DNA from: a virus
Virus record (IMG/VR): IMGVR_UViG_3300029249_000109
Location: 47,352-111,351 of that record
Length of the DNA stretch: 64,000 nucleotides
Reading direction: 5' to 3' (one strand)
The first letter of the stretch is position 1; every line of letters begins with the position of its first letter. Shown piece after piece: positions 1-64,000 of the stretch. Both the position numbers and the translations under genes were made by a program. The notes under the pieces are model-generated. The model was not told the DNA's origin. It did not search any database and saw only the letters and a program-made list of their open reading frames with translations.

Positions 1-1600
1 GCGATATAATAATTGTAGGACAGGGAAGAGTAACGGTCTTTGCGACATCCGGATTTCTCCTTGACCCTGATTACGTTGTTTACTGTTTCGTAGCCCAAAT
101 TGACAAGCTCATTGACTGCAAGCCCGGTGTTGATATACGGCATTTGTAGAGCAGCTCGTTCGCTGGGCGACATTTTATCGTATCCTTTATACAACTTGCG
201 TAGCTGATCTTCGCAGCTATACTCGCTTTGTAAAAGGTGGATTCGCCCCTGTTGGAAACCACTACGCAAGCCAATGGCTACATCGCTGTTAAATTGAGAA
301 CTGCCCATAATGGCCCAAATAACCTTCCTTGCGGCCTTATCAGAACAACGATCGGCAATTTCTGTATTGTTACAACAACTAATGGCGGGATAGGTTTCAC
401 CAGTTTCAGGATCATAGATATCACGCATGAGCAGGTCAATCAGCGGAATACCAACTGAGCGGGCGTCGATGCCGAGATAGTCACAATTAAAATATTCAAA
501 GTAGCGGCGCAGCTTTAGCGCTTGGTCCTGAACACTCATACCTTCAACGTTCTCTGAGTAAACGAAATTACTCGTATAACGTCCAGATTTGTTTGGTATC
601 ATACAATTTAGAAAGATGCTTGTTGCGTCATTGTCGTTTTTCTTGGAACTCATCAGTGCAATATCAGCGGTCAAAATGCGGATTTCTCCGTTTTTCTTCT
701 TTGGAACATCTGTTGCAATGGGGGAGAGCACGATATTTGGCGCATAGTATGCTTTTTCGATAACGCGAGTTTTATTGATATCATCGAATTGGAATAACCC
801 GCCTTCAATTGATCCAATCCATTCGGTCAACATTTCCATGGAGAACTTCAGATCAGAAAAACTTGATTCGGACATTTCATCTTCGACAGCCTCTTTCAAC
901 AACAAACCTTCTTTAATACTCATTCTGTAATCAAAAGCACAACAATAATATTTTTTACTACGATCAATCATATTTACAAAATAGTCCTTACATTTTTCGT
1001 AGCTCCAGTGATTCTGGAACCATGCAGAACTAAGATAAAACTCTTGATTTCGTTCAGCCATGTGTTTATATTCTGGTTTGTCTAAATATCCGGGATGGCG
1101 AACAATATTTAGGAATTTTTTCAAAACCATATTGATGATATCTTCATCCATCATGCGGTATTCGTCGACCAAAATTAAATTTGCTCTCGCACCACGCGCA
1201 GAGTCGGTAGCCGTCACAACTTTAACGTAACTGCCATTTCTGAATATAATTTCTGCTTTCTGATTATTGATATCGACTTTTTTGATTTCGGATTGTAATA
1301 AAGGACTGTTTGGTACAAGTTCCTTCATTATTTTTTCGTCCAAGATATTGATAGATTGTGTTCGCACTTTACATGCAATAATACACTTCGTGCCCGGCCA
1401 CAATAGGCATTTAATCACAATGAAGACAGCGGTCAGAAAAGATTTGCCCAGACCGCGAGCGGCAATAAAGCAGAATCCTGTGCTTCGAACCATTAAATAC
1501 AACAAAATCTGCTGAAATAATTTCAAATTCAGATTCAAATATTCCTTGGCGAAACGTTGCGGATTTTTTCTATAATATCCACAATACCAAGCAACTGCAT
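1..1600 (-). CDS. terL: Terminase large subunit, C-terminally truncated by the window edge (start ATG at 1600, runs past position 1)
   Basis: Not in the ORF track because it has no in-window stop. Translation starts MNAVAWYCGYYRKNPQRF and contains FCFIAARGLGKSFL (Walker A-like) and ANLILVDEYRMMD (Walker B), as in PBSX/Terminase_6 ATPases. The same frame stays open for at least 533 codons. Confidence 0.8.
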
Positions 1601-1657
1601 TCATTATCTTTTCTGATTTACTATTTGCTACTTCTTTGTCTGTTAATTTTTCTTTTG

Positions 1658-2656
1658 TCAAGGAGAACCACCGCCCTCACTGATACCAAAGATGGTTTCA
1701 CGTAAGCTGGTGTCTGCGGTGTCGTCTTCTATAGCTTCTGGTTTATGTGCGGTATACTTTTCCATTTCCTCATCAAATTCGGCTTGATATGGATTGTTTA
1801 AATGAAACATTTTTAAAAGTGAACCAAGTACCCACACTCTAAAATACTTTCCAATCCCATCGACATCCTGCCATTCAGGCGCGGGTTCTGGAATTGGTCT
1901 CTCTTCCTCCCATTTTTGAATCAATGTTCCGAAAGTGTTAGTCTCAGCCAGTGCGTTATCGTTCGTCTGATTCGGCTTAATCTGAGCTGAACCCATTAGA
2001 TTCTGAAGGTTGTCGTTTGCCTCTTTTATTTTCTTTGTGTCGCCGGTAGCGTCTGCCTTTTCACAGTTAAGTTCGCCTTTTGCAATGCGCTTGAAAAGAA
2101 TTTCCTGTGCGGCTGTTTTACACTCGTGGCGCGTAATAAGATTCTGATAGTGATCCTCAAGGAATAAATAGTCCTGCTCCTCCAAACCTGCACCCCAGAA
2201 CCTAATCATTTTTTGGGTGACTTTTGTGTTGCCAGTACGACCAGCAGCCAGCGCATCTTTCTTCTCCTGATCTAATGTATCGTCATAAGACTTCCCAGCA
2301 TGCTGTCGCATATTAAGGCGTCCCATATATGTGTTAATTTTTGGAGAACCTGGAGTAGAGTGATCTGCGGCCTCAAGAAGCCCATCACAGTAAAACATAT
2401 CAAACAGCATAGCTAGTCGCTTAATTGCTTCGTTCTCGTCTCCGTATTTCTTTACATAGAAGTTGAACATTTCTTCTTTGCATTCATTACACCACGGCAG
2501 ATATCCATCGTTGCCCATAAACCACTGACTTTGCGTCTTCGAGAAATTTCCCTTGCGCACATCATAGATCTTTCCGCAGCACATACATTTGCCACCACTC
2601 CATGAGGCAGGGACCTTAATGCGTGGCGATTTCTTTTCAACGGCAGTTCTGGCCAT
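1658..2656 (-). CDS. Hypothetical Cys-rich protein immediately upstream of terL (positional candidate for the small terminase or a packaging accessory)
   Basis: 332-aa ORF with CMCCGK...CNEC zinc-finger-like cysteines. No recognised domain; the role is inferred from position only. Confidence 0.5.
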   Translation of the reverse strand: MARTAVEKKSPRIKVPASWSGGKCMCCGKIYDVRKGNFSKTQSQWFMGNDGYLPWCNECKEEMFNFYVKKYGDENEAIKRLAMLFDMFYCDGLLEAADHSTPGSPKINTYMGRLNMRQHAGKSYDDTLDQEKKDALAAGRTGNTKVTQKMIRFWGAGLEEQDYLFLEDHYQNLITRHECKTAAQEILFKRIAKGELNCEKADATGDTKKIKEANDNLQNLMGSAQIKPNQTNDNALAETNTFGTLIQKWEEERPIPEPAPEWQDVDGIGKYFRVWVLGSLLKMFHLNNPYQAEFDEEMEKYTAHKPEAIEDDTADTSLRETIFGISEGGGSP

Positions 2657-2897
2657 AGTCCTTCACCACCGTTCCGTCATCTGACATATTGTCGAAGCGA
2701 TACTTGATATCGTCCCACAGCTTTAAGATTTCATTGAGCTTTTTTGTTTTGTGGAACTTTGTATATACAGATCCCGTAGTTGGATGCTCACCAATCTCTT
2801 CATAGAAAATTCCCATTGCACGAATAAAGAATGCACAACGGCGAGAATAGCAGTAGAAGTAATCGCCTCCTAAATCTTTATGAAATTTTTCTTCCAT
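2637..2897 (-). CDS. Hypothetical protein (86 aa)
   Basis: ORF whose end overlaps the start of the downstream gene by 20 nt. Confidence 0.45.
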   Translation of the reverse strand: MEEKFHKDLGGDYFYCYSRRCAFFIRAMGIFYEEIGEHPTTGSVYTKFHKTKKLNEILKLWDDIKYRFDNMSDDGTVVKDYGQNCR

Positions 2898-3060
2898 TTT
2901 TGAATTCTGGAACCTCCTTTACAATTTAATTTCATGGGTACAGGTATGCGAGTCAAACGCATCTAAGATTTCTCTTTTGTCTCAGCTTATGAGGCTGGCC
3001 AGCACACCGGCGCTGTCACCTGCGACATATAGGGCTCGCCTTTTCGGACGAGCCGTTTAT

Positions 3061-3240
3061 TTAACTATTGTTGAATTTATCTGACAATTCTTTTAGGATC
3101 TGATAAATCGTTTTCAATTCGCCATCATCGTTTCTAATATCGATCCCTAGTTCTTTAAGACTGGTTTCAATGTCCTTATCGGGACCAGCATAAACAGACT
3201 CGTGTTTGGAACCTGCCAAAACAGAACAAATATCGTCCAT
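3061..3240 (-). CDS. Small hypothetical protein (59 aa, just under the ORF-track length cut-off)
   Basis: ATG at 3240 preceded by gaggagaattatt. Translates to MDDICSVLAGSKHESVYAGPDKDIETSLKELGIDIRNDDGELKTIYQILKELSDKFNNS. Confidence 0.45.
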   Translation of the reverse strand: MDDICSVLAGSKHESVYAGPDKDIETSLKELGIDIRNDDGELKTIYQILKELSDKFNNS

Positions 3241-3302
3241 AATAATTCTCCTCTACAATATAAAAACGCCCTGAGCAGTTAAGCCCAGAGCGTCTAAATC
3301 TG

Positions 3303-4514
3303 TTAAATTACTATCTTTGCTGGTTTTTCAAGCTTCACATCATACAGACAGGTCAAACCATCATCAGCAATAACAGCTACGGCTTGCTGTGGGATATCAT
3401 TCTTACGAATACCAACAGCATAACTATCAGTGCCGCATACGCAGCCGCTTTCAATAACCTTTGTCCCGTGCACAGTTGTCATTCCGTTTGTGTGGCGACG
3501 TCCGAGGAAGACTAAATCAATCGGCTGTTTCACCATCATGGTCAAGTGTTCGACAACGTTGGCAGGGGAGTCTTTATCTCCATGTGCATACATCACCAGA
3601 CTATTACGAGCTTTAAATCCGCCAAACGTAGGATCGAGTTTCTCTGTTTTTACTTCAATGCCAGCCAGATTCTGTAGCCGTGCCTTCATATAGAATGGGA
3701 TCAGCGCTTCGAGTTCGTCTCCGGCAACTTGTTCGTCCTTGTTGGGAAAAACCCGTGAATGATTACCACTGACTGAATACACATCAATATGTTGGCATAC
3801 TTCGTACAGTTCTGCTACAAAGTTGCTCACCAACTCTGCGGCCGTCATAACCTGTTCGATACTATTTTCATTGTTCTGAACACGAGTGTTAATATGAATA
3901 TGACCATTGATTAGATCACCAAGCAACAGCACGTGAATCTTTTCAGCGGCGTGCCGTTCGACGATATTAAACACCTGAGCGACATAACTTTCTAGCCGCG
4001 CCTTTAAGATCTCTTTGTCAAACTTGTTCCATGCAGAATCAATACCGGCACCAGTATGTAAATCCGACAAGCACACAATCACATCATGTCCGCTGCCTTC
4101 ATACTGAACAACATTCAAGAAGTCGTTCTTATCGTAGGGTGCAACAGCACTTGTAATCAGTTCCTTGATAGATTCAGCACGCGCAATGTTACGATAAACC
4201 TTATTCGTTGCCGCTCGTTCGTCACGCATCTTGATTTGTTCGATCTTCAAGCGCTGCAGCTTGTCTGCCACAGTGTCTCTACACATATGTTCAAGTGCAT
4301 AATCGTAGCCGGCCTTCCATGACTTATATTTCTTTCGATAGGCGCACTCCCCAAAATTGGAGTTTGTAGCTTCATTCAAAACAACGGCAGCTTGATCCCA
4401 CGTCAACTTCCGCTCGGAGCACGCATTGCCAATGCGAATCATATACTCGTCAAAAGATTCATCGTCCGCCTTTTTAAATTCATTCTTTTTAATTTCGTCC
4501 ATTCGGCACCTCAA
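3303..4514 (-). CDS. Calcineurin-like metallophosphoesterase (SbcD/Mre11-type or Ser/Thr phosphatase-like)
   Basis: Motifs DVIVCLSDLHTG, LLLGDLINGH, GNHS and AHGD match the metallophosphoesterase signature D-x-H...GD...GNH(D/E). It has an N-terminal extension of about 150 aa. Confidence 0.75.
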   Translation of the reverse strand: MRCRMDEIKKNEFKKADDESFDEYMIRIGNACSERKLTWDQAAVVLNEATNSNFGECAYRKKYKSWKAGYDYALEHMCRDTVADKLQRLKIEQIKMRDERAATNKVYRNIARAESIKELITSAVAPYDKNDFLNVVQYEGSGHDVIVCLSDLHTGAGIDSAWNKFDKEILKARLESYVAQVFNIVERHAAEKIHVLLLGDLINGHIHINTRVQNNENSIEQVMTAAELVSNFVAELYEVCQHIDVYSVSGNHSRVFPNKDEQVAGDELEALIPFYMKARLQNLAGIEVKTEKLDPTFGGFKARNSLVMYAHGDKDSPANVVEHLTMMVKQPIDLVFLGRRHTNGMTTVHGTKVIESGCVCGTDSYAVGIRKNDIPQQAVAVIADDGLTCLYDVKLEKPAKIVI

Positions 4515-4729
4515 ATATCAAAATTCGAATTAGTCCGACTTGTGCGGTTTAGTTCCCGTAATGCTTCTTCGGCTTCAACATTGCCTGGTAGCTGAGTAAG
4601 AACAGACTTGATCTCTTCAACATACCAATGATGAACAGTACGTGTAATATGAACATTTGGGATTACTTTGCGAAGATATTCTGCCTCGCGCTTATTGATT
4701 TCTACCATAAATAATAATCTCCTTTGCAA
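4511..4729 (-). CDS. Hypothetical protein (72 aa)
   Basis: ORF with a 4-nt overlap with the upstream gene. Confidence 0.45.
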   Translation of the reverse strand: MQRRLLFMVEINKREAEYLRKVIPNVHITRTVHHWYVEEIKSVLTQLPGNVEAEEALRELNRTSRTNSNFDI

Positions 4730-4776
4730 TTTAAATTAAAGAGAGCAATTCTCTTTCATATATTAAGAAAATAAAG

Positions 4777-5589
4777 TCAATTTCGGTCAATGACTCTATT
4801 GGCGTTCTTTTTTGCAATACGTAGCTTTTCTTTTTTTGCCCCGCACTCTTTGCAATATAGACTTGCGTTCGGTCTTTTTGCGATATATTTTTCACCACAC
4901 ACTGTACAGTAGCATTCTTTTGGATCGAACAGTTCTTGTGCCACTTTACTGAGATTCAGTCGATTGTTTTCAAGCGTCACATTGAAGGTGAACGCGATTA
5001 TGTCATCTTTATCAAGTGCAAAATTCGGATATGTATATAAGCAGCCAATATCATCCGTTCCAGTGCGATTGAGAAGATGATACACGTCAGATAATTCGTA
5101 CATTCCGCGAACTGTGTTGTATCCGTCGTCCCAGTTGGGTCCACCGTGATACATGATTTCCGTCTGTTCGTCAAAACATTTTCCAAACCGCTTCATCTTA
5201 AAATCAGTGTCTAATGCCACCGTGTCGCTGCCATATAATCGGCAGAAGAAGATAATTCCAAGCAAGACTCTAAGCTGTGCCCAGTTGATATGATAGCGGC
5301 GGCGAGCGTCGGTGATATAATCTAAATCTTTCTGATATAAAACAACTTGATGTACGTCAAGTAGTGGCGCATTATTTTTGTGCCCTCTGCTGAATGCTTG
5401 AATCAGATGGCTACGATCATAACTGACAGATTCGGGGTTTCGCATACGTTCATAATAGATAGTCGCACACTCAATAGGGGAGAGGCTTGTCCTCTTCAAT
5501 AGATTTCGCAACATCAGGTTTGACTCGTGATAGTATTTCCAATTGTCAAGAAGCATATTTTCGTTGCAATAAAATGTCGTATAAGCCAT
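4777..5589 (-). CDS. Hypothetical protein with a C-terminal CxxC...CxxC zinc ribbon
   Basis: 270-aa ORF whose C-terminus reads CTVCGEKYIAKRPNASLYCKECG. Confidence 0.55.
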   Translation of the reverse strand: MAYTTFYCNENMLLDNWKYYHESNLMLRNLLKRTSLSPIECATIYYERMRNPESVSYDRSHLIQAFSRGHKNNAPLLDVHQVVLYQKDLDYITDARRRYHINWAQLRVLLGIIFFCRLYGSDTVALDTDFKMKRFGKCFDEQTEIMYHGGPNWDDGYNTVRGMYELSDVYHLLNRTGTDDIGCLYTYPNFALDKDDIIAFTFNVTLENNRLNLSKVAQELFDPKECYCTVCGEKYIAKRPNASLYCKECGAKKEKLRIAKKNANRVIDRN

Positions 5590-5728
5590 TTAACCTCCTA
5601 TTACAAAACATCCATAGATAAATTTTCTGGTACCAATATAGTAGAGAACCGAAATATGCATCAATAAAAGAATAAGGGTTTGATTTCCAATAAAGGATCT
5701 GCTCAGCTATATTCATTGTAATACCTAC

Positions 5729-6013
5729 TTATTCAATTGGCGTAATTTCGCCATCAACATAACGACAAAGTTGTCCATGTTCGTTATAGTATGGAGCCAT
5801 ATATCCACTATATAGCCAATAGTATACAACTCTTGTGTTCTCATCATAAGCAAGTTCCGTATTGGAAATACTGTACAAAGAGCTTCCATTATAAACAGAT
5901 TTATCGCCTACATTGTTTTTGCGAGGAATAGATGCCCAAATCCCAATACCTAAGCATAAACATAGTGTAGCTATCAAAGCGATAATCGTTGCCTTAAAAC
6001 ACCGATAACTCAT
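5729..6013 (-). CDS. Small membrane or secreted protein
   Basis: 94 aa with an N-terminal hydrophobic segment (IIALIATLCLCLGIGIWASI). Confidence 0.5.
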   Translation of the reverse strand: MSYRCFKATIIALIATLCLCLGIGIWASIPRKNNVGDKSVYNGSSLYSISNTELAYDENTRVVYYWLYSGYMAPYYNEHGQLCRYVDGEITPIE

Positions 6014-6270
6014 TCTGTTTTATCCTCCCAGCCCACAGATTCATGAGCGAATTTTTGAATACGTTGAGCTTCGTCCCAGCTAAACATCATCTCGCCGCAA
6101 TTCGCACATTTCATGGCGGTTACATTTATCGCTTCGAGTTCCTGCCCACGGCAGTGGAATTTATATGTCAGTCCATTTGTCAGGGTCATTGTTCCTCCAC
6201 ACTTGGGGCATTCCATCTGCTGCGGAACCTCATCCTGCTTAGATTTCTTTTTCTTGAATAGATTAAACAT
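6010..6270 (-). CDS. Zinc-ribbon protein (YgiT/MqsA-like CxxC...CxxC)
   Basis: Start moved to the internal Met (MFNLFKKKK), which follows ggaggttcttc. Contains CPKCGG...CANCGE. Confidence 0.5.
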   Translation of the reverse strand: MFNLFKKKKSKQDEVPQQMECPKCGGTMTLTNGLTYKFHCRGQELEAINVTAMKCANCGEMMFSWDEAQRIQKFAHESVGWEDKTE

Positions 6271-6478
6271 GAAGAACCTCCATTCTGTGCAACGTCTCTT
6301 TTTCACATTCCTTGCAAAATACAAACCTCATATCATTTTGGATGTTTTTCAATTCATCCCATTTATATTGTGCAATGCTATGATACCATCCGCATTTTTG
6401 ACAACGAATCCCAACTTCTGTAATATCGTTTCCTTTCATATCGAAAAGTCTTAGTTCTAATAGCTTGAATTTCATCAT
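6263..6478 (-). CDS. Zinc-ribbon protein
   Basis: 71 aa containing CQKCGW...CKECEKE. Confidence 0.5.
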   Translation of the reverse strand: MMKFKLLELRLFDMKGNDITEVGIRCQKCGWYHSIAQYKWDELKNIQNDMRFVFCKECEKETLHRMEVLHV

Positions 6479-9042
6479 TTCACTCTTGCCTCGTAAATTC
6501 TCGGTTCAGCCAAACTATATCGTTGACCAAGGTATTCATACTTGCCATTCGGATCGTGAACTGGCAACTGTACGGGAACTGGTTTGATATTTTCAACTAC
6601 GCCAGCGCCAGCCATGTGCCACAAGAATTTTTTGAACTTGTTGGGGTATTTTTCATAGCACAGCACGACTAGAATATTAGCCAACTCACGAACGTCGGGG
6701 CAGATCAGCTTGCACTTGTTACGATACACGTTATAGATTGCTTGCCAGTTGGTTTCATAGGTCTTTGCTTCTTCTTTCGTCATGATGCCTTCAAGCTCTT
6801 TACGATAAAGTTTCCAGTTTTTGGCTTTCTTTTCTAGTTCTAACTGATTCTTGCGATATTTATTAAAGTCCAGAAAGACGGCTTCGATCTCATCAAATAC
6901 ATCTTGATCATAACCGATTTCCGAATCGTACATTATGTGCCAATCAAAACTGCCAGCGGGCTCTTTATGCCAACGGACTCCACGCTCCCAACGCTCAAGA
7001 TCCATACAAAGAAGATTCATATTACTATGTGCATTACTAAGATTATGTTGCCGTGCATAATAGGGTCCAGCATATTTCATAAATCTAGGCAATGGACGGC
7101 CATATGATGCTATATTTCTAGGAACTGAAAATTTCACTCCTGTTTTAGAAAAATCAATTTCTTTACCCATACAGATACTCAAAATATCTATATAGTTTTC
7201 GTACTCTTTTTTTGTTTTTTCTGTTGTTGCAACCTTATTGTGAAACGCACATCCGTAATTAGCATACTCGCCAATTTGGCTTTTTAATCCACGTAAAACA
7301 CAATCAAGCCGATTTTGTAAATTATCTAATTGAGCAAGCGCAGTGATTTTATCTTGAGTATCGCAGACAATTCTTGCGTTTCTGTCAATACCTTTTAGCA
7401 TAATATCAGAATCAATTACCAGCACGAGATCCCCATCGAAATCCGCGCCATTTAATCTCTGTGGGGTAATTGACTTTACGTTTATCATTGCTACATTTTC
7501 AAGATGACTACAATACTTTTGAGTGAGTTCGTTATTAACACCTTTTAGGACTGCATGTTCTGCAGACGCCAAATGAGGGTTTCGATCCACTACACGCCAT
7601 CCAGATGCCGCACCTCTTCTGTCAAAAGTATAAAATTCATCAGATTCAAGACATCCAACAATCGGAAGACCAGCAGCTCCTTCCATGAATGCAATTAAAT
7701 CAGGTGCTAAAAACTTATATGTAGCATCAAGAAATAATTTTCCACATTTAAAATCATTTCTATATTTATCAAGAAGCGAATGAATATATGCTTTTACACT
7801 TGATTCATGTATCATTTCAGGATTTCGTGCAAGAGCCGCAGCATAGTGAGTTAATGGATTTACGTCGTCCGCCGTTAATCCTAAAAAACAATTTGTATGA
7901 AAAATTCCATCTTCAGTGTTAGAAGTGATTTTCTGATACCAATCAACGCTTTTATCTGCTAGGTGCTTAAACCCGTCATAAGGCAAATCCAACGTCACCA
8001 GTATCTGGTAATTGCTCCTTGTTTCAAGCGGTTCATTTTCAAATTGGTAGTTCCATTTTGCAACACCCATTGCATGGTTATATTTTAAAAGTAGTTGCTT
8101 ATATCTTTCCCAATCGGCAATAGTACCATCCCGTTTAAAATACTTGACGCCTTTAAACATGCTTTCTCCAGCAATAAACATTGGTTCGGCATCACGAGCT
8201 ACAGAATGCTTTACGCCCCAAATATCAGTGATTTCAGTAACGCCACGCTCTTCATAGAACGAAACGTAGTCCATTTCATTGAAAACACCCTTGAAATAAG
8301 GCATACGGAAAATCATGCTGCTGATATGTTCAGAAGTATTTAGCTTTTTTTCAATCTGCCGCATTAAAGAGGGATGAGCTATACCACAACCATCGAAGGC
8401 ATTGATTTCATAATTTATGGTATCTTCTTTAATATCTTTCTGTACCCATTCACGTTTTTTACCAGTCTTTTTGTCAACAAACTCCATTTTTTTATCACAG
8501 AGGCATTTGATTTTTTGATCTGGAATAGTGAGCATGTGATCTGGCACTACAATGATTTTTGGAAACCATTCATTAAGGGGAATACAATGACAACTTGACA
8601 TCATCAGCCCACGATAAGCCATCCATTTAGAAAGTACGACAGGTTTTTCAGAAAATGATACTTCCATACTGATTCGTCTATCAAGTTCAGGCCAAATATG
8701 AGATTCAACCATCGAGAAGATACATTGGCGAACCATGCTTGCGCTTCGTTCTCCAAAGTTAAATTTCCGCTTTCCAATTTTAGCTCCGTGTTGCATAAGA
8801 TGTTTAACCACATCGGGTTTATTTTGAGCACCTGTAGCGTCTATATAGATCAAAAACGGATTATAGTCAGAATCATCATGCGACACCAACCTAATCTGGC
8901 GAAGTAACATTGTATCAGATTGAAGTACTTGATATTGAATATCGTTTGCAACCTCTTCAGGAATATTAAAATTATATTTTATAAATAAACTCAAAGGGTA
9001 TTTACGTACTGTGTAATGCTTAGGAGAAAACATCTGTATCAA
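6475..9042 (-). CDS. Large protein carrying the catalytic Mg-binding motif of multisubunit RNA polymerases (NGADFDGDLVLV); candidate single-chain YonO-like double-psi beta-barrel RNA polymerase
   Basis: 855 aa. The motif NGADFDGD closely matches the universally conserved NADFDGD of the RNAP beta-prime subunit. The size is similar to YonO of SPbeta (about 840 aa). No other polymerase family motifs (DTD, DYSQIELR, T7-like) were seen. Confidence 0.4.
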   Translation of the reverse strand: MIQMFSPKHYTVRKYPLSLFIKYNFNIPEEVANDIQYQVLQSDTMLLRQIRLVSHDDSDYNPFLIYIDATGAQNKPDVVKHLMQHGAKIGKRKFNFGERSASMVRQCIFSMVESHIWPELDRRISMEVSFSEKPVVLSKWMAYRGLMMSSCHCIPLNEWFPKIIVVPDHMLTIPDQKIKCLCDKKMEFVDKKTGKKREWVQKDIKEDTINYEINAFDGCGIAHPSLMRQIEKKLNTSEHISSMIFRMPYFKGVFNEMDYVSFYEERGVTEITDIWGVKHSVARDAEPMFIAGESMFKGVKYFKRDGTIADWERYKQLLLKYNHAMGVAKWNYQFENEPLETRSNYQILVTLDLPYDGFKHLADKSVDWYQKITSNTEDGIFHTNCFLGLTADDVNPLTHYAAALARNPEMIHESSVKAYIHSLLDKYRNDFKCGKLFLDATYKFLAPDLIAFMEGAAGLPIVGCLESDEFYTFDRRGAASGWRVVDRNPHLASAEHAVLKGVNNELTQKYCSHLENVAMINVKSITPQRLNGADFDGDLVLVIDSDIMLKGIDRNARIVCDTQDKITALAQLDNLQNRLDCVLRGLKSQIGEYANYGCAFHNKVATTEKTKKEYENYIDILSICMGKEIDFSKTGVKFSVPRNIASYGRPLPRFMKYAGPYYARQHNLSNAHSNMNLLCMDLERWERGVRWHKEPAGSFDWHIMYDSEIGYDQDVFDEIEAVFLDFNKYRKNQLELEKKAKNWKLYRKELEGIMTKEEAKTYETNWQAIYNVYRNKCKLICPDVRELANILVVLCYEKYPNKFKKFLWHMAGAGVVENIKPVPVQLPVHDPNGKYEYLGQRYSLAEPRIYEARVK

Positions 9043-9049
9043 TTCTCCT

Positions 9050-9406
9050 TTACTTTAATTTATTGTGAAAGTGGTCATCACTATCGGAATCACCATCATC
9101 ATCATCCCACTCGCTATCGCACACAACGTAGTAACAATCAATTGCACTGCTGATATAAAACACAAGAAGAGGAGTAATGACCAGCGCCACGAATAACACT
9201 TTACCTACAATTTGATAGGTCAAGTAGAAGATCACCAGCGTCTCAGCAGCGTGCAGTATCCAATCAAACCAGTCTTTGCTATTGATAAAAGCCGATACCG
9301 CAATAGTCAAAGGAATATTTGTACTCATCATGCCATGCTGGCCGTCTTCGTCTTGTTGGCTGCCTGGCTTCTTAGGATCTTTATCCACTGTTGCATTCCT
9401 CCTCAC
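9050..9406 (-). CDS. Membrane protein with an acidic C-terminal tail
   Basis: Two predicted TM helices, then DSEWDDDDGDSDSDD. Confidence 0.5.
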   Translation of the reverse strand: MRRNATVDKDPKKPGSQQDEDGQHGMMSTNIPLTIAVSAFINSKDWFDWILHAAETLVIFYLTYQIVGKVLFVALVITPLLVFYISSAIDCYYVVCDSEWDDDDGDSDSDDHFHNKLK

Positions 9407-9579
9407 TCTTCATCATCCCACTCGCGGCGCTGCTTGTGGGATTTTTTATTATATTTAGACGCCGGAGCCTCCTGCGCTTTTTCGATCTCCTGCATAAACT
9501 GGTTTTCAATCATGCGCTGTTTGCGGGCTGCTCTCATATATGTACTCTTAGAATTCTTATCTCGTTTGCGGTCACTCAT
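9403..9579 (-). CDS. Small basic protein
   Basis: Start set at MSDRKRDK, which follows gaggagg. Lys/Arg-rich sequence. Confidence 0.4.
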   Translation of the reverse strand: MSDRKRDKNSKSTYMRAARKQRMIENQFMQEIEKAQEAPASKYNKKSHKQRREWDDEE

Positions 9580-9877
9580 TGCCGTAATCCTCCTCACTGT
9601 CATTATCGTATTCTTCCAACCCATATAACTTATGATATAAATATCGGGTCAAAGAAGGGGACATAGGTGTACAGTCTTCCATCCAGAGCGTGTCATACAG
9701 TGAAGCGTCACCAATAACTTCCTGCCAGTCCGCGTATACTTGAATTGCGTCAATGATATCTTCTACCGTGACGCTATAATCGCGCACCGCATCAACTACG
9801 GCGAATCCAATATTAAAAATATCCTGTTTTGAAAATTCTTCTTTCATAATAGTCCTCCTTATAGAAGCGATTTGCAC
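9572..9877 (-). CDS. Hypothetical acidic protein (101 aa)
   Basis: ORF only. Confidence 0.45.
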   Translation of the reverse strand: MQIASIRRTIMKEEFSKQDIFNIGFAVVDAVRDYSVTVEDIIDAIQVYADWQEVIGDASLYDTLWMEDCTPMSPSLTRYLYHKLYGLEEYDNDSEEDYGNE

Positions 9878-10083
9878 CGAAGTGGCTTCTTCATTTTCTC
9901 AATCTGTTCTATTGCTTCTGCAACCTGTTCCTGCAGTATGTTTATTTGATTTTGAATATCTGAGATATTGTCTTTTGTAGCAACATAATCGTTTAATCGC
10001 ATTATTGGATCTGGTACACTAATTCTTGAAATATCTTCTTCTAATGCGGTTGCGTAATATCCATCATTTATATTGATGTCCAT
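9859..10083 (-). CDS. Hypothetical protein ending in -RCKSLL (member of the C-terminal tag set)
   Basis: 74 aa; C-terminus ...KKPLRCKSLL followed by the stop codon. Confidence 0.55.
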   Translation of the reverse strand: MDININDGYYATALEEDISRISVPDPIMRLNDYVATKDNISDIQNQINILQEQVAEAIEQIEKMKKPLRCKSLL

Positions 10084-10095
10084 TTGGTATCTCCT

Positions 10096-10338
10096 TTACA
10101 GTAAACTGTGACATACGAATGATTTCTTTTTCTTTATTTTAATACTTGCTTCAGGACATCGCTCACGAAAAAAATCATATATTGCTTTATCTGAAATGTA
10201 ATCAAGCCCAACGAACTGTCCATCCGAAATTAACAATTCGTCATCATAAGACCTGGTACTGTTTCCGCGAGCGACCGCATCTATCAGAACTCTTGCTTCT
10301 TCTTCTGTCCATTCAATAATCATAAAAGGCTCCTGCAA
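10096..10338 (-). CDS. Hypothetical protein ending in -VCHSLL (tag set)
   Basis: 80 aa; C-terminus KKKKSFVCHSLL. Confidence 0.55.
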   Translation of the reverse strand: MQEPFMIIEWTEEEARVLIDAVARGNSTRSYDDELLISDGQFVGLDYISDKAIYDFFRERCPEASIKIKKKKSFVCHSLL

Positions 10339-10404
10339 ATAAACGGTTTCGGATTTCTAGTCAAATGCACAATTTGATCGTATATTTCTTTATCGGTTCT
10401 CCCC

Positions 10405-10533
10405 TCAAAATCCATAGTATTCAAGGTTTGGTTTAATTTTGTTTTCATCTATATCAAGTGCAAATGGATAAAGATTTTTATATTCTCTGACGAAACCTTT
10501 AATCATACTGAGTTCATCAATCTCGTCTCTCAT
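10405..10533 (-). CDS. Small protein (42 aa) with ATGA start/stop coupling to the upstream gene
   Basis: ATG at 10533 overlaps the TGA of the 10530..10937 gene and follows ggagtctatt. Translates to MRDEIDELSMIKGFVREYKNLYPFALDIDENKIKPNLEYYGF. Confidence 0.35.
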   Translation of the reverse strand: MRDEIDELSMIKGFVREYKNLYPFALDIDENKIKPNLEYYGF

Positions 10534-10937
10534 AATAGACTCCTACATCTGAGTGGATGTCTACTGGCTCGAATAATATCTTCCAAGCATTCTGGTACGA
10601 CAGAAAACTTTTTAAACAAATCAAACGTATTGCGGTACATTAAATCATCTATATTTATCTGCCGCATTTTATTTTCACAGATATATCGAACATCAGCTTC
10701 TCCATACAACTTAGTGAATAATTTGCAATATTCAAACGACTTGGCCAATCCAAGATATTTATCAAAGTAGAACATAGTACACTGTGCGTTCATTTTACTA
10801 TAGTCAAACTTTTCACGGAATTCATCTGGCGATTTGCATATTACGATTACTTTGCGGTGCTTTTGTACAGTGTCTAAATTATCATACCAAGAACATACGG
10901 CATCGTATTTTTCTGGACTTACAAATAAAATTCTCAT
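10530..10937 (-). CDS. Hypothetical protein ending in -RCRSLL (tag set)
   Basis: 135 aa; C-terminus RASRHPLRCRSLL. Confidence 0.55.
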   Translation of the reverse strand: MRILFVSPEKYDAVCSWYDNLDTVQKHRKVIVICKSPDEFREKFDYSKMNAQCTMFYFDKYLGLAKSFEYCKLFTKLYGEADVRYICENKMRQINIDDLMYRNTFDLFKKFSVVPECLEDIIRASRHPLRCRSLL

Positions 10938-10968
10938 TACTAACTCCTTCTGCGACGCTGCGGCACTC

Positions 10969-11385
10969 TTATAATAAGCTGTGACATACTAGATTCTTTT
11001 TATTTCGTTCATACCAAGGTGCTGTGATTTTTACGATACGATCGAAAGTCCATGTATAGTCAAGCTTAATAGGATGCGCTAAATCCAAAAGGTCGTCCTT
11101 ATTAACAAGTCGGTAATAATCCACATCATTGAGCCAATCAAATTCCTTCGCCAGCCGTGTTGCCATATCGCTCATGGAATTATAGGTATATCCGGGTCCA
11201 AACCATATCTGATCGAATATTTTTGAACCATTATCGGCTTTTAAATACCATGCTCTAAAATCAAGATACGATTTGAATGGCTTGACCCATACTGTCTCAT
11301 AATTGTTTAATGAGATGAAGATTCCATTTTTGGCATTATAATTTGCAGAAGTCAACAGGGCAGCAGCTCTAGCAATTACATTCAT
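10969..11385 (-). CDS. Hypothetical protein ending in -VCHSLL (tag set)
   Basis: 138 aa; C-terminus NKKNLVCHSLL. Confidence 0.55.
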   Translation of the reverse strand: MNVIARAAALLTSANYNAKNGIFISLNNYETVWVKPFKSYLDFRAWYLKADNGSKIFDQIWFGPGYTYNSMSDMATRLAKEFDWLNDVDYYRLVNKDDLLDLAHPIKLDYTWTFDRIVKITAPWYERNKKNLVCHSLL

Positions 11386-11726
11386 AGTAAACTCCTACAA
11401 ACAAACGATTTTTTAGATTGCATTGTATACTTGCTAACCAAATCAAGATATCGCTTATAAATTAGTTCTGCAGCGTCACCTTCAATAGTTTCCATCCGTA
11501 ACCCAGATATGATTTCGACTTTGATAAAATCTTTTGGATTAAGAGTAAAAGTTAAATCCCAGTCATAATGTATATATCTGCGATCCATATCAACATGAAT
11601 CATTACTGAATCTACTTTATGTCCACGCTCTTCACTAAGTTCTGCATATAATTTATGCCGAGCCAGGTCTAGTATTTCCTTTTCGTTCTTTTTAAAATTA
11701 CTTGTTCCAAAAATATCTGTTGTCAT
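11382..11726 (-). CDS. Hypothetical protein ending in -VCRSLL (tag set)
   Basis: 114 aa; C-terminus QSKKSFVCRSLL. Confidence 0.55.
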   Translation of the reverse strand: MTTDIFGTSNFKKNEKEILDLARHKLYAELSEERGHKVDSVMIHVDMDRRYIHYDWDLTFTLNPKDFIKVEIISGLRMETIEGDAAELIYKRYLDLVSKYTMQSKKSFVCRSLL

Positions 11727-12190
11727 AGTAAACTCCTACAGGTCAGTTGCACCGTTGGTCTTCCTATGGTTGGATCATCAGCGTCCTCGATTTCTGGATT
11801 TAGTGCAACTTCAGATGGGCCATATGTAGCCATAGAACAAGCGGCAATTAGATTGGAATTTATAACACGCTTCATACATTCATCAATATCGTCGATCACC
11901 ATGGGTTTTCTTCTGGCGGGACCAAACATCGCATGTTGAAAATTAGTAGCATCAATAATATGGATCACAATGGTGTCGTTCCATGTTTTGACCTTGATAT
12001 CATGCAGCCTGTCATTATATCCAATATATTCATATTCACCATTAGAATCATGGCAGATTTGCATTATGATCGTTACAATGTGTTGAATAGAACTCAGAGC
12101 GGGTACAATAATATCGCAGTCATTTTCAATCGCGTATTTACATATTCGATAGGTACGACCGCTGCCGCGCGGAGCTATAATTTTTTCCAT
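11723..12190 (-). CDS. Hypothetical protein ending in -TCRSLL (tag set), with a possible P-loop-like GSGRT near the N-terminus
   Basis: 155 aa; N-terminus IIAPRGSGRTY; C-terminus TVQLTCRSLL. Confidence 0.55.
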   Translation of the reverse strand: MEKIIAPRGSGRTYRICKYAIENDCDIIVPALSSIQHIVTIIMQICHDSNGEYEYIGYNDRLHDIKVKTWNDTIVIHIIDATNFQHAMFGPARRKPMVIDDIDECMKRVINSNLIAACSMATYGPSEVALNPEIEDADDPTIGRPTVQLTCRSLL

Positions 12191-12207
12191 AATGCTGAGC
12201 CTCCCAT

Positions 12208-12492
12208 TTAATCAAATAATTGCACGCATAGTTTTAAAGCTAAATCAATGATCCACTTGGCATCGTCATTGCGCAGGACTTTGTAAATGTTCCCGATAAA
12301 TGCAAATACCGCTGGGCCTTTTTCTTTGTATAAATTGTATTCGACTCCGCGTCTGCCTCCTAAAAAATCCATTAGAAATCCAGAATCGTCTTTCAGTCCA
12401 AGTAATAAAATGTAGTCATCGAAGTGTCTCGACATCTTATAAGTCAAATACTCATCAATCGCCCAAAATGTATTCTCTTTAGTTTCATTCAT
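12208..12492 (-). CDS. Hypothetical protein (94 aa)
   Basis: ORF only. Confidence 0.45.
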   Translation of the reverse strand: MNETKENTFWAIDEYLTYKMSRHFDDYILLLGLKDDSGFLMDFLGGRRGVEYNLYKEKGPAVFAFIGNIYKVLRNDDAKWIIDLALKLCVQLFD

Positions 12493-12496
12493 TTTT

Positions 12497-12925
12497 TTAT
12501 GTCAGCATCCTTTTACCAAACGGTGTAATCAAATATCGATGTAGGGCTGCGTCTTCCAGCTCTTTTTGTAACTGATGGAGCTTAGTCATATTATCGAGAT
12601 AAGAGGGAAGCGATTTTTCTACAATTTCATAGATCAAAGCGTTTATCTGTAACCATTCTTTCATCGTCATTCCACGGTGCACCATAGGACGAATCATCCA
12701 ATCAATCTGGTCGCGGATATAATCAATAGAGAAAGGATCAATTTCGTGTAGCATACTCATTCTTTCTATATAGTTCTTAAATAACTCCACTGTCTGTTCG
12801 GCTTCGGCTTCTCGGTAGCGGTCACACAATTCTTTCGCGAGACTATCAATGGCGTCATAGTTCCATCCGTCGGTAGGAGACCAATAGTCCGCTACTTTCA
12901 GGCCGCTTATTTTTACTTCTATCAT
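12497..12925 (-). CDS. Hypothetical protein (start moved to an internal Met so it no longer overlaps the phoH-like gene)
   Basis: ATG at 12925 follows gaggagtcacgcaag (MIEVKISGL...). Confidence 0.45.
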   Translation of the reverse strand: MIEVKISGLKVADYWSPTDGWNYDAIDSLAKELCDRYREAEAEQTVELFKNYIERMSMLHEIDPFSIDYIRDQIDWMIRPMVHRGMTMKEWLQINALIYEIVEKSLPSYLDNMTKLHQLQKELEDAALHRYLITPFGKRMLT

Positions 12926-12938
12926 CTTGCGTGACTCC

Positions 12939-14285
12939 TCAATCGAGTAGATCGGCCAGACGGGCAGTCTCAGAGCGTTCCGTAATAGGTAAGTAAACCG
13001 TTCCAAAGCGTTCATTTCCTGTCAGCTTATCAATCAACTTTTGAATGCCGTTATTTCGTTCGAAAGCTACATCATCAATCTGTCTCAAATCACCGTTAAT
13101 CCACAGTGTGCTGCCATCACCAACTCGACCAATCAATAACTGAATATGCTGCTTAGTGAGGTTTTCCGCTTCACTGCAATAAATTATAGATCGATTGAAG
13201 CTGCGTCCACGAATAAAGCCGAGCGGCTGAATCTCTACCCATCCATCAGTGATAGCTCGCTCCAATGCAACCTCGCCGCCAAGACAGTCGGCTAGAATTG
13301 CTGCGAATGGATATACCTTTTCAAGCATAGAGCCGGGAAGGAAGCCAATTTCTTTTGTGTCTTTGACCTCGATATTGTTGCGAACCCAAACGATCTTGTC
13401 GTATTTGCCCTTTTCGATCAGATCAACAGCGTGATTAACCATCAGGAAGTCTTTGCCGCTACCATACACACCAAGAAGCAGTTTGATTGTGATGTCGTCG
13501 TTCTGAAGTAGGTCAAAGGCGAGCTTTTGCTGATTGTTGAGCGGCTTGATCTTACCTGAGTAGGCGGTGTTCAGGTTCTTGTATTTAATAGGTACATAGC
13601 GTGAACCATCCCATCGAAGCCCCGCTGTGTTACCGTCTGCGTCTGCATTTGGAATCAATACATAACCGTTTGTGGGTGTATCAAACAAGTTCTTTTGCTC
13701 GATATCTTTGGAGTAGGCCATTGCCAGTGCTTCCTCACCACCCTGATCCATGGGCACCTCTGTCCAGCCAGTGTAGTCATTGTGGGCTCCGCCGCGATCA
13801 AGAGATAGTTCACAGGGCAGTTTCATAATCCGTTGTGCAAGATTGAAGCAGCTTAGGTCACTGGTAACAAAACAGAAGGAATCAACATCAGCGGTCGTTT
13901 TGGCTACGAGTTCATCTGCGGCCGACTTTTCAAACACTCCCGCCCTGGTCTGAATCTTCTCTGCGTCTTCTTTCTTTTCAATCAGCTCATTCAGATACCA
14001 TCGGGCAGCAGCCATAATCGTTCCGTCGTTGTTGTCTTTAGCTGGGATATCATTCAGGATCGAGAGCAGCTGTGGGTAGTCAATAGATACTACTGTATAC
14101 GCTGTGGGATGTTCGGCGAGTAGGCGAGTGACTGTGCGGGCCTTAGCTTTGGTAGCTTCATCCTTCTTTCCACTGGTCTTGATATCTTCCAGCTCATAGA
14201 GAGTGATGTCAGCAATTAGGAACTGCTGTGCAAGTAATGTGTCGGGCGGGAGATCTAGCAGGGCAGAAGTATCGTAAAATTTCAT
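12939..14285 (-). CDS. phoH: PhoH-like ATPase with an N-terminal PIN domain (YlaK-type)
   Basis: N-terminal PIN-like MKFYDTSALLDLP. PhoH motifs GVYGSGKDFL (P-loop), GFLPG, IRGRSFNRSIIYCSEAENLT and GDLRQID. Confidence 0.8.
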   Translation of the reverse strand: MKFYDTSALLDLPPDTLLAQQFLIADITLYELEDIKTSGKKDEATKAKARTVTRLLAEHPTAYTVVSIDYPQLLSILNDIPAKDNNDGTIMAAARWYLNELIEKKEDAEKIQTRAGVFEKSAADELVAKTTADVDSFCFVTSDLSCFNLAQRIMKLPCELSLDRGGAHNDYTGWTEVPMDQGGEEALAMAYSKDIEQKNLFDTPTNGYVLIPNADADGNTAGLRWDGSRYVPIKYKNLNTAYSGKIKPLNNQQKLAFDLLQNDDITIKLLLGVYGSGKDFLMVNHAVDLIEKGKYDKIVWVRNNIEVKDTKEIGFLPGSMLEKVYPFAAILADCLGGEVALERAITDGWVEIQPLGFIRGRSFNRSIIYCSEAENLTKQHIQLLIGRVGDGSTLWINGDLRQIDDVAFERNNGIQKLIDKLTGNERFGTVYLPITERSETARLADLLD

Positions 14286-14394
14286 ACCGATAAATCAACA
14301 TCCTTTCAGAGAATTAAGATTGTTTGATTATTTACTACTGCTGTTTACAAGGCGATAAAAATGATCGTAGCAAGATGGGCGATTCTTGATACGC

Positions 14395-14410
14395 AAACAG
14401 AAGAAGTAAA
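14395..14410 (+). promoter_or_regulatory. Copy of the recurring 16-bp motif AAACAGAAGAAGTAAA in the divergent intergenic hub
   Basis: Exact 16-mer. A partial inverted arm ctgttta lies at 14341-14347. Confidence 0.4.
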
Positions 14411-15980
14411 CTATCATACACCTATTATACAACAAAATCACATGATTATCAAGTGAAATTGCATATATTTTCCGGAGCGATACGTTGTTTTTTGGCGCTA
14501 CTGTGCAGTAGTGTGGCATATAGTGTCGTTTTTGTATGAAATGAGCGGCTTCTGATGCATTTTTAACGATTTTAGGACGAAATTTGACGTTTTTGATCAA
14601 AAATTGTGCGGTATTTAAACAATCAGGAAGGAGAAATTAAGCTTCAGCGGTGCGTCTACAGAGCGAAATTACGATAATAGGCGGATTTTAGTGCGTTGTG
14701 ATAGGAGGATATTTTTAACGATAGTGCGTTGTTTACCGGATTGGGCTTCGGGACGTTTTTGAGCTGCGCAGCAGTGCACGGTGGTATTTGGAAATACTAT
14801 GGCGCAAGGTGTGCTATGTGATCTTGATGGGCAGAAATAGGGGCTGCAGAGCAGTGGTTGACATGGCTGTGGGGATCAAAATAGGGGAGTGAGGTACTGC
14901 ATAGATGGATGTAGAAATGTTGTAAATGCGGTAGTGAACTCGGGAGGTTTGGGACGGGATGGGGAGATAGAACAACTAAGCCCTTCGGGCTTCGCGCGGG
15001 CTGACCCCGGATTTTCAACCTGCCCCCCCTCTTGCCCTGTCTACCATCCATTTTTTCTAGGATTCATGCGGATTTTCGGCTAATATGACCTTTTGTTAAA
15101 AGGTGGGATTAGGTAGTCCCTGAATACGAAATTTATACCTATTTATATATAGGCGACTTCCCATTCTGTTTTTGCGGACAGTGGTTTTTGCTGTTTGTGC
15201 ACTTGTTGCAAAAATAAATGAGTAGGCTATACTGTAGACACTCCAAGGGGAGCGGGAAACACCGGAACGGCACCCGCCACCCGGGGAGTAGTCGCACCTT
15301 GAAAATTGCAAAGTTTGGATTTCTCCATGTGGGCGGTTTATACCGTGCCGGGTTTCCGGTCAAGTGGTTATCCCTTGCCATTCCAAAACATGGGTTTCCC
15401 ATCTGAGCAATTAGTGCGCCCAAACCCCGATGGCCAAACATTACCGGCATAATTCCCAAGAACGTGGGAGAAGTGCGGGGGGCGGAGTACCTTGATAACT
15501 GAACAAAAGGCAGAACCTAAGATAACACCACGGGGACTGTTATGCGCAAGCATAGATTTGTAGAAAACGCCAAGGCCAGAGCTGGCGATAATAGATACAT
15601 TTCCAAAGATAGCAACGGTTGTTTGATGGCGTGGAACCGCCTAGAGGAGAAAAAAGCTCTTGTATCACCCCTACTATAAGCTAGAATAGCGGGCAAGGGT
15701 GCAAGAAAAAGAACACCATTAGTTCCAGATGGGTAAAGTGCGCCAAGACTAACTAACGCACGATGGACAGCACACGGGCTGTATAAGTCCGTGCCATAAT
15801 GGAACACGGGCAACAGTGCAATGGCCTAGAGAAAAGCACATACCCAAAAGCATATAAGCTACAAGTGTAGCTTCACATAAAAGAGACGGTCATCGGTATG
15901 CACTCTCCAAAAGCGTACCGTACCAGAGCGCTAAACAATCCGGTTTGGTGCAAGTTTTTACAAGATGAGAGGTAACTATT

Positions 15981-16832
15981 ATGCTGAAAGTTTATGCTGA
16001 CTATGATGCCATTGCTAAGGCGGGCAAGCTGAACGAACTGACCATTCCCGAACTGGTAAAGTTCTTGAATGACCAGAAAACCGTTCTGACCGCTGAGCAG
16101 TCTCAGAATGTCACCGCCACGCTCAACAAGGCAGTCGAAAATTCCAACAAGGCCGCCTGTGATGCAAAGTGTGGTGAGTTCTGCGCTATGGAGCGCGCTG
16201 AAATGTGGCGTTCTTACGCTCCTAACCCCTACTACAGTGGCGTCAAGATCACCACTGACCCCAAGAGCGGTGCTCTGTCCACCCAAGATGCCAAGATGCT
16301 CATCAAGTTCAAGGCACTGGAGAAGTATTACCAGACCCTGAACGCTGTCGAAACCAACGGCAATGGCGAACCTATGCCCAACAAGGCCGTAACTCTCTGC
16401 CATGATGGCCACTATGAGAAACTGGTCATGCTGTTCAATGGTATGCTTTCTGAAGAGACCGCAAGCGAGCTTTGCGCTGACAAGCTGACTCGTAGCTCCA
16501 AGGTAGAAGAAACCCTCAAAGATATGGGACTGGATTGTTTTGTCGGTCCTGTCAACAAAGGCAAGCGTCTTGCTCAGCTTCAGGCCATTTGGAACGCCAT
16601 GCTCCCCGAAGAACTGGCGGCCAACTGCACTGCGCTGTCTTGCGATATTAAGTATCTCAAGATTGCAGCAAACCGCGCAAAACAGGGCTCTGTCAAGGGT
16701 ATCGGCGACAAGGCCATGATTGACGAGATTGTTGTCACCATCTCTAAGGGTCTGTCTTTTGATGGCAAGGCACGTTCCTCTAAGTACGACTTTGCAAGCA
16801 AGAGCAAGTTCTTTGCCAAGGCTGAACAGTAA
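15981..16832 (+). CDS. Hypothetical protein (283 aa) with GC3-rich codon usage unlike the bulk of the genome, embedded in a long non-coding region
   Basis: ORF with gagagg about 12 nt upstream. The long antisense ORF 15873..16868 is judged a GC-rich artefact (Leu/Gly/Val-rich). Confidence 0.55.
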   Translation: MLKVYADYDAIAKAGKLNELTIPELVKFLNDQKTVLTAEQSQNVTATLNKAVENSNKAACDAKCGEFCAMERAEMWRSYAPNPYYSGVKITTDPKSGALSTQDAKMLIKFKALEKYYQTLNAVETNGNGEPMPNKAVTLCHDGHYEKLVMLFNGMLSEETASELCADKLTRSSKVEETLKDMGLDCFVGPVNKGKRLAQLQAIWNAMLPEELAANCTALSCDIKYLKIAANRAKQGSVKGIGDKAMIDEIVVTISKGLSFDGKARSSKYDFASKSKFFAKAEQ

Positions 16833-17329
16833 CACACACAGTAGTCGGACACCCTTTCGGGGTCGCACCGTTCAAAGCGGCCCCTTTCCAACGCGGTATG
16901 CGTAGCGTCTTAGAGTGTGGCGCATTTTGTACGCTCAGAAAAGAGGTTATTACTGCATTCTAAATGAAATCTAAGAAAGGAACCCGCCGTGTATGAAATC
17001 AAAAATAATAGCTAGTGTCCTGAGCATGACGTTAAACTGCTTATGTCCGCACAATGCTATGAAATAATGGACAATACCATTATATGCGGGTATACGCAGG
17101 GACAAACCATAGCATTCCACCTAAGTCCTGCACTACCAAAGGGCTGAAAAGGCAAGTGCAAAATATATAAATGGCCCTGCTTACATGCAAGTTTATGAGC
17201 GTAGCCTTGTATGTATGAAAGAGGTATGGCAACCAAAAATGCCCGCTCACCCCTGTAATCAGGATGCCTTGACGTGGCGCAGGGGCTTTAAACTAAGAGC
17301 CTGAAAGAAAAGAGAAAGGAGTTATCTCT

Positions 17330-17914
17330 GTGTATCGAAACGAAAATGGGATTGTTATCCAGTGCGTCAAACATAAAGGAATGACGTACAACGGTTGCAA
17401 AGTTCCGTATAAGGGGCTTTACGGCACGTTTAACGGCAGAGAGTTTGTCGCTGAACCGCGTTTGAATCTTGAAACAAAAGAAATGCGGCTCAAACACCGT
17501 GATTTGAAAACAAAAACTCGTTGGGACGACATTCCCGATAGAGGGATCGTGAACCACATCGTCATGGCCGCAAAAGCCGGTTGCATTCAGCTTTACAAGT
17601 GGGATACAAAAATGGCTACTTCTGATCAAAACAAAGCGAGAAAAGAATCTGAGTTTTGGCACAAAGAAGCGGCAAATCCTGATACGATTCGACGGTTCAA
17701 GTATAAATTAAAATACCAAAATGCCCCGACGACTACACATGAATACTCCGTAAGAAGCCGCATACTTTACGGAGAAACTATTGAAATGAACGGCAAAATT
17801 AAAGACATTGGTCAAGTTCAATGTTATATGGATGGAAATGGAATTGGTTCGAGATTTGATAATAGTGACCATCGCCCATTGAATCCTGGTGCTCATGTAA
17901 ATAGTGGCAAATAA
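17330..17914 (+). CDS. Hypothetical protein (GTG start)
   Basis: aaaggag lies 9 nt upstream of GTG; 194 aa. Confidence 0.5.
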   Translation: MYRNENGIVIQCVKHKGMTYNGCKVPYKGLYGTFNGREFVAEPRLNLETKEMRLKHRDLKTKTRWDDIPDRGIVNHIVMAAKAGCIQLYKWDTKMATSDQNKARKESEFWHKEAANPDTIRRFKYKLKYQNAPTTTHEYSVRSRILYGETIEMNGKIKDIGQVQCYMDGNGIGSRFDNSDHRPLNPGAHVNSGK

Positions 17915-17937
17915 TAACCAACCACAACGCCAACTCA

Positions 17938-17972
17938 AACGCCGCTAGGCTAAGTGCTGGCGTTTTCTTTTA
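17938..17972 (+). terminator. Rho-independent terminator candidate
   Basis: Stem aacgcc/ggcgtt with a 15-nt loop, then ttttcttttacctctttt. Confidence 0.5.
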
Positions 17973-18079
17973 CCTCTTTTCTTATACCGTGCGATTGGCG
18001 GTCACGGGGAAGATAGTATACCGCTACCAGTACGCTCATCAACGGACATTTACACACACACACACGAAAGGACAAGAAA

Positions 18080-18406
18080 ATGAAAATTATCAATTGCACA
18101 CCTCATGAGATTTCTTTTGTTGCCGATAACGGTGACATCATTCGCACCATTTCTGCAAGCGGTATTCTGCCTCGTGTGGCTACCTCTTACACGGTAGCGG
18201 CCACTGTTGACGGCGTCCCTGATGAAATCACTGTGTATGGTGATGTCGAAGGACTTCCAGCAGAAGAGCCCGAAACAATTCTGGTCGTGTCTGCTCTCGT
18301 GGCAAATGCGTGCAAGAACCGCAAGGATCTTCGCATTCCCGGGCGACAAGTTCGTGATGAAGCTGGCCATGTTATCGGATGCAAGAGCCTGAGCCGCCCT
18401 TGCTAA
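18080..18406 (+). CDS. Hypothetical protein ending in ...GCKSLSRPC (degenerate relative of the C-terminal tag)
   Basis: RBS gaaaggacaag; 108 aa. Confidence 0.5.
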   Translation: MKIINCTPHEISFVADNGDIIRTISASGILPRVATSYTVAATVDGVPDEITVYGDVEGLPAEEPETILVVSALVANACKNRKDLRIPGRQVRDEAGHVIGCKSLSRPC

Positions 18407-18419
18407 AGAGGTGTAACTC

Positions 18420-18576
18420 ATGGCAATTATTGCAATCGAGTCTGCTCTCGATGTCGCAATTATGTTTGGAGACAAAGAGTTGGCGGAAATTTATAGTGAA
18501 GCCCTTAAAGAAGCAGGTGTCCACTATGAAAGCTCTGCCAAGTGCTGGGCGGGATGAAAGGAGAATGCGAAAATGA
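18420..18576 (+). CDS. Small hypothetical protein (52 aa)
   Basis: ATG after aaagaggtgtaactc; ATGA overlap with the next gene. Confidence 0.4.
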
Positions 18577-18827
18577 ACGAAAGCATTATTTTTAAAACCG
18601 TTGCAAATGGTCACGAGATTGTCGTGTACCGTTATCCCACCGGCCATCCCGCGTATTCTAAGACCGTATACGTCTCTAATAACGTTAGGGACGAAAGGGG
18701 CGGCCTGTTCGACCTGGCCGCGTTTCGCGATTACGACGGCTACCCCGTTGAACGGGGTTTTAACAGCGCGGCAGATGCGCTTCATTACGCACGAAAGTGT
18801 TTAATGAACGCAAAAATGCCGTTTTAA
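18573..18827 (+). CDS. Hypothetical protein (84 aa)
   Basis: ORF; RBS ggagaatgcgaaa. Confidence 0.5.
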   Translation: MNESIIFKTVANGHEIVVYRYPTGHPAYSKTVYVSNNVRDERGGLFDLAAFRDYDGYPVERGFNSAADALHYARKCLMNAKMPF

Positions 18828-18841
18828 GGGGGTGCGACGTT

Positions 18842-19240
18842 ATGGGAACCACGAGAATCGTTTGTTTGATTGACTTGAATGCTTTGAGTATCGTCGAAGC
18901 ATCTCTGTGTGAAAATTCGCACGGAGCAAGCAACGAATACCAACGGCTCAAAAAAGAAGCGGCACGACTTCAGAAAGTGAACAAGACTCACACGTATTCT
19001 GTTCTTCGGTATGAGATGCCACGCGTTATGCGAGGCAAGAACGTGTCCAACACTATCATTGAGCAGGGTGGGCAATACACTCTGCTGAAACGAAAGAATA
19101 CGTTGTGCCCATATATCGTAGCGTTTTGCTACGATGAAGAAGATGGGACATGGACACAAGGTCACTACTTCAATGACCTGAAATCCGCTGTCAATTTTCT
19201 GTATGAAAATGATCCTTGGTTTAAAAATAAGGAGGATTAA
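18842..19240 (+). CDS. Hypothetical protein (132 aa)
   Basis: Start moved to MGTTRIV, which follows aagggggtgcgacgtt. Confidence 0.5.
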   Translation: MGTTRIVCLIDLNALSIVEASLCENSHGASNEYQRLKKEAARLQKVNKTHTYSVLRYEMPRVMRGKNVSNTIIEQGGQYTLLKRKNTLCPYIVAFCYDEEDGTWTQGHYFNDLKSAVNFLYENDPWFKNKED

Positions 19241-19243
19241 ATT

Positions 19244-19351
19244 ATGTGGTGGTATTTTGTACTTATCAAATGGTTTCCCCCGATTGTTATCGCGCTGTCT
19301 TTTATCGGTGGCGCGTATGCAGCATGGGACCTTATTCATAATAACGACTGA
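19244..19351 (+). CDS. Small single-pass membrane protein (35 aa)
   Basis: Strong RBS aataaggaggattaaatt. Translates to MWWYFVLIKWFPPIVIALSFIGGAYAAWDLIHNND. Confidence 0.5.
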   Translation: MWWYFVLIKWFPPIVIALSFIGGAYAAWDLIHNND

Positions 19352-19370
19352 CTTGAAAGGAGCAGCGCAT

Positions 19371-19949
19371 ATGAAAGCCAAAAATAAAACTCTTCGCGGT
19401 ATGACCGTAATTCTGATGGCTGTGATTTTGTTTACAACTATCTTCGCAATCCCTGTCCCTAACGCAAACGCTGCCGACGCCATGCCTCAGCAGCTGCAGA
19501 CGTACACCAAGCTCGGAACAATCTGGAGCAAAATCAACGGTGGATTTACTGCACTGGATGAACGCGGCCAGCTTTGGGCTTTTGATGCCGACCCTGATTC
19601 GTTTATCGTTGGGCAAGAAACGGAGCTCGTAATGAGTGATGCTGGTACACCCGAGTATATCTACGACGACGAAGTCGTAGCAGCAAATCCGATTCAAAGT
19701 CCCTATGTCGATGTGGTTGTTGGACCGCTCGGCCGTTATATTTTGCAGGGGACTGTCTCCGGCGTCTATAATCAAAATGAATGCGTCTGGATTTCCGACC
19801 AGTACGGTGAAGATTGGTTCTTTTACGGGTTCTGCCCACTGCAGCGTGGTGAAAGCGCGACACTCGTCATCAATTCAAATGGAACCCCGAATGATTTTAG
19901 TGATGACTATATCGAGGACGTACTGTTCTCTGATTGTGATGTCGATTAA
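19371..19949 (+). CDS. Secreted protein with an N-terminal signal peptide
   Basis: RBS gaaaggagcagcgcat. Signal peptide MKAKNKTLRGMTVILMAVILFTTIFAIPVPNANA, then ADA. Confidence 0.55.
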   Translation: MKAKNKTLRGMTVILMAVILFTTIFAIPVPNANAADAMPQQLQTYTKLGTIWSKINGGFTALDERGQLWAFDADPDSFIVGQETELVMSDAGTPEYIYDDEVVAANPIQSPYVDVVVGPLGRYILQGTVSGVYNQNECVWISDQYGEDWFFYGFCPLQRGESATLVINSNGTPNDFSDDYIEDVLFSDCDVD

Positions 19950-19964
19950 AGAGAGGTAAATATT

Positions 19965-20441
19965 ATGACTCAGTTGAAGATTCTCAATTATGCTCAGAAA
20001 GCCGCTATGAATAACTGGTGGCTTTACGACGAGTTGGCTGATAAGTTCGTTGGCGAAAAGGCTGGCGAGATGGCGAGAAATATTGCAAATGAAATCATGA
20101 ATGACGTCAAAGAAATCGGCGTCATGATTGATGCAGAAGAAAAGCGTCTCCGTGCAGAAGCTGAAAAGCAGCGCAGGCAGGAGCAGGCCGTAAAAGCACA
20201 GCAGGCACAGCAGCCGGAGCGCCCCACTGCTGGACGTATCGTGGATGACGGTACTAAATGGACTGTTACAATCCAGTACAAGGATGGTCTCGAAACGGCG
20301 TCCCAATTTTCTCGTGAGGATGGGGCGCGCAAGGCATACGAGACGATTCGTATGCTGGATAAGGGGATTGCCAAATCGAATCTTTCCAGAATGACCCTGA
20401 CCAACAAGGATGCCGTCGTGAAATCATACGAGAGAGACTGA
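19965..20441 (+). CDS. Hypothetical protein with a Gln/Glu-rich low-complexity segment
   Basis: Contains EKRLRAEAEKQRRQEQAVKAQQAQQPERP. Confidence 0.5.
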   Translation: MTQLKILNYAQKAAMNNWWLYDELADKFVGEKAGEMARNIANEIMNDVKEIGVMIDAEEKRLRAEAEKQRRQEQAVKAQQAQQPERPTAGRIVDDGTKWTVTIQYKDGLETASQFSREDGARKAYETIRMLDKGIAKSNLSRMTLTNKDAVVKSYERD

Positions 20442-20452
20442 GAGGCGCAGCG

Positions 20453-20791
20453 ATGTATTCCAACTTCTTTTGCGAAGACAATGCAGGGGATATCTTTGTG
20501 TTTGTCTATTATCGCGATGATCTTATCAACGTGATCCATTTGCACGGTGACGAAAGTATCGAAGCCGTAATGGATTCCTGTGAAACTGGTTGGCCGTTTG
20601 CTGACGAGTACAACCCGGAAGATTACGGCGGGCTGAGTATGACCGCATTCCTTGCTGAGCTCGACATTATGGGTGCAGAAATCATCGCTGAAATCAATGG
20701 TCGTGAGCCGATTCTGTATCCCGAAGATATGGGCGAAGCAGGTCGCAAGCTGTTTCAGAGTTTGATTGCGGAAAGGGGCGCAGCTGTATGA
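20453..20791 (+). CDS. Hypothetical acidic protein
   Basis: ORF only. Confidence 0.5.
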   Translation: MYSNFFCEDNAGDIFVFVYYRDDLINVIHLHGDESIEAVMDSCETGWPFADEYNPEDYGGLSMTAFLAELDIMGAEIIAEINGREPILYPEDMGEAGRKLFQSLIAERGAAV

Positions 20792-21192
20792 TTGTCAGCG
20801 AAATCTATGAAACCATGGCTGGCGACCTCTATGGTGTAGTTCTGAATGAAGACATCAAAATCATTCGGATTGTCAAAATCAACGATCGCGAACTTACCCC
20901 TGACTTTTTCCGGCGAGCAAGAATGGGGTTCCTTACCGAGCATTCGTATGACCAGCTGCCCAAGGAAAAGATGTGGCGGTATATTGAATCGAACTGCCGT
21001 CTGGTGGCAACCATCACAAACTGTCACGGCTTCATTGTACATGGCGATCACGATATGACACGCAGCAGTCGTAAGATGTTCGGCAAGAGAGCTCGAATGA
21101 ATTACGATCGCAGATACAATGGAGGTGCTAATTATGGCGGAACAATTCACAGTCGAGCCAACTACTGCCACAAAGCAAACCAGTTCGCCTAA
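20788..21192 (+). CDS. Hypothetical protein
   Basis: ORF with a 4-nt overlap. Confidence 0.5.
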   Translation: MIVSEIYETMAGDLYGVVLNEDIKIIRIVKINDRELTPDFFRRARMGFLTEHSYDQLPKEKMWRYIESNCRLVATITNCHGFIVHGDHDMTRSSRKMFGKRARMNYDRRYNGGANYGGTIHSRANYCHKANQFA

Positions 21193-21394
21193 AGCAATCG
21201 CAGTGTGTCCCATGTCGAATTTCGGAGGTTATGAAATCTACGAATGTGACGATGAGCGCGTTCATGTAGGTATCAACAACGGCGATACGATCGAGGACTG
21301 TGGGACACGCCAAGTCAAATATACGTTAAGCGGGCGTCCGTACTTCAATCTGGGCGGACAGCGCCACTATATCGACGATTTCATCAGAATCTAA
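21137..21394 (+). CDS. Hypothetical protein
   Basis: Start moved to MAEQF, which follows ggaggtgctaatt. Confidence 0.45.
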   Translation, partial: AEQFTVEPTTATKQTSSPKAIAVCPMSNFGGYEIYECDDERVHVGINNGDTIEDCGTRQVKYTLSGRPYFNLGGQRHYIDDFIRI

Positions 21395-21406
21395 GGAGAG
21401 CAGAAA

Positions 21407-21685
21407 ATGCTTGAATGGCAAGAGCTTTGTAGCCGCGCCATCTGGGTCACGGTTGGAATCTTTGTTGTTCCATATGCTGGGCTTCAGATTTGTCGTGGGT
21501 TTTACTACCTAGATGAGTTCCCGCGATTCAATCGAATTTGTCGGGGCTTGTATCATGCGTGGAAAAATCTGGTAAACGGCATCGTAGGTGTCTATCTGGA
21601 TTGTCCGTGCGAATTCGTTTTGTATAGCACAGCGGTGATTGTGATTATCGCTGTTGCGATAAATAACATGGTGGCACCCATTTAA
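21407..21685 (+). CDS. Membrane protein (two TM helices)
   Basis: Hydrophobic segments; RBS aaggagagcagaaa. Confidence 0.5.
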   Translation: MLEWQELCSRAIWVTVGIFVVPYAGLQICRGFYYLDEFPRFNRICRGLYHAWKNLVNGIVGVYLDCPCEFVLYSTAVIVIIAVAINNMVAPI

Positions 21686-21732
21686 GGGCGCCGCTATAAA
21701 AACAATTCAATCAAAAGAGAGAGGTAACAAAA

Positions 21733-22164
21733 ATGCTATTCTTCCGTACCAAAATTTCCGCCAACAATGAGATGATGTACCGCAAGGGTAGGAAAAAGAA
21801 TGAGGAGGGTTGGAGCTACTATGTTGCAGACGAGCTCTTCACCGAAAGAGAAGTTCAAGACATGAACCTGAATATGGATTATCTCGAGCCCGTTGAGATT
21901 TCCCGGCGACAGACCCATTATCAGGGCTGCTATCGTGTGGCGAATTTTGATGCCAATATTTCTCCCGTAAAATACCCGCAGAAGCATGCCGAGCCGACGC
22001 TGAGCCCGCAGGCAAAGGCCGAAATCAAAAAGCGTTTGAGCAACCGTTCTCTATATAAGCCCCATAAGAAGTTGCGTCCTACTAGCCGTCCGACTATTTG
22101 GGTTGCTCGTTACAGGACGGATGAGAAAAAATCCGCTAAGGCCATCAGTGCGGCGAATAAGTAA
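21733..22164 (+). CDS. Hypothetical basic protein
   Basis: RBS agagaggtaacaaaa. Confidence 0.5.
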   Translation: MLFFRTKISANNEMMYRKGRKKNEEGWSYYVADELFTEREVQDMNLNMDYLEPVEISRRQTHYQGCYRVANFDANISPVKYPQKHAEPTLSPQAKAEIKKRLSNRSLYKPHKKLRPTSRPTIWVARYRTDEKKSAKAISAANK

Positions 22165-22781
22165 AGTGATTTCCAGAAATCTCCTATATACATAACAAAG
22201 TCGCGGATGATATCATAACAAAAAGTATTCGCAGAGGGAACTCCGGTAGTACAACAGCTGTGCTGCCGGGGTTTAATGCGGCTGCGGGTTCTGCAGAGCC
22301 TGTACTGGTCCCAAGCCCAGAACGCGAGCAGCGTAAACAGAAGGGCGCTCCACCGCTCTAGTGAAATTTGATTTGATTTTGAAGCAAAGGCCACGCGGAT
22401 AAATCAATGATAAAAGTAAACTAGAGGGTGTTACTTGAAGTGAGCGAAACTAAACGAAAGGAGGGTTTATAGCTTGAATTGTAAAATCAGTTACCGCTCG
22501 CTAGGAGTGGTCTTTGGTGCAGGAGTCGCGTCTTGCTCCACTGAGCGAAATTTCATGGGATGGCGATACAAGCTGTTCTGACACGCAGCGGCTGAAATTT
22601 TTCAAATTAAATAGAATTAACGCTGTAAGTGATCGTTGCATCCGAATAAGCGCACACATACATACGAGATCGACGGGAGTCGCAACTAGGCATAATCGAC
22701 CCGTAAGTCTCTTATAGAGCTGGGTGGTTCCCGAACGGACAAGTTGACCGTATGTTAAGGAGTTTTCAGAAACCGGGCGAC

Positions 22782-22809
22782 TGGTGGTACCGGGGCAGAC
22801 GTAACCACA
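22782..22809 (+). ncRNA. Conserved hairpin element (motif family 2): short covarying stem around the loop GGUACCGGGGCAGACGUAACC
   Basis: Near-identical loop at 51855-51879. The flanking stems differ (tggt/acca here, gcggt/accgc there), i.e. they covary. Confidence 0.35.
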
Positions 22810-22861
22810 TCCAATATATGAGTAGTAAATGTAATAAAACGAATAGGGGAAAGTTGTAACA

Positions 22862-23131
22862 ATGATGGTACATATTTTGGATAATTCCTATTCCAAGCGA
22901 ACCAAAGGTCAACCGTGGGTGATGTTCAATCGTTACAATGGGGATGTTTATAGCAGTCGCAAGCGTGCAATGAAGATGCTGAGTGAGATGGCAAAATCGG
23001 TGAGTGCAGACCCGGAGTGCTATGACGTTGAATTTGATGCTGATGGCCGCAATCTTCATTATCGTTGGAAGAATTTGGACGGCGATGAGTTCGAACGCTA
23101 TATTCAGATCGAATCAAGAGAAGTGAAGTGA
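22862..23131 (+). CDS. Hypothetical protein
   Basis: ORF only. Confidence 0.5.
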   Translation: MMVHILDNSYSKRTKGQPWVMFNRYNGDVYSSRKRAMKMLSEMAKSVSADPECYDVEFDADGRNLHYRWKNLDGDEFERYIQIESREVK

Positions 23132-23142
23132 GGGCCCGCAGT

Positions 23143-23337
23143 ATGAGTGATTATGCAGACGCTGGCTATCGACTCCAGCATTACAAGATTACATTTCATG
23201 GAGAACTTGAAGGTAATTGGCTGAATTTTAAAACATATCACCGTGCATTCGCCAGCTACGATTGTGCACGAAAGTGGGCGGCTAATGTGTTATATCGAAA
23301 TCGCAAATATCGCGGCGTTAAGATCGAGATGGAATGA
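23143..23337 (+). CDS. Hypothetical protein
   Basis: Start moved to the first ATG (MSDYADAG). Confidence 0.45.
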   Translation: MSDYADAGYRLQHYKITFHGELEGNWLNFKTYHRAFASYDCARKWAANVLYRNRKYRGVKIEME

Positions 23338-23352
23338 AAGGAGCACACTACT

Positions 23353-23634
23353 ATGAATGTACCCGTATATATCGTTGAAGATTCTTATCGTAAGCAGAAC
23401 GATAACTTATCTTGGGACGAATACGCTCATGCTATTAAGTCTGTACATAAGAACCGCGAAGATGCACTAAAGGTTCTCCGCGATATTTATAACATTGTAA
23501 TTCATGATCACGGCATTTATGATGCAAAGCTCGATGAAAATGCATATAGTCCGTATGTGTCTTATTGCTGGAAAAACGCAGAAGGTATTCAGTATGAATC
23601 TTTTGTAGAGATTATCACTCGCGACCTGATTTGA
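23353..23634 (+). CDS. Hypothetical protein
   Basis: RBS aaaggagcacactact. Confidence 0.5.
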   Translation: MNVPVYIVEDSYRKQNDNLSWDEYAHAIKSVHKNREDALKVLRDIYNIVIHDHGIYDAKLDENAYSPYVSYCWKNAEGIQYESFVEIITRDLI

Positions 23635-23649
23635 AAGGAGCTACGCAGT

Positions 23650-23986
23650 ATGGTTCTCAATATGACTGAACTTTCTATTGCCCCAGTGGTCCAACGCTCA
23701 GCTCGATGCAGCTCGCAAGTTGTGTACGGATGGCGTTCTTCATGATGGGCCATTGCCTACAATTTTCCCTACGGACGCATCTGTCAAAGTAAGACATATG
23801 GCATGGCAGATGGCCGAACAAATTGAGAAGTTGAAGCCGGAAGCAATCATCATCCAGGGTGAACCTGTTTTCGTGGCCACCTTCGTAAACAACTATCGTG
23901 ACTTGCAGTGTTGCTCTCCTGATTACGCTGAGTGTTACTCTCCTTGCTATGATGACGGTAAGTTCGTGCAGTTCAGGAGGTTTTAA
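23650..23986 (+). pseudogene. Gene whose RBS-proximal ATG (23650) is in a different frame from the long downstream ORF (23678..23986); the frames meet at a CCCC run
   Basis: gaaaggagctacgcagtATG opens a 31-codon frame. The 102-aa ORF begins about 28 nt downstream in the +1 frame with only TTG/CTG starts. The frames meet at attgCCCCagtgg, so either a homopolymer indel or a programmed frameshift. Confidence 0.35.
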
Positions 23987-24014
23987 CCCGGCGGGCTTGC
24001 GCAGAAAGGAGGAC

Positions 24015-24335
24015 ATGAATATGATGATTTATTTGGTCGTTGAAACATTTCGAACAGAATGTAAAGGTTTTATTTGGCATACTGAATACACTCATACCGT
24101 GAAATCGTTTGCCAATAGAGAAGATGCTTGCAATTTTATTTATAATAATTATCGAAAAATTCGTGAGAAAAAGAATGTTCGATCCGCTGAATTTTCTGAT
24201 TGTAAATACGGCGCACATTCCGAATATCTCTTTGAAGATGAAGTTCATAAAACGAGGCATCGTGTATTTCATACGCTTCAGCCGATTGAATTAGAACAAA
24301 AGGAGGTTTCGCTGAATGTATTGGAAGCTTGGTAA
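24015..24335 (+). CDS. Hypothetical protein
   Basis: Start moved to MNMMIYL, which follows gaaaggaggac. Confidence 0.5.
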   Translation: MNMMIYLVVETFRTECKGFIWHTEYTHTVKSFANREDACNFIYNNYRKIREKKNVRSAEFSDCKYGAHSEYLFEDEVHKTRHRVFHTLQPIELEQKEVSLNVLEAW

Positions 24336-24579
24336 AGACTTACTCACCAGCGATACGATTCTTGATCCTGTCACGTTCGATGATCTGATTCTGGCTCTGA
24401 AATGCAATTGTAAGTGCATTACGAAGGGCGCAGTTATTGCTCAAGCGACGGCAATTATCAGTCAGCGGCTGGAAGATTGGAAGTATCTAATTGAAAACAA
24501 CATCGACGAAATCATTGCACTGGCAGCGGATGAACCCAATGAGGACGCTGGCCACGATGATATCACTCTCGAAGAGTAG
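24316..24579 (+). CDS. Hypothetical protein
   Basis: RBS aaaggaggtttcgctga. Confidence 0.5.
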   Translation: MYWKLGKDLLTSDTILDPVTFDDLILALKCNCKCITKGAVIAQATAIISQRLEDWKYLIENNIDEIIALAADEPNEDAGHDDITLEE

Positions 24580-24588
24580 GAGTAAGAT

Positions 24589-24861
24589 ATGTTTGTCTTG
24601 ACTGAAATTGTGGCCAATAATGTTTCTGCATACGTTGGCAATATCCATGTATCAAACAATGTGGAAGAGCTTCAGAAAATTATGAATGCCGATTTTGACC
24701 ACGATTTGAAAGAAGCAAATGATCTTTGGATGGATTGCGGATCTAATCTCAATGATAAGCCGCTGTCTATTTGTCACACATATTCTGCAAGAATCAAAAC
24801 GTTTAAAGAATTCAAAAGCTGGTCGATTATGAAAGTGCAAGGTGAGGTGAAGCAGTCGTGA
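24589..24861 (+). CDS. Hypothetical protein
   Basis: RBS agtaggagtaagat. Confidence 0.5.
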   Translation: MFVLTEIVANNVSAYVGNIHVSNNVEELQKIMNADFDHDLKEANDLWMDCGSNLNDKPLSICHTYSARIKTFKEFKSWSIMKVQGEVKQS

Positions 24862-25145
24862 GAAACTTATCTAAACAGAATCGCAAAAAGATCTTTGATC
24901 TGATCAAACGTGATTGCACATTTGTTGGTTCTTACGATTTGGAACATTCTGAAGAAACTGTTTTGACCTATCTCCCGAAGCCCGGCACACAGATTCACAA
25001 AGATGTTGAGGAAGTTCGTGTCGTAAAGAATCGTAAGACCGGGAACTGGGTCGAATCCGTTGTTGACATTCGGTGGAAGCACGGTATGACTTGTGCTGAA
25101 GCTGAACTAGTTGAGCGAAAATATCAGTGCAAATCTAACAAGTAA
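24858..25145 (+). CDS. Hypothetical protein (GTG start)
   Basis: ORF with a 4-nt overlap. Confidence 0.45.
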   Translation: MRNLSKQNRKKIFDLIKRDCTFVGSYDLEHSEETVLTYLPKPGTQIHKDVEEVRVVKNRKTGNWVESVVDIRWKHGMTCAEAELVERKYQCKSNK

Positions 25146-25158
25146 GGAGAGCGCAGCA

Positions 25159-25530
25159 ATGACACTTGAACAGGCATGCGGCATTGTTTGCAATACCGTT
25201 GACAAGCGAACAGGCAGAGAACTCGATCATCGTGAAATTTATGCTCGTTATATCGACTATCTGGGCGGTCTGGATAAGGTCAAACAGTACATTCCTATTT
25301 CACTGAAAGAGCTGCGGCGAGCCTACAAAAAGGACAAGCTGTTCAATAACACAGGACTTGGCTTGTGGCAGAATGCAGCTGGTTATACTGCTGGCGACCC
25401 GGTATGTTTCTTTGGCGGGATTTGGATGCTGTATAGACAAAACGATATTGATGTGGCGAGTTGTGCACAGGGTGTCTGCCTCCTGAAAGAGGCGGCAAGA
25501 CTCCTAATTGAAAGGGGAGATAAAGCATAA
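25159..25530 (+). CDS. Hypothetical protein
   Basis: Start at MTLEQ, which follows aagtaaggagagcgcagca. Confidence 0.5.
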   Translation: MTLEQACGIVCNTVDKRTGRELDHREIYARYIDYLGGLDKVKQYIPISLKELRRAYKKDKLFNNTGLGLWQNAAGYTAGDPVCFFGGIWMLYRQNDIDVASCAQGVCLLKEAARLLIERGDKA

Positions 25531-25808
25531 TGAAATCGATTCTGGTTACATATGACGTTGCTAAGTGGAACGGCGAAACAGGTCATTGGGAAGACGGCAA
25601 GGCTGGTGCTAGACTGAACTTCCTTGATGATTATATTGTTGGAGAACTTCTGGCGGCTCTGAGCGCAGGGGCAAAACAGAAGTATAAGCCGACTAGTTGG
25701 CATACGCTGCTCGATTTTCTGTCGAACTTGGAAGAACTTCGCGGACGGAGCTTTACGCCGGATTCAATCAAGACAATCGAAGTAATTTCTGAGGGAGGTC
25801 CCCGCTGA
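25530..25808 (+). CDS. Hypothetical protein
   Basis: ORF only. Confidence 0.5.
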   Translation: MKSILVTYDVAKWNGETGHWEDGKAGARLNFLDDYIVGELLAALSAGAKQKYKPTSWHTLLDFLSNLEELRGRSFTPDSIKTIEVISEGGPR

Positions 25809-26224
25809 TGAAAGTATCAATCGAAGAGAAGCGTGCCGAAGCCATCAAGCGAATGAAAGCGTTTGGATTCTTTTCTGATACGGTCAAACTGTTTGAGAAG
25901 AATGGTACACCGTTGTCCAGTGAACCGCCTTGGGGTGCATTTTACGCTCTGAACGATCAACAGAAAACAGCTGTCCACAAACTCGAAGAACAGTATGACT
26001 GCCTTGTGTACAGTGTGATCCGGTCATTCCATCAGGAGCTCGGCGTCATTGACAATCTGCTTTATGTCAGCGACGAGAAAGATGAATGGCCGTGGGATTG
26101 GGGCGACATTGAAAATATGTGTCCTTGTGTCTATGCTGTCAATTACAATACGCCAGAATTCAGCGAGTTTGGTTCAATCGGCGTGAAAATGGGTGTTGGA
26201 GCAGGGCTGATTCGCATTAGTTAA
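25808..26224 (+). CDS. Hypothetical protein
   Basis: ORF only. Confidence 0.5.
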   Translation: MKVSIEEKRAEAIKRMKAFGFFSDTVKLFEKNGTPLSSEPPWGAFYALNDQQKTAVHKLEEQYDCLVYSVIRSFHQELGVIDNLLYVSDEKDEWPWDWGDIENMCPCVYAVNYNTPEFSEFGSIGVKMGVGAGLIRIS

Positions 26225-26291
26225 ACATATTTAAGTGTTGCTTAATTCACCCCATACAGTTGTAAAATCTTCAAAAACTACGCCGATTCAC

Positions 26292-26320
26292 TTGACCGAA
26301 ACATCAAGTAGTTGTATAAT
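26292..26320 (+). promoter_or_regulatory. Near-consensus sigma-A/sigma-70 promoter
   Basis: TTGACC, 17-bp spacer, tgTATAAT (extended -10). Confidence 0.6.
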
Positions 26321-26696
26321 AGAGGCTGGAAAGCTATATATTTTGATCAGTTTGGGCGAATTGATCAATATGCAACGAAATGTATAATTATTCAATTATT
26401 CAATTCACAATTCAAAAAAAATCAGAAACGAAATCACGAACGGGTTTGGGCGAAGTCCAATCGCGAAGCGCCTCTGATTTGAAGCCGTGGCGAGCGATGA
26501 GCGAGTGGCGGCGAAAAGAATTTTGGAAAAAGAAAAGGATGTTTGATGTAGTGATGATGATGTGATAGTGATGGATGTGTAAGAGGATTATAGGAGTTAA
26601 AAGGATTGTTAAGGGAAAAAGAACCATCAGGGAGAACGAGAAGGAAGCGAAAGCGAAGAAGCAGCGGAGAAGAAAGCAGGGAAGGAGAAAACCTTT

Positions 26697-27056
26697 ATGA
26701 CCGATATGACCAAGTTTGAGTGCGGCCGATATGAATTCACCCTCGATAAGTTCGTCGGGCTTGTCCAACAGTACGATCAGTTTTCGATTCGGAGCGGTGA
26801 CGATTCGTCGTTCGCTCTGATTCGGGTTCCGACCAAGTGGGTTAAGATCGAGAAGGGCGCGGCGAATGAGGACTTTATCACTTGCCGAAACAAACGTAAG
26901 CGCGACGGCCATCTGTTCGAGATCAACGGCGACAAGGTGACTTTCGAGATCAAAAGCACTACTGGCGGCTTGGAGGGGTATCTTAAGTCGGATCTCGGTG
27001 GAGCTGTGTTTTATGTTTCGATGTGGTCGGATAAAGATGTCGCGGAACGCAGTTGA
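26697..27056 (+). CDS. Hypothetical protein
   Basis: RBS agggaaggagaaaaccttt; 119 aa. Confidence 0.5.
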   Translation: MTDMTKFECGRYEFTLDKFVGLVQQYDQFSIRSGDDSSFALIRVPTKWVKIEKGAANEDFITCRNKRKRDGHLFEINGDKVTFEIKSTTGGLEGYLKSDLGGAVFYVSMWSDKDVAERS

Positions 27057-27336
27057 TACCGGTACACGTCGCCAGAACGGCATAGACGGCGATATACGCT
27101 GTTTTGATGTGCTGTAATGGAATTTCATTACGAAGAACGGAAAAGCTGCTGTAGGGCTTCTTAGCCGCCTTAGAGGGCGTGCACACTGTAAGATTGACAT
27201 CGTGTATGTATCATATGTACGAAATGAGGTGATATTATGACCGCGTTCGATAACACATCTTAGGCGAATACACTCGTGACAAGTACCGCAAGACAGTTAT
27301 CGTAAGACATCGAGATGAATACGTATTTCAGTTACG

Positions 27337-27356
27337 GCTGCCGGATAACCGACAGT
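27337..27356 (+). ncRNA. Conserved hairpin element (motif family 1, copy A): GCUGCCGGAUAACCGACAGU
   Basis: Three copies in the window (also 39121 and 41000) share a CUG/CAG stem and the loop CCGGNUNACCGA. The closing pair is G.U here versus C-G in copy B, which fits RNA-level pairing on the plus strand. Confidence 0.35.
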
Positions 27357-27657
27357 TTCGAAAAGGTAGGATGAAAGGAGGGTAGAGGCGGACAGGCGTC
27401 AGGCGAGTGAGTCGAGGACCAAACGGCGTGGCCAGTGCCACGAAGCAGCGGAGATTAAGCGAACTCCGTATTCCCAGGGTCCAACTCACAAACTCGGGAC
27501 AGAAAGAGAAGTGTTTACCTGGCAAGGCAACCAAATAGGCAGGCACTAGTACCCGCCGATGCCCAGCCTCGACATCTTAAACGCCCCGTACGTAGATTAT
27601 AAAAACTTGGTAGTATATCTTTAGATCTCGATGATAGCAAAAAAGAAACAAAAAATA

Positions 27658-27736
27658 TTTACTTCTTCTGTTAATAATCACGATTGACATCTGCTCGTGG
27701 ATGTGCTAATCTAGTCGTGCAAACAGAAGAAGTAAA
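27658..27736 (+). promoter_or_regulatory. Promoter (TTGACA-17-TAATCT) bracketed by a perfect 15-bp inverted repeat of the recurring motif (TTTACTTCTTCTGTT ... AACAGAAGAAGTAAA)
   Basis: Arms at 27658-27672 and 27721-27736; -35 at 27684-27689; -10 at 27707-27712. Lies upstream of the antirepressor-like gene. Confidence 0.5.
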
Positions 27737-27752
27737 TGAGAAAGAGGAAAAA

Positions 27753-29153
27753 ATGAATGCTAAAGTAGAAAACACGTTGGTGCTGGCGGATACAAAAAAA
27801 TTCGGCACACTCGACATTCGGGTCTATGAGAATCCGGCGGTCGATCACACCAGAGTTCAGGATGATTTCTGGATGACACGTGAGCAGATCGGCTTGGCGT
27901 TGGAATATAAGAATCCTTCAATTTCGATTGGAACGATTCATAAGCGCAATGCCAAGCGTCTTGACCCGCTTTCAGGGTTAATCAATTTGATTACCCCTGG
28001 CGGAAAACAGCAAACCTACGTATATAATATGCGTGGCGTCATGGAAATCTGCCGTTACAGCACTCAGCCCAAAGCAGATGCCTTCATGGATTTCTGCTGG
28101 GATGTGATCGCCGCTCTGATGCGTGGTGAAACTGTATCACTGAAAGCCAATCAAGCTGAGCTCAAGCGGCAGGAGCGATTCGACCAGATGATTCAGACGC
28201 TGACGGAGATTCATTCCAAGATGGACGCTCTCGAAGCCGCCCGCCAGCAGGACCGCAACGCTCTCGACAATGTGCTGTTTGTCTGCAAGCAGCTGGAAAG
28301 AAAACTAAACGCAAATCAGCCGACGAAGCAGCCTGAGCAGACCACCACATCCACCACAAACGAAACCAACAAGGTTACATACAAAGGGCGTAGCGAATGG
28401 CGGACTGAGATTTATAAGCTCGGAAACTCTATCGCTCGCATGTCTGGCTCGACACTAAATGCGGTTCTGAAACAGGCTTATGATTATATCGGCCGCAACT
28501 ATGGCTGGTATTTCAAAGATGAGCGCCGGATGTATGTTGAGCGGGTTGGCTACAAAGGTGACATTAAGAACCTAAGCGGCCTGGATATCATCGAGGACAG
28601 CGAAACATGGAAGTCGATCTTTATGTCGATCATGAAGGATCGGTATGAGAACGAAAAGCATGACGCTGAGGCCCGAAAGGGGATTAAGTCGGCACTCACC
28701 AAGAAGCCGCCTATGATCCCTGCAGATATGATTCCTACTCGCCATAAATTTGAAGATTTCCCGCCTGTATTGTCTCCTGAAACTCCGGGCGGCGATGATA
28801 TCAAGGTTGTGGCAGAGGTTCAGGCGGTTGAAGTTGAAACACCGGCGGTCGAAGCTCCTGCGGTTAATGAGCCGAAAAAGGAGTCTCGTCGCTGCAATAC
28901 GAAAGTAAAAAGCATCACATTTCCAATTGTTGAGCCAATTGCCAAGAAACTAGGCGATAAGACGGTTGGATGTTGGATCACCTATGCAAAGATTTACGAC
29001 ACGATTGGCGTTGTCAAGATGGACCGAATGCGTAAAGCATATGTACGTTCTCACAATAAGCCGCCTAAGTGTACTCCTGATATCTTCCAATATTCTGACA
29101 AGAATATGAAAGTGTTTAAGGAGGCCGCAAAGATCGTGGCGGCATCAATCTAA
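27753..29153 (+). CDS. Phage antirepressor-like protein (Bro-N/ORF6N-type N-terminal domain)
   Basis: Start moved to MNAKVEN, which follows gagaaagaggaaaaa. N-terminus FGTLDIRVYENPAVDHTRVQDDFWMTREQIGLAL resembles Bro-N/KilA-N antirepressors. 466 aa. Confidence 0.55.
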   Translation: MNAKVENTLVLADTKKFGTLDIRVYENPAVDHTRVQDDFWMTREQIGLALEYKNPSISIGTIHKRNAKRLDPLSGLINLITPGGKQQTYVYNMRGVMEICRYSTQPKADAFMDFCWDVIAALMRGETVSLKANQAELKRQERFDQMIQTLTEIHSKMDALEAARQQDRNALDNVLFVCKQLERKLNANQPTKQPEQTTTSTTNETNKVTYKGRSEWRTEIYKLGNSIARMSGSTLNAVLKQAYDYIGRNYGWYFKDERRMYVERVGYKGDIKNLSGLDIIEDSETWKSIFMSIMKDRYENEKHDAEARKGIKSALTKKPPMIPADMIPTRHKFEDFPPVLSPETPGGDDIKVVAEVQAVEVETPAVEAPAVNEPKKESRRCNTKVKSITFPIVEPIAKKLGDKTVGCWITYAKIYDTIGVVKMDRMRKAYVRSHNKPPKCTPDIFQYSDKNMKVFKEAAKIVAASI

Positions 29154-29821
29154 GCTATCTACTTCCTCCATGGCCCTTGGGGCTGACAGCCGGGAAAGAC
29201 CGGCATATAACCAGGTGTGGCGAAGTTGGTATCGCGCTAGTTTTGGGAACTAGAGACCGTGGGATCGTGCCCCACCACTTGGACCATAGCACAAGGCTTT
29301 CCTTTCTCCTTGTGCAAAATTAAACGACTTGTCCTTCTCTTTTTTGCTGTGTGTTGGTTGACAATCTTTTGGACTAAGTTGCGTGGCTGAAAATGCCTGG
29401 CAGGTACGATAACCCTGCTTTTATATGGAGCCGATGGTCGTACAACAGTTCGATTCTGTTGGGTTCCAGCTAGGTTCGATGCGACAGCGTAGTGTAGTGC
29501 GAGGTCGCTGGGTGGCGCAATTCCACCGTGGATGCAATGCATTCATAACGCTCTGACCGAAAATAATAACCATGATGCAACGGGAGTAGCTACCTGCCAT
29601 AGTGAATGTGCATGGCTCTGTTATGAGTAGGCGAATATGGCACTGCCTGCGTAAGTGGCATAGATGCTCGGTGCCCAGAGTATCGGAGAGAGTATTTAAA
29701 AGGGCAGTCTTTGAGGATGGACACCAAAGGTCGTGAGGCATTAGCCGCTTTGGTTGTATCCACTGATGCTGTAAGTTGCATTTCGCAAAGTTCGTAAGTC
29801 GAATGCAATGCACTCAGCTGG

Positions 29822-29850
29822 TGTCGTTACATGGTTAAATCCTCCTCTCT
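29822..29850 (+). repeat. 29-bp direct repeat (copy 1) immediately 5' of an atypical tRNA
   Basis: tgtcgttacatggttaaatcctcctctct; the second copy at 30221-30249 differs by one base. Confidence 0.6.
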
Positions 29851-29942
29851 GGGACGTTAGCTTAGTTGGTTAAAGCTCCTGGCTCATAACCGGGTAATGA
29901 GGATAACACCTCACGGGGGTTCGAATCCCTCACGTCCCACCA
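29851..29942 (+). tRNA. tRNA with anticodon CAU (Met/Ile2-type) carrying an unusually long variable arm (about 20 nt)
   Basis: Manual fold: acceptor gggacgt/acgtccc, A73, encoded CCA, D-arm tagcttagttggttaaagc (elongator Met-like), anticodon stem cctgg/ccggg with loop ctCATaa, variable hairpin tgagg-ataaca-cctca, T-loop ttcgaat. Confidence 0.55.
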
Positions 29943-30220
29943 TTGTATAAAAATACACAAAAAATGAATAAAGAGGTGAAAACAATGAAACGATATCTTG
30001 TAGGCGTATTTACAAGTCAGTCGTATTTTAAATGGATTGATGCCCGAAGATGAGGCTAAAAACTCGCTGAGGATGCCTGGGAAAACAACAATATGAATCA
30101 TGGATGCGACGAAGAAATTTCCGAAATCTACGTTGTGGAAGACGAAGATGAGTAAAGGAGTAACCTATGAAGGAACATATTTGCGCGGTATGAGTTCGTC
30201 AGCCGTTTGCTCCTTGCCAA

Positions 30221-30249
30221 TGTCGTTACATGGTTAAATTCTCCTCTCT
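30221..30249 (+). repeat. 29-bp direct repeat (copy 2) immediately 5' of an atypical tRNA
   Basis: tgtcgttacatggttaaattctcctctct. Confidence 0.6.
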
Positions 30250-30333
30250 TATGCCGGTATCGCTCAGCGGCTAGAGCACTGGGTTTATACCCCTTGGTCC
30301 AGATAAGACAGAGGCGCGGGTTCGAGTCCTGCT
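30243..30333 (+). tRNA. tRNA-like gene with canonical acceptor, D and T arms but an aberrant anticodon region (possible UAU anticodon on a weak stem, or a 14-nt loop) and a 13-20-nt extra region
   Basis: Acceptor gccggta/taccggc, A73, encoded CCA, D-stem gctc/gagc, T-arm gcggg-ttcgagt-cctgc. Between them, ctgggtttataccccttggtccagataagacagaggc does not form a standard 5-bp stem with a 7-nt loop. Confidence 0.35.
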
Positions 30334-30375
30334 ACCGGCACCATTTTAGTAACATTTTGAAAGAAGGTATGAATC

Positions 30376-30630
30376 ATGGCAAATCTGAATATCAAAGAAA
30401 TCGTTGAATGGATGATTGAAAAAGCGAAAGATAAGGCTTCCGATAGCATCGCAGTCATTGATGAAGGAGAAATCGTTAAAGAGTTCGGAGTGGAGTCTGG
30501 ATGGCTTCAGAGCCATGGTCCAGAGATTTATCACGAGTGTGATCAGCACTCAGAAGTTTTGGACTCTTTGATTTACACTGGAAACGATAGAGATTATTGG
30601 TCTATTCAGTTTACTATTAACAAGGAGTAA
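30376..30630 (+). CDS. Hypothetical protein
   Basis: RBS gaaagaaggtatgaatc. Confidence 0.5.
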   Translation: MANLNIKEIVEWMIEKAKDKASDSIAVIDEGEIVKEFGVESGWLQSHGPEIYHECDQHSEVLDSLIYTGNDRDYWSIQFTINKE

Positions 30631-30636
30631 ATTAAA

Positions 30637-31329
30637 ATGGATGACAAATATCTCAGCATCATCACGAACTTCGGTTGCCATTACAGCTGCCCTGAGTGTA
30701 TCGTCCGCAATAACAATCTTAAGATGACGCAGACAGAAGAGTATTCTTCCTATATGCAGTTGGAGCATGTTCTGAAAAACGAATGTAATGACTGCAATTG
30801 GGTGTCTGTGTCTGGTGGCGGTGACCCACTGTATCACTGGTGGGAACATCAGGCGTGGTGGACAGGATTCTTTTCGGTGTGTAAAGAACTTGGTCGCAAG
30901 ATTGAGTTACATACGAGCTATTATGATTTTGGTCATGATGATGGAATTTTAATGTTCCCATTCGAACGGTTTGATAGAGTTGTGTATCATTTGCATTGTG
31001 CAGAGGAGCTTTACCAGATTTGTCGCCGGGGGAAAGAAATCGTTCGAGTAGTATTCGTTGTGGACGATTCTATGGACGAATACGAAGTTAGCAAGATTTC
31101 AGCTATTGTTCAAGAAAGCGACGATATCGACGAGCTTACATTCCGGCAGTATGTAGATGAAAACTACAAAGAAACCTATCATCTGCACGGCCTCATGCTG
31201 GCGGGGCATAAAAAGGCTTGGTGGTATGTAACTCAGCGCGATTACAACACCTACTATCATAACGGTAAACTGTTCACGAAGTATACCGATATCTTTGATT
31301 CTGAGGTGGTAAGTCATGAAAAAACATAA
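30637..31329 (+). CDS. Radical SAM enzyme (QueE/NrdG-like small radical SAM)
   Basis: GCHYSCPEC is the CX3CX2C signature; VSVSGGGDPL is a GGE-type SAM-binding motif. 230 aa. Confidence 0.65.
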   Translation: MDDKYLSIITNFGCHYSCPECIVRNNNLKMTQTEEYSSYMQLEHVLKNECNDCNWVSVSGGGDPLYHWWEHQAWWTGFFSVCKELGRKIELHTSYYDFGHDDGILMFPFERFDRVVYHLHCAEELYQICRRGKEIVRVVFVVDDSMDEYEVSKISAIVQESDDIDELTFRQYVDENYKETYHLHGLMLAGHKKAWWYVTQRDYNTYYHNGKLFTKYTDIFDSEVVSHEKT

Positions 31330-31540
31330 AGATTTATTGCTGGCAGTCTGCGCATCAGTTGTTTCGTTTTTGAGTCTCGATGTCATTTCTGAGAAACTTT
31401 TACGGCACATCTCACTTGTTCAAATGGCGACAGGAAGTATAAGTTCTCTTTACGGACGTGTCAGCGAGCTGGCCCTTTCGGCATCTGTAGCTCTGTCGCT
31501 TGCGATTGGAGTTGTAGTATATATTCTATTCAAAAATTAA
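31316..31540 (+). CDS. Small membrane protein
   Basis: Hydrophobic 74-aa ORF. Confidence 0.45.
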   Translation: MKKHKDLLLAVCASVVSFLSLDVISEKLLRHISLVQMATGSISSLYGRVSELALSASVALSLAIGVVVYILFKN

Positions 31541-31552
31541 AAGGAGGAACAA

Positions 31553-32464
31553 ATGAAGAAGTTCAAAAAGATTTTCGTGGTTTCGTGTGCAATTGTGATG
31601 GCGATGACCTTTACGGGGTGTACCAAGAAAGAGGTGTATACAATTGAACCTCATGAAACTGCATTTCTGATTTCACTCTCTGAGGGCGGGGGAAAACAGG
31701 CGTCCTTTGAGAGTGAGGCAATGCTCGCCGAGGCAAAGGTAGCAGCCAAGCAGGTGTATATTACTTACTCGAAGCGACATCTGTCGCCGACTGACATCAT
31801 TGGTACTTGGGTTCCGGATAATATGTTGGTCGTCGTCAATAGAACTCCTGTTACTCGTGAATGGTCCGAGGGCAAGGATAGTGGCACCAGCACTGTCAAC
31901 CAGTCCATCTCTGCCGAAAGCAAGGAGTCCATTGGCTTCTCCGTCGGTATGAACTGCTCTGCTCAGATCTACACTGAAAATGATGCAGTCAAGTTCCTGT
32001 ATTCCTACAACAACAAGCAGCTCTCCGAGATTATGGATACTGAAATCCGTGCTCGTGTTGAAGCTGACTTTGTTGAGATGTGCGCCAAGTACACCATGAA
32101 TGAGATCCTTGAGAAGAAGGCCGAGATCATGGAGTATGTTCGCAAGGATGTGACTGAGTATTTTGCAGAGCGCGGTATCACGATTACTGTCCTTGGCATG
32201 AAGGATGGCATTGAGTACGACGATGCGTCTGTTCAGGCTGCTATTAACAAGTCCTTTGTGGCCGAGCGCAATGACGAAGCGCAGGAGATTGAGAATCAGA
32301 CCAAGATTTCCAAGGCGAACGCAGAAGCCGAGGCGAATAAAATCATCTCTGAGTCTCTGACTGACCGGCTGATTCAGCAGCAGATGTATGAAAAGTGGGA
32401 TGGTAAGCTTCCTACTTATGTCGGCGGTGATGCCAGTATCCCTGTACTGAACGATATGAAGTGA
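31553..32464 (+). CDS. Lipoprotein with an SPFH/band-7 (stomatin/prohibitin/HflC-like) domain
   Basis: Lipobox AMTFTGC. SPFH-like region with coiled-coil (...NEILEKKAEIMEYVRKDVTEYFAERGITITVLGMKD...AEAEANKIISESL). Confidence 0.6.
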   Translation: MKKFKKIFVVSCAIVMAMTFTGCTKKEVYTIEPHETAFLISLSEGGGKQASFESEAMLAEAKVAAKQVYITYSKRHLSPTDIIGTWVPDNMLVVVNRTPVTREWSEGKDSGTSTVNQSISAESKESIGFSVGMNCSAQIYTENDAVKFLYSYNNKQLSEIMDTEIRARVEADFVEMCAKYTMNEILEKKAEIMEYVRKDVTEYFAERGITITVLGMKDGIEYDDASVQAAINKSFVAERNDEAQEIENQTKISKANAEAEANKIISESLTDRLIQQQMYEKWDGKLPTYVGGDASIPVLNDMK

Positions 32465-32553
32465 CCCCGTCGGGACGGAGACGTTAAACCCGTGTCCTGA
32501 GATCAACACAAGATCTAAAAACTGTGTGGCAGCTCGGAAAGACGAGCAAGTAT

Positions 32554-32636
32554 GTTTCGGTGCTGGAATCGGCAGACAGGGGAGTCTCAAAAACTTCTGC
32601 GAAAGCATGTGGGTTCAAGTCCCATCCGAAACACCA
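32554..32636 (+). tRNA. tRNA-Leu (anticodon CAA)
   Basis: Acceptor gtttcgg/ccgaaac, A73, CCA, anticodon stem ggagt/acttc with loop ctCAAaa, long variable arm, T-loop ttcaagt. Confidence 0.75.
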
Positions 32637-32756
32637 TGGGTGAGTTGCGTCGCCCAAAAATCTCCTTTTCCTCACAAATGCTTAGTGGCTCATGGGTTCC
32701 AGACATGAATCACCGTGACTGAACAAGTCGTAGCAGGTACGCAATCCTGCTTTTGA

Positions 32757-32839
32757 GCGGAAGTGGTGGAACGGCAGACACGCTGGTTTTAGGCACCAGT
32801 TCTTTACGAGTGAGGGTTCAAATCCCTTCTTCCGCACCA
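32757..32839 (+). tRNA. tRNA-Leu (anticodon UAG)
   Basis: Acceptor gcggaag/cttccgc, A73, CCA, stem ctggt/accag with loop ttTAGgc, long variable arm. Confidence 0.75.
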
Positions 32840-32911
32840 TCGAGAATGAGCATCACACATCATTCCCGTCCCTATAGCCGCTTTACCTGGTCGCAACAGG
32901 TAAGGCATTAT

Positions 32912-32983
32912 GCAACCATCGTATAGTTGGTTAGTACGTTTTGTTCTTGACAAAGAGGACGAGTTCGATTCTCGTTGGTTGCT
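32912..32983 (+). tRNA. tRNA-Lys (anticodon CUU)
   Basis: Acceptor gcaacca/tggttgc, stem ttttg/caaag with loop ttCTTga, T-arm acgag-ttcgatt-ctcgt, no encoded CCA. Confidence 0.65.
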
Positions 32984-33102
32984 CCGATGCCCGCTTATAG
33001 GGTCTCATTCCTCCTATTCGGGCTTTACCTCTTTTCTTCCTTGTTATTCCCGGCTCCATGGCACATGCTGTGGCAATAAGGCGTAGTAAGCCGGGCTCTT
33101 GT

Positions 33103-33177
33103 GCAGCGGTCGTATAACGGTTAGTACATCGTCCTTCCAAGTCGATGGCGTGGGTTCGACTCCCATTCGCTGCTCCA
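33103..33177 (+). tRNA. tRNA-Gly (anticodon UCC)
   Basis: Acceptor gcagcgg/tcgctgc, anticodon loop ctTCCaa, T-loop ttcgact, CCA. Confidence 0.65.
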
Positions 33178-33485
33178 TGGTGTGCGACGGTTTGAGACTC
33201 CTACATACAAATCCAGCCGGGTAAGTCCGTCCACAACCGGTGTAGGTAGACAGCTTTGCCCATTAGGTCTCTAACAAAATGGGGAACAGAAAATCAGTTG
33301 TTTCAGCTCGATCGGGGATTGGCCGTTCATTGGCAAACGACAGGCATCACACCGGTAAATGATGCTGAGCCAAATAAGAAGGGAAATAAGGTGCAAGCCG
33401 AGTAGCTGTCGGACGAATACTCTTCAGGTAGCCAGTAAACTGGAACGTAAAACGAATGTTGGCTGTTTCTGATTTTCTTTTATAT

Positions 33486-33561
33486 GCGACTGTAGTTCAA
33501 TTGGTAGAGCGTCGGATTTCCATTCCGAATGTTGCGGGATCGTACCCCGTCAGTCGCTCCA
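33486..33561 (+). tRNA. tRNA-Gly (anticodon UCC), second copy
   Basis: Acceptor gcgactg/cagtcgc, stem tcgga/tccga with loop ttTCCat, T-arm gcggg-atcgtac-cccgt, CCA. Confidence 0.7.
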
Positions 33562-33564
33562 TAT

Positions 33565-33650
33565 GCTACCGTGGTGGAATGGCAGACACCGGAGACTTAA
33601 AATCTCCTGTTGGCAACAACGTGCCCGTTCAAGTCGGGTCGGTAGCACCA
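33565..33650 (+). tRNA. tRNA-Leu (anticodon UAA)
   Basis: Acceptor gctaccg/cggtagc, A73, CCA, stem ggaga/tctcc with loop ctTAAaa, long variable arm tgttggcaacaacgt. Confidence 0.75.
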
Positions 33651-33693
33651 TTGTTCGAATGTCAACACACAAAAATGAAAGGAACAAAGTATT

Positions 33694-34083
33694 ATGAATT
33701 CTATTATCAGTCCGTGGGTGTTTTATCTGATTGGTATGGCTGACACCATTCAGATTTTGGCGCTTTTCGCTTTTATTAGTTTTATTGCCATCTCTGGTTA
33801 TTTGTGGTTTGATTGGCTGGAAACTCGCAATCGCTATGGAGAAAAGGACGAAGACGTCTTAAAGGGACGCAAGACTGCCGTCAAGGTGTCAATTGCGACA
33901 ATTGTAAGTCTATTAGTCCTTGTCTTTACTCCTTCTTCCAAGACCTGTTATAAGATGCTCGCTGCTGATATGTTTACACAAGATAATATCAACAACGCAA
34001 CTGAATATGTCACTGATGTAATCGACTATGCAGTTGACAAAGCAAAAGAACTTAACCCTGCAACTGAAAATGAAAGGAGCTAA
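33694..34083 (+). CDS. Membrane protein
   Basis: TM segments; RBS aaaggaacaaagtatt. Confidence 0.5.
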   Translation: MNSIISPWVFYLIGMADTIQILALFAFISFIAISGYLWFDWLETRNRYGEKDEDVLKGRKTAVKVSIATIVSLLVLVFTPSSKTCYKMLAADMFTQDNINNATEYVTDVIDYAVDKAKELNPATENERS

Positions 34084-34088
34084 ACATT

Positions 34089-34355
34089 ATGATCATCATG
34101 TCACATGATGAGGTTCTCGAGACGATTCCGTTTATGTTTGTTTGTGAAACTCGGGAAGGCACTCGTTGGAACAGTGGCACTCGCCGTAGGCTCTGGAACG
34201 AACAGTTTACCAAACAGGAACAAGCGGCGTGTGCAAGTTTGTTTAAGAGAGCGCATGAGTGGGCGCTTATTCGCGGTGTTCCTGATGTTGTTCGAATGGA
34301 TCAGTCTACATATTGGCTGTGGATCAAGCTTGGCGAGTTTTGTGAAATGCTTTGA
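34089..34355 (+). CDS. Hypothetical protein
   Basis: ORF only. Confidence 0.45.
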   Translation: MIIMSHDEVLETIPFMFVCETREGTRWNSGTRRRLWNEQFTKQEQAACASLFKRAHEWALIRGVPDVVRMDQSTYWLWIKLGEFCEML

Positions 34356-34370
34356 TTAGGAGGTGCCAGT

Positions 34371-34628
34371 ATGGAGGTTTATGTCCTTTATGACTGTGTC
34401 GAAAATCCCGACGAATGGGCGTTTTCGGGTGTGGAACATGTTTATGCGAATCATGCAGACGCGGTAGATCGGATGCAAGATTTGTTCTTAGAGTGTTTGA
34501 ACGAACACGACATAAATGATGCAGAAAGTATGCAAGATACCTACATTGACGATTGGGGAGCGCGTGTTGCAGACGTTCCTGCTGGCTATCGTCACACATG
34601 GACAATTACGGAGGAGACAGTTGTATGA
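34371..34628 (+). CDS. Hypothetical protein
   Basis: RBS taggaggtgccagt. Confidence 0.5.
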   Translation: MEVYVLYDCVENPDEWAFSGVEHVYANHADAVDRMQDLFLECLNEHDINDAESMQDTYIDDWGARVADVPAGYRHTWTITEETVV

Positions 34629-34849
34629 AATACGATTTACATGTTGGACAATTAGTAAGAATCGGCAATGAAGTGTCTAAAACCGATGCGAATCGCCACA
34701 AAAGAGGGCGTATCGTAAGATTTAATGGAGATTGCCCAATCGTAGAGATGTTAGATCCATTTGAGAGTGGACAAACAACGATTACTTGGTGTCCGCAGAG
34801 ATTTTGGGAGCCGTGTCCAACAAAACTTACTTGCAAATCACTTTTGTGA
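34625..34849 (+). CDS. Small protein of the YK-x-K-VGDKVRIR-like paralog family ending in -TCKSLL (tag set)
   Basis: Start at MKYDLHVGQLVRIGNEV (ATGA overlap); C-terminus PTKLTCKSLL. Confidence 0.55.
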   Translation: MKYDLHVGQLVRIGNEVSKTDANRHKRGRIVRFNGDCPIVEMLDPFESGQTTITWCPQRFWEPCPTKLTCKSLL

Positions 34850-34866
34850 TTTTATTTTTTGCCACT

Positions 34867-34882
34867 AAACAGAAGAAGTAAA
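34867..34882 (+). promoter_or_regulatory. Copy of the recurring 16-bp motif AAACAGAAGAAGTAAA
   Basis: Exact 16-mer, 15 nt upstream of the ATG at 34897. Confidence 0.4.
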
Positions 34883-34896
34883 ATGGAGTGATGCTT

Positions 34897-35022
34897 ATGA
34901 ATATCAAGTATGTCGACGGCCACTATGAAATTGTATCGGCGGATAGTGGTCAGTTTATTCAGTCGGCCGATACATGGGACGAAGCTCTGGATGATATGAA
35001 GGAGCTACTGCAAACCGCATAA
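34897..35022 (+). CDS. Small hypothetical protein (41 aa)
   Basis: Translates to MNIKYVDGHYEIVSADSGQFIQSADTWDEALDDMKELLQTA; weak RBS. Confidence 0.35.
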   Translation: MNIKYVDGHYEIVSADSGQFIQSADTWDEALDDMKELLQTA

Positions 35023-35081
35023 GGTACAACGGGTGGTTGCCCGTTTACATATCAATCTTTAATTACAAAGGAGAAAAAATC

Positions 35082-35504
35082 ATGAAGGCTAATGTTAAGA
35101 TCAATACCCTGTTCGTCACTTCCGCTTACAATGTCGCCACCCTGAAGAAGGTCGAGAAGTTCCGTCCCGAGGCTCTGAAGCTGTATGAAGGCGAGGGCAA
35201 GGAGAAGAAGATTGTGAGCGCCATTGCTGTTGCTTCTAAGGATGATATCAGCAAGTTCGGCGTGGCTTTTGCTCAGGATGCAGTCACTGGCGATAAGGTT
35301 GCCGCTCTGAGCCGCCCTGTTCCTGCTGGCATGAAGTCCGAGGCAGAGATCAAGGAGTGGGTTCGCGACATGATCGGTCTGACTATCGTTCACGGCACCA
35401 AGATCGAGGAGCAGATCGCAGCCGCTATGGAGTCCATCAACGCTGATGAGGCCGCCATGAATGCTGCAATCACTATCGATGGTGAGGACGCAGACGCCGA
35501 GTAA
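35082..35504 (+). CDS. Hypothetical protein with GC3-rich (high-expression-like) codon usage
   Basis: RBS aaaggagaaaaaatc; 141 aa. Confidence 0.55.
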   Translation: MKANVKINTLFVTSAYNVATLKKVEKFRPEALKLYEGEGKEKKIVSAIAVASKDDISKFGVAFAQDAVTGDKVAALSRPVPAGMKSEAEIKEWVRDMIGLTIVHGTKIEEQIAAAMESINADEAAMNAAITIDGEDADAE

Positions 35505-35601
35505 GAGCGTCGCTGAGGTTCCACGCCGGATGTTCCTGCGCAATACGTCCGGCATTTTAACGAGTAAACGATATTTTTTAAATTAAAAAGGAGTACATAC
35601 T

Positions 35602-35841
35602 ATGATTAAGATTTGGGTTACCACTAATGACGACAAGATCGAGGACGTTGTTGCTACCAGCATGACCCCGAAGGACGTGTTCGCAAAGCATGGCGTGAAT
35701 TACGCAAATGGCCAGAGCACCCTGGATGGCTGCATTCTGACGGTGGCACAGCTGAACACTCCGCTGTCTGAGCTGGGCGTCGGCGATGAGGTGTATCTGG
35801 CCTCCATCTCCAAGCACGACAATGCGACTGGTATGAACTAA
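35602..35841 (+). CDS. Hypothetical protein with GC3-rich codon usage
   Basis: RBS aaaaaggagtacatact. Confidence 0.55.
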   Translation: MIKIWVTTNDDKIEDVVATSMTPKDVFAKHGVNYANGQSTLDGCILTVAQLNTPLSELGVGDEVYLASISKHDNATGMN

Positions 35842-35984
35842 TCGCACTGATTCGAAAATAAACAACTGAATTCGTTATTGGTTACAACGATATTCTAAAC
35901 ACTGCAGCCGCTGGCAGGCCGGTTAAAGTCTGCCTTATATGTGTCCAGTATCTGGGCTTTGAAATTAAATAGGAGGAAATACGT

Positions 35985-37502
35985 ATGGCTTTCACAGCTT
36001 ATTTCAGCAAGATCGGTTCGAGAGATTGCGACGAAGCATATCCGTTGATTCTGAATTGTGACAACAGCAATCTCAACGATAATGTGGTGTTGTCTGTACT
36101 GCGCGTTCTGATCAATGATGACCGCATTAAACATTCTATTTCGAGAGGACATTGCATTCAGTCGATTATTGATTGTCAGCAGTTCTATATGGGCGATGAC
36201 GAAAAGTTCACTAAGGACATGTTCGTTCATGAAGATAATGCTTTCAATCAGATGAAGTATGGCATCATGTTTCAGGCAATCGACGATAAGAAAGCAGACG
36301 CCATTATCTCTGAGTTCAAGAAGTATAATGCGGATTACGAAGCTGTCGGTTGGAAGATCATGGATGTTGCAGCTAAGTACATCGATAAGAATGGCAACGT
36401 CTATGTATATCAGAACGAAAAGAAGCAGGGTGTTGTCGTTGTTTGTGCCAAGAAGAATCTGATTCAGGCCATGCACATGGCGGCGAGTTGTTTGCCCAAT
36501 CTGATGCCGTGGCTTTTCGCGGATCAGCCGTTGACTGATGATGAGAAGGCAATGCTGCGCACTCTTTATGATCAGGACAACGAAGCTTTCGGCAAATACA
36601 TGGAGAAGGCATATGAGACCGGCGACTTCTATGGTAAGAAGTTGCGTGGCGCTCTGAAGGGATTTTGCAAGAAGGACTACGCCAACGAAATTTCTCGGCA
36701 GGAGCGATACATTCGTGAAATCCAAAATGATATCGAAGATAAATATAACGCTATCCGTGATAGAAATAAAAGTCTTGAAGAAGCTCAATTTAAACTTACT
36801 ATGATCATGGACCGTTCTTGCTGCACTGAGGATGACGAAGCTGCAATTGTTAATTTCCTGAAGCGCTGCAAGACGCTGGTTTATCTTGGCTCCGATAGTG
36901 ATCGAATCTATATTGGTTATGTTGGCACGCTGAACGATTGTGATGAGGGCGAGTTCCGCACTTGTGTTGAGAAAAAGGCAAATAGTCGAAGCTACATTTT
37001 TCAGCGTTCGCCGTATGACACGGAACTTACGAAAGATTTCTTTGTTTCAATTTGGAAGACCCATCGGTTCGCCATTCGCACCTACTGTGAATGGCGACTG
37101 TATTCCAGCTGCAAGGTTGAAGCAATTCGTGGTTCTGATATGCAAGGCCGCTCTGATTTAATGAAGGATCGTATTCGTCAGCCTCATATCGATCGGCATG
37201 CGTGCTATAGCGGTTATCGAGAGATGCTCAATGCGCTTAGTGTAAAACACGATTACATTGGCGTCCTGACTACGATTATTGGTTCAAGTGCATCTCTCAA
37301 CTGGAAGGATAGCACCGTTGTAAGCGATCTCATGTACGATTTGTTTGACGAATCCTATATCAAAACTCGGAAGTGTATCGAGGATAACGCGGGCAACCTG
37401 TACACGGTGGCAGAGGTGTTCGACATTCTTAAGAACGAGAAGAGCGCAGCAGCACCAGCAGAAGCAGTAAAGAAGGAGGTCGTTGAAGATGAAGCCCATT
37501 AA
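35985..37502 (+). CDS. Hypothetical large protein (505 aa) upstream of the JAB/E1 pair
   Basis: RBS ataggaggaaatacgt; no recognised motif. Confidence 0.55.
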   Translation: MAFTAYFSKIGSRDCDEAYPLILNCDNSNLNDNVVLSVLRVLINDDRIKHSISRGHCIQSIIDCQQFYMGDDEKFTKDMFVHEDNAFNQMKYGIMFQAIDDKKADAIISEFKKYNADYEAVGWKIMDVAAKYIDKNGNVYVYQNEKKQGVVVVCAKKNLIQAMHMAASCLPNLMPWLFADQPLTDDEKAMLRTLYDQDNEAFGKYMEKAYETGDFYGKKLRGALKGFCKKDYANEISRQERYIREIQNDIEDKYNAIRDRNKSLEEAQFKLTMIMDRSCCTEDDEAAIVNFLKRCKTLVYLGSDSDRIYIGYVGTLNDCDEGEFRTCVEKKANSRSYIFQRSPYDTELTKDFFVSIWKTHRFAIRTYCEWRLYSSCKVEAIRGSDMQGRSDLMKDRIRQPHIDRHACYSGYREMLNALSVKHDYIGVLTTIIGSSASLNWKDSTVVSDLMYDLFDESYIKTRKCIEDNAGNLYTVAEVFDILKNEKSAAAPAEAVKKEVVEDEAH

Positions 37503-38385
37503 CATCACGGAGCAGGTTGCAGCAGATATGGCACGAGAGTTCATTCAGGAACTGTATAAGACCGGTAGGGTTAAGACGGATTCCTTCTCATACAAGAAAA
37601 ATTTTGCGTCTGTTAAGAAGGACGCCGTCGAGGTGAATTTCACCTACGAAGCGTATTCTCAGATGTTTGCGTTGATTGATCACTTCGATTGTGAGGTTGC
37701 ATGGCGCGGCATCGTGAATCGCATCGATAAGACGCATTTTCAGATTACCAAGATTCTGCTGTATCCTCAGACTGTAACCGGCACTACCGTAGACACCGAT
37801 CAGGAAGAATTCTCAAAGTGGTTTCAGGCGCTGCCTGTTGAAACGATTCGCAACCTGAGATTTCAGGGACACAGCCATGTCGATTTCGGTGTAACGCCGA
37901 GCAGCCGCGATATGGAGGATCAGTGGCGATTCATTGACGGACTCAAGCCGACGAGTTATCAGATTTTTATGATCTGGAACAAGAAGCGGCAGTATAACGT
38001 TCGCGTCATTGATCTGGCCGACAATGTTATCTATGAGGGAGCCGATGTCAAGGTTACTGTTGGAGATTTTGACTCGACTCGATTTCTCGAGGATGCAGAC
38101 AAAACGGTTCGAAAGCGCCCTGTATATGTCGCAAGCACAGCCGCAAATTACGGAGCTTATGGAGCAGGCACCTATTATGGTAAAGCAGTTACGCCGCAAA
38201 AAACATACCCGCAAACAGTTGCCACGCAAACGCCAGTGCCGCAAATCAAGACGGTAACTGGTGCAGCGGCTCCGAAAGTCAAAGAAACGTCTGAGAGTCG
38301 GTATCCGCTGGTCAATTATTATAAGGAGAATCCAGAAGATCTTGATGCATGCTGGAATTCCAGCTGTTTCCCGTATGACAATTAA
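37483..38385 (+). CDS. JAB/MPN+ (JAMM) metallopeptidase
   Basis: GHSHVDFGVTPSSRD matches the JAMM motif H-x-H-x7-S-x2-D. Confidence 0.7.
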   Translation: MKMKPINITEQVAADMAREFIQELYKTGRVKTDSFSYKKNFASVKKDAVEVNFTYEAYSQMFALIDHFDCEVAWRGIVNRIDKTHFQITKILLYPQTVTGTTVDTDQEEFSKWFQALPVETIRNLRFQGHSHVDFGVTPSSRDMEDQWRFIDGLKPTSYQIFMIWNKKRQYNVRVIDLADNVIYEGADVKVTVGDFDSTRFLEDADKTVRKRPVYVASTAANYGAYGAGTYYGKAVTPQKTYPQTVATQTPVPQIKTVTGAAAPKVKETSESRYPLVNYYKENPEDLDACWNSSCFPYDN

Positions 38386-38400
38386 AGAAAGGACTACAAA

Positions 38401-39075
38401 ATGAATCTGAGTAAGCTTGAAATGGTATTCAATCCCGATGATATCAGCGGCCAGATCCACATTATTGGTTGTGGCTCGGTTGGCTCTACTGTGGCAGAAC
38501 TTCTCGCACGGTATGGCCTGAAGAATTTCACGCTGTGGGATATGGACGAGGTTGAAAGCAAGAATATTGTCAACCAGATGTTCTTCGCCAACAATATTGA
38601 GGCTCCAAAAGTCGAGGCGGTTCGCGATATTATCTGCGCCATCAATCCTGATGCCAAAGATGAAATCGTTCTGAAGCCGAATGGTTGGCAGGGCGAGATG
38701 ATTCGCGGTTATGTATTCCTCGCAGTCGACAATATCGAAATTCGCAAGCAGTTCATGGAAGTGAACAAGTACAATCCGAATATCAAGGGTGTGTTTGATA
38801 TCCGCACTGGGTTCCATGATGCACAGTGCTGGGCAGCAGATTGGAGCAAGGAAAAAGATCGAGAGAATTTATGGAACTCTATGAATTTCTCTCATGAAGA
38901 TGCGCAGGCTGGAACTCCGGTTTCCGCATGTGGTATCGTTCAGGGTCTTGCCCCGACTGTTCGTTTTGTGTGTTGTTTGGCGGTTACAAACTTTATCAAT
39001 TTCGCAACTAATATCGCACCTTTGAAGAAAATGATCGTTGCAAATCCGTATACTTTTAACGTTACGGCTGCATAA
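38401..39075 (+). CDS. E1/ThiF/MoeB-like adenylyltransferase (ubiquitin-activating-enzyme-like Rossmann domain)
   Basis: IIGCGSVGSTVAELLARYGL (GxGxxG) and DMDEVESKNIVNQ match the ThiF/MoeB/E1 nucleotide-binding core. Confidence 0.7.
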   Translation: MNLSKLEMVFNPDDISGQIHIIGCGSVGSTVAELLARYGLKNFTLWDMDEVESKNIVNQMFFANNIEAPKVEAVRDIICAINPDAKDEIVLKPNGWQGEMIRGYVFLAVDNIEIRKQFMEVNKYNPNIKGVFDIRTGFHDAQCWAADWSKEKDRENLWNSMNFSHEDAQAGTPVSACGIVQGLAPTVRFVCCLAVTNFINFATNIAPLKKMIVANPYTFNVTAA

Positions 39076-39120
39076 AGAATAAATAAAAAATCGTGATGAA
39101 TTACTGTTGAAATATACAGT

Positions 39121-39140
39121 CCTGCCGGATGACCGACAGG
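39121..39140 (+). ncRNA. Conserved hairpin element (motif family 1, copy B) in the structured intergenic region upstream of the reverse transcriptase
   Basis: CCUGCCGGAUGACCGACAGG. Further hairpins follow (acccg-caag-cgggt; ggtatcc...ggatacc), consistent with an RT-associated ncRNA. Confidence 0.35.
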
Positions 39141-39379
39141 TTCGTAAAGGTAAGAGCATGTACGCCCCACCGGTCAGCCGTGATCATGATCGACCGGCCG
39201 CGCCCGGCGACTCTGCAGGTATATAGATTTGTTGACCGAAATAATTAACGAAGACACGTACCCGCAAGCGGGTTCAAATGCAAAACTCGCAGGAAGGTAT
39301 CCACTGAAGGCGGATACCTTGAGGAGGCAACCACTAACAACCACTGTTTAGATCACGATTTAGAAGAAGAGGTAAACAT

Positions 39380-40615
39380 ATGTACGTTACTTATTGGAAT
39401 CCACCGAGAACAAGGCAGATTACGTTTGACGAAATCCTTAGCGGAGTCGTTGATGTGAATCAGTTGAAATATGCTGGCGATGAAACTTCTACTCGAACCG
39501 TACAGCGCGAGGGTTTGAATGATCGTTTAGTGGCTATCACAAATGTCACTAGTATGATCACACAGCTGACGGAATTTAATCAGAAATATGCTCGTCTTGA
39601 AGCAGTACATGACCTGTCGACGTATTACTACCACTTTGAAATCCCTAAGAAAACTGGTGGATTTCGACCGATTGATGCCCCGACAAACGAACTGAGTGAT
39701 GCGTTGGTTGAGTTGCGGACGCTATTAAAAAGTTTCATGATTGCTGATTATCACACGGCAGCACACGCATATATCAACGGGCGCGGCACTCTGAGTGCGA
39801 TTAAAAAGCATCAGGCGGGGCACAGATATACAGTAAAAGATCGCGAAACTGGAAAAGAAAAGATCGTCACTTATGAAAATAACTGGGCTGTCAAGTTTGA
39901 CTTTCATGGATTCTTTCCGAGTTCCACTCCTGAGTTTATCTACGGTATGTTCAGCAAGATTTATCCGTTTTCTCTTATTATGAAAGATCGAAATGGATAC
40001 AACCAGCTGACTAAAGCGATGCGCTTGTGCTTCTTGAACGGCGGTCTTCCGCAGGGAACGCCAATCAGTCCGTGGATCACGAACGTTATGATGATCCCGT
40101 TTGATTATATGTTAAACAAGAAGCTTTCTTACAAATATACCATGAAAGACGGCATTTCTCGCACTTTTACATATACCAGATATGCAGACGATATCACTAT
40201 CAGTTGTTATCTGAGTTTTGACCCGATGGAAATGCAGGATATTATCAAAGAGACGTTGGATGCAATCAATGCTCCGTTTACTTTGAATGAAGAAAAAACG
40301 CATTATGGCAATCGGCATTCGAGCGAAAACTGGATGCTCGGTCTGATGTGGAACGCCAATAACGATATCACAGTTGGATGGCGTAATTTTAAGGACTTCA
40401 AGAAGATGGCATCTAATTACATCGTCTGCAAGAAAGAAGGAAAAACGTGGGATCTTGAAGACCTGCAGCAGTTTAATGGCAAGTTGAATTACTACCGTAT
40501 GGTTGAAAAAGAATCAGTTGATGCGGTAATCTCTCGATACAATGAAAAATATCGTGTTGACATGATGGCAATGCTCAAAGCTGACTTAAAACCAAAAGAA
40601 GGAGTTGTTTTCTAA
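39380..40615 (+). CDS. Reverse transcriptase (retron/Abi/UG-like bacterial RT, RT domain only)
   Basis: KKTGGFRPIDAP (RT motifs 1/2), TAAHAYINGRGTLSAIKKH (matches the Ec86 retron DAAHGFVPGRSIITNAKKH region), LNGGLPQGTPISPWITNVMM (motif B, QGxxxSP) and YTRYADDITIS (YADD catalytic motif). Confidence 0.85.
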   Translation: MYVTYWNPPRTRQITFDEILSGVVDVNQLKYAGDETSTRTVQREGLNDRLVAITNVTSMITQLTEFNQKYARLEAVHDLSTYYYHFEIPKKTGGFRPIDAPTNELSDALVELRTLLKSFMIADYHTAAHAYINGRGTLSAIKKHQAGHRYTVKDRETGKEKIVTYENNWAVKFDFHGFFPSSTPEFIYGMFSKIYPFSLIMKDRNGYNQLTKAMRLCFLNGGLPQGTPISPWITNVMMIPFDYMLNKKLSYKYTMKDGISRTFTYTRYADDITISCYLSFDPMEMQDIIKETLDAINAPFTLNEEKTHYGNRHSSENWMLGLMWNANNDITVGWRNFKDFKKMASNYIVCKKEGKTWDLEDLQQFNGKLNYYRMVEKESVDAVISRYNEKYRVDMMAMLKADLKPKEGVVF

Positions 40616-40953
40616 TGATTGAAATGATGTGTAGAGATGGCGGCACTCCAGTTGAATTGCTCGATCAGGCGGCAAATGTCGTAGAGGAATCCATTGGGTG
40701 TCCAGTTGACCTGTTGGATATCGACGACCACAGAGCAATGGTCTATTGGGGGCCGTCTGATGTTGCAAGCGCAATCAAGGAACTTGGCATCAAAGAAATC
40801 GATGCAGAGGATATGAGCTTATGTGCAGATCTTTTGTGTGATTTTGAAGTGAAAATTCATCAGGCAATGCTTGAGGCCGGACACGACGCTTTACAGACTT
40901 GTTTGGAGTGTCTTGTTGATGAACTGCGAGAGCAGGACAAAGAATCAAAGTAA
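40615..40953 (+). CDS. Highly acidic small protein translationally coupled to the RT (TAATG overlap)
   Basis: 112 aa rich in Asp/Glu; could be an RT accessory or effector. Confidence 0.5.
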   Translation: MIEMMCRDGGTPVELLDQAANVVEESIGCPVDLLDIDDHRAMVYWGPSDVASAIKELGIKEIDAEDMSLCADLLCDFEVKIHQAMLEAGHDALQTCLECLVDELREQDKESK

Positions 40954-40999
40954 TTATATATTGTAATCTCTTTTGAATATCGGGCGTTCTACGTCGCGA

Positions 41000-41019
41000 G
41001 CTGCCGGTTGACCGACAGT
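41000..41019 (+). ncRNA. Conserved hairpin element (motif family 1, copy C) downstream of the RT operon
   Basis: GCUGCCGGUUGACCGACAGU, followed by the hairpin ggctgcc-aaccaca-ggcagcc. Confidence 0.35.
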
Positions 41020-41297
41020 TATGAAGAATACCACAGCACGCTCATACGGGCTCTAGGGCTGCCAACCACAGGCAGCCTCGCCCTCCTGAGCTATGGATTA
41101 AATTAGTTCGCAAGAGGAGTCTCCGTTCTGCAGCCTAGATCCCAGCAGAGCTGGAGATCGCGGCTGCCATCACTGCGACTCATTGGCCATCAGAACATTT
41201 ACTCGATAATGCTTCCGGGATCGAAGATCCCTCCAAATTATCTCGCAAATGTTCTTCCAGCCAAACTATTACTCACAATTTAGAAAAGAGATTGATT

Positions 41298-41561
41298 ATG
41301 GATTACAAATATAAAGTTGGCGATAAAGTAAGAATTCGGAAAGACTTGACAGCCGGCGCAGAATATCCAATGCAAAGCGGAGAAAAGTATGGTTACGATC
41401 CGGGAGTCAATGAGGCTATGGAAACGTATCGTGGACAGATTATGACAATCGACCATCAAATCTGCGGTGTTTATATGCTCTGCGAGGACAGCCACTATTG
41501 GAGTTGGACTGACACGATGTTTGAATCACCAAAATCGCTTACATGTAAAAGTCTTTTGTAA
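41298..41561 (+). CDS. Small protein of the YKYKVGDKVRIR paralog family ending in -TCKSLL (tag set)
   Basis: MDYKYKVGDKVRIRKDL...KSLTCKSLL. Confidence 0.6.
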   Translation: MDYKYKVGDKVRIRKDLTAGAEYPMQSGEKYGYDPGVNEAMETYRGQIMTIDHQICGVYMLCEDSHYWSWTDTMFESPKSLTCKSLL

Positions 41562-41575
41562 AGGAGTGAATTTAA

Positions 41576-42391
41576 ATGGCAGAAACCGCCAAAAAGACGG
41601 TGCAAAAAACCATTCTTTTCCCCGTTGAAGATCAGCTCGCAAAACTCATTGTTACAGAGGACGATATTGAACGAATTATTCAGCAGGCCGTTAAAAGTGC
41701 TAATGAAACGAAAAAAGCACGGAAACCTCGTCGGACGGACAGTCTTTATCTCAAGGATGGGCGCAGAAAGCCAACTCCGGCAGACCCTATCAAGTCAAAG
41801 GAAGATTTTAAGAAGATTGTTGATTACCTTGGGTCTAACGGACGTGAAGAAATCGCGTTAAGAAACAAAACGATGTTTATTCTCGGTTGTTCAATTGGCG
41901 TTCGATGTGGCGATTTGTTGAAACTTAAAACGGCTGATGTTTATTATGAGAACGCTCATGTAAAAGATCATGTTGAGCTGATCGAGCAGAAGACCGGCAA
42001 GCGAAACGTGTGTAAAATTTCTCACATGGCAAAAGAATCTTTAAGAGAATATTATCAGGCAATTGGTTTTCGAATTGACCGCGACACACTTCTTTTTCAG
42101 AGTAAGAAAGGTGGACAGCTTAACGTTAGATCGGTGAGCAACCTTTTGAAGAAAGCTGGTAAGGCGTGTGGTTTGGACATTGAGTTGTCGACTCATAGTA
42201 TGCGTAAAACTTATGCTATGGCCGCGTTACAGAGTGCCGAGGGTACAGTTGATGGCGCGAATATCTTGAATATTCTCCAAACAAAATTTAATCACAGCGA
42301 CCAGCGTATTACGATGAGATATATCAAAATGGATCAGGAAAAACTTGATGAAATCGCTGAGAATGTTTCCAACTGGTTTGAAGGAGAATGA
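41576..42391 (+). CDS. Tyrosine recombinase/integrase (XerD-like)
   Basis: GVRCGDLL (box I Arg), THSMRKTYA (HxxR) and ITMRYIKMD (catalytic Tyr region). RBS aaaggagtgaatttaa. Confidence 0.7.
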   Translation: MAETAKKTVQKTILFPVEDQLAKLIVTEDDIERIIQQAVKSANETKKARKPRRTDSLYLKDGRRKPTPADPIKSKEDFKKIVDYLGSNGREEIALRNKTMFILGCSIGVRCGDLLKLKTADVYYENAHVKDHVELIEQKTGKRNVCKISHMAKESLREYYQAIGFRIDRDTLLFQSKKGGQLNVRSVSNLLKKAGKACGLDIELSTHSMRKTYAMAALQSAEGTVDGANILNILQTKFNHSDQRITMRYIKMDQEKLDEIAENVSNWFEGE

Positions 42392-42394
42392 ACT

Positions 42395-42667
42395 ATGAAC
42401 TATAAGTTTAAACCCGGAGATAAAGTAACGGTTAGAAAAGATTTATCAAATCGTGAAGCATACAAGATGTTGTCAGGAGAAACTCCAAATGATGCTATTC
42501 TTGCTACTTCTTCTATGGAAAATTTTCGAGGAAAACAAGTCACAATCGAGGGCTATGATTGTTGTTGTAGTTCAATGTGTTACAGGGTAAAAGAAAGCTC
42601 CAGATATTGGGCAGATGAAATGTTTGAAGAATCTAAAAAACCGTTTACATGTAAAAGTCTATTATGA
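42395..42667 (+). CDS. Paralog ending in -TCKSLL (tag set)
   Basis: MNYKFKPGDKVTVRKDL...KKPFTCKSLL. Confidence 0.6.
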   Translation: MNYKFKPGDKVTVRKDLSNREAYKMLSGETPNDAILATSSMENFRGKQVTIEGYDCCCSSMCYRVKESSRYWADEMFEESKKPFTCKSLL

Positions 42668-42683
42668 AAAGAGGTAAGAGAAC

Positions 42684-42968
42684 GTGTCGAAAAGCAAGTA
42701 CAAATATAAGAATGGAGAAGTGGTTCGCGTCAGGGAAGATCTTCAATCTGGAGTAGTTTATTACATGAAATCTGGTCCAGAACCGAATGCCAATGGCATT
42801 GAGACGTCATGGAGCGGACGCGGACAAGTAGGTTATCGTGGACAAATTGTACATATTTCTCATAAAGCAAACGGTCGATACAAAATTCTTGAGGATGGAA
42901 AAACATATTATTATACGGATGAAATGTTTGATCGTCCTAAGAATCTGATTTGCAAAAGTTTGCTGTGA
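42684..42968 (+). CDS. Paralog ending in -ICKSLL (tag set), GTG start
   Basis: MSKSKYKYKNGEVVRVREDL...PKNLICKSLL; RBS aaagaggtaagag. Confidence 0.6.
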   Translation: MSKSKYKYKNGEVVRVREDLQSGVVYYMKSGPEPNANGIETSWSGRGQVGYRGQIVHISHKANGRYKILEDGKTYYYTDEMFDRPKNLICKSLL

Positions 42969-42977
42969 GGATTTGAA

Positions 42978-43232
42978 ATGGATTACAAATATAAAGTTGG
43001 ACAAAAAGTAAGAATTCGTCGTGACCTTGGTTGTCAAGAAAGTTACAAAATGGTAAGTGGACCAAAACCAGGCTATGATCCTGGGTTTTCATTTAGTATG
43101 TGTAAATACGCTGGCAAAATTACAACTATCTTAAATTGTAACATTACGTACGAAGTAGAAGGATGTAACTGGACGTGGTCCGACGAGATGCTTGAACCGG
43201 TAAACCAGTTTTGTTGTAAATCATTATTATAA
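42978..43232 (+). CDS. Paralog ending in -CCKSLL (tag set)
   Basis: MDYKYKVGQKVRIRRDL...VNQFCCKSLL. Confidence 0.6.
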   Translation: MDYKYKVGQKVRIRRDLGCQESYKMVSGPKPGYDPGFSFSMCKYAGKITTILNCNITYEVEGCNWTWSDEMLEPVNQFCCKSLL

Positions 43233-43244
43233 AGGAGAATGAAA

Positions 43245-45317
43245 ATGTCTGATTTTAAGAAATTTCGTGCACTGCTGCAGGACCACTTTAATGAGATGGT
43301 GAAGAGTGGGAATCCACTGTTTATCACCGATGCAGACGAGGATGAACTGTACAATCTGTATCTCGACAGTTTCCCGGCCGGCACGAATGAGTTGTTCCGT
43401 AAGCGGCGCGAGTATGATTGCTCCTGCTGCCGCCGTTTTGTAAAGAATATCGGCAAGCTGGTGGCGTTTAACAAGAATTATAATTTGATTTCCATCTGGG
43501 ATTTCGATGCAAAGTCTGCCAAGTATCAGCCTGTTGTTGATGCGCTGGCTGCCTATGTAAAGAGCCGCGCCATTGTGAATCCATACTTTGTCAGCCGTAA
43601 TATGATCGGTTCTGGCGATATGTTCGGCACCGAGATGAACTACGAGTATGACGAAAACCACAAGGATGTGCATACTTGGGATCATTTCGCAGTCAAGATT
43701 CCGCAGCGTTTTATTATGCGGCCTGATGACGTGTCTACTAAGATGGCACAGTGGCGTGACTCCGCAAACGTGTTCAAGCGTTCTCTGGAAGGGCTAACCA
43801 TGGAGGCTGTTGATACTGTGCTGGAGCTGATTGCTCAGAATAGTCTGTATCGCGGCAAGGAGTTTGAGCGGTCTGTAAAGGAGTTTAAGCATGATAAGCT
43901 TGATTATGACAAGCTGTCTGTTAATGAAAAGCTTGCCTTTGTATGGCTTGCCCCTACGTATGCTACGGCGGCACAGCTTCGCATTCGTAACACCGCTATC
44001 GGCACCCTTCTTATCAATTTGAGTGAGGGCATGGATGTGGATTCCGCCGTTACCGCCTTTGAGAAGGTTGTTGCTCCTGCAAACTATAAGCGTCCCAAGG
44101 CGATTTTCACCAAGAAGATGCTGGAAGACGCACAGAAGACCGTTACCGAGCTGGGCTATATGAGCAGTCTGGGTCGTCGGTTTGCTACTCTGGACGATAT
44201 CACCGCCAATAATATCCTGTTCTGCAACCGGGATGCTGCCCCTCGTATTGCTGGTGCTACAAATCCGTTTGAAGCAATGGCTAAGACTGTTGCGATCGAT
44301 CCCAAGAAGTTTGGCCGCGCAGAGGAAATTGGCATCGACAAGTTCATCAAGGACGTGCTGCCGACTGCGACTGGGCTGGAGCTGTTCATGGAAAATCGTT
44401 TCGAGAAGAATATGATGTCTCTGATTGCGCCTCAGGATAAGAGTGCGCCGAGTATGTTCAAGTGGCCTAATGGTTTCAGTTGGGCATATACCGGCAATAT
44501 GGCAGACAGCGATATTCGCGAAAACGTTAAGGCTGCTGGCGGCAAGGTCGATGGCGTGCTGCGTTTTTCTATTCAGTGGAACGATAAGCCGGGCGAGTGG
44601 GATGAAAACGATGAGGATGCTCATTGCATTGAACCCGATAACAATCACATCTATTTCGGAAACTGTTGGAATCATTATACTGATGGCCGCCTGGATGTGG
44701 ATATCACTCATCCTAATCAGGGTAAGGCTGCGGTCGAAAATATTACATGGCCTGATATCAAAAAGATGAAGGAAGGCGAGTACAGCTTCTATGTGAGATG
44801 CTTTGCTAGTCGTGGCGGTAAAACTGGTTTCCGTGCTGAGATCGAATTCGATGGCAACATTTACTCGTTTAATTACGATAAGCCGCTACATCAGGCTCAG
44901 AGTGTCGCTGTGGCAAAAGTCATGCTGAAGGATGGTAAGTTCTCTATCAAGGAGCTGCTGCCCAGTTCTACCAGCACCCGCGAAATCTGGGGTGTGAATT
45001 CCAATCAGTTCGTACCTGTGTCTGTGGCGATGTATTCTCCGAACTACTGGGATGAACAGACTGGTAATGGTAATCGTCACTACTTCTTCATGCTCAAGGA
45101 TTGTGTCAACCCTGAAAAGCCCAATGGTTTCTACAATGAATTTCTGAAGGCGGAACTGTTACAGCATAAGCGAGTATTTGAGGCTCTTGGTTCTCAGATG
45201 GCGGTTCAGTCGGTAGATGACCAGCTGTCTGGCGTTGGCTTCTCTGAGACGAAGCATGATTCCTTTATTGTCAAGGTTCAGGGCGCTACTGAGAGAGTTC
45301 TGAAAGTGGTGATTTAA
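43245..45317 (+). CDS. Large hypothetical protein (about 690 aa)
   Basis: RBS aaaggagaatgaaa; no recognised motif. The long antisense ORF 43794..44711 is judged an artefact. Confidence 0.6.
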   Translation: MSDFKKFRALLQDHFNEMVKSGNPLFITDADEDELYNLYLDSFPAGTNELFRKRREYDCSCCRRFVKNIGKLVAFNKNYNLISIWDFDAKSAKYQPVVDALAAYVKSRAIVNPYFVSRNMIGSGDMFGTEMNYEYDENHKDVHTWDHFAVKIPQRFIMRPDDVSTKMAQWRDSANVFKRSLEGLTMEAVDTVLELIAQNSLYRGKEFERSVKEFKHDKLDYDKLSVNEKLAFVWLAPTYATAAQLRIRNTAIGTLLINLSEGMDVDSAVTAFEKVVAPANYKRPKAIFTKKMLEDAQKTVTELGYMSSLGRRFATLDDITANNILFCNRDAAPRIAGATNPFEAMAKTVAIDPKKFGRAEEIGIDKFIKDVLPTATGLELFMENRFEKNMMSLIAPQDKSAPSMFKWPNGFSWAYTGNMADSDIRENVKAAGGKVDGVLRFSIQWNDKPGEWDENDEDAHCIEPDNNHIYFGNCWNHYTDGRLDVDITHPNQGKAAVENITWPDIKKMKEGEYSFYVRCFASRGGKTGFRAEIEFDGNIYSFNYDKPLHQAQSVAVAKVMLKDGKFSIKELLPSSTSTREIWGVNSNQFVPVSVAMYSPNYWDEQTGNGNRHYFFMLKDCVNPEKPNGFYNEFLKAELLQHKRVFEALGSQMAVQSVDDQLSGVGFSETKHDSFIVKVQGATERVLKVVI

Positions 45318-45589
45318 TGGCTCGTTACAAAGTTGGGGATAAGGTGCGGGTGATTGATAACTTTATGCAATATGGGAACTATTTTATGCGAGACCGGAGT
45401 AATAAACCCGGATATGCTATAACAGTCAAGTGGTCATTAGAAGAAAGAATGAAACTTGCTGGAAAAATTGTGACGATTGCTGAAGTTGGAGAATACTACC
45501 GAATCGAAGAAGACAACCATAGTAAACATTGGACTGATGATATGTTTGTTGGCACAGCAAAATGTCTTGTTTGTCGGTCGTTACTGTAA
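45317..45589 (+). CDS. Paralog ending in -VCRSLL (tag set)
   Basis: MARYKVGDKVRVIDNF...AKCLVCRSLL; ATGA overlap with the upstream gene. Confidence 0.6.
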   Translation: MARYKVGDKVRVIDNFMQYGNYFMRDRSNKPGYAITVKWSLEERMKLAGKIVTIAEVGEYYRIEEDNHSKHWTDDMFVGTAKCLVCRSLL

Positions 45590-45609
45590 TTTTGAAAGGG
45601 GAAATTATT

Positions 45610-45993
45610 ATGGAGAAGAATTTATTTGAAATCGCAACTCGTAATCGTTACCGTTTTACCTACAAGGGCGTCATGACTGTTGAGGATCTGTGGGATCTGA
45701 ATGTTGAGGCTCTGGATGCAATCTTTAAGACTCTGAACCGCCAGAAGAAGACTGCTGACGAGGATTCTTTGCTGGCTGTTAAGAGCGCCGAAGATACCGA
45801 ACTGGCAAACAAGATTGAGCTGGTAAAGTACATCGTATCTGTTAAGCTGGCTGAGTCCGAGGCACGTGTGAATGCTGCCGAGAAGAAGGCGCAGCGCGAT
45901 AAGATTATGAAGATCGTGGCTAAGAAGAGAGACAAGGAGCTGGAAGACATGGATGTCGAGCAGCTGATGAAGAAGCTGGAAGAGCTGAACTGA
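45610..45993 (+). CDS. Coiled-coil protein
   Basis: Start at MEKNLFEIA, which follows gaaaggggaaattatt; heptad-like charged repeats. Confidence 0.5.
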   Translation: MEKNLFEIATRNRYRFTYKGVMTVEDLWDLNVEALDAIFKTLNRQKKTADEDSLLAVKSAEDTELANKIELVKYIVSVKLAESEARVNAAEKKAQRDKIMKIVAKKRDKELEDMDVEQLMKKLEELN

Positions 45994-46006
45994 GAGGTGG
46001 TTAGTC

Positions 46007-46210
46007 GTGAAAGATAATGAAGCGGCTGGCATTGTACGATTCAGAGATTTGAAAGAACCCACTGACGAACATATGGGCATTCTTTTTGGAGACGGAAAGA
46101 TTTTGTGCTTGTGCTGCGGCGGGTGGGTTCCTCTTGGAGAATATGAGATCATTGAGGATTACAATGGCTTTGAATATGTTGAAGAAAGTTTAATGGAGGC
46201 GTTACGATGA
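46007..46210 (+). CDS. Small Cys-containing protein (GTG start)
   Basis: RBS gagaggtggttagtc; CLCCGG motif. Confidence 0.45.
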   Translation: MKDNEAAGIVRFRDLKEPTDEHMGILFGDGKILCLCCGGWVPLGEYEIIEDYNGFEYVEESLMEALR

Positions 46211-47310
46211 AAATTGTCGAAAGTTCTGGCCGTTTACATCTGTATGGCGACGATATGCAGGCTTACGATCAGATCCCAGCTGGCACATATGACATTTGTT
46301 TCGCTAAGATGACCGGTTTTTATTTGACTCGTCGTCCAGATATGGTTGTCGATGAAAAGGTGTACGGTGTTGCCAATGAGAAGGCAGCCAAGGTAATGAG
46401 TACGTTTAAGGTGTTTACTCGGAATCTTGGTGTGATCCTCAGCGGTGATAAAGGCATTGGTAAGTCTCTGACTGCTAAAATGATTGCTAAGACTGCGGTT
46501 GATGCAGGCTATCCTGTTATTTTGGCAAACGAGTACATTCCTGGTATTGCTAGTTTTATTGAATCCATTACGCAGGAAGTTATGGTTCTGTTTGATGAGT
46601 TTGATAAAACTTTCCGTTCTACAGACAACGAAAATCCGCAGGATACTATGCTGAGTCTGTTTGACGGAACTACGACTGGAAAGAAGTTGTTTGTTGTTAC
46701 TTGCAATCAGTTGCGTAGTCTGAACGATTATCTTGTAAACCGTCCGGGTCGCTTTCATTATCATTTTCGTTTCGATTATCCGCAGGCTGAAGAGATTCGT
46801 ACTTATCTACAGGATAAGCTTGATCCAAAGTATTATGGCGAAATTGAATCTGTTATCCAGTTCTCTTCTCGCGTCACTTTGAATTACGATTGTCTGCGAT
46901 CCATCGCTTTTGAGTTGAATCTCGGTACCTCATTTAAGGATGCCATCATGGATCTGAATATCATCAATCTGGACGACATGGCCTATACCGTCACGGCAGT
47001 AACTGAAAGTGGCAAAAAGTCTGTTAGCCATGGTAGTTATGATTTGTTTAATGGCGGTCATGATTATTCTGATTACTTCACCCCAATTGTGGGCAAGGAC
47101 AGTTATTTGATTCGGTTCAATACGGATAATATTGAATTCGATCAGAAGACTGGAAAATGTATGATTTCTGGTGAGAATCTCAGAGTCGAAAACCCGTATG
47201 ACCGAGATTATGAGTGGGAAAAGGCAGATTACGCTGAATTTGAAAAGGAAACGGTTAAGTACATTATGTTTGAACGTCGTGGTGGGCGTAGCCTACATTA
47301 CGCGGTTTAA
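46207..47310 (+). CDS. AAA+ ATPase
   Basis: GDKGIGKS (Walker A), VLFDEFDK (Walker B) and RPGRF (sensor/Arg-finger-like). Confidence 0.7.
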   Translation: MKIVESSGRLHLYGDDMQAYDQIPAGTYDICFAKMTGFYLTRRPDMVVDEKVYGVANEKAAKVMSTFKVFTRNLGVILSGDKGIGKSLTAKMIAKTAVDAGYPVILANEYIPGIASFIESITQEVMVLFDEFDKTFRSTDNENPQDTMLSLFDGTTTGKKLFVVTCNQLRSLNDYLVNRPGRFHYHFRFDYPQAEEIRTYLQDKLDPKYYGEIESVIQFSSRVTLNYDCLRSIAFELNLGTSFKDAIMDLNIINLDDMAYTVTAVTESGKKSVSHGSYDLFNGGHDYSDYFTPIVGKDSYLIRFNTDNIEFDQKTGKCMISGENLRVENPYDRDYEWEKADYAEFEKETVKYIMFERRGGRSLHYAV

Positions 47311-47321
47311 GGAGGCTCAAT

Positions 47322-48149
47322 ATGGTCAAAGCAAATCATTATGAAATCAGTTCTTTTCCTGATGGCACCCCGCTGATCAAGAAGGATCTGACCATCAATT
47401 ATCTCAATGTAATCAGCATTGTCTGGACGTTTGAATCCATGGCCGAGCTTCCCACGGTCATTATGATCGCGAAGGACGCAAAGGATAACGGGGCAGAAGT
47501 CGAGCTGTTTATGCCGTATATTCCGAACGCTCGTATGGATCGCGCCTATCACGACGAAGACGTGTTCACTCTCAAGTGGTTTGCTGACGAGATCAACCGG
47601 TGTGAATTCAGCCGCGTTGTCGTTTTTGATCCTCATAGTGATGTGGCTCCCGCTCTGATCGATCGGTGTGAAGTACGCACTCCGATTCGTGAGATCTGTC
47701 AGGTAATCGAAGAAAGCAAGCCTGATGTAATCTACTTCCCAGATGCAGGAGCAATGAAACGATACGAGGAAACTGTTCACTGGGCACTCGATCGTGTGGG
47801 TTGTAAGGCTTACATCATTCACGGTGACAAAAAGCGTGAGTGGAAGACCGGCAAGATTCTTGGTTTGGACGTCACGGGATATCCTCCAAAGAAAGGCAAG
47901 GTCCTTATGATCGATGATATCTGCTCTTACGGTGGCACTATGTTTTATTCGGCTGAAAAGCTGAAAGAACTGGACGTAGGTGATATCGACATGTATGTCA
48001 GTCATTGTGAGAACAGTATTCTGGATAAAGAACGCGGCCATCTGTTTGATGATCCGGAGCTGATTCATATGGTCTATACCACGGACAGTATCTTCACCGG
48101 CCATCACGACAAGATCACTGTTTTGGAACACAGGTGGGATGAGGATTGA
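47322..48149 (+). CDS. Ribose-phosphate pyrophosphokinase (Prs)-like phosphoribosyltransferase-fold enzyme; candidate ADP-ribose pyrophosphokinase of a NARP1-type NAD+ reconstitution pair
   Basis: GKVLMIDDICSYGGT is the PRPP-binding motif. Sits next to the NAMPT-like gene. Confidence 0.65.
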   Translation: MVKANHYEISSFPDGTPLIKKDLTINYLNVISIVWTFESMAELPTVIMIAKDAKDNGAEVELFMPYIPNARMDRAYHDEDVFTLKWFADEINRCEFSRVVVFDPHSDVAPALIDRCEVRTPIREICQVIEESKPDVIYFPDAGAMKRYEETVHWALDRVGCKAYIIHGDKKREWKTGKILGLDVTGYPPKKGKVLMIDDICSYGGTMFYSAEKLKELDVGDIDMYVSHCENSILDKERGHLFDDPELIHMVYTTDSIFTGHHDKITVLEHRWDED

Positions 48150-48150
48150 T

Positions 48151-48303
48151 ATGAAATTTAATAAAGAAGAAATCTATAACGCACTTGATATTCTGACTTG
48201 TCAAATCCAAGAGTCTGACGAGCTCGGATGGTGTTGTAAGCAGGAACTGAAAAATGTCCTTGACGATTACTTCCGACTAATTGAAAAGGAGAATATGAAA
48301 TGA
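48151..48303 (+). CDS. Small hypothetical protein (50 aa) between the Prs-like and NAMPT-like genes
   Basis: RBS gggatgaggattgat; ATGA overlap with the downstream gene. Confidence 0.4.
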   Translation: MKFNKEEIYNALDILTCQIQESDELGWCCKQELKNVLDDYFRLIEKENMK

Positions 48304-49778
48304 TCAATATTAACCCGATGCTGCTGTGTGACTTTTACAAGACAACGCACAGTAAGCAGTTTCCGGCCGGCACTACCAAGCTGGTCAGTTACTTCACGCC
48401 TCGTATGAGTCGGTTGGATGGCGTGGATGAAGTTGTTGTGTTTGGCGTTCAGGCATTTTGCAAGGATTATCTGGTGCAGTATTTCAACGACAACTTTTTC
48501 GACGAACCAAAAGAAATGGTCGTTCCTCAGTATAAGCGATATCTGGATGCGACCATTGGTAAGGATGCTTACGATCTGAGCAAGATTGCAGCGCTACATG
48601 ATCTGGGATATCTTCCTGTTGAAATCAAGGCACTGCCAGAAGGCACTCGTTGCCCCATCCATGTGCCGTTCCTTGAGATGAGCAATACGCACCCTGATTT
48701 CGCATGGGTTCCGCAGTTCCTTGAATCCTTTATGAGCTCTGAGCTGTGGCATCCGATGATTTCTGCAACGGTCGGAACTCTGTATCGCGATATCGTGGAC
48801 AAGTATTACGATGAAACAGTGGAGGATGGCGTGCCACATGCTCGTGCTCTGGGTGATTTCAGTTTCCGTGGTCAGGAGTGTATGCAGTCGGCAGTTAAGT
48901 CAAGCGCCGGTTGGTGCTTGAGCTTTCTGAATACGGCTACTGTCCCTGCGATTCCGTATCTGGAAGAAATGTATCGTTGCAATTGTGAAGAAGAGCCCGT
49001 TGCATTCGGCGCTGTTAGTACCGAGCATAGTGTGATGTGTTCCAACTTCGCAGTCGATGGCGATGAGATCACTTTCATCCGCCGGGCGCTGACTGAGCTG
49101 TATCCCAATATGAATTTCAGCATGGTGTCTGACTCCTACGACTATTGGAATCTGGTTGATAACATTCTACCGCAGCTCAAGGATGAGATCATGGCACACA
49201 ATGGCACACTGCTGATTCGTGGCGATTCTGGCGACCCGGTCGAAATTGTTACGCAGACGGTTTATCATCTGTGGGATATCTTCGGCGGCACGGTCAACAG
49301 CAAGGGTTATAAGGTGCTCGACCCTCATGTAAAGGCTCTGTATGGCGACTCTATCACTGTGCAACGCTGTGAAAAGATTTATGCCGAGCTCAAAGCACAC
49401 GGTTTTGCCTGCAACAATGTCAGTCTTGGCGTTGGTTCTTTCTCCATGCAGTGCATCGAGCAGAATGGTCAGTTGAAGCCGTTCACTCGCGATACTTTTG
49501 GCATGGCAGTCAAGGCAACTTATGGCGTGGTCAATGGCAAGGAGATTCAGATCTTCAAGGACCCCAAGACCGACACCGATCACTTTAAGAAGAGTCTGAA
49601 GGGTATGTGTTATGTCACTAAGGATGATTCTGGAAAGCTGGTTTGTACTGATGGCCTGATGGATCACGCTGCTCATTCTGACGGAAACATGCTGCAGCCT
49701 GTATTCCGCAATGGCGCGATGATTAAAGAATACAGTTTGAAGGAAGTCCGCGACCGACTGTGGGGAGGGAAGTTCTGA
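48300..49778 (+). CDS. nadV: Nicotinamide phosphoribosyltransferase (NAMPT/NadV)-like enzyme; candidate nicotinamide-ADPR transferase
   Basis: 492 aa of NadV-like length. The N-terminus MININPMLLCDFYKTTHSKQFP resembles phage NadV proteins. Confidence 0.65.
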   Translation: MININPMLLCDFYKTTHSKQFPAGTTKLVSYFTPRMSRLDGVDEVVVFGVQAFCKDYLVQYFNDNFFDEPKEMVVPQYKRYLDATIGKDAYDLSKIAALHDLGYLPVEIKALPEGTRCPIHVPFLEMSNTHPDFAWVPQFLESFMSSELWHPMISATVGTLYRDIVDKYYDETVEDGVPHARALGDFSFRGQECMQSAVKSSAGWCLSFLNTATVPAIPYLEEMYRCNCEEEPVAFGAVSTEHSVMCSNFAVDGDEITFIRRALTELYPNMNFSMVSDSYDYWNLVDNILPQLKDEIMAHNGTLLIRGDSGDPVEIVTQTVYHLWDIFGGTVNSKGYKVLDPHVKALYGDSITVQRCEKIYAELKAHGFACNNVSLGVGSFSMQCIEQNGQLKPFTRDTFGMAVKATYGVVNGKEIQIFKDPKTDTDHFKKSLKGMCYVTKDDSGKLVCTDGLMDHAAHSDGNMLQPVFRNGAMIKEYSLKEVRDRLWGGKF

Positions 49779-50251
49779 TGGCTGGTGTAATCAAAGAAGG
49801 CAACGTATTTGATTCTGACGCAGATATTATTTGCCATCAGGTGAATTGTCAGGGTGTAATGGGATCAGGCGTTGCTAAAGAAGTTCGCGAACGGTTTCCG
49901 AATGTGTATGAGGAATATCACACTTACTGCGAAACCAACAAGGACTATCCGGGACGAATGCTTGGTATCGCTCAGATGGTGCCAGTCGATGAAAAAGGTT
50001 CACGATGGATCATCAATTGTTTTGGTCAGAACAGTTATGGATATGACGGAAAGCAGTACACGTCTGTTGGCGCACTGATGGAGGCATTTCAAGAAGTTGC
50101 AAAATTCGCTAAGATGACTGGAACTAAAGTGGCTATGCCATATGGAATCGGCTGTGTTCGTGGTGGTGCTGATTGGGAGACCGTCAAGAAGATCATTGAT
50201 GTTACATTTCAAGACGTAGATGTTGAGCTATGGAGATTGAAGGAGAAGTAA
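49778..50251 (+). CDS. Macro domain protein (ADP-ribose / O-acetyl-ADP-ribose binding or hydrolase)
   Basis: ADIICHQVNCQGVMGSGVAKEV fits the macro-domain core NAAN...GGGV. Start coupled to the NAMPT stop (tgATGg). Confidence 0.65.
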   Translation: MAGVIKEGNVFDSDADIICHQVNCQGVMGSGVAKEVRERFPNVYEEYHTYCETNKDYPGRMLGIAQMVPVDEKGSRWIINCFGQNSYGYDGKQYTSVGALMEAFQEVAKFAKMTGTKVAMPYGIGCVRGGADWETVKKIIDVTFQDVDVELWRLKEK

Positions 50252-50252
50252 T

Positions 50253-51011
50253 ATGCGCAATTATGAATTTGATGCATCAAAGACAAAAGATGAAATCATT
50301 ACGTGGATTCGGAATTATTTCCGCAAGAATGGTCCTGACTGCAATGCTGTGGTTGGTATTTCTGGCGGCAAGGATTCCAGTATTGTGGCAGCTTTGTGCT
50401 GTGAAGCGCTTGGTAATGGTCGAGTGATCGGCGTTCTGATGCCGCAGGGGGTGCAGGACGACATTGATGTAGCGCGGGATCTGGTCAAGCATCTGGGTAT
50501 CAAGTCGTTCGAGGTCAATATTGCGGAAACTGTGAATGCGTTACTGGCTAGGGGTCGAATTGCTGGTCTGTGTGATTCCAAGCAGGCTCGTGTAAATCTG
50601 CCGGCACGAATCCGTATGGCAACCCTGTTCATGGTATCTCAGAGTATGAATGGGCGGGTAGCGAACACCTCTAATTTTTCGGAGGACTATGTTGGATTTG
50701 CCACTCTTTTTGGAGACGGAGCTGGTCAGTTTAGCCCTCTTGGCAAGCTAACTGTTACCGAAGTAAAGGCTATCGGTCGTGAACTGGGTCTCCCTGAAAA
50801 GTTTATTGAGAAAGCACCTGCTGATGGTCTGACCGGTAAGACTGATGAAGACAACTTCGGCTTTACCTATGATTTCCTTGACAAGTATATCCGTACTGGA
50901 GATTTCGGGGGCGATACTGCAACCGCAGCCAAGATTGATCGGATGCATGATGCAAACACGTTCAAGCTATTGCCGATGTCGGTATATAATTCAAACCCGT
51001 TTGACTGGTGA
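50253..51011 (+). CDS. nadE: NH3-dependent NAD+ synthetase (NadE)
   Basis: VVGISGGKDSSIVAAL is the PP-loop SGGxDS signature. Confidence 0.75.
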   Translation: MRNYEFDASKTKDEIITWIRNYFRKNGPDCNAVVGISGGKDSSIVAALCCEALGNGRVIGVLMPQGVQDDIDVARDLVKHLGIKSFEVNIAETVNALLARGRIAGLCDSKQARVNLPARIRMATLFMVSQSMNGRVANTSNFSEDYVGFATLFGDGAGQFSPLGKLTVTEVKAIGRELGLPEKFIEKAPADGLTGKTDEDNFGFTYDFLDKYIRTGDFGGDTATAAKIDRMHDANTFKLLPMSVYNSNPFDW

Positions 51012-51034
51012 GTCTAATTAAGGAGGATTTAGCA

Positions 51035-51604
51035 ATGGAAAAGACAAAAGTCGATATCTTGGTTGTTGTTGATATGCAGAACGATTTCGTAACCGGCGCT
51101 CTTGGTACTCCTGAAGCTCAAGCTATTGTGCCAAAGGTTGTGAAGAAGATCAAAGGCTGGAGCGGTAAGGTTCTGTATACCAGAGACACTCACCATGAAA
51201 ACTATCTCGAAACTCAGGAAGGTAAACATCTCCCTGTGAAGCACTGTTTAGAGGAGACGTGGGGGTGGCAGTTGATCGATGAGGTTGACGCGACAATCAC
51301 TGACGAGATGTGGGAATCTGACAATCCCATCTACGACAAAGAAGTGTTCGGCTCTTATTATATGATGCAGGACTTACGAGAAACTCTTCTTTGGTATTCT
51401 GACGTGGAAATTAACTCAATCACACTGGTCGGACTTTGCACGGACATCTGTGTTATCTCCAATGCAATTATGCTGAAGAATGTGCTCCATGAGGTTCCTA
51501 TCATTGTGGATGCAAGCTGCTGTGCTGGTGTAACTCCTGAGTCTCATAAGAACGCACTGGCTGCCATGAAGATGTGTCAGATTGAAATTGTAAACGAGGA
51601 ATAA
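51035..51604 (+). CDS. Isochorismatase-family cysteine hydrolase, likely nicotinamidase (PncA-like)
   Basis: VVVDMQNDF and LVGLCTDICV (catalytic Cys). RBS aaggaggatttagca. Confidence 0.65.
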   Translation: MEKTKVDILVVVDMQNDFVTGALGTPEAQAIVPKVVKKIKGWSGKVLYTRDTHHENYLETQEGKHLPVKHCLEETWGWQLIDEVDATITDEMWESDNPIYDKEVFGSYYMMQDLRETLLWYSDVEINSITLVGLCTDICVISNAIMLKNVLHEVPIIVDASCCAGVTPESHKNALAAMKMCQIEIVNEE

Positions 51605-51605
51605 A

Positions 51606-51800
51606 ATGCACTACGTTAATGAAGATATTGTTTTGAGTGATGATGGAGCAAAACGACTCCGGTATCTTCTAAGTCATCCGGATGTAGAGAACACGCAAAA
51701 GAAGTTAAAGGAGTGTATGGACTCTCTCGCTGAAATGAACTATCAAGAGAATGAAGACGGAACTTCTTCTTTTGATATTGACATTGACATTGAGGTGTAA
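51606..51800 (+). CDS. Small acidic hypothetical protein
   Basis: ORF only. Confidence 0.4.
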   Translation: MHYVNEDIVLSDDGAKRLRYLLSHPDVENTQKKLKECMDSLAEMNYQENEDGTSSFDIDIDIEV

Positions 51801-51854
51801 TCAATGGAAGAAATTATGATTTTCGGTTAATTCGTAGCGGATGCCAGGTGAGTA

Positions 51855-51879
51855 GCGGTACTGGGGCAGACATAACCGC
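51855..51879 (+). ncRNA. Conserved hairpin element (motif family 2, second copy)
   Basis: gcggt-ACUGGGGCAGACAUA-accgc; same loop as 22782-22809 with a covarying stem. Confidence 0.35.
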
Positions 51880-51910
51880 CGCCAGAATAGTTTAAATGGA
51901 GGTGCACAAT

Positions 51911-52165
51911 ATGTTTTTACTTATCAATATTTATGAAAGTCAGGAAACATCAGCTTATGTTGCCAGCGCAAGCAAGTTTGAAAGTAATGAGGCGGCTCAA
52001 GAAGAAATGCAGAAATGTATTCGACGCACCTACCGGGATTACTATAGAACGTGGAAAGACGACAAAGAAGACGAGGGTTGCAAACCATATATAGATGGTG
52101 ATGACACGACAATGATGATCGTTGGACGTGATTATAAGGACATTTGGCAGATTTATCATTTGTAA
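51911..52165 (+). CDS. Hypothetical protein
   Basis: Start after aatggaggtgcacaat. Confidence 0.5.
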   Translation: MFLLINIYESQETSAYVASASKFESNEAAQEEMQKCIRRTYRDYYRTWKDDKEDEGCKPYIDGDDTTMMIVGRDYKDIWQIYHL

Positions 52166-52177
52166 GGAGATCTGATT

Positions 52178-52591
52178 ATGTGGACTCTTATTCAAACCGA
52201 AACTTCTGGCGGGAATAACAAAATCGGATACATTGACGCTAATAATCCAGAGTGCGGGATTGTCACGGCAATGTATCGAATTGACAAATATGGCGAACTC
52301 GATTTCTATTACCAGTACGAGATGGACGATGATGTTGTGGCGAGTTTTGAACGCTGGGCAAAGAGAGTTATTGGTGAAGCTAAAAATAAAAAGGATAATG
52401 TCACAAAATGTGCGGATTGCTGCTATTTGGGAGATAAATATAGTTTTCCACTTCACGATAACAAGATTGATGTCGATGATAAAAATCCGTTTCTAAAGCA
52501 TTATTATTGCTGTTGCGGAGATTCTGAGAGATACGAGAAAGATGTTACGAACGAAATCGTATCTGACTGTGACTGTTTTGAGGAGATTTGA
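52178..52591 (+). CDS. Cys-rich hypothetical protein
   Basis: CADCCYLG...YYCCCGDSE...CDCFEE. Confidence 0.5.
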   Translation: MWTLIQTETSGGNNKIGYIDANNPECGIVTAMYRIDKYGELDFYYQYEMDDDVVASFERWAKRVIGEAKNKKDNVTKCADCCYLGDKYSFPLHDNKIDVDDKNPFLKHYYCCCGDSERYEKDVTNEIVSDCDCFEEI

Positions 52592-52857
52592 TTATGTTTG
52601 TAATTGATGAAACGACTCCCAAGATTGCAATTCCTGACGGATATTTTGTGTGTCTACCAACTGGAGCCACGGACGATTATCCGGGTCTTGGCATTTTTTT
52701 CTCTAAAGACGGAAAAACAGTTGATTGGAATGACCTAATTTCAATCACTGAATACAATTCTGTATTTAAAAATATCCAAACGGTTGGCTTTCGGCAGGGG
52801 CAAGAAAACTATGTCGCCGCAATTCGTTTTGAAGATGGAAACATTATTGGAGAATGA
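52588..52857 (+). CDS. Hypothetical protein
   Basis: ORF only. Confidence 0.45.
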   Translation: MIMFVIDETTPKIAIPDGYFVCLPTGATDDYPGLGIFFSKDGKTVDWNDLISITEYNSVFKNIQTVGFRQGQENYVAAIRFEDGNIIGE

Positions 52858-52870
52858 GGGGTATGTGCAA

Positions 52871-53674
52871 ATGGGAGTTTCAAAAAATGTTTATAAAATT
52901 GCAAAAGCAAAGAAAATTTCTTTGAAAAAATTAAGCCGTATGGTTGATATGCCATACACGACTTTGTATAACGAAATAAAACGTGATACAAATGTTAAAA
53001 ATATAGTTCGAATCGCAGAAGCTCTAGAGTGTAGTGTATACACTTTATATGACGATAAAGCAACGGATGAACTGATGGACAAGTTACTTGGTAAAAAGGG
53101 CTGTGTTGAAATTTTGCCTATTAAAATGAATGATGGGAATATCAAAGACGAAGCACATCAACTGATTGATAAATATTTCATGCCAGCTAAAGCAATTATT
53201 GTAAAGGATTTTCTTAATACATACGGATTCTGGGACGCTCCGGCTTCTACCAAATATCATGGCAACCACCCCGGCGGCTTAGCTGAACACAGTCTGGCAG
53301 TTGCAAAAAATCTTTTGATGTTAACAGAGAAGCTTGGTTTGAAGTGGGATAATCCCGGGTCTCCAGTTGTTGTTGGTCTGCTACATGATGTTTGTAAAAT
53401 GGATCAATACAAGTTGATTAGCGCAGAAAATGGTTATCAGTACGCTTATACAAATGATTCAATCTACAGTCATCACGGTGAAAAATCTATTTGTATGCTG
53501 GCGAGTTGTGTCACCTTGACCCAAGAGGAAATTGCTTGTATCCGCTGGCACATGGGCGCATATGAGACCGATACAAACGAGTGGAAATATTATGGCAACG
53601 CCATTGCAAAATATCCAAATGTGCTCTGGACGCACACGGCGGACATGATGGCAAGTCATATCGAAGGAGTGTAA
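52871..53674 (+). CDS. Xre-type HTH domain fused to an HD-domain phosphohydrolase
   Basis: N-terminus LKKLSRMVDMPYTTLYNEIKRD...IVRIAEALECSV (HTH_XRE-like). C-terminus HGNHPGGLAEHSLAV...VVGLLHDVCK (H...HD motif). Confidence 0.55.
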   Translation: MGVSKNVYKIAKAKKISLKKLSRMVDMPYTTLYNEIKRDTNVKNIVRIAEALECSVYTLYDDKATDELMDKLLGKKGCVEILPIKMNDGNIKDEAHQLIDKYFMPAKAIIVKDFLNTYGFWDAPASTKYHGNHPGGLAEHSLAVAKNLLMLTEKLGLKWDNPGSPVVVGLLHDVCKMDQYKLISAENGYQYAYTNDSIYSHHGEKSICMLASCVTLTQEEIACIRWHMGAYETDTNEWKYYGNAIAKYPNVLWTHTADMMASHIEGV

Positions 53675-53676
53675 AC

Positions 53677-53925
53677 ATGCTTGCATATGGGGAGATTTAT
53701 TGTCAACGATGTGGGACTACATGGTATGGCCCTAAGTGTGGAGTGAAATATTGCAAAGAGTGCAAACGCATTGTCGACATAGAAAAAGTTAACAGTTGTA
53801 ATCAGAAAAAGCAGGCAGAAAAAGAATCTAAAGACAAAACTCGTGAAGCCCTCCTAGACATTGTAAGAAAGGCCGACGCAGAAGGATTATCTTATGGGCA
53901 CTATTGTTTAAAGCATGGAATTTGA
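53677..53925 (+). CDS. Zinc-ribbon protein
   Basis: Start at MLAYGEIYCQRCG after gaaggagtgtaaac; CxxC...CxxC. Confidence 0.45.
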   Translation: MLAYGEIYCQRCGTTWYGPKCGVKYCKECKRIVDIEKVNSCNQKKQAEKESKDKTREALLDIVRKADAEGLSYGHYCLKHGI

Positions 53926-53933
53926 GGTGTCAT

Positions 53934-54107
53934 ATGGAATATACAGTATGCGCTAAAGTAATTCGAACATACGAAGAAATAATTGAAGCTGATTCCATTG
54001 AAGAAGCCGAACGCATTATGAAGATCATGTACGATGAGGGAAGTTTGGATAATTACGATGACGAACTCACTCAAATTGAATCTTATGATTTGGAGGAGAA
54101 CCGATAA
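53934..54107 (+). CDS. Small hypothetical protein
   Basis: Start after gaggtgtcat. Confidence 0.4.
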   Translation: MEYTVCAKVIRTYEEIIEADSIEEAERIMKIMYDEGSLDNYDDELTQIESYDLEENR

Positions 54108-54448
54108 TGAATAACGATATTCTTGTTGTAAGCAACGTAACGGGCGCAAGTTATGTAATGAATGAAGATCAGATCGAAGCAGCATATCAGTATCAGGAAC
54201 TCAAACATCGAGTTGAGGACGCAAAGGGTCATATTTACGACATGTTTAACGAGTGTGATTGTGACGAAGAAGCGTTTAAGGAGGCTCATGGTGTTACCTA
54301 TAAGGAAATTCTTGATTGCGCAGAAGATATTGCCGAGCAGTTTTTAAATGATTATGATTGCAACATTCCGGAAAAGGATGAGTTCACTTTTATCATTTGG
54401 AATCAGATGAAACAGCTTTGCAAGGCAAAAGAGGCTGTTGATGCCTAA
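54107..54448 (+). CDS. Hypothetical acidic protein
   Basis: ORF only. Confidence 0.45.
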   Translation: MNNDILVVSNVTGASYVMNEDQIEAAYQYQELKHRVEDAKGHIYDMFNECDCDEEAFKEAHGVTYKEILDCAEDIAEQFLNDYDCNIPEKDEFTFIIWNQMKQLCKAKEAVDA

Positions 54449-54755
54449 CAAATGGAGAACTCTAAGGCTTTCCGAAGCACAAGATCGCCGTGTGAAACTT
54501 ACTGTTGAAAAGAAAAACGAAATTCTTCGCAAATATCAAACCGGAGCGTATTCGCTTAGAGGTCTGGCTAGAGAATATAATGTAAGCCACAAAACAATTG
54601 CTTTAATTGTAAATCCAGAATCAAAAGCAAAAAACGATCAATACATAAAGGACCACTGGATGTTTTACGCTCTCGACTCAGAATCTCAAAGATTGGCACA
54701 TCGGCGAACAGAAGAATATAAAAAACGATTATATCAAAAAGGAGAATTAAAGTAA
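54438..54755 (+). CDS. Hypothetical protein
   Basis: ORF only. Confidence 0.45.
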   Translation: MMPNKWRTLRLSEAQDRRVKLTVEKKNEILRKYQTGAYSLRGLAREYNVSHKTIALIVNPESKAKNDQYIKDHWMFYALDSESQRLAHRRTEEYKKRLYQKGELK

Positions 54756-55339
54756 TGGGACAGAGATTGGTTATTACGGTTCATGCTTTTGACGAAGACA
54801 TCGCAACGATTTACTATCACTGGTCTGCATATACCACGAACGCTCTTCAGGAAGCAAAAGATATCATTGATAATGTGGATTGGTCTAATTCTACTAATAA
54901 AGATGAATTGATTCTTCGCATTACAAAGTACCTTGAAAGTTGTGGCGGTGGCGTAGATTTCAATGATCGAAAAACGTTTGAAGAAAAATATCCAGGCAAG
55001 AAGCTTAGCGATGATGTTAGTAGAAACTATGGGCTGATTGCTATTTCAGAAGATTCTATGGCAAAACAGCAAAACTGGTCTGCAGGAGACTTGACGATTG
55101 ACTTCGATGCGGAAAAAGTCTACAACGATGTAATGTTTACATATGAATCTGATGAAGAATTTAAACAGGAAAGAGCAGACGCTGGATTTGAAGATGACGA
55201 TATCGACGTAAAAGATATCGAGCAGCTTTTGTTTGACCCGACAGAGGTGAATTTCTTTGCACTCGATTCGGCAATCGAAACTCTGGATGATTTACAGTTC
55301 TGTCGCTACTTTGGTCAGATTTATGAACTGATTATTTGA
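54755..55339 (+). CDS. Hypothetical protein
   Basis: ORF only. Confidence 0.5.
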   Translation: MGQRLVITVHAFDEDIATIYYHWSAYTTNALQEAKDIIDNVDWSNSTNKDELILRITKYLESCGGGVDFNDRKTFEEKYPGKKLSDDVSRNYGLIAISEDSMAKQQNWSAGDLTIDFDAEKVYNDVMFTYESDEEFKQERADAGFEDDDIDVKDIEQLLFDPTEVNFFALDSAIETLDDLQFCRYFGQIYELII

Positions 55340-55347
55340 GGTGGATT

Positions 55348-56193
55348 ATGACACACGAATGGGTTGAACAAGAAAAGAAACGGCTGGCTGAAAAGTTTGA
55401 AAATTATCCACAGCAACTTCTCGATGAATGGTATGCAATCCCTGAAGAGTATCGGGATGTTCGCTTGAAGAAATATAATCTCTGGCCAGAAATCACTAAC
55501 ATTGAAGCATCTATCAGAGAGGGAAGTCCTGTAAAACCAGTTGTTATCCACCTGCTTTTTACATATACAGATGAAGATTTCCTTGATTTTTATTTCAAAG
55601 ATAGAGAGGCGTTTATTCCTGCTGCGGCAAAGTATTACGCTCATTTTCATAAAAATTTAGGGCAATATTATGAGTATCTGGAGTACGGCACAGTGTCGGT
55701 TGAAGAGGCCGAAGATAAGGTTATGGATTTCAATGGTGATATTGTCATTACAGATCCGTGTTATCTGTCTGTAAATATGACGAACGAAGAGCGCCGCAGT
55801 TTTGATTGTACTTGTATGATCAATTATGGAATTATCGGCATTGAATCTGATACTTATTATGGCGATTGGAGCTGTACGACTTACGACAAGCTCTCTTTTA
55901 ACAAAAACAGCCGTCCAAAAGTAATCGGCAGATTCTGTGCAGACAGTGGTATGGTCTGTGTAGCGGATTTGCGGTCTGTCCTCAAGTTTAACCCGAAGTA
56001 CGATTATCACATCAAGAATGATCGGACTACTACATTAATAAGAAATTTCAAAGGTACGGTTCGTATTAAGATTGACCTGGTTGATGGCGGTAATGAAATC
56101 TATCCTGCTTATAGCGCTAGTGTAATTGGTCAGGGCGTCAACATCAAAACTGGTGAACCGATCGAATTTTATACGAGGCAAACGGGACTATGA
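55348..56193 (+). CDS. Hypothetical protein
   Basis: Start after gaggtggatt. Confidence 0.5.
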   Translation: MTHEWVEQEKKRLAEKFENYPQQLLDEWYAIPEEYRDVRLKKYNLWPEITNIEASIREGSPVKPVVIHLLFTYTDEDFLDFYFKDREAFIPAAAKYYAHFHKNLGQYYEYLEYGTVSVEEAEDKVMDFNGDIVITDPCYLSVNMTNEERRSFDCTCMINYGIIGIESDTYYGDWSCTTYDKLSFNKNSRPKVIGRFCADSGMVCVADLRSVLKFNPKYDYHIKNDRTTTLIRNFKGTVRIKIDLVDGGNEIYPAYSASVIGQGVNIKTGEPIEFYTRQTGL

Positions 56194-56306
56194 TGAATTA
56201 TATTTTGAGATTATTATCTCGATTTATTGATTTCTGCCTTGATTGGGCATGGTTAATTGTTCCGATTTGGGCATTTTGTTTTATTGCTGTGATGTTAATA
56301 ATCTAA
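56190..56306 (+). CDS. Small membrane protein (38 aa)
   Basis: Translates to MMNYILRLLSRFIDFCLDWAWLIVPIWAFCFIAVMLII; ATGA coupling. Confidence 0.35.
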   Translation: MMNYILRLLSRFIDFCLDWAWLIVPIWAFCFIAVMLII

Positions 56307-56326
56307 AGCGTAAAAAGGTGGTAAAA

Positions 56327-57130
56327 ATGACACGAGAAGAATTACAACGTATCATTGCGAGTGAACCGTATGATTTTCTACGTACTGATCCTCACCTTGG
56401 TAAGCATTTGATGTTTCTGACTATTGGCGGCAGCCATGCTTATGGAACGAATGTAGCAGGATCAGATGTTGATATTCGCGGTGTCGCTTTGAACTCCAAA
56501 GAGGATCTACTCGGGTTGGGTGAGTTTGAACATCATGTAGATACGGTGACGGATACAACGGTATTTAGTTTCAATAAAGCTGCGAAGTTATTGTGTAGCG
56601 GGAATCCAAACATGTTAGAACAACTCGGTAACGCAGATGAACTAGTTATCGATTATCATCCTACTACTAGACTGTTGACGGAAAATAAAAATTTATTCCT
56701 GTCGAAAAGGGTAATCTATTCATTTGGTGGATTTGCAGGAAAGCTGATCAAAGAAGCAGATGCTAAATGGCGTGCGTACCTGTATGAAGTTGAAGAATCT
56801 GGCGTGAATCCAAATGTTAAACCGTATATTCCATATGGAGAAAAACGTTTCAATAAGACTGTAATGAATGCGATTCGTTTATATCATATGTTGTTTGACA
56901 TTTTAGAAAAATGTGAAATCAACACTTATCGTGGGGCCGAGCACGATGTTTTGATGCAGATTCGAAACAGTGACTACGACTATGAAGAGTTGCGTAACCA
57001 TGTGATTCCTGTGTATGAGGCTAGACTGCAAGTTGACAAAAAGGAAAGTGAATTGCCAAATCACGTCAATATGAAGTTGGTCAATGAGTTAGTTGCGGCT
57101 ATCAATGAGCAGGCGCTAAAGGTGGTGTAA
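56327..57130 (+). CDS. Pol-beta-superfamily minimal nucleotidyltransferase (KNTase/Lnu/ANT-like)
   Basis: LTIGGSHAYGTNVAGSDVDIRGV fits G[GS]x9-13Dh[DE]h. RBS aaaggtggtaaaa. Confidence 0.6.
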   Translation: MTREELQRIIASEPYDFLRTDPHLGKHLMFLTIGGSHAYGTNVAGSDVDIRGVALNSKEDLLGLGEFEHHVDTVTDTTVFSFNKAAKLLCSGNPNMLEQLGNADELVIDYHPTTRLLTENKNLFLSKRVIYSFGGFAGKLIKEADAKWRAYLYEVEESGVNPNVKPYIPYGEKRFNKTVMNAIRLYHMLFDILEKCEINTYRGAEHDVLMQIRNSDYDYEELRNHVIPVYEARLQVDKKESELPNHVNMKLVNELVAAINEQALKVV

Positions 57131-57131
57131 A

Positions 57132-57278
57132 ATGAAAATCGAAGACTATTCGCCAGATGAATTGGCTGAAATTTTTAAGGAAGAATTAGATCGTCTTGGC
57201 ATCCCATATCATTATGATTTGGATGTGGAATCGAAATTTGAGCCCTTAATGCCTGATGAGCCGATTTTGAAAGTGTAA
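57132..57278 (+). CDS. Small hypothetical protein (48 aa)
   Basis: Overlaps the upstream stop codon. Confidence 0.35.
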   Translation: MKIEDYSPDELAEIFKEELDRLGIPYHYDLDVESKFEPLMPDEPILKV

Positions 57279-57353
57279 TTTATTGTACTATTAGGATGGT
57301 ATAATTATAAGAAAGGAGTGCGCCCTCCTAAAGTGAGGGTGTAAAAATTGAAT

Positions 57354-57956
57354 ATGTTGAAGCTGTCAGTGTCGAGTTCGAACAGCAAGATGGGTAATAT
57401 CAAATCCATCTCTATGCCTCGTGTGGTGACTTGTGCACCTGATGTGCCGTGTGCTAAGACGTGCTATGTTCGCCATTTTGATTGGCGCGGTGTGGTTCGA
57501 GACGCATACGAAAACAATCTGAATCTGTGGTTGACCGACCCTGATGGCTTTGAATTGCAGGCAACTGCTGCAGCTTATGGGTCTTTTTATTTTAGATGGC
57601 ACGTTAGCGGAGATATCATCAGTCAGGACTATCTTGCTATGATGTGTCGAGTCGCTCGTAAGTTGCCGCGCACTCATTTCTTGGCATTTACAAAACAGTA
57701 TAAAATCGTTAACCAGTATTTAGCAGCAAAAAAGAAAATTCCCAGCAATTTACATATTTTGTTTTCAGAATGGCCAGGGTATAATATGGATAACATCTAC
57801 AATTTACCAGTTGCTTATGTATCGTTCAAAAATGGAGTTTGCGATGCACCGGCAGACGCAAACGAATGTGGCGGTCACTGTGAAGATTGTGCATATGCCG
57901 GCAAGAACTGCTGGGTGTTGAAAAAGGGGCAATCTGTAGTGCTGCGCGAGCATTGA
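57354..57956 (+). CDS. Cys-rich hypothetical protein
   Basis: GGHCEDCAYAGKNC; RBS gagggtg. Confidence 0.5.
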   Translation: MLKLSVSSSNSKMGNIKSISMPRVVTCAPDVPCAKTCYVRHFDWRGVVRDAYENNLNLWLTDPDGFELQATAAAYGSFYFRWHVSGDIISQDYLAMMCRVARKLPRTHFLAFTKQYKIVNQYLAAKKKIPSNLHILFSEWPGYNMDNIYNLPVAYVSFKNGVCDAPADANECGGHCEDCAYAGKNCWVLKKGQSVVLREH

Positions 57957-57994
57957 TCTGCAGGCCCCTATTATAATAAGGTAGGAGGATGCAC

Positions 57995-58618
57995 ATGAAC
58001 TGTGTTATTACAAACGGTGCGTGCTACATTAAAAGAAACAGCGAGAACTTATTGGTTGCAACGGACAGCCTTGGAGACGCACTGTTGCAACCAGCTGAAA
58101 AGGCACAAGCGACAATCACGTGTCTACCAAAGGCATTACAGGACAAAGGATTCAAAGTAAAAAGTGTCTCGGAGATTCTTGGGCGAATAGAAACGACCAT
58201 GATGGCCGAGGTTGGAAGGGCTGAACAGGAACAGTATGATGCCGGCATTCCCATCAAAGAAGGGGAGACATTACATAATCTGAAACAGGCGCTGTTGATT
58301 GTAGACGAGACTCTTGGATCGATTCAGTCATTATATGTTGATGCTTGTAAAGAGCTAAACGATGTAAGCCTCGAAATTATTGATCTTCAGCATGCCATTG
58401 AATTCGCAAAGGCAAATGCGGTTAGAAAGTGCTATCTTGAAACAGAATTGCAAAAAGCGTTGCTTAAACGACGAGAATGCAAAGATGTAAAAGTGCTTGT
58501 CGAGTGTGTTATGGAGTTTGACAAAGGAGATTGGGGCACAGGAAAACTGCAGAAGGTTTTTGATCGATCTGAAAAGCGGTCTTATATGCCACGTATTCGC
58601 AACGACTTGTTTGAATAA
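57995..58618 (+). CDS. Hypothetical protein
   Basis: Strong RBS gtaggagg; the second ATG was chosen for spacing. Confidence 0.5.
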   Translation: MNCVITNGACYIKRNSENLLVATDSLGDALLQPAEKAQATITCLPKALQDKGFKVKSVSEILGRIETTMMAEVGRAEQEQYDAGIPIKEGETLHNLKQALLIVDETLGSIQSLYVDACKELNDVSLEIIDLQHAIEFAKANAVRKCYLETELQKALLKRRECKDVKVLVECVMEFDKGDWGTGKLQKVFDRSEKRSYMPRIRNDLFE

Positions 58619-58638
58619 AAACATAAAGGAGTACTATC

Positions 58639-59037
58639 ATGAGTGGAGTAGGTTCGTTCTTTTTAGGGTTGTTCGGTTTGGGTGCTTCTGCAGGTATTAG
58701 TGCAGGACAGTCCATCAGTCAGAAGAAAGCAGTTCGTGAAGCTGTTGCTGAGATGGGTTATGTTGGCACCCCTGATGTTCTGCGGATGAGGGAGCGCGTC
58801 CGTAAGGAATGGTGGGATATGTGCGGCGATTATTATAATGCATGTCACAAGTCCAAATTAGATTACGGTAATCCTTGGAAGACGCCTATGTGCTATCTGA
58901 CCAAGCGCTGGTTCGTTGCCCATCTAAAAGAGAAGGAGATTCCTTATGACGATGTGGTTGTGAACGATGTGACTGGCGTTTGCTATTATGAGCACCAGAA
59001 AAAAGTTTCGCAGGAGTGGATACGAAAGTTGGGTTAA
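58639..59037 (+). CDS. Hypothetical protein with an N-terminal glycine-zipper-like hydrophobic segment
   Basis: MSGVGSFFLGLFGLGASAGISAG. Confidence 0.5.
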   Translation: MSGVGSFFLGLFGLGASAGISAGQSISQKKAVREAVAEMGYVGTPDVLRMRERVRKEWWDMCGDYYNACHKSKLDYGNPWKTPMCYLTKRWFVAHLKEKEIPYDDVVVNDVTGVCYYEHQKKVSQEWIRKLG

Positions 59038-59051
59038 GAAGGAGTGTTAAC

Positions 59052-59270
59052 ATGAAAGTTTATGACGCATTAACGGCTGTACTTAGGGCTGTTGAAACGA
59101 ATCATGCCAAGTTACGAGCTGAGCCAGATTCCGATGGAAATACTCATGATAAATGGGAAGCGGAAGAAGATATTCTTTGTGATTTGGAGGAGACACTTGA
59201 GGAAGCCGTTGATAAATATGAAGAAGCAATGGAGATTCGGAAAAGTTTAAGAACAGCGATTTTAAAATAA
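59052..59270 (+). CDS. Hypothetical protein
   Basis: Start after aagaaggagtgttaac. Confidence 0.45.
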   Translation: MKVYDALTAVLRAVETNHAKLRAEPDSDGNTHDKWEAEEDILCDLEETLEEAVDKYEEAMEIRKSLRTAILK

Positions 59271-59382
59271 CAACCAATCGTGCTAATAAGGCTTGATTAT
59301 TAGTGAACTGTGTGGTAAAATAACAACCAGAGAAGAACGGCCGCAGCCATCAAAACTACAATTAGTTGTACCGGAGGATGAA

Positions 59383-59709
59383 ATGGTAAAAACTTTCACT
59401 GCGGATGAGTTTTTTGAATTCATCAAAAAATTTCGCTACATAGTCATAGGAGGATCATCCGATAGAGAATCCGGCGTATATGTGGAAACAAGAACCGATA
59501 ATTTAACGCTAGTTGAACGTTTAAGGAGCAAAAGCATTCAAGCTGATTTGTTTTCAGGAGGAACAAATCAAATCCAGGCTCGATTTGCGATAACAGGGAA
59601 TACTTTCCATTGTGATTTCGAAAATGAGCTTCTGGATCAAAATCAAAATTCTTTATTGGTCCATACAGATTTGAGCGGTGTTAAGATGCCAATCATATTA
59701 TATAATTGA
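59383..59709 (+). CDS. Hypothetical protein
   Basis: Start after accggaggatgaa. Confidence 0.45.
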   Translation: MVKTFTADEFFEFIKKFRYIVIGGSSDRESGVYVETRTDNLTLVERLRSKSIQADLFSGGTNQIQARFAITGNTFHCDFENELLDQNQNSLLVHTDLSGVKMPIILYN

Positions 59710-59712
59710 ATC

Positions 59713-59766
59713 TAAACAGAAGAAATACAAAATACTATTGACTTCTACTGTTTAAGGTGGTATAAT
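59713..59766 (+). promoter_or_regulatory. Consensus promoter (TTGACT-17-TATAAT) overlapped by an inverted pair of the recurring motif (TAAACAGAAGAAA ... ACTTCTACTGTTTA)
   Basis: -35 at 59738-59743, -10 at 59761-59766. Palindromic arms at 59713-59725 and 59741-59754. Confidence 0.6.
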
Positions 59767-59807
59767 GGGACCATAGAAAACAAGCCATAAACAAGGAGGT
59801 CATAAAT

Positions 59808-60203
59808 ATGTTCGTGGCTGGAAAAAGTGTCCCGAAGATTGGCGAAATTCGATTTGGATACGTCGTAGCGAATGACGATCGAGCCGCAACACACAAGTAC
59901 GTCGGAGTGCATCCGTATCTTGTGGTATCAAACAACATCTATAACAAATGTGCTGGACAGTGCGAAGTGATTCCATTCACGACAAAAAGAATTGGAAAGC
60001 ATAATCCGGTTCATGTTGATTATAAGGTTGGAGAGGTTAGCGGTTTGGTAAAAGACTCGACTCTTGTGATTGAGGGGAGAGACACCTTATTAAATTCACA
60101 ACTCAGCGAACCAATTGGAGAATTTACCGAGGACAATTGGAATAGAGCTGTTGAAGCGATGATGGTCCAGTGTCCGCTTCTAAAAAAGAAAAATGCCAGT
60201 TGA
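59808..60203 (+). CDS. MazF/PemK-like toxin-fold protein (type II TA endoribonuclease family), apparently solitary
   Basis: PKIGEIRFGYVVANDDRAATHKYVGVHPYLVVSNNIYNK...IPFTTKR resembles PemK/MazF. No obvious antitoxin ORF upstream. Confidence 0.5.
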   Translation: MFVAGKSVPKIGEIRFGYVVANDDRAATHKYVGVHPYLVVSNNIYNKCAGQCEVIPFTTKRIGKHNPVHVDYKVGEVSGLVKDSTLVIEGRDTLLNSQLSEPIGEFTEDNWNRAVEAMMVQCPLLKKKNAS

Positions 60204-60236
60204 GCTGCTCGAATTAACATAATTTGCACAATTCCA

Positions 60237-60270
60237 TTGCAAAATTCTTCTACATAGTGTAAAATACAAT
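60237..60270 (+). promoter_or_regulatory. Promoter candidate TTGCAA-17-TAAAAT
   Basis: Upstream of the AT-rich recombinase gene. Confidence 0.45.
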
Positions 60271-60304
60271 TGAGTGATTGCGACACCGTGTAGGAGCGTA
60301 AATT

Positions 60305-61375
60305 ATGGATATTAGTCAGCAGCTTTACAACGCAGAACAGAAAAACCTTTTTATAGAAGATTACATTGTCACAACAGGAAAATCAAAGCAATGTAATGAA
60401 ATCGAGAAGAGAAAGAGGGCTGTTAAGTTTCTGCGTGGGGTATCAAGTTTCGAATACCAGCACAACAAAGACTTTTGTACGTTTAAGATTGGCAGCGAAG
60501 AAATGAGATCCGTTTATGTTGGATGGCTTAACAATTGTTCGGAATCTACGGTTCGAATTGCCATATCAATTCTTCGTCAATATGTAAAATGGTGCTATAA
60601 AAAAGAGATCATTGATTATGCAACATATGCTAGTCATGCCTTGATTTCAAAGAATTCGGAACTATATATAAAGAGCGATACGGAAATGTCAATTCCAACA
60701 AAAATCACTTCTCCAGTGTTTTTAGCACAAAATATATCAGCGATGGAGAACGAATCAAGTGTTGGAGATGATTTTGTTTTTAAAACCGAAAATGGTTACT
60801 TTAACTATTTAAACGTCTTATTTGAAGACGATAAATATACAATGCCGGCTGCCGTTATGACTTTGTTCTACTACGGATTTTCAATTGAAGAAATACGTAG
60901 TCTGTACAGAAGAGATGTCGATTCTTCTGAAAGACGCATTCGAAACGTTATAATCGAAAACGAAACGGCAATGAAGCTGATTGAACGTGCAAAAAATTTG
61001 GATTCTTATGTCATTATTAAAGAAGATGGATATAAGAGAACAGAATATTTCATGGACTCAACACGTCTGATTCGCAATACTAGCAGAGGATGTGGAATGG
61101 TTTCCGAAGACCAAAAGATACCGAAAGAGTATTGCCACAAAATGAGGCAGTATCAGCTGATGGCATCAAAAAAACTTCCTCGAAATTCGAAATATAAAAA
61201 CGTCTTCATAAAGATGCCAACCGTGCAAAAACTTAGAGATTTTTATAAAATCTATAGAGACGAGCAGGAATTAGGCATCGAAGAGGTTAGACGTCGTTTC
61301 AACAATGGAACGTATAATGTGCAATTTGACTTTTATGCATATAAGATAATGGCATCTAAAGCGCGTGATATATAA
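60305..61375 (+). CDS. Tyrosine recombinase/integrase (second one; AT-rich gene)
   Basis: LFYYGFSIEEIRSLYRRDVD (box I Arg region), CHKMRQYQL (HxxR) and C-terminal FDFYAYKIM (Tyr). Confidence 0.55.
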   Translation: MDISQQLYNAEQKNLFIEDYIVTTGKSKQCNEIEKRKRAVKFLRGVSSFEYQHNKDFCTFKIGSEEMRSVYVGWLNNCSESTVRIAISILRQYVKWCYKKEIIDYATYASHALISKNSELYIKSDTEMSIPTKITSPVFLAQNISAMENESSVGDDFVFKTENGYFNYLNVLFEDDKYTMPAAVMTLFYYGFSIEEIRSLYRRDVDSSERRIRNVIIENETAMKLIERAKNLDSYVIIKEDGYKRTEYFMDSTRLIRNTSRGCGMVSEDQKIPKEYCHKMRQYQLMASKKLPRNSKYKNVFIKMPTVQKLRDFYKIYRDEQELGIEEVRRRFNNGTYNVQFDFYAYKIMASKARDI

Positions 61376-61381
61376 TACATC

Positions 61382-61404
61382 CGGGGCGAAAGCCCCGATG
61401 TTTA
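61382..61404 (+). terminator. Hairpin terminator with a GAAA tetraloop
   Basis: cggggc-gaaa-gccccg followed by atgtttat. Confidence 0.45.
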
Positions 61405-61413
61405 TCGAATTGT

Positions 61414-61429
61414 AAACAGTAGAAGTAAA
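61414..61429 (+). promoter_or_regulatory. Copy of the recurring motif AAACAGTAGAAGTAAA
   Basis: 16 nt upstream of the SLT gene's ATG. Confidence 0.4.
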
Positions 61430-61445
61430 CGAGAAAGGAGGAAAA

Positions 61446-62051
61446 ATGAAAAAGTTAATTTGTTCGATATTTTTAATATGTATCGGAATGAGTTTCTCGG
61501 TAGTAGCCAAAGCAGAAGATCCAATCGCCACTTATCAAGAGTGGCCATTATATTTAAAAACGTATACAGAAGAAGTAAGCAATGAATATGGAGTCGATTA
61601 CAGTTTGGTACTCGCAGTCATATACAACGAAAGCCGATTTAAAAGCGGACTGACTCATATGAACTCAAACGGAACAACCGATTATGGGCTGATGCAAGTC
61701 AATGAGGTTAATTTCAAATATTTGAACAAAACGCTCGGGATTGCATCAATGAATCAACTTTTGGATGATCGAGTGGGGATTAAATGCGGGGTACATCTTC
61801 TTGCTTATCATAAAAACGCTACAGGAAACGATTCCGCAGCCCTTTTACGGTATCAAGTAGGAGAGGGTACTTATAAAAAGTATATAAAACGTGGTAAATA
61901 TACAAATGATACGCATACGAGGGTGTGGCAATACAGAGATATTTATCATGAATATCTGAATCAAACGATTGCTGAATCAAAACTAGATGGATTCGTGAAG
62001 AGAGATCCGATTGAATCTATTTTAAATATGTGGGCAGAGATGCTCACTTGA
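61446..62051 (+). CDS. Secreted lytic transglycosylase (SLT domain)
   Basis: Signal peptide MKKLICSIFLICIGMSFSVVAKA. SLT motif ESRFKSG...DYGLMQVN. RBS gagaaaggaggaaaa. Confidence 0.7.
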   Translation: MKKLICSIFLICIGMSFSVVAKAEDPIATYQEWPLYLKTYTEEVSNEYGVDYSLVLAVIYNESRFKSGLTHMNSNGTTDYGLMQVNEVNFKYLNKTLGIASMNQLLDDRVGIKCGVHLLAYHKNATGNDSAALLRYQVGEGTYKKYIKRGKYTNDTHTRVWQYRDIYHEYLNQTIAESKLDGFVKRDPIESILNMWAEMLT

Positions 62052-62053
62052 TA

Positions 62054-62128
62054 AGCTGGTGTAGCTCAGAGGCAGAGCACGGTACTTGTAATGCCGGGGT
62101 CGAGATTCCGAAATTCTCCACCAGCTCC
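62054..62128 (+). tRNA. tRNA-Thr (anticodon UGU)-like with an atypical T-arm (T-loop tccgaaa, mismatch in the T-stem); could also be a phage attP core
   Basis: Acceptor gctggtg/caccagc, D-arm tagctcagaggcagagc, stem cggta/tgccg with loop ctTGTaa, encoded CCA. Confidence 0.5.
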
Positions 62129-62180
62129 ATTGAACGGCGGTAGCCGCATTAAAGATTACATATTTTAAAGGAGTAAGATT

Positions 62181-62822
62181 ATGACTACTGAAACTATGAC
62201 AATTCATCGCGGTCTGGCAGAGTTGAAGGTTATTGAAGATCGCATCAACAAGCTTCTTCGTGAAGCTAAGTTTTGTGCACCAGCTAAAAAGAGTATGAAG
62301 AAGTTGGATGGTGTGGATATCGATGAGTTTAAAACAAATGCTCAGTCCGTTTTCGATAAGATCACTGCACTGATTTCAAAGCAGGCAGCACTTAAGCGAG
62401 CGATTTCCGAATCCAACGCAAAGACTTATGTTACTGTGGCCGGGGTCAATTTCACCGTTGCAATGGCAATTTGGATGAATCAGCATGGCATTGATTTCCA
62501 GAGTGCACTGCTTAATGTAATCGATCGCCAGTACTCTAATGCCACTGCCGTAATTGAAAATGCAAACGCTCGTCTGAGTGATCGTGCTGACGCTTTTGTG
62601 AGCGCTACGAATTCCGCTTCAGATAAGAACAACATGGATGCTGAGACTCTGAAGGAAATCCGCCAGGATTACATGGATCGCGAGACTATGGCCCTGGTTG
62701 ATGGTATCGATGTTAAGAAGGTAAAGAGCGAACTGGCTGATAAGATCGATAAGTTCAAGGCCGAAGTCGATGCGGCACTGTCTGCTTCTAATGCTGTGAC
62801 TGAGATCACGATTGAATACTAA
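62181..62822 (+). CDS. Hypothetical protein with GC3-rich codon usage
   Basis: RBS aaaggagtaagatt; 213 aa, helical/coiled-coil character. Confidence 0.55.
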   Translation: MTTETMTIHRGLAELKVIEDRINKLLREAKFCAPAKKSMKKLDGVDIDEFKTNAQSVFDKITALISKQAALKRAISESNAKTYVTVAGVNFTVAMAIWMNQHGIDFQSALLNVIDRQYSNATAVIENANARLSDRADAFVSATNSASDKNNMDAETLKEIRQDYMDRETMALVDGIDVKKVKSELADKIDKFKAEVDAALSASNAVTEITIEY

Positions 62823-63129
62823 GTTGTAACACCGCAAGGTGTCTACATAATCACTGTTTATCGAAAATGACAAACCGTAATAGTTCGCTTTTGTTTGTAG
62901 GGACTTGCTTAAGCGAAATCAAAATATAAAAAGCTAACACCTATATAAAAGTGGCCTCATAAGCCTCCAAGATGAAAAAGCAAGTTTATATAAATAATAC
63001 TTGACTTTCTGATTTGCTAAATGGCTAAAGCGACAGACAGAAAATCTGTAACTGTAGGTTCGAATCCTGCATCAGAAAACAAAATCGATCAGTAAGCGGA
63101 ATCAACCCAAGGGAAGATACGAGCTGATC

Positions 63130-63210
63130 AAATTCATCCGGAAAGGTTAAAGTTTACGATTAAAGGTTAAAGGTTGAAAGTTCAAAGCTTAAACTTCTAG
63201 CTAAAGATTA
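63130..63210 (+). repeat. Degenerate tandem 8-9-bp repeats (aaaggttaa/aaggttgaa/aagttcaaa)
   Basis: ggaaaggttaaagtttacgattaaaggttaaaggttgaaagttcaaagcttaaacttc; iteron-like. Confidence 0.4.
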
Positions 63211-63352
63211 ACGTATAACGAATACAGGTCAAAGAATATTAAAATCCATGAGTTTGTGTTTGTGGATCAATTACGTAAGTCCCGTCGTTTACCACATGGC
63301 TGATAAATGGTGAACGCCTTGGCAGGGGCGTAACAATACCTGCCGTTTATAT

Positions 63353-63426
63353 GGTTCGGTAGCTCAGAAGGATAGAGCACTAGCCTGTCACGCTAGGGGT
63401 CGTGGGTTCAATCCCCATCCGAATCG
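63353..63426 (+). tRNA. tRNA-Asp (anticodon GUC)
   Basis: Stem ctagc/gctag with loop ctGTCac, T-arm gtggg-ttcaatc-cccat, acceptor ggttcgg/ccgaatc. Confidence 0.8.
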
Positions 63427-63431
63427 CTTAT

Positions 63432-63505
63432 GGTCCTATAGTTCAGTTGGTTAGAACGAGAGACTGTTAATCTCTATGTCACCTGTTCGAGTCAGGTTAG
63501 GACCT
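63432..63505 (+). tRNA. tRNA-Asn (anticodon GUU)
   Basis: Acceptor ggtccta/taggacc, stem agaga/tctct with loop ctGTTaa, T-arm acctg-ttcgagt-caggt. Confidence 0.8.
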
Positions 63506-63511
63506 CTTCGT

Positions 63512-63587
63512 GGTTCTGTAGCTCAGTCGGTAGAGCAGGGGACTGAAAATCCCCGTGTCGCCTGTTCAATTCAGGCCGGAACCACCA
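63512..63587 (+). tRNA. tRNA-Phe (anticodon GAA)
   Basis: Acceptor ggttctg/cggaacc, stem gggga/tcccc with loop ctGAAaa, encoded CCA. Confidence 0.8.
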
Positions 63588-63842
63588 ATGTGCAAGTTGA
63601 TTTGATGATTGAATTTGGTCGAAATCCTCCATAAAAGGTAGTCCGCCAAGGGCGAAAAATCAATATGAATTTTACCAATATGATGTTATCAATGGCGTTT
63701 GCAATAGGATTAGCGAGGTAGTCACACTCCTGATCAGGGGTTTATGTAGCAAGTTTGGTCAAACTGCGTGCCCTGACGATGTAAGATCCGCATTCCGAGC
63801 GCAACTGTGCGTGAGTCTCACCAGCTCGAAAACAGTTTATAT

Positions 63843-63916
63843 GGTCGTGTAGCTCAGACAATGGTAGAGCAAGGTGAGACCCACCCATTGCCGCTGGTTC
63901 GAGTCCAGCCACGACA
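63843..63916 (+). pseudogene. Degenerate tRNA-like element (intact D and T arms, disrupted anticodon arm with no U33, G1-A72 mismatch)
   Basis: D-arm tagctcagacaatggtagagc and T-arm gctgg-ttcgagt-ccagc are canonical. The anticodon region aggtgagacccacccat does not fold. A tRNA pseudogene or att-derived remnant. Confidence 0.35.
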
Positions 63917-64000
63917 AGACCGAAAGTTTCTTGTAGTTAATTATGTCGTTGAAAGTGCGCATTATCGTTGGCATCCTGAAACGAAGTAGGCATGGTGAAG

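Follow-up and report, generated by a model that had tools for sequence, protein, structure and literature searches.

The window (the whole 64,000-nt stretch of viral DNA that was analysed) has a phage context, with a terminase, a tail fibre and 13 tRNA genes. The initial annotation had described an 855-aa protein with an NADFDGD-like motif at 6475-9042 without giving a strand; this reading frame is confirmed and lies on the minus strand, with the motif, NGADFDGDLVLV, occupying residues 531-542 (nt 7417-7452, minus strand). The true start is probably the ATG at 9033, because a database protein 99% identical to the window polymerase (P0001) is 852 aa long, the consensus sequences of homologs start at the Met of this ATG, and the Shine-Dalgarno GGAG at 9045-9048 is 2 nt from the TTG and 11 nt from the ATG. 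The features of the locus are collected in Table 1. Elsewhere in the window, stop-codon reassignment behind the fragmented ORF map at 17-40 kb was considered and rejected, as the standard code is coherent and no recoding was meaningfully better.

Table 1. Features at and around the polymerase gene (window coordinates; DPBB, double-psi beta-barrel).
Feature	Position	Strand	Remarks
Start of packaging and structural (late) cluster	1-2897	minus	
YonF-like large terminase	1-1661	minus	N-terminal 553 codons, cut by window edge; BLASTP YonF 2.7e-146
YonG-like gene	1658-2656	minus	BLASTP YonG 3.1e-49
86-aa ORF	2637-2897	minus	late cluster
tRNA-like cloverleaf element	2935-3024	minus	between terminator and packaging genes
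Intrinsic terminator hairpin	3264-3295	minus	13-bp stem then T-run; directly 3' of YonJ-like gene
YonJ-like exonuclease gene	3303-4514	minus	BLASTP SPbeta YonJ 4.7e-20; phrog_284 exonuclease
270-aa protein	4777-5589	minus	C-terminal Zn-ribbon and basic tail; resembles YonO C-terminus
YonO-like single-chain two-barrel RNA polymerase gene	6475-9042	minus	maximal ORF, 855 aa, TTG 9042
Probable polymerase CDS	6475-9033	minus	852 aa from ATG 9033
DPBB-A (beta-prime-like)	7408-7650	minus	residues ~465-545, approximate boundaries
Mg-binding triad D534/D536/D538 (DPBB-A)	7429-7443	minus	
R487; P489 (DPBB-A)	7582-7584; 7576-7578	minus	
DPBB-B (beta-subunit-like)	8158-8430	minus	residues ~205-295, approximate boundaries, AF2 strand pattern
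D217; R246; K251 (DPBB-B)	8392-8394; 8305-8307; 8290-8292	minus	
Upstream part of polymerase operon	9050-14285	minus	supported by PHROG matches, ORFs and the gene order of L003 and L008
Run of small genes	9050-12492	minus	seven end in C-x-S-L-L
PhoH-like gene	12939-14285	minus	in polymerase operon
Inverted pair of purine-rich 16-mer	14331-14410	14331-14346 minus, 14395-14410 plus	between promoter and phoH
Putative sigma-70-type promoter	14424-14452	minus	TTGATA-17-TATAAT, 11/12 matches; top-scoring promoter-like site in 1-18000

Upstream of the polymerase gene, the promoter-like site at 14424-14452 is conserved in the related loci L003 and L008 and is the probable promoter from which host RNA polymerase reads the phoH-to-polymerase operon. 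The C-x-S-L-L C-terminus seen in the small genes of this operon is common to 13 small proteins. In L003 the pair of 16-mers and the promoter are arranged as in the window, while L008 keeps the promoter and has an inverted pair of different sequence. The inverted pairs of the 16-mer bracket or overlap sigma-70-type -35/-10 hexamers and, because they are found at such host-type promoters, the 16-mer is probably a repressor operator. It had initially been proposed as a cognate promoter or regulatory element of the phage enzyme; the first part was rejected as very unlikely, since the 16-mer sits at sigma-70-type hexamers and is operator-like, while the second part stands for an element located upstream of the polymerase operon.

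Downstream of the polymerase, the YonJ-, YonG- and YonF-like genes follow in the SPbeta order and on the same strand, and the collinearity with SPbeta extends over five genes. The L003 ortholog of the YonJ-like gene carries the precomputed Pfam YonJ_N domain, and in L003 a 506-aa gene and then a YonD-like gene come next in the late cluster. The same gene order is present in L003, L008, L010, L012, PMBT24, TR-TP1 and 27 IMG/VR loci (viral contigs of approximately 18-150 kb), and polymerase relatives of at least 57% identity, these 27 included, have it in common. Directly before the packaging and structural genes, the polymerase gene thus holds a place that is conserved across many phages, and this fits a role in transcription.

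The element at 2935-3024 has an anticodon loop CUCAUAA, a C1xA72 mismatch and a C73-CCA end. Since the tRNA-clan covariance model gives it 31 bits (gathering score 47) and ARAGORN calls no tRNA at this place, yet its pairing covaries (91.5% of cells paired, 12 of the 25 pairs changing on both sides, a level that 0 of 500 shuffles reach), it is classified by these sequence criteria as tRNA-like and not as a tRNA gene. It is found at the same place in the 27 IMG/VR loci, and a terminator hairpin directly precedes it in 23/23 distinct genuine copies aligned; in the copies that carry a 59-aa cassette (the window included) this hairpin is the cassette's own terminator. The intergenic alignment across relatives contained no conserved late-promoter motif; conservation is present only among close relatives, where the conserved part is the tRNA-like element, and L010 (57% identical) shows no conservation in the non-coding stretch ahead of its packaging genes, where it has only a terminator.

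The polymerase matches Pfam PF05183 (RdRP) with 53.9 bits (E 1.7e-14, gathering score 23.8), its residues 77-666 aligning on profile positions 56-573 of 582, and the same family is carried by 120/120 homologs among the matches listed. PF05183 is the eukaryotic-type cellular RNA-dependent RNA polymerase, and the name describes its eukaryotic members. NCBIfam has no model for the polymerase, YonO or the neighbouring proteins. In tblastn against 2.3 Gb of phage DNA, yonO of SPbeta was matched at E 6e-14, together with genes of Goe11-14 that are annotated “yonO: DNA-directed RNA polymerase”, and pairwise BLASTP with YonO gave 3e-20 with 26% identity over residues 124-595, where DFDGD of the window polymerase is aligned to DNDGD of YonO. 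The superfamily of the polymerase comprises about 2,600 clusters, with relatives in Thomasclavelia, Enterocloster, Clostridium and Bacillus phages.

Eight residues of QDE-1 (D709, R738, K743, R962, P964, D1007, D1009 and D1011) are invariants of two-barrel RNA polymerases (PMC2919709). Their equivalents in the window polymerase (D217, R246, K251, R487, P489, D534, D536 and D538) are all invariant across 47 homologs and are identical in YonO, TR-TP1, PMBT24, C. botulinum phage D-1873 and L010, and the D-29-R-5-K spacing in DPBB-B equals that of QDE-1 D709/R738/K743. Neither the single protein nor the family profile had a significant match among PDB sequences, QDE-1 appearing only at E ~0.1 with its motifs in register; in local HMMER alignments to QDE-1 these are the DG.G, R....KG and DYDGD motifs. 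The AlphaFold (AF2) model of the polymerase (pLDDT 90.5, pTM 0.86) has a double-psi beta-barrel around DFDGD, which matches QDE-1, RDR2, crAss gp66 and beta-prime, and the second, beta-like barrel with conserved Arg and Lys is also found (R246 and K251, plus D217). Foldseek with this model retrieved RDR2 and QDE-1 (E 1e-22 to 1e-16), phage P32 gp64 (5e-6) and crAss gp66 (1e-3, TMq 0.20); the model also matches the Thermus phage gp62/gp64 polymerases and multisubunit polymerase barrels. The initial suggestion of a phage-encoded single-chain YonO-like two-barrel RNA polymerase is thus supported by YonO similarity, fold and catalytic residues, and the gene product is an unsurprising new member of the already known YonO type.

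That DFDGD could have arisen by chance in a protein that is unrelated or inactive would be arguable from a short motif and nothing else, but none of D534, D536, G537 and D538 varies among the 47 homologs (43-82% identity) and the PF05183 score exceeds its threshold, so the motif is not there by chance; with eight separate catalytic residues invariant in those homologs and a confident two-barrel model, this explanation is already refuted and its probability is practically nil. It is also highly improbable that the protein is a virion-packaged polymerase of the crAss-like gp66 or N4 type, injected for the transcription of the first genes after infection. Although the fold is common to both, which is all that was borne out of the initially proposed link to the crAss-like family, the virion-packaged gp66 is a giant of ~2,200 aa (2,166 residues for the chain in PDB), a size that the window polymerase does not have, and it has no significant sequence similarity to gp66, for which Foldseek gave no better than E 1e-3. 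Moreover, a host-type promoter with operators precedes the operon of the gene, an arrangement implying that the enzyme is made after infection or induction, and the characterised enzyme to which its sequence is demonstrably homologous, YonO, is produced on induction.

The explanation that we favour, and consider likely, is a two-barrel RNA polymerase of the YonO/QDE-1 clade acting as a DNA-dependent transcriber of late genes. The host sigma-70-type RNA polymerase would transcribe the phoH-to-polymerase operon from 14424-14452, gated by a protein bound to the inverted 16-mer operators just downstream. The phage enzyme would then act as a DNA-dependent RNA polymerase, in which the D534/D536/D538 triad and D217 would hold two Mg2+ ions while R246, K251 and R487 would bind the NTP, and the packaging, structural and lysis genes on the same strand would be transcribed by it, as by YonO in SPbeta. 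Several observations speak against this explanation. The sequence does not reveal the template specificity of the polymerase, and the eukaryotic RdRP profile fits it better than it fits YonO, which has no Pfam match; relatives in GenBank are annotated “RNA-dependent RNA polymerase”; identity to YonO is low and confined to the core, with no C-terminal Zn-ribbon and no HU/IHF-like gene downstream; and the comparison of relatives yielded no promoter motif for the enzyme.

Such an enzyme could be an RNA-dependent or dual-template polymerase like QDE-1 and RDR2, which instead of transcribing late genes from DNA would copy phage or host RNA, e.g., as a way of amplifying a regulatory RNA, of producing dsRNA or of overcoming a host defence. 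We find this quite unlikely, since YonO, the only characterised bacterial or phage member, is a strict DNA-dependent RNA polymerase whose activity is abolished when the aspartate triad is mutated, and which deletion and RNA-seq showed to be needed for 37 late genes of SPbeta (PMC5467207, Forrest et al. 2017). The matching phage two-barrel enzymes of known structure (crAss gp66, P23-45 gp64 and gp96) are DNA-dependent too, the RdRP annotations merely echo the Pfam family name, and the conserved gene position fits transcription.

It is likewise unlikely that the late genes are read by a modified host polymerase, even if some observations would agree with it: the structurally matching P23-45 gp64 reads early and some middle genes and leaves the late ones to the host RNA polymerase, the polymerase gene shares its operon with PhoH-like and exonuclease genes, and PMBT24 encodes a sigma factor as well. 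Against it stands the five-gene collinearity with SPbeta, where the late role was experimentally shown, and in the window the strong signals of sigma-70-type promoters that were identified sit outside the packaging block.

For the favoured late-gene role, we can speculate that the polymerase starts upstream of 3264-3295 and reads through the terminator into a tRNA-like leader. A fuller version, which we regard as unlikely, makes this the late switch of the phage group: the host polymerase would halt at the hairpin after the YonJ-like gene, while the YonO-like enzyme, without flap and lid and with little pausing (shown for YonO), would enter the cloverleaf, RNase P and RNase Z would excise it and free the packaging and structural mRNA, and the separate 270-aa Zn-ribbon protein would substitute for the domain fused in YonO. 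This protein resembles the YonO C-terminus in BLASTP at E 0.012 (15/42 identical), and the Zn-ribbon module is part of the polymerase chain itself in YonO and D-1873, whereas the window, L010 and PMBT24 have it on a protein encoded nearby; a fusion of the 270-aa protein to the polymerase (“Rosetta-stone”) was found in 0/32 homologs. The 270-aa protein is a weakly supported candidate for an accessory factor.

As for biology, the polymerase is a candidate and no surprise. The window polymerase clade is found in hundreds of contigs, and SPbeta-style transcription, with a single-chain two-barrel polymerase ahead of late genes, would be widespread in large phages of human-gut and other metagenomes. 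The public label “RNA-dependent RNA polymerase” is misleading for a dsDNA phage, and a corrected name is the practical annotation outcome. Because its sequences bridge YonO and the eukaryotic RNAi polymerases, the clade may be the nearest phage kin of the latter; being nearer to the eukaryotic RdRP profile than YonO, it can help to clarify the relationship between RNAi polymerases and phage enzymes, and it is also useful for finding the YonO-type promoter. A limited literature search found no post-2017 work on the YonO promoter or structure.

Compared with known systems, QDE-1 of Neurospora and plant RDR2 are 12-16% identical to the window polymerase; they use RNA templates (QDE-1 also ssDNA) and act in silencing, whereas the window gene belongs to a dsDNA phage and lies beside late genes. 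P23-45 gp64/P74-26 gp62, gp96 and phi14:2 gp66 have no detectable sequence similarity to it; P23-45 gp64 uses GC-rich promoters to serve early and middle genes, gp96 (a Thermus phage virion RNA polymerase) forms one chain with the tape measure protein, and gp66 is a virion protein of giant size. The gut Clostridia phage relatives are known by annotation alone: gp3 of the Thomasclavelia phages TR-TP1/TP2 (TR-TP1 gp3 39% identical over full length) is annotated “RNA-dependent RNA polymerase”, as are the ORF of Enterocloster phage PMBT24 (WDQ45559; the PMBT24 paper is silent on the gene) and those of the Enterocloster CB457/CB473 phages, which fall in the same clade as the window polymerase, and each of these genes precedes terminase, portal and capsid genes in the same orientation. 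The closest comparison is with YonO of SPbeta, a prophage of Bacillus subtilis. The window polymerase differs in a 12-residue insertion between D217 and R246, in reaching PF05183 and in lacking the C-terminal Zn-ribbon with its basic tail, of which the separate 270-aa protein has a counterpart. The HU/IHF-like gene (YonN in SPbeta) that lies downstream in SPbeta, PMBT24, TR-TP1 and D-1873 does not follow the polymerase gene in the window, where none was found among the ten ORFs flanking the polymerase scanned against Pfam. The window is from human gut metagenomes, and the relatives that have been isolated are phages of Thomasclavelia and Enterocloster and not of Bacillus. The likenesses are in size (839 aa in YonO, 852-855 aa in the window, both in the range of approximately 800-900 aa expected of a YonO-like single chain from a Firmicutes phage), in the order of a beta-like and then a beta-prime-like barrel with identical residues at all eight catalytic-site positions, and in gene position, both genes being followed in the same orientation by a YonJ/YonG/YonF (terminase)/YonD block.

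The window carries one long open reading frame on the minus strand (6475-9042), 855 codons when counted from a TTG, whose residues 531-542 (nt 7417-7452) read NGADFDGDLVLV; the initial annotation had noted both the frame and the motif, giving no strand. Translation more probably starts from the ATG at 9033, which yields 852 aa, because P0001, a database protein of 99% identity, has this same length, that methionine opens the homolog consensus sequences, and a GGAG ribosome-binding site (9045-9048) lies 11 nt from the ATG and 2 nt from the TTG. The sole Pfam match is PF05183, the "cellular RdRP" family (residues 77-666, 53.9 bits, gathering score 23.8), while in PHROGs the protein matched phrog_8308, of unknown function (7.5e-75). 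With tblastn, 40 of 50,697 phage records were matched, including a human-faecal contig (70% identical), the Thomasclavelia phages TR-TP1/TP2 (39% identity over the full length, labelled "RNA-dependent RNA polymerase"), Enterocloster phages, Clostridium phage D-1873, and SPbeta and its relatives. In the last group the match is yonO itself (E 6e-14), which Goe11-14 label "DNA-directed RNA polymerase". Pairwise BLASTP with YonO, the single-chain RNA polymerase of the Bacillus subtilis prophage SPbeta, gave 3e-20 at 26% identity over residues 124-595, with FDNDGD of YonO aligned with ADFDGD of the window polymerase. The superfamily is large: among 1.84 billion representatives searched with a profile, 2,622 clusters scored E <= 1e-3, of which 878 reached E <= 1e-30.

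It is already known that all two-barrel RNA polymerases have eight invariant residues in common, which in the eukaryotic QDE-1 are D709, R738, K743, R962, P964, D1007, D1009 and D1011 (Ruprich-Robert and Thuriaux, PMC2919709). In the window polymerase D217, R246, K251, R487, P489, D534, D536 and D538 are among the invariant columns of an alignment with 47 homologs of 43-82% identity, and a separate alignment showed identical residues at all eight positions in YonO, TR-TP1 gp3, the enzymes of PMBT24 and C. botulinum phage D-1873, and a metagenomic relative of 57% identity. The conserved Lys/Arg of a second barrel, resembling that of beta, were also found, in the motif FRMPYFKGV, and the D-29-R-5-K and R-1-P spacings equal those of QDE-1. 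The AlphaFold2 model built from the 47-homolog alignment is confident (mean pLDDT 90.5, pTM 0.86), and both the model and its Foldseek matches to two-barrel enzymes place a DPBB fold around DFDGD. The top PDB matches were maize and Arabidopsis RDR2 and Neurospora or Thielavia QDE-1 (E 1e-22 to 1e-16, TM 0.42-0.57), followed by phage P32 gp64 RNAP (5e-6) and crAss-like phi14:2 gp66 (1e-3); the viral structure library gave as best matches proteins of uncultured phages, likewise named RNA-dependent RNA polymerase. Chance resemblance of the motif is excluded. Membership of the crAss-like gp66 family, to which the initial annotation had also pointed, is ruled out by size and by the absence of sequence similarity, while its proposal of a YonO-like single-chain polymerase is upheld by the direct similarity to YonO, PF05183, the catalytic residues, the fold and the gene order.

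An RNA-templated or dual-template role, as in QDE-1, is still compatible with the sequence, since the window polymerase passes the PF05183 threshold and YonO does not, and since its beta-like barrel has the QDE-1 spacing; however, the characterised phage and bacterial two-barrel single-chain enzymes are all DNA-dependent, and transcription suits the conserved position of the gene. As an RNA polymerase YonO is strictly DNA-dependent and its aspartate triad is essential, 37 late genes of SPbeta are silent without yonO, and YonO-dependent transcription begins upstream of yonK (Forrest et al., PMC5467207). The SPbeta order is yonO, yonN, yonK, yonJ, yonI, yonH, yonG, yonF, yonE, yonD, and the block downstream of the window polymerase follows the same order as this late region (see the table), with the window genes at 1-16.9 kb on the minus strand. 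A 94-97% identical metagenomic contig (L003) runs on into a 506-aa gene and then a YonD-like gene. The order is retained in relatives with 57-82% identical polymerases and in 27 IMG/VR loci, and in PMBT24 and TR-TP1 the polymerase gene likewise has the same orientation as terminase and portal and lies 5' of them. The window polymerase would probably transcribe the packaging and structural genes, as YonO does in SPbeta; by analogy with P23-45 gp64, it may instead serve another temporal class.

Positions of features in the window
Feature	Positions	Strand	Remarks
Three small genes		minus	downstream of polymerase
270-aa Zn-ribbon protein	4777-5589	minus	downstream of polymerase
72-aa ORF	4511-4729	minus	downstream of polymerase
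YonJ-like exonuclease gene	3303-4514	minus	BLASTP to YonJ 4.7e-20
Strong hairpin terminator	3295-3264	minus	3' of YonJ-like gene
Small variable cassette	3033-3263	minus	between YonJ-gene terminator and non-coding element
Non-coding tRNA-like element	2935-3024	minus	upstream of 86-aa ORF
86-aa ORF		minus	between non-coding element and YonG-like gene
YonG-like gene	1658-2656	minus	BLASTP 3.1e-49
YonF-like large terminase		minus	first 553 codons, interrupted by window edge; BLASTP 2.7e-146
C-[KRH]-S-L-L stops	9859, 10096, 10320, 10530, 10969, 11382, 11723	minus	
C-[KRH]-S-L-L stops	34849, 41561, 42667, 42968, 43232, 45589	plus	
16-mer inverted pair	14331-14346 + 14395-14410		directly downstream of 14452 promoter
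16-mer inverted pair	27658-27673 + 27721-27736		flanks TTGACA-17-TAATCT (27684-27712)
16-mer inverted pair	59714-59729 + 59738-59753		overlaps TTGACT-17-TATAAT (59738-59766)
Further 16-mer sites	34867-34882, 61414-61429, 61564-61579		
Type-P5 twister ribozyme (Rfam RF02684)	22230-22320	plus	46.5 bits vs gathering 37.6, E 1.6e-6
13 tRNA genes, three clusters	29211-30340, 32554-33558, 62055-63584	plus	all exceed Rfam gathering score
NAD-salvage cluster (ribose-phosphate pyrophosphokinase-like, nicotinamide phosphoribosyltransferase, NAD synthetase)	47322-51011	plus	PHROG 1e-58 to 2e-163
Reverse-transcriptase-like or polymerase-like gene + integrase-like gene	39380-42391	plus	

The non-coding element folds as a cloverleaf of 90 nt in the window (short forms 76 nt, long forms 88-90 nt) and is found also in three loci of relatives (L003, L008 and L012) and in 27 IMG/VR loci (L013-L040 except L037), directly 3' of an intrinsic terminator and 5' of the 86-aa, YonG-like and terminase genes. 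The acceptor stem has 7 bp with a C1xA72 mismatch, and the cloverleaf ends in C73 and CCA; there is an A11:U24 pair, an anticodon loop CUCAUAA and, in most copies, a T-loop TTCGACT. ARAGORN made no call for the element, and against the Rfam tRNA clan it scored 31 bits, under gathering. Among 12 distinct sequences 91.5% of cells were paired and 12 of 25 pairs had two-sided changes, although few independent events lie behind these counts, the sequences being closely related with arms apparently swapped as blocks; the level was attained by none of 500 shuffles, and slid registers gave at most two two-sided pairs. Each of the 23 distinct genuine copies in the alignment has a terminator hairpin immediately 5' of the element, and the gap between them leaves too little space for a promoter. 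Speculatively, the window polymerase would read through this terminator, and the element may serve the late mRNA as a leader or in its processing; in YonO the flap and lid elements are absent and there is little pausing (PMC5467207).

The cassette between the YonJ-gene terminator and the element holds a 59-aa ORF (3061-3240) and its own terminator hairpin (3033-3054), with TATAT repeated at the junctions; L008 and several IMG/VR loci carry it, and L003-type relatives lack it. [quoted passage not shown] Two RNA matches lie there on the late-gene strand, DUF3800-VIII RNA (RF03075, 47.5 bits, above gathering) and skipping-rope RNA (RF02924, 29.6 bits, sub-threshold), at positions 15410-15475 and 16720-16829 of the SPbeta locus (NC_001884, minus strand).

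As for expression of the window polymerase itself, the top sigma-70-type site within 1-18 kb is TTGATA-17-TATAAT (minus strand, 14452-14424), directly upstream of a PhoH-like gene, the first in the polymerase operon. From this promoter to the polymerase gene no convincing minus-strand terminator was found, a weak hairpin within the gene itself (7995-8011) being the sole terminator-like site, and the sequence suggests that the polymerase is probably expressed through the host enzyme. The 16-mer AAACAGAAGAAGTAAA, with 13 matches in the window at up to 3 mismatches against 0.97 expected, is a genuine recurring motif, lone copies of which stand immediately 5' of ribosome-binding sites. In L003 promoter and inverted pair are arranged identically to the window, while the more distant L008 retains the promoter with an inverted pair of another sequence, which matches the co-variation of operators with their repressors. 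The 16-mer had been proposed as a promoter of the phage polymerase or a regulatory element; its placement at sigma-70-type promoters and ribosome-binding sites argues against the former, while the latter reading stands, and the motif is probably a repressor operator at host-type promoters, one of them that of the polymerase operon.

Across the window, 13 otherwise unlike small ORFs on both strands end in [KP]-x-x-[LF]-x-C-[KRH]-S-L-L-stop (12 of them 50 codons or longer, where chance would give 0.03), and seven of them are the small genes directly upstream of the polymerase. Since its Ser, Leu and stop codons differ by synonymous changes, the ending is conserved at the protein level as a C-terminal tag, which could serve in targeting, degradation or modification. 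At its C-terminus the 270-aa protein has a CxxC...CxxC Zn-ribbon with a basic tail, similar to the far end of YonO (15/42 identical, E 0.012); in YonO and the D-1873 enzyme the ribbon is fused to the polymerase, whereas in the window, the 57% identical relative and PMBT24 it is on the adjoining protein instead, and none of the 32 homologs of that protein is of the fused form.

The window belongs to a large phage genome and carries 13 tRNA genes, genes for NAD salvage, and single genes resembling those of tail fibres and integrases; apart from two fragments it is absent from the phage collection. The NAD-salvage cluster resembles the NAD-reconstitution pathways with which phages counter defence systems that deplete NAD. 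The reverse-transcriptase-like gene matches phrog_2825 (5.5e-31) and phrog_1423, "Reverse transcriptase" (3e-14), with the integrase-like gene (phrog_216, 1.5e-46) about 1 kb downstream; paralogous small genes with an MDYKYKVG N-terminus and a C-x-S-L-L end flank the pair. At 37471-39075 (plus) two same-frame open frames of 304 and 229 codons are split by one TAA (38383-38385), and elsewhere in the window there is no evidence of stop-codon reassignment.

Descriptions of YonO-like proteins from Firmicute phages and genomes date from 2003-2012, and their characterisation followed in 2017. The clade of the window polymerase is abundant in gut metagenomes and is systematically labelled RdRP in annotations, and the PMBT24 genome paper passes over its member. 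Judged by sequence similarity, this clade sits between YonO and the eukaryotic enzymes.

Follow-up and report, generated by a model that had tools for sequence, protein, structure and literature searches.

A recurrent 16-bp motif as the probable operator of an MrpR/YopR/SroF-family repressor in a human-gut phage

The closest described systems come from SPbeta-like phages. In SPbeta, a 15-bp element named SPBRE is present at ~10 promoter regions and is bound by MrpR in ChAP-seq and EMSA experiments (PMC10516654). In phi3T, SroF binds as a monomer to an asymmetric 26-bp box (Phi3TRE), Sar is an antirepressor, and several specific repressor/partner pairs co-evolve (10.1101/2025.11.27.690993). Our scan of SPBc2 further revealed that SPBRE is co-oriented with the downstream genes, that it is found before yonP-yonO and before the repressor operon, and that it brackets the yonX promoter at a spacing of 64 bp. 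Here, we analysed a 16-bp motif, AAACAGWAGAAGTAAA, which recurs in a 64,000-nt stretch of viral DNA (the window, hereafter). Judging from sequence comparisons, this motif is likely to be the operator of the phage's own repressor of the MrpR/YopR/SroF family, encoded at 60305-61375.

The recurrence of the motif, which had been proposed in a previous sequence-only reading of this DNA, is real. With at most two mismatches, it is found nine times in the window while 0.17 matches are expected, a count reached by none of 100 shuffled sequences; with at most three mismatches, 14 matches are found against 1.55 expected. The nine copies start at 14331 (minus strand), 14395 (plus), 27658 (minus), 27721 (plus), 34867 (plus), 59714 (plus), 59738 (minus), 61414 (plus) and 61564 (plus), and are spread over at least 47 kb. 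Coding DNA of the window does not carry the motif at a similar density, eight of the nine copies being located in the non-coding fraction that represents ~14% of the sequence (binomial P ~1e-6). The motif is asymmetric, not palindromic, and occurs in both orientations, including upstream of and over sigma-70-type -35 boxes. All sites belong to the early/regulatory region and structural genes are not preceded by them. The previous inventory contained the main sites but missed the ninth, degenerate copy within the SLT gene (61564). The partner arm of the hub, placed at 14341, lies in fact at 14331-14346, and the third inverted pair, placed at 59713/59741, corresponds to 59714-59729 and 59738-59753. 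Similarly, the distance of 15-40 nt to the start codon that had been given for the copies holds roughly at 27721, 34867 and 61414 (14-17 nt from the motif end) but not at 14331 and 59738 (45-55 nt).

At the hub, a leftward sigma-70-type promoter (TTGATA-17-TATAAT, 14424..14452, minus strand, 11/12 matches) drives the PhoH-to-YonO gene block and is kept in relatives of every type. An exact copy (14395..14410, plus strand) covers positions ~+8 to +23 of the leftward transcript, to which it is inverted, and a copy with two mismatches (14331..14346, minus strand) has the same orientation as the PhoH gene, whose ATG is 45 nt further on. The gene for this PhoH-like ATPase (12939..14285, minus strand; Pfam PhoH, E 6e-37) is the first one downstream of the hub operators. 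Further down the same block is encoded a YonO-like single-subunit RNA polymerase (6475..9033, minus strand; Pfam RdRP PF05183), with tblastn matches to SPbeta yonO and to Thomasclavelia/Enterocloster phages.

The second locus is the promoter of a Bro-N/Ant-like antirepressor gene (27753..29153, plus strand; Pfam Bro-N and PHROG anti-repressor Ant families), a proposed regulated target. This promoter (TTGACA-17-TAATCT, 27684..27712, plus strand) was read from the sequence; it has a weak -10 after TGC and falls under the threshold of the promoter scan, and its positions are kept in other types (TTGACG-17-TATCAT, TTGACA-17-TATGAT and similar). A copy with one mismatch (27658..27673, minus strand) lies 10 nt upstream of the -35, and an exact copy (27721..27736, plus strand) is found in the leader, 8 nt downstream of the -10 and 17 nt before the ATG. 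Among the three inverted pairs said to bracket promoters, this is the only one that does so: the hub pair is wholly downstream of the leftward promoter, and the 59714/59738 pair covers the -35/spacer with its other arm just upstream.

That last pair is associated with the promoter that precedes the mazF-like/mrpR-like operon (59738..59766, plus strand; TTGACT-17-TATAAT, 11/12 matches, extended -10 TG). A copy with one mismatch (59738..59753, minus strand), the proposed autoregulatory site, covers the -35 together with the initial 10 nt of the spacer; a copy with two mismatches (59714..59729, plus strand) lies 9-24 nt upstream of the -35 and forms with it a 16-8-16 inverted pair. The operon starts with a MazF/PemK-like gene (59808..60203, plus strand; Pfam PemK_toxin, E 6e-9; PHROG 1936), which is followed by the gene for the 356-aa repressor (60305..61375, plus strand). 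The remaining copies are unpaired. One exact copy (34867..34882, plus strand) is located 8 nt after a weak TTGCAA-16-TATTTT and 14 nt before the ATG of a small acidic 41-aa ORF (34897..35022, plus strand), and another (61414..61429, plus strand) lies between a hairpin 3' of the repressor gene and the ribosome-binding site of an SLT lytic transglycosylase gene (61446..62051, plus strand; Pfam SLT, E 2e-15). The promoter scan found no convincing promoter upstream of these two copies. The degenerate copy with two mismatches inside the SLT coding region (61564..61579, plus strand) is present in all type-1 genomes, and type 2 has no matching element there.

By sequence, the 60305-61375 protein is a full-length homologue of SPbeta MrpR/YopR/SroF, predicted to be an inactive integrase-fold repressor. 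It matches Pfam PF22822 (MrpR_N_CB) with 33 bits for a cutoff of 27, as do all repressor alleles (10/10). A 48-sequence family profile retrieves the YopR/MrpR structures 8BJV, 8BJ6 and 8A0A at E-values of 8e-16 to 3e-15 (residues 7-327 aligned with 2-306) and also matches XerA weakly, and hhalign against YopR gives a probability of 97.8% over 256 columns. At the position of the box-I arginine, the family has YYGF-S-IEE, and no HxxR is conserved. The window protein alone is linked to YopR by its N-terminal domain only (Pfam 33 bits; hhalign with a 10-allele profile, E 0.0024), so its full-length link requires intermediate sequences; its AlphaFold model is of poor quality (pLDDT 47).

Support for this protein as the motif binder comes from a comparison with ~60 related genomes, which are ~150-kb relatives from the human gut; no relative was found among 185,579 reference genomes. 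In all relatives, the repressor gene keeps a constant position between the mazF-like and SLT genes. It falls into eight allele classes that share 25-47% identity, the neighbours being 55-100% identical. Identity to the window repressor amounts to 99-100% within type 1, 37% for type 2 and 25-32% for the remaining types, while MazF and SLT of the same genomes are 70-99% and 54-100% identical, respectively. Each allele class comes with its own 11-19-bp element at equivalent places, i.e. in the PhoH/YonO leader, on both sides of the antirepressor promoter, in the small-gene leader, in the SLT leader (in every type) and, inverted, at the -35 of the repressor operon. The motif-bearing sequence that goes with the window repressor is AAACAGAAGAAGTAAA and its type-2 counterpart is AAACAKNACTTAAA. 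The core of the element is invariant within each type and bases located 5-10 nt off vary. At the repressor operon promoter, the TATAAT and the leader are conserved across all types, the -35/spacer varies by type, and a type-specific inverted copy overlaps it in 8/8 types. Type-2 genomes reproduce at the antirepressor promoter the geometry of the window with their own element, and type 3 uses a single hub site.

Repressor allele and element thus co-vary tightly across these genomes. In a blind test, the 50 nt upstream of SLT were matched to two regions, the PhoH hub and the stretch upstream of the antirepressor gene, both of which are 33-47 kb away from the repressor gene in the window. Between genomes of the same repressor type, the best 14-mer match was 13.0 at the hub and 12.2 at the antirepressor; between genomes of different types, the values were 10.8 and 10.6, and the diagonal was clean. 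Around 34867, type-1 and type-2 genomes have ~95% identical flanks and differ only in the patch of the element, which is precisely exchanged. The PhoH of the window shares 97% identity with its counterpart in a type-2 genome, where the hub displays type-2 arms at equivalent positions, and the gene that follows SLT (213 aa) has a 100% identical counterpart in type-2 contigs. Recombination has split linked genes but never the repressor/element pair. At the mazF and SLT sites, co-variation could partly stem from physical linkage to the repressor gene. Together, these comparisons strongly support the earlier suggestion of an operator for a phage regulator, and indicate that related phages would carry at least eight matched repressor/site versions.

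Another product that follows the element type is a 108-aa ORF (59383..59709, plus strand) just upstream of the repressor operon, which co-varies with type as strongly as the repressor and is for this reason a possible partner or rival binder. It directly adjoins the operator-bearing promoter. Its identity reaches 99% within type 1, 28% for type 2 and 25-39% for types 3 and 6, with 25% for type 3, and it is absent or replaced in types 4, 5, 7 and 8. However, we consider it improbable that this ORF reads the motif, alone or with an MrpR-like protein that would not by itself determine specificity. It is mildly acidic (pI 5.3), has no Pfam or PHROG match and no recognisable DNA-binding domain, and its homologue was undetected in several types that still have their own element and MrpR-like allele. 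Moreover, operator binding has been demonstrated for the MrpR family, and the protein co-evolving with the repressor in SPbeta-like phages is an antirepressor, not a DNA binder (10.1101/2025.11.27.690993). Very unlikely as well is an action of the motif in RNA, as a leader element for an RNA-binding factor, a processing site or a nut-like site, the hub arms forming a long-range stem in the PhoH leader. In its favour, the ribosome-binding site is always closely preceded by a co-oriented copy within the 5' leader, transcription from the leftward promoter includes both hub arms, 14/16 positions of which could pair, and the co-varying gene shares its transcript with the gene for a MazF-like RNase. 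Nevertheless, the 27658 arm and the 59714/59738 arms are upstream of or on the -35 and are not part of the RNA made from the promoter that they flank; all eight types keep the 59738-type copy. The two hub-arm mismatches coincide with positions at which the motif itself varies, and they are uncompensated, MazF divergence between types is only moderate, and the co-varying protein is a member of a DNA-binding family.

The chances are slimmer still that the YonO-like polymerase or a phage sigma factor uses the motif as a promoter or promoter element, as had also been suggested. The window does encode a YonO homologue, and several copies are co-oriented with the next gene with leaders of just 14-17 nt, but YonO does not track type: two type-3 genomes with the unrelated element CACACTTTACA have a YonO at 91-92% identity, and the YonO alleles found along with type 3 share 92, 70, 64, 61 and 56% identity with that of the window (at least five classes with one element). 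Besides, copies occur in both orientations, one of them on the -35 of a near-consensus host-type promoter, and the absence of sites before structural genes does not fit this reading either. We give just as little credit to inverted copies being recombination sites at which the integrase-like protein would flip a 47-bp promoter segment or swap element cassettes. Inverted repeats flanking a promoter (27658/27721), with a protein of tyrosine-recombinase ancestry encoded nearby, do recall fimS and the invertible promoters of gut bacteria (invertons), and the 16-8-16 layout of the 59714/59738 pair resembles a recombinase core site. Yet, whether at the hub or at the antirepressor promoter, the inter-arm segment has the same orientation in all assemblies examined, of type-1 and type-2 genomes alike, and the 8-bp spacer is not conserved in other types. 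A distance of 47 bp is also below those that tyrosine recombinases, judging from Cre/lox, are known to synapse. Unpaired copies exist, including the single hub site of type 3, and the catalytic residues are missing (box-I arginine replaced, no conserved HxxR). Least credible of all is the proposed HTH-HD fusion protein (52871-53674) as the binder. It shows weak Cro/C1-type HTH matches, resembles SPbeta YopS (tblastn E 3e-5), and its HTH is 96-99% identical in type-1 genomes; however, this domain is 81% identical in one type-2 genome (115044) and undetected in other type-2 genomes with the same element, as well as across types 3-8, whose genomes have elements of their own. The Bro-N antirepressor, the other binder put forward, is 80% identical in genomes with a different element. 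A true tyrosine recombinase does not track the element type either.

Coming back to the MrpR-like repressor, its family has the fold of tyrosine recombinases and lacks an intact active site. As suggested by SPbeta and phi3T, one monomer would clamp one asymmetric site, which may account for the non-palindromic nature of the motif. We infer that the repressor physically binds the motif and represses rather than activates: once bound, it would block the host RNA polymerase or its first steps. The copy on the -35 of the mazF-like/mrpR-like operon would ensure autoregulation and those on either side of the antirepressor promoter would cause a block there, while the hub copies would act just past the start of the leftward transcript toward PhoH and the YonO polymerase, and the remaining ones in the short leaders of the 41-aa and SLT genes. 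Such a system may play a role in lysogeny or early-gene shut-off.

The joint exchange of repressor and operators in mosaic genomes is reminiscent of lambdoid immunity regions (CI/Cro and OL/OR of lambda, 434, 21 and P22), where the repressor also autoregulates via an operator on its own promoter. However, lambdoid operators are palindromic, bound by HTH dimers and restricted to two sites next to the repressor gene, whereas the sites described here are asymmetric, would be bound by a protein with an integrase fold and are spread across at least 47 kb; due to this dispersion, every copy must be replaced when the type changes. Closer is phi3T, in which a monomeric integrase-fold repressor on a long asymmetric box offers a likely explanation for a non-palindromic motif, and whose specific repressor/partner pairs parallel the eight repressor/element types and the co-varying 108-aa ORF. 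The conserved core is nonetheless 16-20 bp here versus a 26-bp box, monomeric binding and a DNA-mimic partner would apply here by analogy, and the 108-aa ORF has no detectable similarity to anything. SPbeta is the nearest match. Its repressor MrpR is a homologue (Pfam MrpR_N_CB; family-profile matches to 8A0A and 8BJV, E ~1e-15), and SPBRE is likewise an asymmetric element of ~15-16 bp, repeated ~10 times in promoter/leader regions and mostly co-oriented, with copies before the repressor's own operon and the YonO-polymerase operon. In both phages, two copies bracket a promoter at similar start-to-start distances (~64 bp at yonX, 63 and 64 bp here), and each of them also has YonO, an antirepressor gene of the Bro type and a divergent control hub. 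The differences are that neither a LexA box nor arbitrium genes were found in the window, that hosts are uncultured human-gut bacteria, that bracketing copies are inverted here and direct in SPbeta, that the repressor is co-transcribed with a MazF-like gene instead of belonging to a yopM-R type operon, that the repressors are ~18% identical, and that the elements are unrelated (SPBRE, AAAWAATATGTATATA; here, AAACAGWAGAAGTAAA). To conclude, the repressor/operator system proposed here would be a further case of the MrpR-SPBRE type, with an unrelated element sequence.

The recurring 16-bp motif of the window, AAACAGWAGAAGTAAA, most probably represents the operators of a putative repressor of the MrpR/SroF family encoded in the window itself (60305-61375, +, 356 aa). 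With up to two mismatches, it has nine matches in the window against 0.17 expected from shuffles, and 14 against 1.55 when three mismatches are tolerated. The nine copies lie at 14331 (-), 14395 (+), 27658 (-), 27721 (+), 34867 (+), 59714 (+), 59738 (-), 61414 (+) and 61564 (+), spread over five regions and in both orientations, the 61564 copy being inside the SLT gene. The pattern is real and strongly non-random. The sequence-only reading had claimed a recurring 16-bp motif near promoters, which holds with slightly corrected coordinates, and had named a similar density in coding regions as evidence against it; in the window, eight of the nine copies are non-coding, although non-coding DNA makes up only ∼14% of it (P ∼1e-6). 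The motif has no internal dyad and, except for a pyrimidine just upstream, little is conserved around the copies. In an exact-motif scan of viral contigs, the matches listed were mostly unrelated single ones.

About 60 related genomes, 140-150 kb long, were recovered from viral contigs by protein-anchored searches, and clustering of their repressors yields eight allele classes (types 1 to 8, the window being type 1) with a mutual identity of 25-47%. Upstream of PhoH (12939-14285, -), at the divergent control region or hub, the promoter is conserved in these relatives and the arms vary by lineage: the hub arms of the window occur in genomes with a PhoH merely 74-80% identical to its own, and the nearest PhoH relatives (87-97%) have TTTAAGTCCCGTTTG ... 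CAAACAGTACTTAAAC in their place, the type-specific patch being only ∼150 bp wide. The type-2 antirepressor promoter keeps the geometry found in the window with the arms TTTAAGTTCTGTTT and AAACAGGACTTAAA, and yet other elements are present in further lineages, as is also the case upstream of SLT. At the repressor-operon promoter, all lineages display a lineage-specific inverted element over the -35 and spacer, together with a conserved TATAAT and leader. Around 34867, types 1 and 2 share ∼95% identity in the flanks and differ by exchange of the element and leader patch alone, in agreement with metagenome contigs. The element core is invariant inside each type, while bases 5-10 nt away do vary. 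Compared in this way, the relatives show the motif as an apparent swappable specificity element.

In all relatives, the repressor gene is flanked by the MazF-like gene and SLT. Identity of its product to the window copy is 99-100% within type 1, 37% for type 2 and 25-32% for the remaining types; over these genomes, the identity is 70-99% for MazF and 54-100% for SLT. When the 50 nt upstream of SLT were blindly compared with the hub and with the antirepressor region in every genome, the score was ∼13 of 14 for genomes of the same repressor class and ∼10.7 for those of differing classes, with a clean diagonal. The window shares 97% identity in PhoH with a type-2 genome and 91-92% in YonO with two type-3 genomes, and the 213-aa gene that follows SLT shows 100% identity to its counterpart in type-2 contigs; on these comparisons, the genes neighbouring the repressor appear clearly shuffled relative to its class. 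An operator for a phage regulator, as the sequence-only reading had proposed, remains the best explanation. No mismatch between repressor class and element type was found among the ∼60 genomes. From this co-variation of allele and element, we infer that the repressor binds the element and represses transcription.

The placement of the copies at promoters and leaders can be described region by region. The near-consensus promoter of the repressor operon (TTGACT-17-TATAAT, 59738-59766) is covered at its -35 and early spacer by a minus-strand copy, with a plus-strand copy 8 bp upstream of the latter. The antirepressor promoter (TTGACA-17-TAATCT) is flanked by the copies at 27658 and 27721, one ending 10 nt 5' of the -35 and the other beginning 8 nt past the -10. 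At the hub, both copies are downstream of the leftward promoter (TTGATA-17-TATAAT, 14452..14424), inside the PhoH leader. The element is consequently found both at the repressor's own operon (59738-59753) and in the leader of the leftward PhoH-to-YonO block. At 34867 and 61414, a hairpin is followed by the copy and immediately by the ribosome-binding site; a promoter scan upstream of 34867 gave weak candidates only, none acceptable, and upstream of 61414 the best was a moderate ATGGCA-16-TATAAT (61349-61376). The paired copies of type 1 are spaced 63 and 64 bp start to start (6.0 and 6.1 turns), the type-2 hub pair 73 bp (∼7 turns, one helical turn above type 1) and the type-2 antirepressor-promoter pair 61 bp (∼5.8 turns, a looser fit), and this spacing suggests that most paired copies occupy roughly one face of the helix. 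On the minus strand next to the antirepressor promoter, a promoter-like TTGCTA-17-TATACT (27640..27612) precedes a terminator-like hairpin (27557..27538), an arrangement that could give a leftward transcript of ∼70 nt beginning beside the upstream antirepressor operator arm. The 27538-27640 stretch displays no conservation in other types.

The family assignment of the repressor comes from a Pfam search of the genes downstream of motif copies, which detected the MrpR N-terminal core-binding domain (PF22822) in 60305-61375 at 33 bits (cutoff 27, E 9.6e-8). The same domain is found in ten out of ten representative alleles (best E 2.5e-15). An exhaustive HMMER search returned 157 representative relatives, of which 22 reach E <= 1e-30, and many of these match YopR over their full length. 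A profile of 48 sequences seeded on the window repressor matches the solved YopR/MrpR chains 8BJV, 8BJ6 and 8A0A (E 8e-16 to 3e-15), aligning residues 7-327 with 2-306 and thereby both domains, including the C-terminal integrase-like one; it also matches the XerA recombinase, weakly, and hhalign against YopR gave 97.8% probability over 256 columns. Full-length homology of the window repressor to MrpR/YopR is therefore supported, but transitively through intermediates: by itself, the window protein, or a 10-allele profile compared by hhalign, reaches only the N-terminal domain of SPbeta YopR. This smaller profile had no match in the PDB, nor by hhalign to the true integrase of the window. In tblastn searches of the window with SPbeta proteins, YopR, YopQ, YonR, AimR and YopP gave nothing significant, and the sole match was YopS, to the N-terminus of the HTH-HD fusion protein; Pfam found no match for 20 ORFs of the early region (17.3-27 kb). 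The box-I region of the repressor reads LFYYGFSIEEI, with a serine at the first catalytic arginine of recombinases; across alignments this position is S, E, D, P, A or K, HxxR is not conserved and the C-terminal tyrosine Y346 is invariant. This mirrors the catalytic-residue pattern reported for SPbeta MrpR (PMC10516654). An AlphaFold model (pLDDT 47) was too poor to confirm the fold or catalytic set because its alignment contained only two sequences, the word-indexed homologue search having found two proteins.

Other binders or functions for the motif were weighed against this repressor. The sequence-only reading had also suggested a promoter element for a phage polymerase, here the YonO-type enzyme, or binding by the HTH-HD protein (52871-53674), and neither is borne out. 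YonO does not co-vary with the element, being 91-92% identical in genomes with different elements while one element type spans five YonO allele classes, and the copies have mixed orientations, whereas uniform co-orientation would be expected of YonO promoters. As for HTH-HD, its HD part is present in all relatives (63-100%) and its 84-aa HTH part in type 1 and one type-2 genome only; the HTH was not detected in other type-2 genomes with an identical element and hence does not track element type. Its restricted distribution points to a recent domain gain or loss. The Bro-N antirepressor was rejected as binder since it does not track element type either, as was the true tyrosine recombinase (41576-42391), which is 92-96% identical in type-2 genomes.

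A role of the motif at the RNA level is disfavoured, because conserved copies lie outside transcripts and mismatches between the hub arms are uncompensated. The inverted copies could alternatively delimit an invertible switch (inverton), but the segment between them has a single orientation in all type-1 and type-2 assemblies at both paired sites, the spacing is 47 bp, and the catalytic residues are not conserved. It is very improbable that the repressor family has kept or exploits site recombination, either as a tiny invertible switch of the antirepressor promoter or as a site-directed exchange of element cassettes; under the latter variant, such exchange, and not ordinary recombination plus selection, may account for the precise element replacement in near-identical DNA. 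Finally, the co-variation of a 108-aa ORF (59383-59709, +) matches that of the repressor in strength: its identity is 99% in type 1, 28% in type 2 and 25% in type 3. The ORF is missing in several types and belongs to no recognisable family. It could encode a cognate partner of the repressor, for instance an antirepressor; that it is itself the binder is less probable.

With the MrpR-like protein as the repressor, each asymmetric copy would be bound by one molecule. By occupying the -35 of its own operon, the repressor would regulate itself negatively, and binding around the antirepressor promoter or just past the leftward promoter would block initiation or early elongation. Keeping the antirepressor and the PhoH-to-YonO block silent would also silence polymerase-dependent late transcription. 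Gene orientation changes at 14285, from leftward to rightward. The 852-aa ORF at 6475-9033 (-) matches the Pfam RdRP family, SPbeta YonO and the polymerases of Thomasclavelia and Enterocloster phages, and therefore the source is a distant relative of SPbeta that encodes a single-subunit RNA polymerase of its own. It is a large human-gut phage whose near matches in deposited phage records are unannotated fecal contigs only, and a scan of 185,579 reference genomes by repressor alignment found no relatives. Bearing on a possible role in lysogeny, the window encodes a true tyrosine recombinase, and several relatives were met on contigs 0.2-1.5 Mb long, among them L536 (SCPN01001483.1, 1.52 Mb), L571 (VOFB01000498.1, 575 kb) and L573/L575 (229-266 kb); sizes far above the ∼150-kb phage genome hint at integrated prophages. 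A search of the window for LexA boxes found none.

The first gene of the repressor's operon, for which autoregulation is proposed, encodes a MazF/PemK-like toxin (59808-60203, +) with no recognisable adjoining antitoxin. Host MazEF is a target of the lysis-lysogeny circuit in SPbeta and phi3T, which makes a phage-borne MazF tied to the repressor noteworthy. After SLT, a 213-aa protein (62181-62822, +) is similar (E 1e-48) to a PHROG whose annotation is tail fiber protein, and is 100% identical in type-2 contigs; its gene sits in the regulatory/early region and is found on hundreds of public contigs. A reverse transcriptase (RVT_1, 39380-40615, +, E 2e-13) lies ∼1 kb upstream of the short true tyrosine recombinase (Phage_integrase, 41576-42391, +, E 4e-17), and the two could form a diversity-generating or retron-like module, or a phage integrase. 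The window also carries a type P5 twister ribozyme among small early-region ORFs (22230-22320, +, 46.5 bits against an Rfam gathering threshold of 37.6), a nicotinamide/nicotinate phosphoribosyltransferase of NAD salvage (NAMPT_N and NAPRTase, 48300-49778, +) and 14 tRNA genes in two clusters (29211-33650 and 62055-63587), of which three (Met, Ile-tat and one Leu) are unusually long (86-92 nt). Beside the hub, substitutions over ∼1.4 kb (14460-15870) lack codon periodicity, and 15230-15980 is 90-100% identical across repressor types, above the flanking genes. Rfam at a permissive threshold and a repeat search gave no match and no notable repeats in this conserved non-coding stretch, for which an RNA gene and a replication/packaging site are candidate identities. 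The adjacent 283-aa ORF (15981-16832, +) is a real gene, with 114 of 159 substitutions in relatives at third codon positions and no Pfam or PHROG family; a longer overlapping minus-strand ORF (15873-16868) is spurious.

These results would extend the system of an integrase-fold master repressor and repeated operators beyond Bacillus SPbeta-like phages, to a large family of uncultured human-gut phages of ∼150 kb, which likewise encode a YonO-type RNA polymerase. They point to at least eight natural, matched repressor/operator specificities in gut phages, each with several aligned operator copies, and to 22 divergent representative clusters in public data at E <= 1e-30. Such pairs are ready material for learning how a DNA-encircling fold reads sequence and for predicting mutual immunity of gut phages. 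They also illustrate a probable specificity change of a dispersed-site regulator, in which at least five sites over 47 kb have all been replaced in nearly identical surrounding DNA.

In SPbeta, MrpR (also YopR or SroF) binds in ChAP-seq and EMSA to a 15-bp repeated element (SPBRE) present in about ten promoter regions, and represses those promoters (PMC10516654). Its phi3T homologue SroF is a monomer that encircles DNA at an asymmetric 26-bp box and is displaced by Sar, a small DNA-mimic antirepressor, several specific SroF-Sar pairs being known across SPbeta-like phages (2025 preprint, 10.1101/2025.11.27.690993). A lambda-type CI/Cro operator is in contrast a palindrome read by an adjacent HTH dimer, and this reading was rejected here since the motif lacks a dyad and the sole HTH candidate does not track element type. 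SPBRE copies, as we derived them from the SPBc2 record, are co-oriented with the downstream genes, begin 29-97 nt before start codons, precede yonP-yonO and the yopM-R operon, and bracket the yonX promoter with two copies 64 bp apart, a layout that is closely paralleled in the window.

Follow-up and report, generated by a model that had tools for sequence, protein, structure and literature searches.

A repeat preceding two phage tRNA genes is the 3' strand of a structured RNA adjoining candidate AUA-decoding tRNAs with extra hairpins

Phage tRNAs are regarded as a codon supply and as an escape from host nucleases that target tRNAs, and the tRNA island of a phage may also contain structured RNAs, as is the case for the stable RNAs species 1 and 2 of T4. 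Bacteria have two known routes to the decoding of AUA, i.e. tRNAs with the anticodon CAU and tRNAs with the anticodon UAU; AUA decoders of the tRNA-Ile(UAU) type occur in Mycoplasma mobile and in a Bacillus subtilis tilS suppressor. The known examples of tRNA-Ile(UAU) and of the lysidine-containing tRNA-Ile2(CAU), whose elongator body is recognised by TilS and IleRS and not by MetRS, are ordinary tRNAs of 76-77 nt. Among the larger RNAs, ROOL and GOLLD are strongly covarying molecules of several hundred nucleotides and unknown function, located by or between phage tRNA genes, and in some cases tRNAs are embedded in or adjacent to GOLLD (PMC12286853, PMC5737381). Departures from the ordinary tRNA shape have also been described. 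Class II tRNAs (Leu/Ser/Tyr), nematode nev-tRNAs (PMC3333845) and allo-tRNAs (PMC5389517, PMC7609411) bear a long hairpin 3' of the anticodon arm, and nev-tRNAs as well as 8/4 allo-tRNAs often have UAU or other non-Leu/Ser anticodons. The tRNAs with a shortened, 4-bp anticodon stem, for which effects on decoding have been proposed, break the 5-bp rule close to the hinge, at the upper end of the stem (PMC13092985). Furthermore, the non-canonical tRNA introns of archaea and nucleomorphs are short insertions (3-25 nt) away from position 37/38, within stems included, whose removal restores the tRNA, and which need a bulge-helix-bulge or related motif and a splicing endonuclease (PMC4090602).

The locus described here lies in the tRNA island of a human-gut phage of ~75-150 kb, and was analysed within a stretch of 64,000 nt (positions 47,352 to 111,351 of IMG/VR record IMGVR_UViG_3300029249_000109), hereafter called the window, whose own numbering is used throughout. 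The relatives of the phage RNA polymerase indicate that the hosts are probably Bacillota, and among the relatives are phages of Thomasclavelia and Enterocloster. A search of GTDB genomes for host prophages with an 18-mer of the leader returned 3 matches, of which the one inspected (L026) had an unrelated context; as ~17 chance matches are expected in that collection, all 3 were taken as chance. All features given below, the tRNA genes and the main flanking ORFs (27684-29153, 30376-30630, 30637-31329 and 31553-32464) are on the + strand. The order of the locus is conserved: tRNA-Pro is followed by a tmRNA or tmRNA-like minihelix, by a structured RNA of ~380 nt, and finally by one or two tRNA cassettes. 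The tRNA-Pro(UGG) called by ARAGORN at 29211-29286 forms the conserved upstream edge. The minihelix at 29427-29468 consists of an acceptor stem and a T arm (GGAGCC...AACAG-TTCGATT-CTGTT...GGTTCC-A, no CCA), and is preceded by the same hairpin and TATAT as the real tRNAs. ARAGORN called no tmRNA in the window, and called a full tmRNA at the position of the minihelix in 8 relatives. The minihelix shares with tmRNA (ssrA) an acceptor-like stem, a T arm and the site, but it is 42 nt long and lacks the tag reading frame, the pseudoknots and the CCA. Between the first tRNA cassette and the second repeat copy, a spacer (29943-30220) contains tiny ORFs, e.g. 29976-30044, which show substitutions of the synonymous type between relatives.

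The first-pass annotation had noted a 29-bp direct repeat ahead of two tRNA genes, and this repeat is indeed present at 29822-29850 (copy 1) and 30221-30249 (copy 2). The copies differ by a single mismatch, C in copy 1 and T in copy 2 at position 20; with up to 3 mismatches allowed, the window contains just these two, versus 0 expected. The zero spacing between repeat and tRNA holds for copy 1, which ends at +1 of tRNA1, but not for copy 2, which is followed by 3 nt (TAT, 30250-30252) before tRNA2 begins. The similarity of the copies also continues for ~40 nt upstream of the 29 nt first noted. In the RNAalifold consensus of 49 related gut-phage sequences, repeat nucleotides 1-10 (TGTCGTTACA) pair with TGTATCCAC at 29755-29763, nucleotides 11-17 (TGGTTAA) are unpaired, nucleotides 18-23 (ATCCTC) pair with GAGGAT at 29713-29718, and nucleotides 24-29 (CTCTCT) pair with GGAGAG at 29685-29690; the 5' partner strands therefore extend over 29685-29763, with a hairpin at 29699-29712. 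These helices are 99.4% paired across the sequences versus 44-57% when the partner is slid, and the minimum-energy fold of the single sequence contains the same helices. Compensatory changes are seen at repeat positions 3, 5 and 19, the columns being 602 (A-U/G-C, 21:26), 608 (C-G to U-A, five times) and 623 (A-U to G-C, three times). Since helix H1 (GGAGAG/CUCUCU) never varies, its support is limited to energy and consistency. The repeat therefore supplies three helices within a larger structured RNA with their 3' strand, and has no free-standing leader role: the proposal of a shared 5' leader was right about the position, but the covariation shows that the repeat is conserved because it has to pair with upstream segments, rather than as a linear signal.

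The RNA to which the repeat belongs occupies 29469-29850, between the minihelix and tRNA1, with a putative 5' boundary. Its consensus has 89 pairs, which are 99.5% paired versus ~40% when slid, and 20 of them show compensatory changes. It contains no long ORF, and an Rfam search with it, the ROOL and GOLLD models included, found no relevant family at E<=10. A CCA/UGG pairing proposed by RNAalifold (columns 500-502 with 614-617) is thought to be wrong, because the CCA sits in a local hairpin that itself covaries (CCAAAG/CUUUGG, CAUAAG/CUUAUG and CUAGG/CCUAG). Compared with ROOL and GOLLD, this RNA is shorter, matches no model, comes directly after a tmRNA or minihelix, and stops exactly where a tRNA begins. 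A second, diverged copy of its 3' domain lies at 30063-30249, ahead of tRNA2; it scores 25 bits (rough E 6e-5) with the covariance model R1 versus 160.8 bits for copy 1, matches clearly in sequence over the final ~70 nt only, and has weak structural support from 4 near-identical sequences. Two repeat copies are present in the window because a duplication took in the final ~70 nt of the RNA along with a second tRNA cassette.

The first of the two tRNAs, tRNA1, is as it had been annotated: ARAGORN and Rfam place it at 29851-29942, with the anticodon CAU (29885-29887), A73 and a variable arm of 20 nt. It is of the elongator type, called Met(CAU) by ARAGORN, and apart from the long variable arm its cloverleaf is canonical, with G1-C72, an encoded CCA, an uninterrupted 5-bp anticodon stem, a 7-nt loop, U33 and a purine at 37. 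The variable region (29895-29914) forms the stem TGAGG/CCTCA (29898-29902 with 29909-29913) around the loop ATAACA. The stem covaries while the loop is free: relatives have UGAGG/CUUCA and UGAGG/CCUCA with differing loops, and one allele (L154) has UGAGAU-GAAA-AUCUCA. Although the long arm at positions 44-48 is that of class II, CAU is not an anticodon of Leu, Ser or Tyr, and in contrast to class II, nev- and allo-tRNAs, tRNA1 combines the arm with CAU and with a core of class I, which has a 4-bp D stem and the 7/5 acceptor/T arrangement. Apart from this arm, nothing favours the earlier suggestion that tRNA1 is an identity-switched Met tRNA.

The second tRNA is also a real gene, but its coordinates had been set 10 nt too low, at 30243-30333; tRNA2 occupies 30253-30343 and is called Ile(UAU) by ARAGORN, with the anticodon at 30286-30288. 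It has a 7-bp acceptor stem, a 4-bp D stem, a 5-bp T stem, A73 and CCA. The middle region had been described as unable to form a normal anticodon stem-loop. The 3-bp-stem and 14-nt-loop folds on which that description relied are possible, but a normal 5-bp stem with an interruption fits better: C27-G, U28-A, G29-C41, G30-C40 and G31-C39, broken between 41 and 42. The interruption is a 16-nt insertion, TTGGTCCAGATAAGAC (30294-30309), in the 3' strand of the stem, which forms the hairpin GTC-CAGATAA-GAC; its boundary is uncertain by 1 nt because there is a C on each side. When the 16 nt are removed, a perfect tRNA-Ile(UAU) cloverleaf of 75 nt is obtained by both minimum-energy folding and ARAGORN, with the variable loop AGGC and G15/C48; the junction then reads GGGTTTATACCCC joined to AGAGGCGCGGG, as opposed to ...ACCCCTTGGTCC... 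with the insert kept. The loop of the insert, CAGAUAA, is one base from CUGAUAA, the anticodon loop of tRNA-Ile(GAU). With the Rfam model RF00005, tRNA1 scores 60.0 and tRNA2 51.7 bits versus a gathering threshold of 29; in both alignments 17 nt are inserted following the anticodon arm, and two pairs of the tRNA2 anticodon stem are flagged as non-standard. Standard calls by such tools had been named as grounds for dropping the anomaly; both genes are called with good scores, but only with ~16-17 nt treated as an insertion. As the extra arm of tRNA2 leaves at 41/42 and not at positions 44-48, tRNA2 has no class II arm; it also has all five pairs available, with the hairpin between pairs 3 and 4, whereas in the 4-bp-stem tRNAs the top pair is unpaired. 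Both phage tRNAs are 7/5, and neither 8/4 nor 9/3 as in the allo-tRNAs; both also have GG in the D arm, a TTCRA loop on the T stem, and a discriminator followed by CCA.

All tRNA2 copies recovered have the insert unchanged; they come from three phage lineages, two of which are without the leader. In L297, an allele from the lineages without the leader, both the acceptor and the D stem carry compensatory changes. In the second lineage, tRNA2 is the first gene after a TTGACA-17-TATAAT promoter and heads an array in which Ile(GAU) and Met(CAU) tRNAs are present as well, and no AUA reader other than tRNA2. A scan of metagenomes for relatives of tRNA2 with another middle region gave identical copies and unrelated intron-bearing tRNAs only; BLAST of tRNA1 and tRNA2 against GenBank phages gave nothing informative, and a viral pattern scan for TTTATAC-N8-16-CAGATAA was too unspecific to inform. 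The complement of the insert is absent elsewhere in the window, and in the literature consulted we found no counterpart of a hairpin within the anticodon stem of an AUA-reading tRNA. A linkage of tRNA2 to the adjacent 230-aa CxxxCxxC protein (phrog_17662, unknown function) was considered, and was rejected since the protein is missing at the loci of the other lineages.

The occupants of the slot behind the structured RNA bear on decoding. Of 64 pattern matches to the leader one was left out as a chance match; in the 63 genuine unique contexts the repeat adjoins a CAU tRNA 47 times and tRNA2 16 times. The slot thus holds a CAU tRNA, the UAU tRNA2 or both, and the CAU bodies are many and interchangeable. 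These are the anticodons of tRNA-Ile2 and tRNA-Ile(UAU), here alternating in one slot, but unlike those ordinary tRNAs the phage tRNAs have extra hairpins, and their identity is predicted. Judging from its canonical tRNA-Ile(UAU) core, tRNA2 plausibly decodes AUA. For tRNA1, which has the Ile2-relevant features CAU and G1-C72, AUA decoding is possible in view of the equivalence of the slot, and the alternation of CAU and UAU is suggestive of an Ile2 nature of the CAU tRNAs. The check on AUA codon usage that had been proposed gave no strong signal and is not decisive: AUA makes up 8-19% of the Ile codons, and is moderate everywhere.

Taken as a whole, the account that we consider likely is that the repeat is the 3' end of a structured RNA abutting AUA-decoding tRNAs, with a cut by RNase P at the junction. 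The tRNA island would be transcribed as a single precursor, and RNase P would cut at the 5' end of the tRNA; the tRNA would thereby be freed, and the structured RNA would be left with a base-paired 3' end that resists exonucleases. Alternatively, the helix beside the cleavage site may slow the cut. The CAU anticodon of tRNA1 would read AUA after lysidine formation by the host TilS, the UAU of tRNA2 would read it directly, and the extra hairpins would be retained in the mature tRNAs. A more far-reaching reading, in which the insert, constant over three phage lineages in spite of drift in the acceptor and D stems, is a functional, sequence-specific module, a new 'anticodon-stem arm', and at the same time the ~380-nt RNA is a new class that gates maturation by RNase P, is tentative and, for the two parts jointly, rather doubtful. 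Such an arm could recruit IleRS to the UAU tRNA, shield it against host anticodon nucleases, or be an excised phage mini-intron, and the RNA, as a class of its own among those of tRNA islands, could gate the RNase P maturation of AUA-decoding tRNAs.

It is unlikely that tRNA2 is no decoder at all, being instead a tRNA-like RNA (a decoy for nucleases that target tRNAs, an enzyme sponge or a primer) or a decaying pseudogene, with five arms of which two are small hairpins. The thermodynamic minimum of the full-length tRNA2 does consist of two side-by-side hairpins, GGGU-UUAU-ACCC and CUU.GUC-CAGAUAA-GAC.GAG, at -33.9 kcal/mol versus -25.5 for the interrupted-stem model. In the presumed anticodon loop, relatives furthermore show U33C, in at least 6 contigs, and A37G, in 1 contig; these changes keep the alternative fold (A37G gives U-G) while altering normally fixed positions, and because of them the earlier idea of a tRNA-derived regulatory RNA stays a candidate for tRNA2. 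However, the exact removal of 16 nt restores all canonical features, including the variable loop and G15/C48, compensatory change maintains the acceptor stem (3 pairs) and the D stem (1 pair) in the allele L297, and tRNA2 comes first after a consensus promoter in an array otherwise lacking an AUA reader. A pseudogene would not be expected to be invariant over three lineages.

As for the repeat, the most serious competitor to a strand of a structured RNA is a signal at the DNA level, either a tRNA promoter or a recombination or homing site for cassette swapping, which we regard as distinctly unlikely. A large variety of tRNA bodies is indeed found with an invariant leader on the 5' side and one of a few 3' flanks on the other, with junctions exactly at the tRNA ends, and by eye TGGTTAAAT bears a loose resemblance to an extended -10 element. 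On the other hand, a scan for sigma-70 promoters (-35/-10, 16-18-nt spacing) found no site overlapping either repeat copy, and no terminator was found in the repeat; at position 2 the putative -10 has a base other than A, and TCAAAT occurs as a variant of TTAAAT. Compensatory change between the repeat and positions far upstream is a signature at the RNA level. The conserved leader could still act as passive homology for cassette exchange.

There is very little to recommend the view that the 16-nt insert, and perhaps the hairpin of tRNA1 too, is a mini-intron removed after transcription to leave a normal 75-nt tRNA. We know of no bacterial enzyme for such tRNA splicing, and the host is probably a member of the Bacillota. 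The precise removal of the insert does yield a perfect tRNA, and the phage encodes an RNA-repair nucleotidyltransferase of the RlaP family. Moreover, median lengths of 12-25 nt and locations within stems are described for the non-canonical tRNA introns of archaea (PMC4090602). Nevertheless, by inspection of 30284-30315 no bulge-helix-bulge or hBH/HBh' motif, as defined for those introns (PMC4090602), could be drawn at the junctions, and close to the insert's 3' end there is nothing with which the exon sequence ahead of the 5' junction could form 4 bp. No insert-free tRNA2 allele was found in IMG/VR, and the hairpin of tRNA1 is at the normal position of a class II arm, with a freely variable loop.

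Two further readings of the repeat are highly improbable or worse. The repeat ends in a pyrimidine tail (AUCCUCCUCUCU) that might imitate the 3' end of 16S rRNA, with its anti-Shine-Dalgarno sequence, and act on mRNAs or ribosome factors, in that by eye AUCCUCCUCUCU is like GAUCACCUCCUUUCU and GTCGTTACATGG is like GTCGTAACAAGG, which we take to be 16S rRNA sequence. This idea is weakened because the 5' part of the repeat varies, its GTCGT covarying with the partner, and because the consensus structure has every base of the tail paired; in variants, CCUCC is changed to CUUCU, CAUCC or UUUCU. Scarcely credible is a function of the complementary strand, where the window reads AGAGAGGAGGATTTAACCATGTAA and where an SD-ATG-TAA mini-ORF had been proposed, as a means of loading ribosomes or regulating antisense transcripts: L154 (GTACGG) as well as L016, L151 and L249 (TATATGGG) have lost the ATG, the tRNA genes and main flanking ORFs are all on the + strand, and the purine-rich, SD-like complement would simply mirror the partner strands GGAGAG and GAGGAU with which the pyrimidine tract pairs.

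These results mean that tRNA2 tolerates or needs a hairpin in its anticodon stem, one that is conserved base for base in unrelated gut phages; if tRNA2 works in translation, the limits of tRNA architecture would be widened, and a scaffold for engineering would be at hand. The ~380-nt RNA is a previously unclassified, strongly covarying RNA with a tmRNA or tmRNA remnant on one side and a CAU or UAU tRNA on the other, and offers a compact and tractable case for the role of large structured RNAs in phage tRNA islands, in which the exact junction of RNA and tRNA provides a direct and testable link to RNase P processing.

All 14 tRNA genes that ARAGORN predicted in the window lie on the plus strand. 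Two of them, Met(CAU) at 29851-29942 (+; tRNA1) and Ile(UAU) at 30253-30343 (+; tRNA2), score 60.0 and 51.7 bits, respectively, with the Rfam tRNA model (gathering score 29), which bears out the existence of both genes as proposed in the first-pass annotation, although the second had been placed 10 nt too low. In the alignment to the Rfam model, 17 nt are inserted past the anticodon arm of both tRNAs, and two pairs of the tRNA2 anticodon stem are flagged as non-standard. The 29-nt repeat lies at 29822-29850 (copy 1) and 30221-30249 (copy 2), the two copies differing by one mismatch; a search of all 64 kb that allowed up to three mismatches gave no others, against a chance expectation of none. 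Copy 1 directly abuts tRNA1, but TAT intervenes between copy 2 and tRNA2, so that the zero spacing formerly attributed to both pairs holds for the first only. A short GC hairpin followed by YWUAUAU is also seen immediately 5' of most tRNA genes of the window (29184-29210, 32520-32553, 32723-32756 and 63320-63352, among others), and possibly serves them in common as a leader or processing motif.

About 100 related IMG/VR loci, on contigs of 55-150 kb, were collected with three queries, i.e. an 18-mer of the repeat, a degenerate repeat core and a conserved downstream protein of 230 aa; a pattern based on tRNA2, scanned separately against metagenomes, yielded further human-gut contigs with the leader before tRNA2. 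Throughout, the order of genes is the same: tRNA-Pro(UGG), a region of 500-1300 nt almost without ORFs, the repeat and a tRNA. One of the 64 unique leader contexts matches by chance, and in each of the other 63 a tRNA begins 0-3 nt past the repeat. This slot is occupied by a CAU tRNA in 47 contexts (25 with long, 3 with intermediate and 19 with normal variable arms; at least nine different bodies by our count) and by the tRNA2 sequence in 16, and individual phages carry the CAU tRNA alone, tRNA2 alone or, as in the window, both. A search of 185,579 GTDB genomes with the leader 18-mer returned three matches, which we took as chance, since about 17 were expected and the single one inspected lay in an unrelated context; among GenBank phages one unannotated record alone matches the region. 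In three related loci (L187, L197 and L247), both the T loop (GUCAGGA) and the D loop (AAAGGAA) of the leader-linked CAU allele are non-canonical. All family members encode the 230-aa protein (30637-31329, +, in the window) a short distance downstream of the slot. It bears a CHYSCPEC motif (CxxxCxxC) in its N-terminal part, belongs to phrog_17662 and has no Pfam radical-SAM match. In locus L216, a 215-aa ORF, which may be a mobile endonuclease-type gene, is inserted between tRNA-Pro and the structured RNA described below, in an interval otherwise free of ORFs.

An alignment of 49 distinct versions of the tRNA-Pro-to-leader interval consists of invariant blocks separated by modules that vary in a hairpin-compatible manner. 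RNAalifold predicted 89 pairs, for which 99.5% of the alignment cells hold standard pairs, against 37-46% when the partners were slid by 1-3 columns, and 20 of the 89 pairs have changed on both sides; the interval thus contains a structured RNA, whose own span is about 29469-29850. The repeat supplies the 3' strand of this RNA: CUCUCU (29845-29850) pairs with GGAGAG (29685-29690) in the outermost helix, AUCCUC (29839-29844) with GAGGAU (29713-29718), and GUCGUUACA (29823-29831) with UGUAUCCAC (29755-29763) with two mismatches, while UGGUUAA (29832-29838) is unpaired. In the repeat helices and the two hairpins that they enclose, 99.4% of the cells pair, versus 44-57% when slid, and compensatory changes are found at repeat positions 3 (U-A in 21 sequences, C-G in 26), 5 (G-C to A-U in 5) and 19 (U-A to C-G in 3). 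The outermost helix is invariant across the alignment, and its support is therefore energetic alone; the single-sequence minimum-energy fold of 29675-29850 gives the same helix. A CCA/UGG helix in the RNAalifold output was distrusted, as the same CCA sits in a local hairpin with covariation of its own. The repeat is hence a shared 5' leader in position, as had been suggested, but it is itself the paired 3' strand of a larger RNA. The reading of its complement as an SD-ATG-TAA arrangement is not supported, the ATG being lost in several variants; the SD-like complement mirrors the purine strands with which the repeat pairs, and no sigma-70-like promoter or terminator was found to overlap the repeat. 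By eye, the unpaired UGGUUAA(A) has the same sequence as the D-loop/D-stem segment UGGUUAAA in tRNA1 (29866-29873), either by coincidence or as a possible tertiary-contact motif of the D-loop kind.

The similarity between the two copies extends about 40 nt upstream of the 29 nt. A covariance model built for the 3' domain, with 163 positions and 28 pairs, gives copy 1 a score of 160.8 bits and 30063-30247 one of 25 bits (rough E 6e-5); one further match (31626-31686, minus strand, 13.9 bits, rough E 0.045) was judged not credible. Copy 2 pairs at 6 of 6 positions in the window (GAGGAU/AUUCUC) and in the related locus L151 (AAGGAU/AUCUUU), and with one mismatch in each of two other versions. Its upstream partner strands are nevertheless poorly supported, because the 310-nt spacer exists in only four near-identical versions and part of it looks coding (a 22-codon ORF with synonymous-type substitutions). 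The most cautious interpretation is a duplication of the 3'-terminal ~70 nt of the structured RNA along with a tRNA cassette.

Upstream of the structured RNA, a 42-nt minihelix of acceptor stem and T arm (29427-29468) follows the same hairpin and UAUAU found before most real tRNAs of the window. Since eight relatives with a longer interval have a full tmRNA of 383-387 nt at exactly this site (L149, at 192-578 of the extracted interval, L001, L019, L157, L160, L170, L171 and L189; tag ANYNSYRCAA or ANNNSYRCAA), the minihelix looks like what is left of the tRNA-like domain of tmRNA, or like a substitute for it. In L001 and L171 an additional minihelix lies ahead of the tmRNA.

tRNA1 folds into a canonical cloverleaf: the D stem has 4 bp, the D loop contains GG and the T loop reads TTCGAAT. 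Its G1-C72 pair, next to discriminator A73, rules out an initiator, and elongator Met and Ile2 (lysidine) are both candidate identities. Within the 20-nt variable region lies a 5-bp hairpin, the stem of which is maintained among alleles while the loop changes (UGAGG-AUAACA-CCUCA, UGAGG-UUAAUU-CUUCA, UGAGG-UUGAUU-CCUCA and, in locus L154, UGAGAU-GAAA-AUCUCA); tRNA1 is thus a class I body with a class-II-like arm. Other alleles of the slot have ordinary 5-nt variable loops.

Neither of the two folds suggested earlier for tRNA2 is needed. Removal of 16 nt (TTGGTCCAGATAAGAC, 30294-30309) leaves 75 nt that form a perfect tRNA-Ile(UAU) by both minimum-energy folding (-31.7 kcal/mol) and ARAGORN, with the anticodon stem C-G, U-A, G-C, G-C, G-C, the anticodon loop UUUAUAC, the variable loop AGGC, and G15 and C48 in place. 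We therefore regard tRNA2 as canonical in build, interrupted between positions 41 and 42 by a small inserted hairpin (GUC-CAGAUAA-GAC). For the full 91 nt, nearest-neighbour folding gives another arrangement as the minimum, two adjacent hairpins at -33.9 kcal/mol, versus -25.5 kcal/mol for the interrupted stem. In the leader-bearing family tRNA2 is nearly invariant, the changes being C41U (G-U kept), A67G (U-G kept) and one in the D loop. Two further lineages have tRNA2 but no leader before it. One of them carries U33C; in the other, TTGACA-17-TATAAT precedes tRNA2 as the first gene, followed by an array of 15-18 tRNAs (in locus L265 including Ile(GAU) and Met(CAU)). The latter lineage has a second tRNA2 allele that differs at 9-10 positions, with both-sided changes in three acceptor pairs and one D-stem pair, A-U to G-U at pair 7-66 and a change at position 44, and with the anticodon arm, the 16-nt insert and the T arm all identical. 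One contig carries A37G. No insert-free tRNA2 allele was found in IMG/VR, no second copy or complement of the insert within the window, and nothing similar to tRNA2 among GenBank phages. In locus L297 (7300-9370; also L265 and L308), a tRNA 5' half (GGTTGTGTAGCTCAACAGGTAGAGTG...) directly follows tRNA2 and the next tRNA lies ~2 kb on, which may represent a tRNA split by a large intron. Furthermore, in metagenome contigs L272 (6793-6848), L276 and L292 (930-1086), tRNA-Lys(CUU)-like genes were seen with 10-12 extra nt directly 3' of the anticodon loop.

Long arms, sometimes with UAU anticodons, are known from class II tRNAs, nematode nev-tRNAs and allo-tRNAs (PMC3333845, PMC7609411), but unlike tRNA2 none of these has an arm within the anticodon stem, and neither tRNA1 nor tRNA2 has the 8/4 or 9/3 architecture of allo-tRNAs. 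Anticodon stems of 4 bp are frequent among bacteria (PMC13092985). The tRNA2 insert resembles archaeal non-canonical introns in size and position; these require a bulge-helix-bulge motif (PMC4090602), and none could be drawn at the insert. The structured RNA shares its setting with ROOL and GOLLD, large phage RNAs 'often near tRNA islands' (PMC12286853), but matches no Rfam family at E<=10, including ROOL, GOLLD, RNase P, T-box and tmRNA.

Other genes of the window are those for an RNA polymerase of the YonO/RdRP fold, a reverse transcriptase, NAD salvage (a cluster of NAMPT, Macro, NadE and nicotinamidase) and an RlaP-family nucleotidyltransferase of the RNA-repair type (these together at 6475-9033, -; 39380-40615, +; 48300-51604, +; and 56249-57130, +), as well as integrases. 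As the YonO-type polymerase is closest to Thomasclavelia, Enterocloster and SPbeta phage enzymes, the host is probably one of the gut Bacillota. A type-P5 twister ribozyme match was noted at 22230-22320 (+; 46.5 bits, Rfam gathering score 37.6).

Bacterial tRNA operons provide an established basis for a model of one precursor processed by RNase P. Because the tRNA genes and main flanking ORFs of the locus lie on one strand and its RNAs adjoin one another, the simplest model would be a single precursor cut by RNase P at every tRNA-like 5' end. Cleavage at 29850/29851 would free tRNA1 and leave the 3' end of the structured RNA tucked in a helix, a common RNA-stabilising device; or else a helix that extends to position -1 could hold back RNase P cleavage and so postpone maturation of the tRNA. 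The locus is real and unusual, and the functions considered here are proposals. The U33C and A37G variants leave a possibility that tRNA2 is not a conventional decoder, and codon usage is neutral, AUA making up a moderate 8-19% of Ile codons. CAU and UAU tRNAs are the two known bacterial solutions to the AUA codon, and as both alternate in one slot, we favour AUA decoding as the probable role of both, and for the CAU bodies of the slot consider it somewhat more likely than not.
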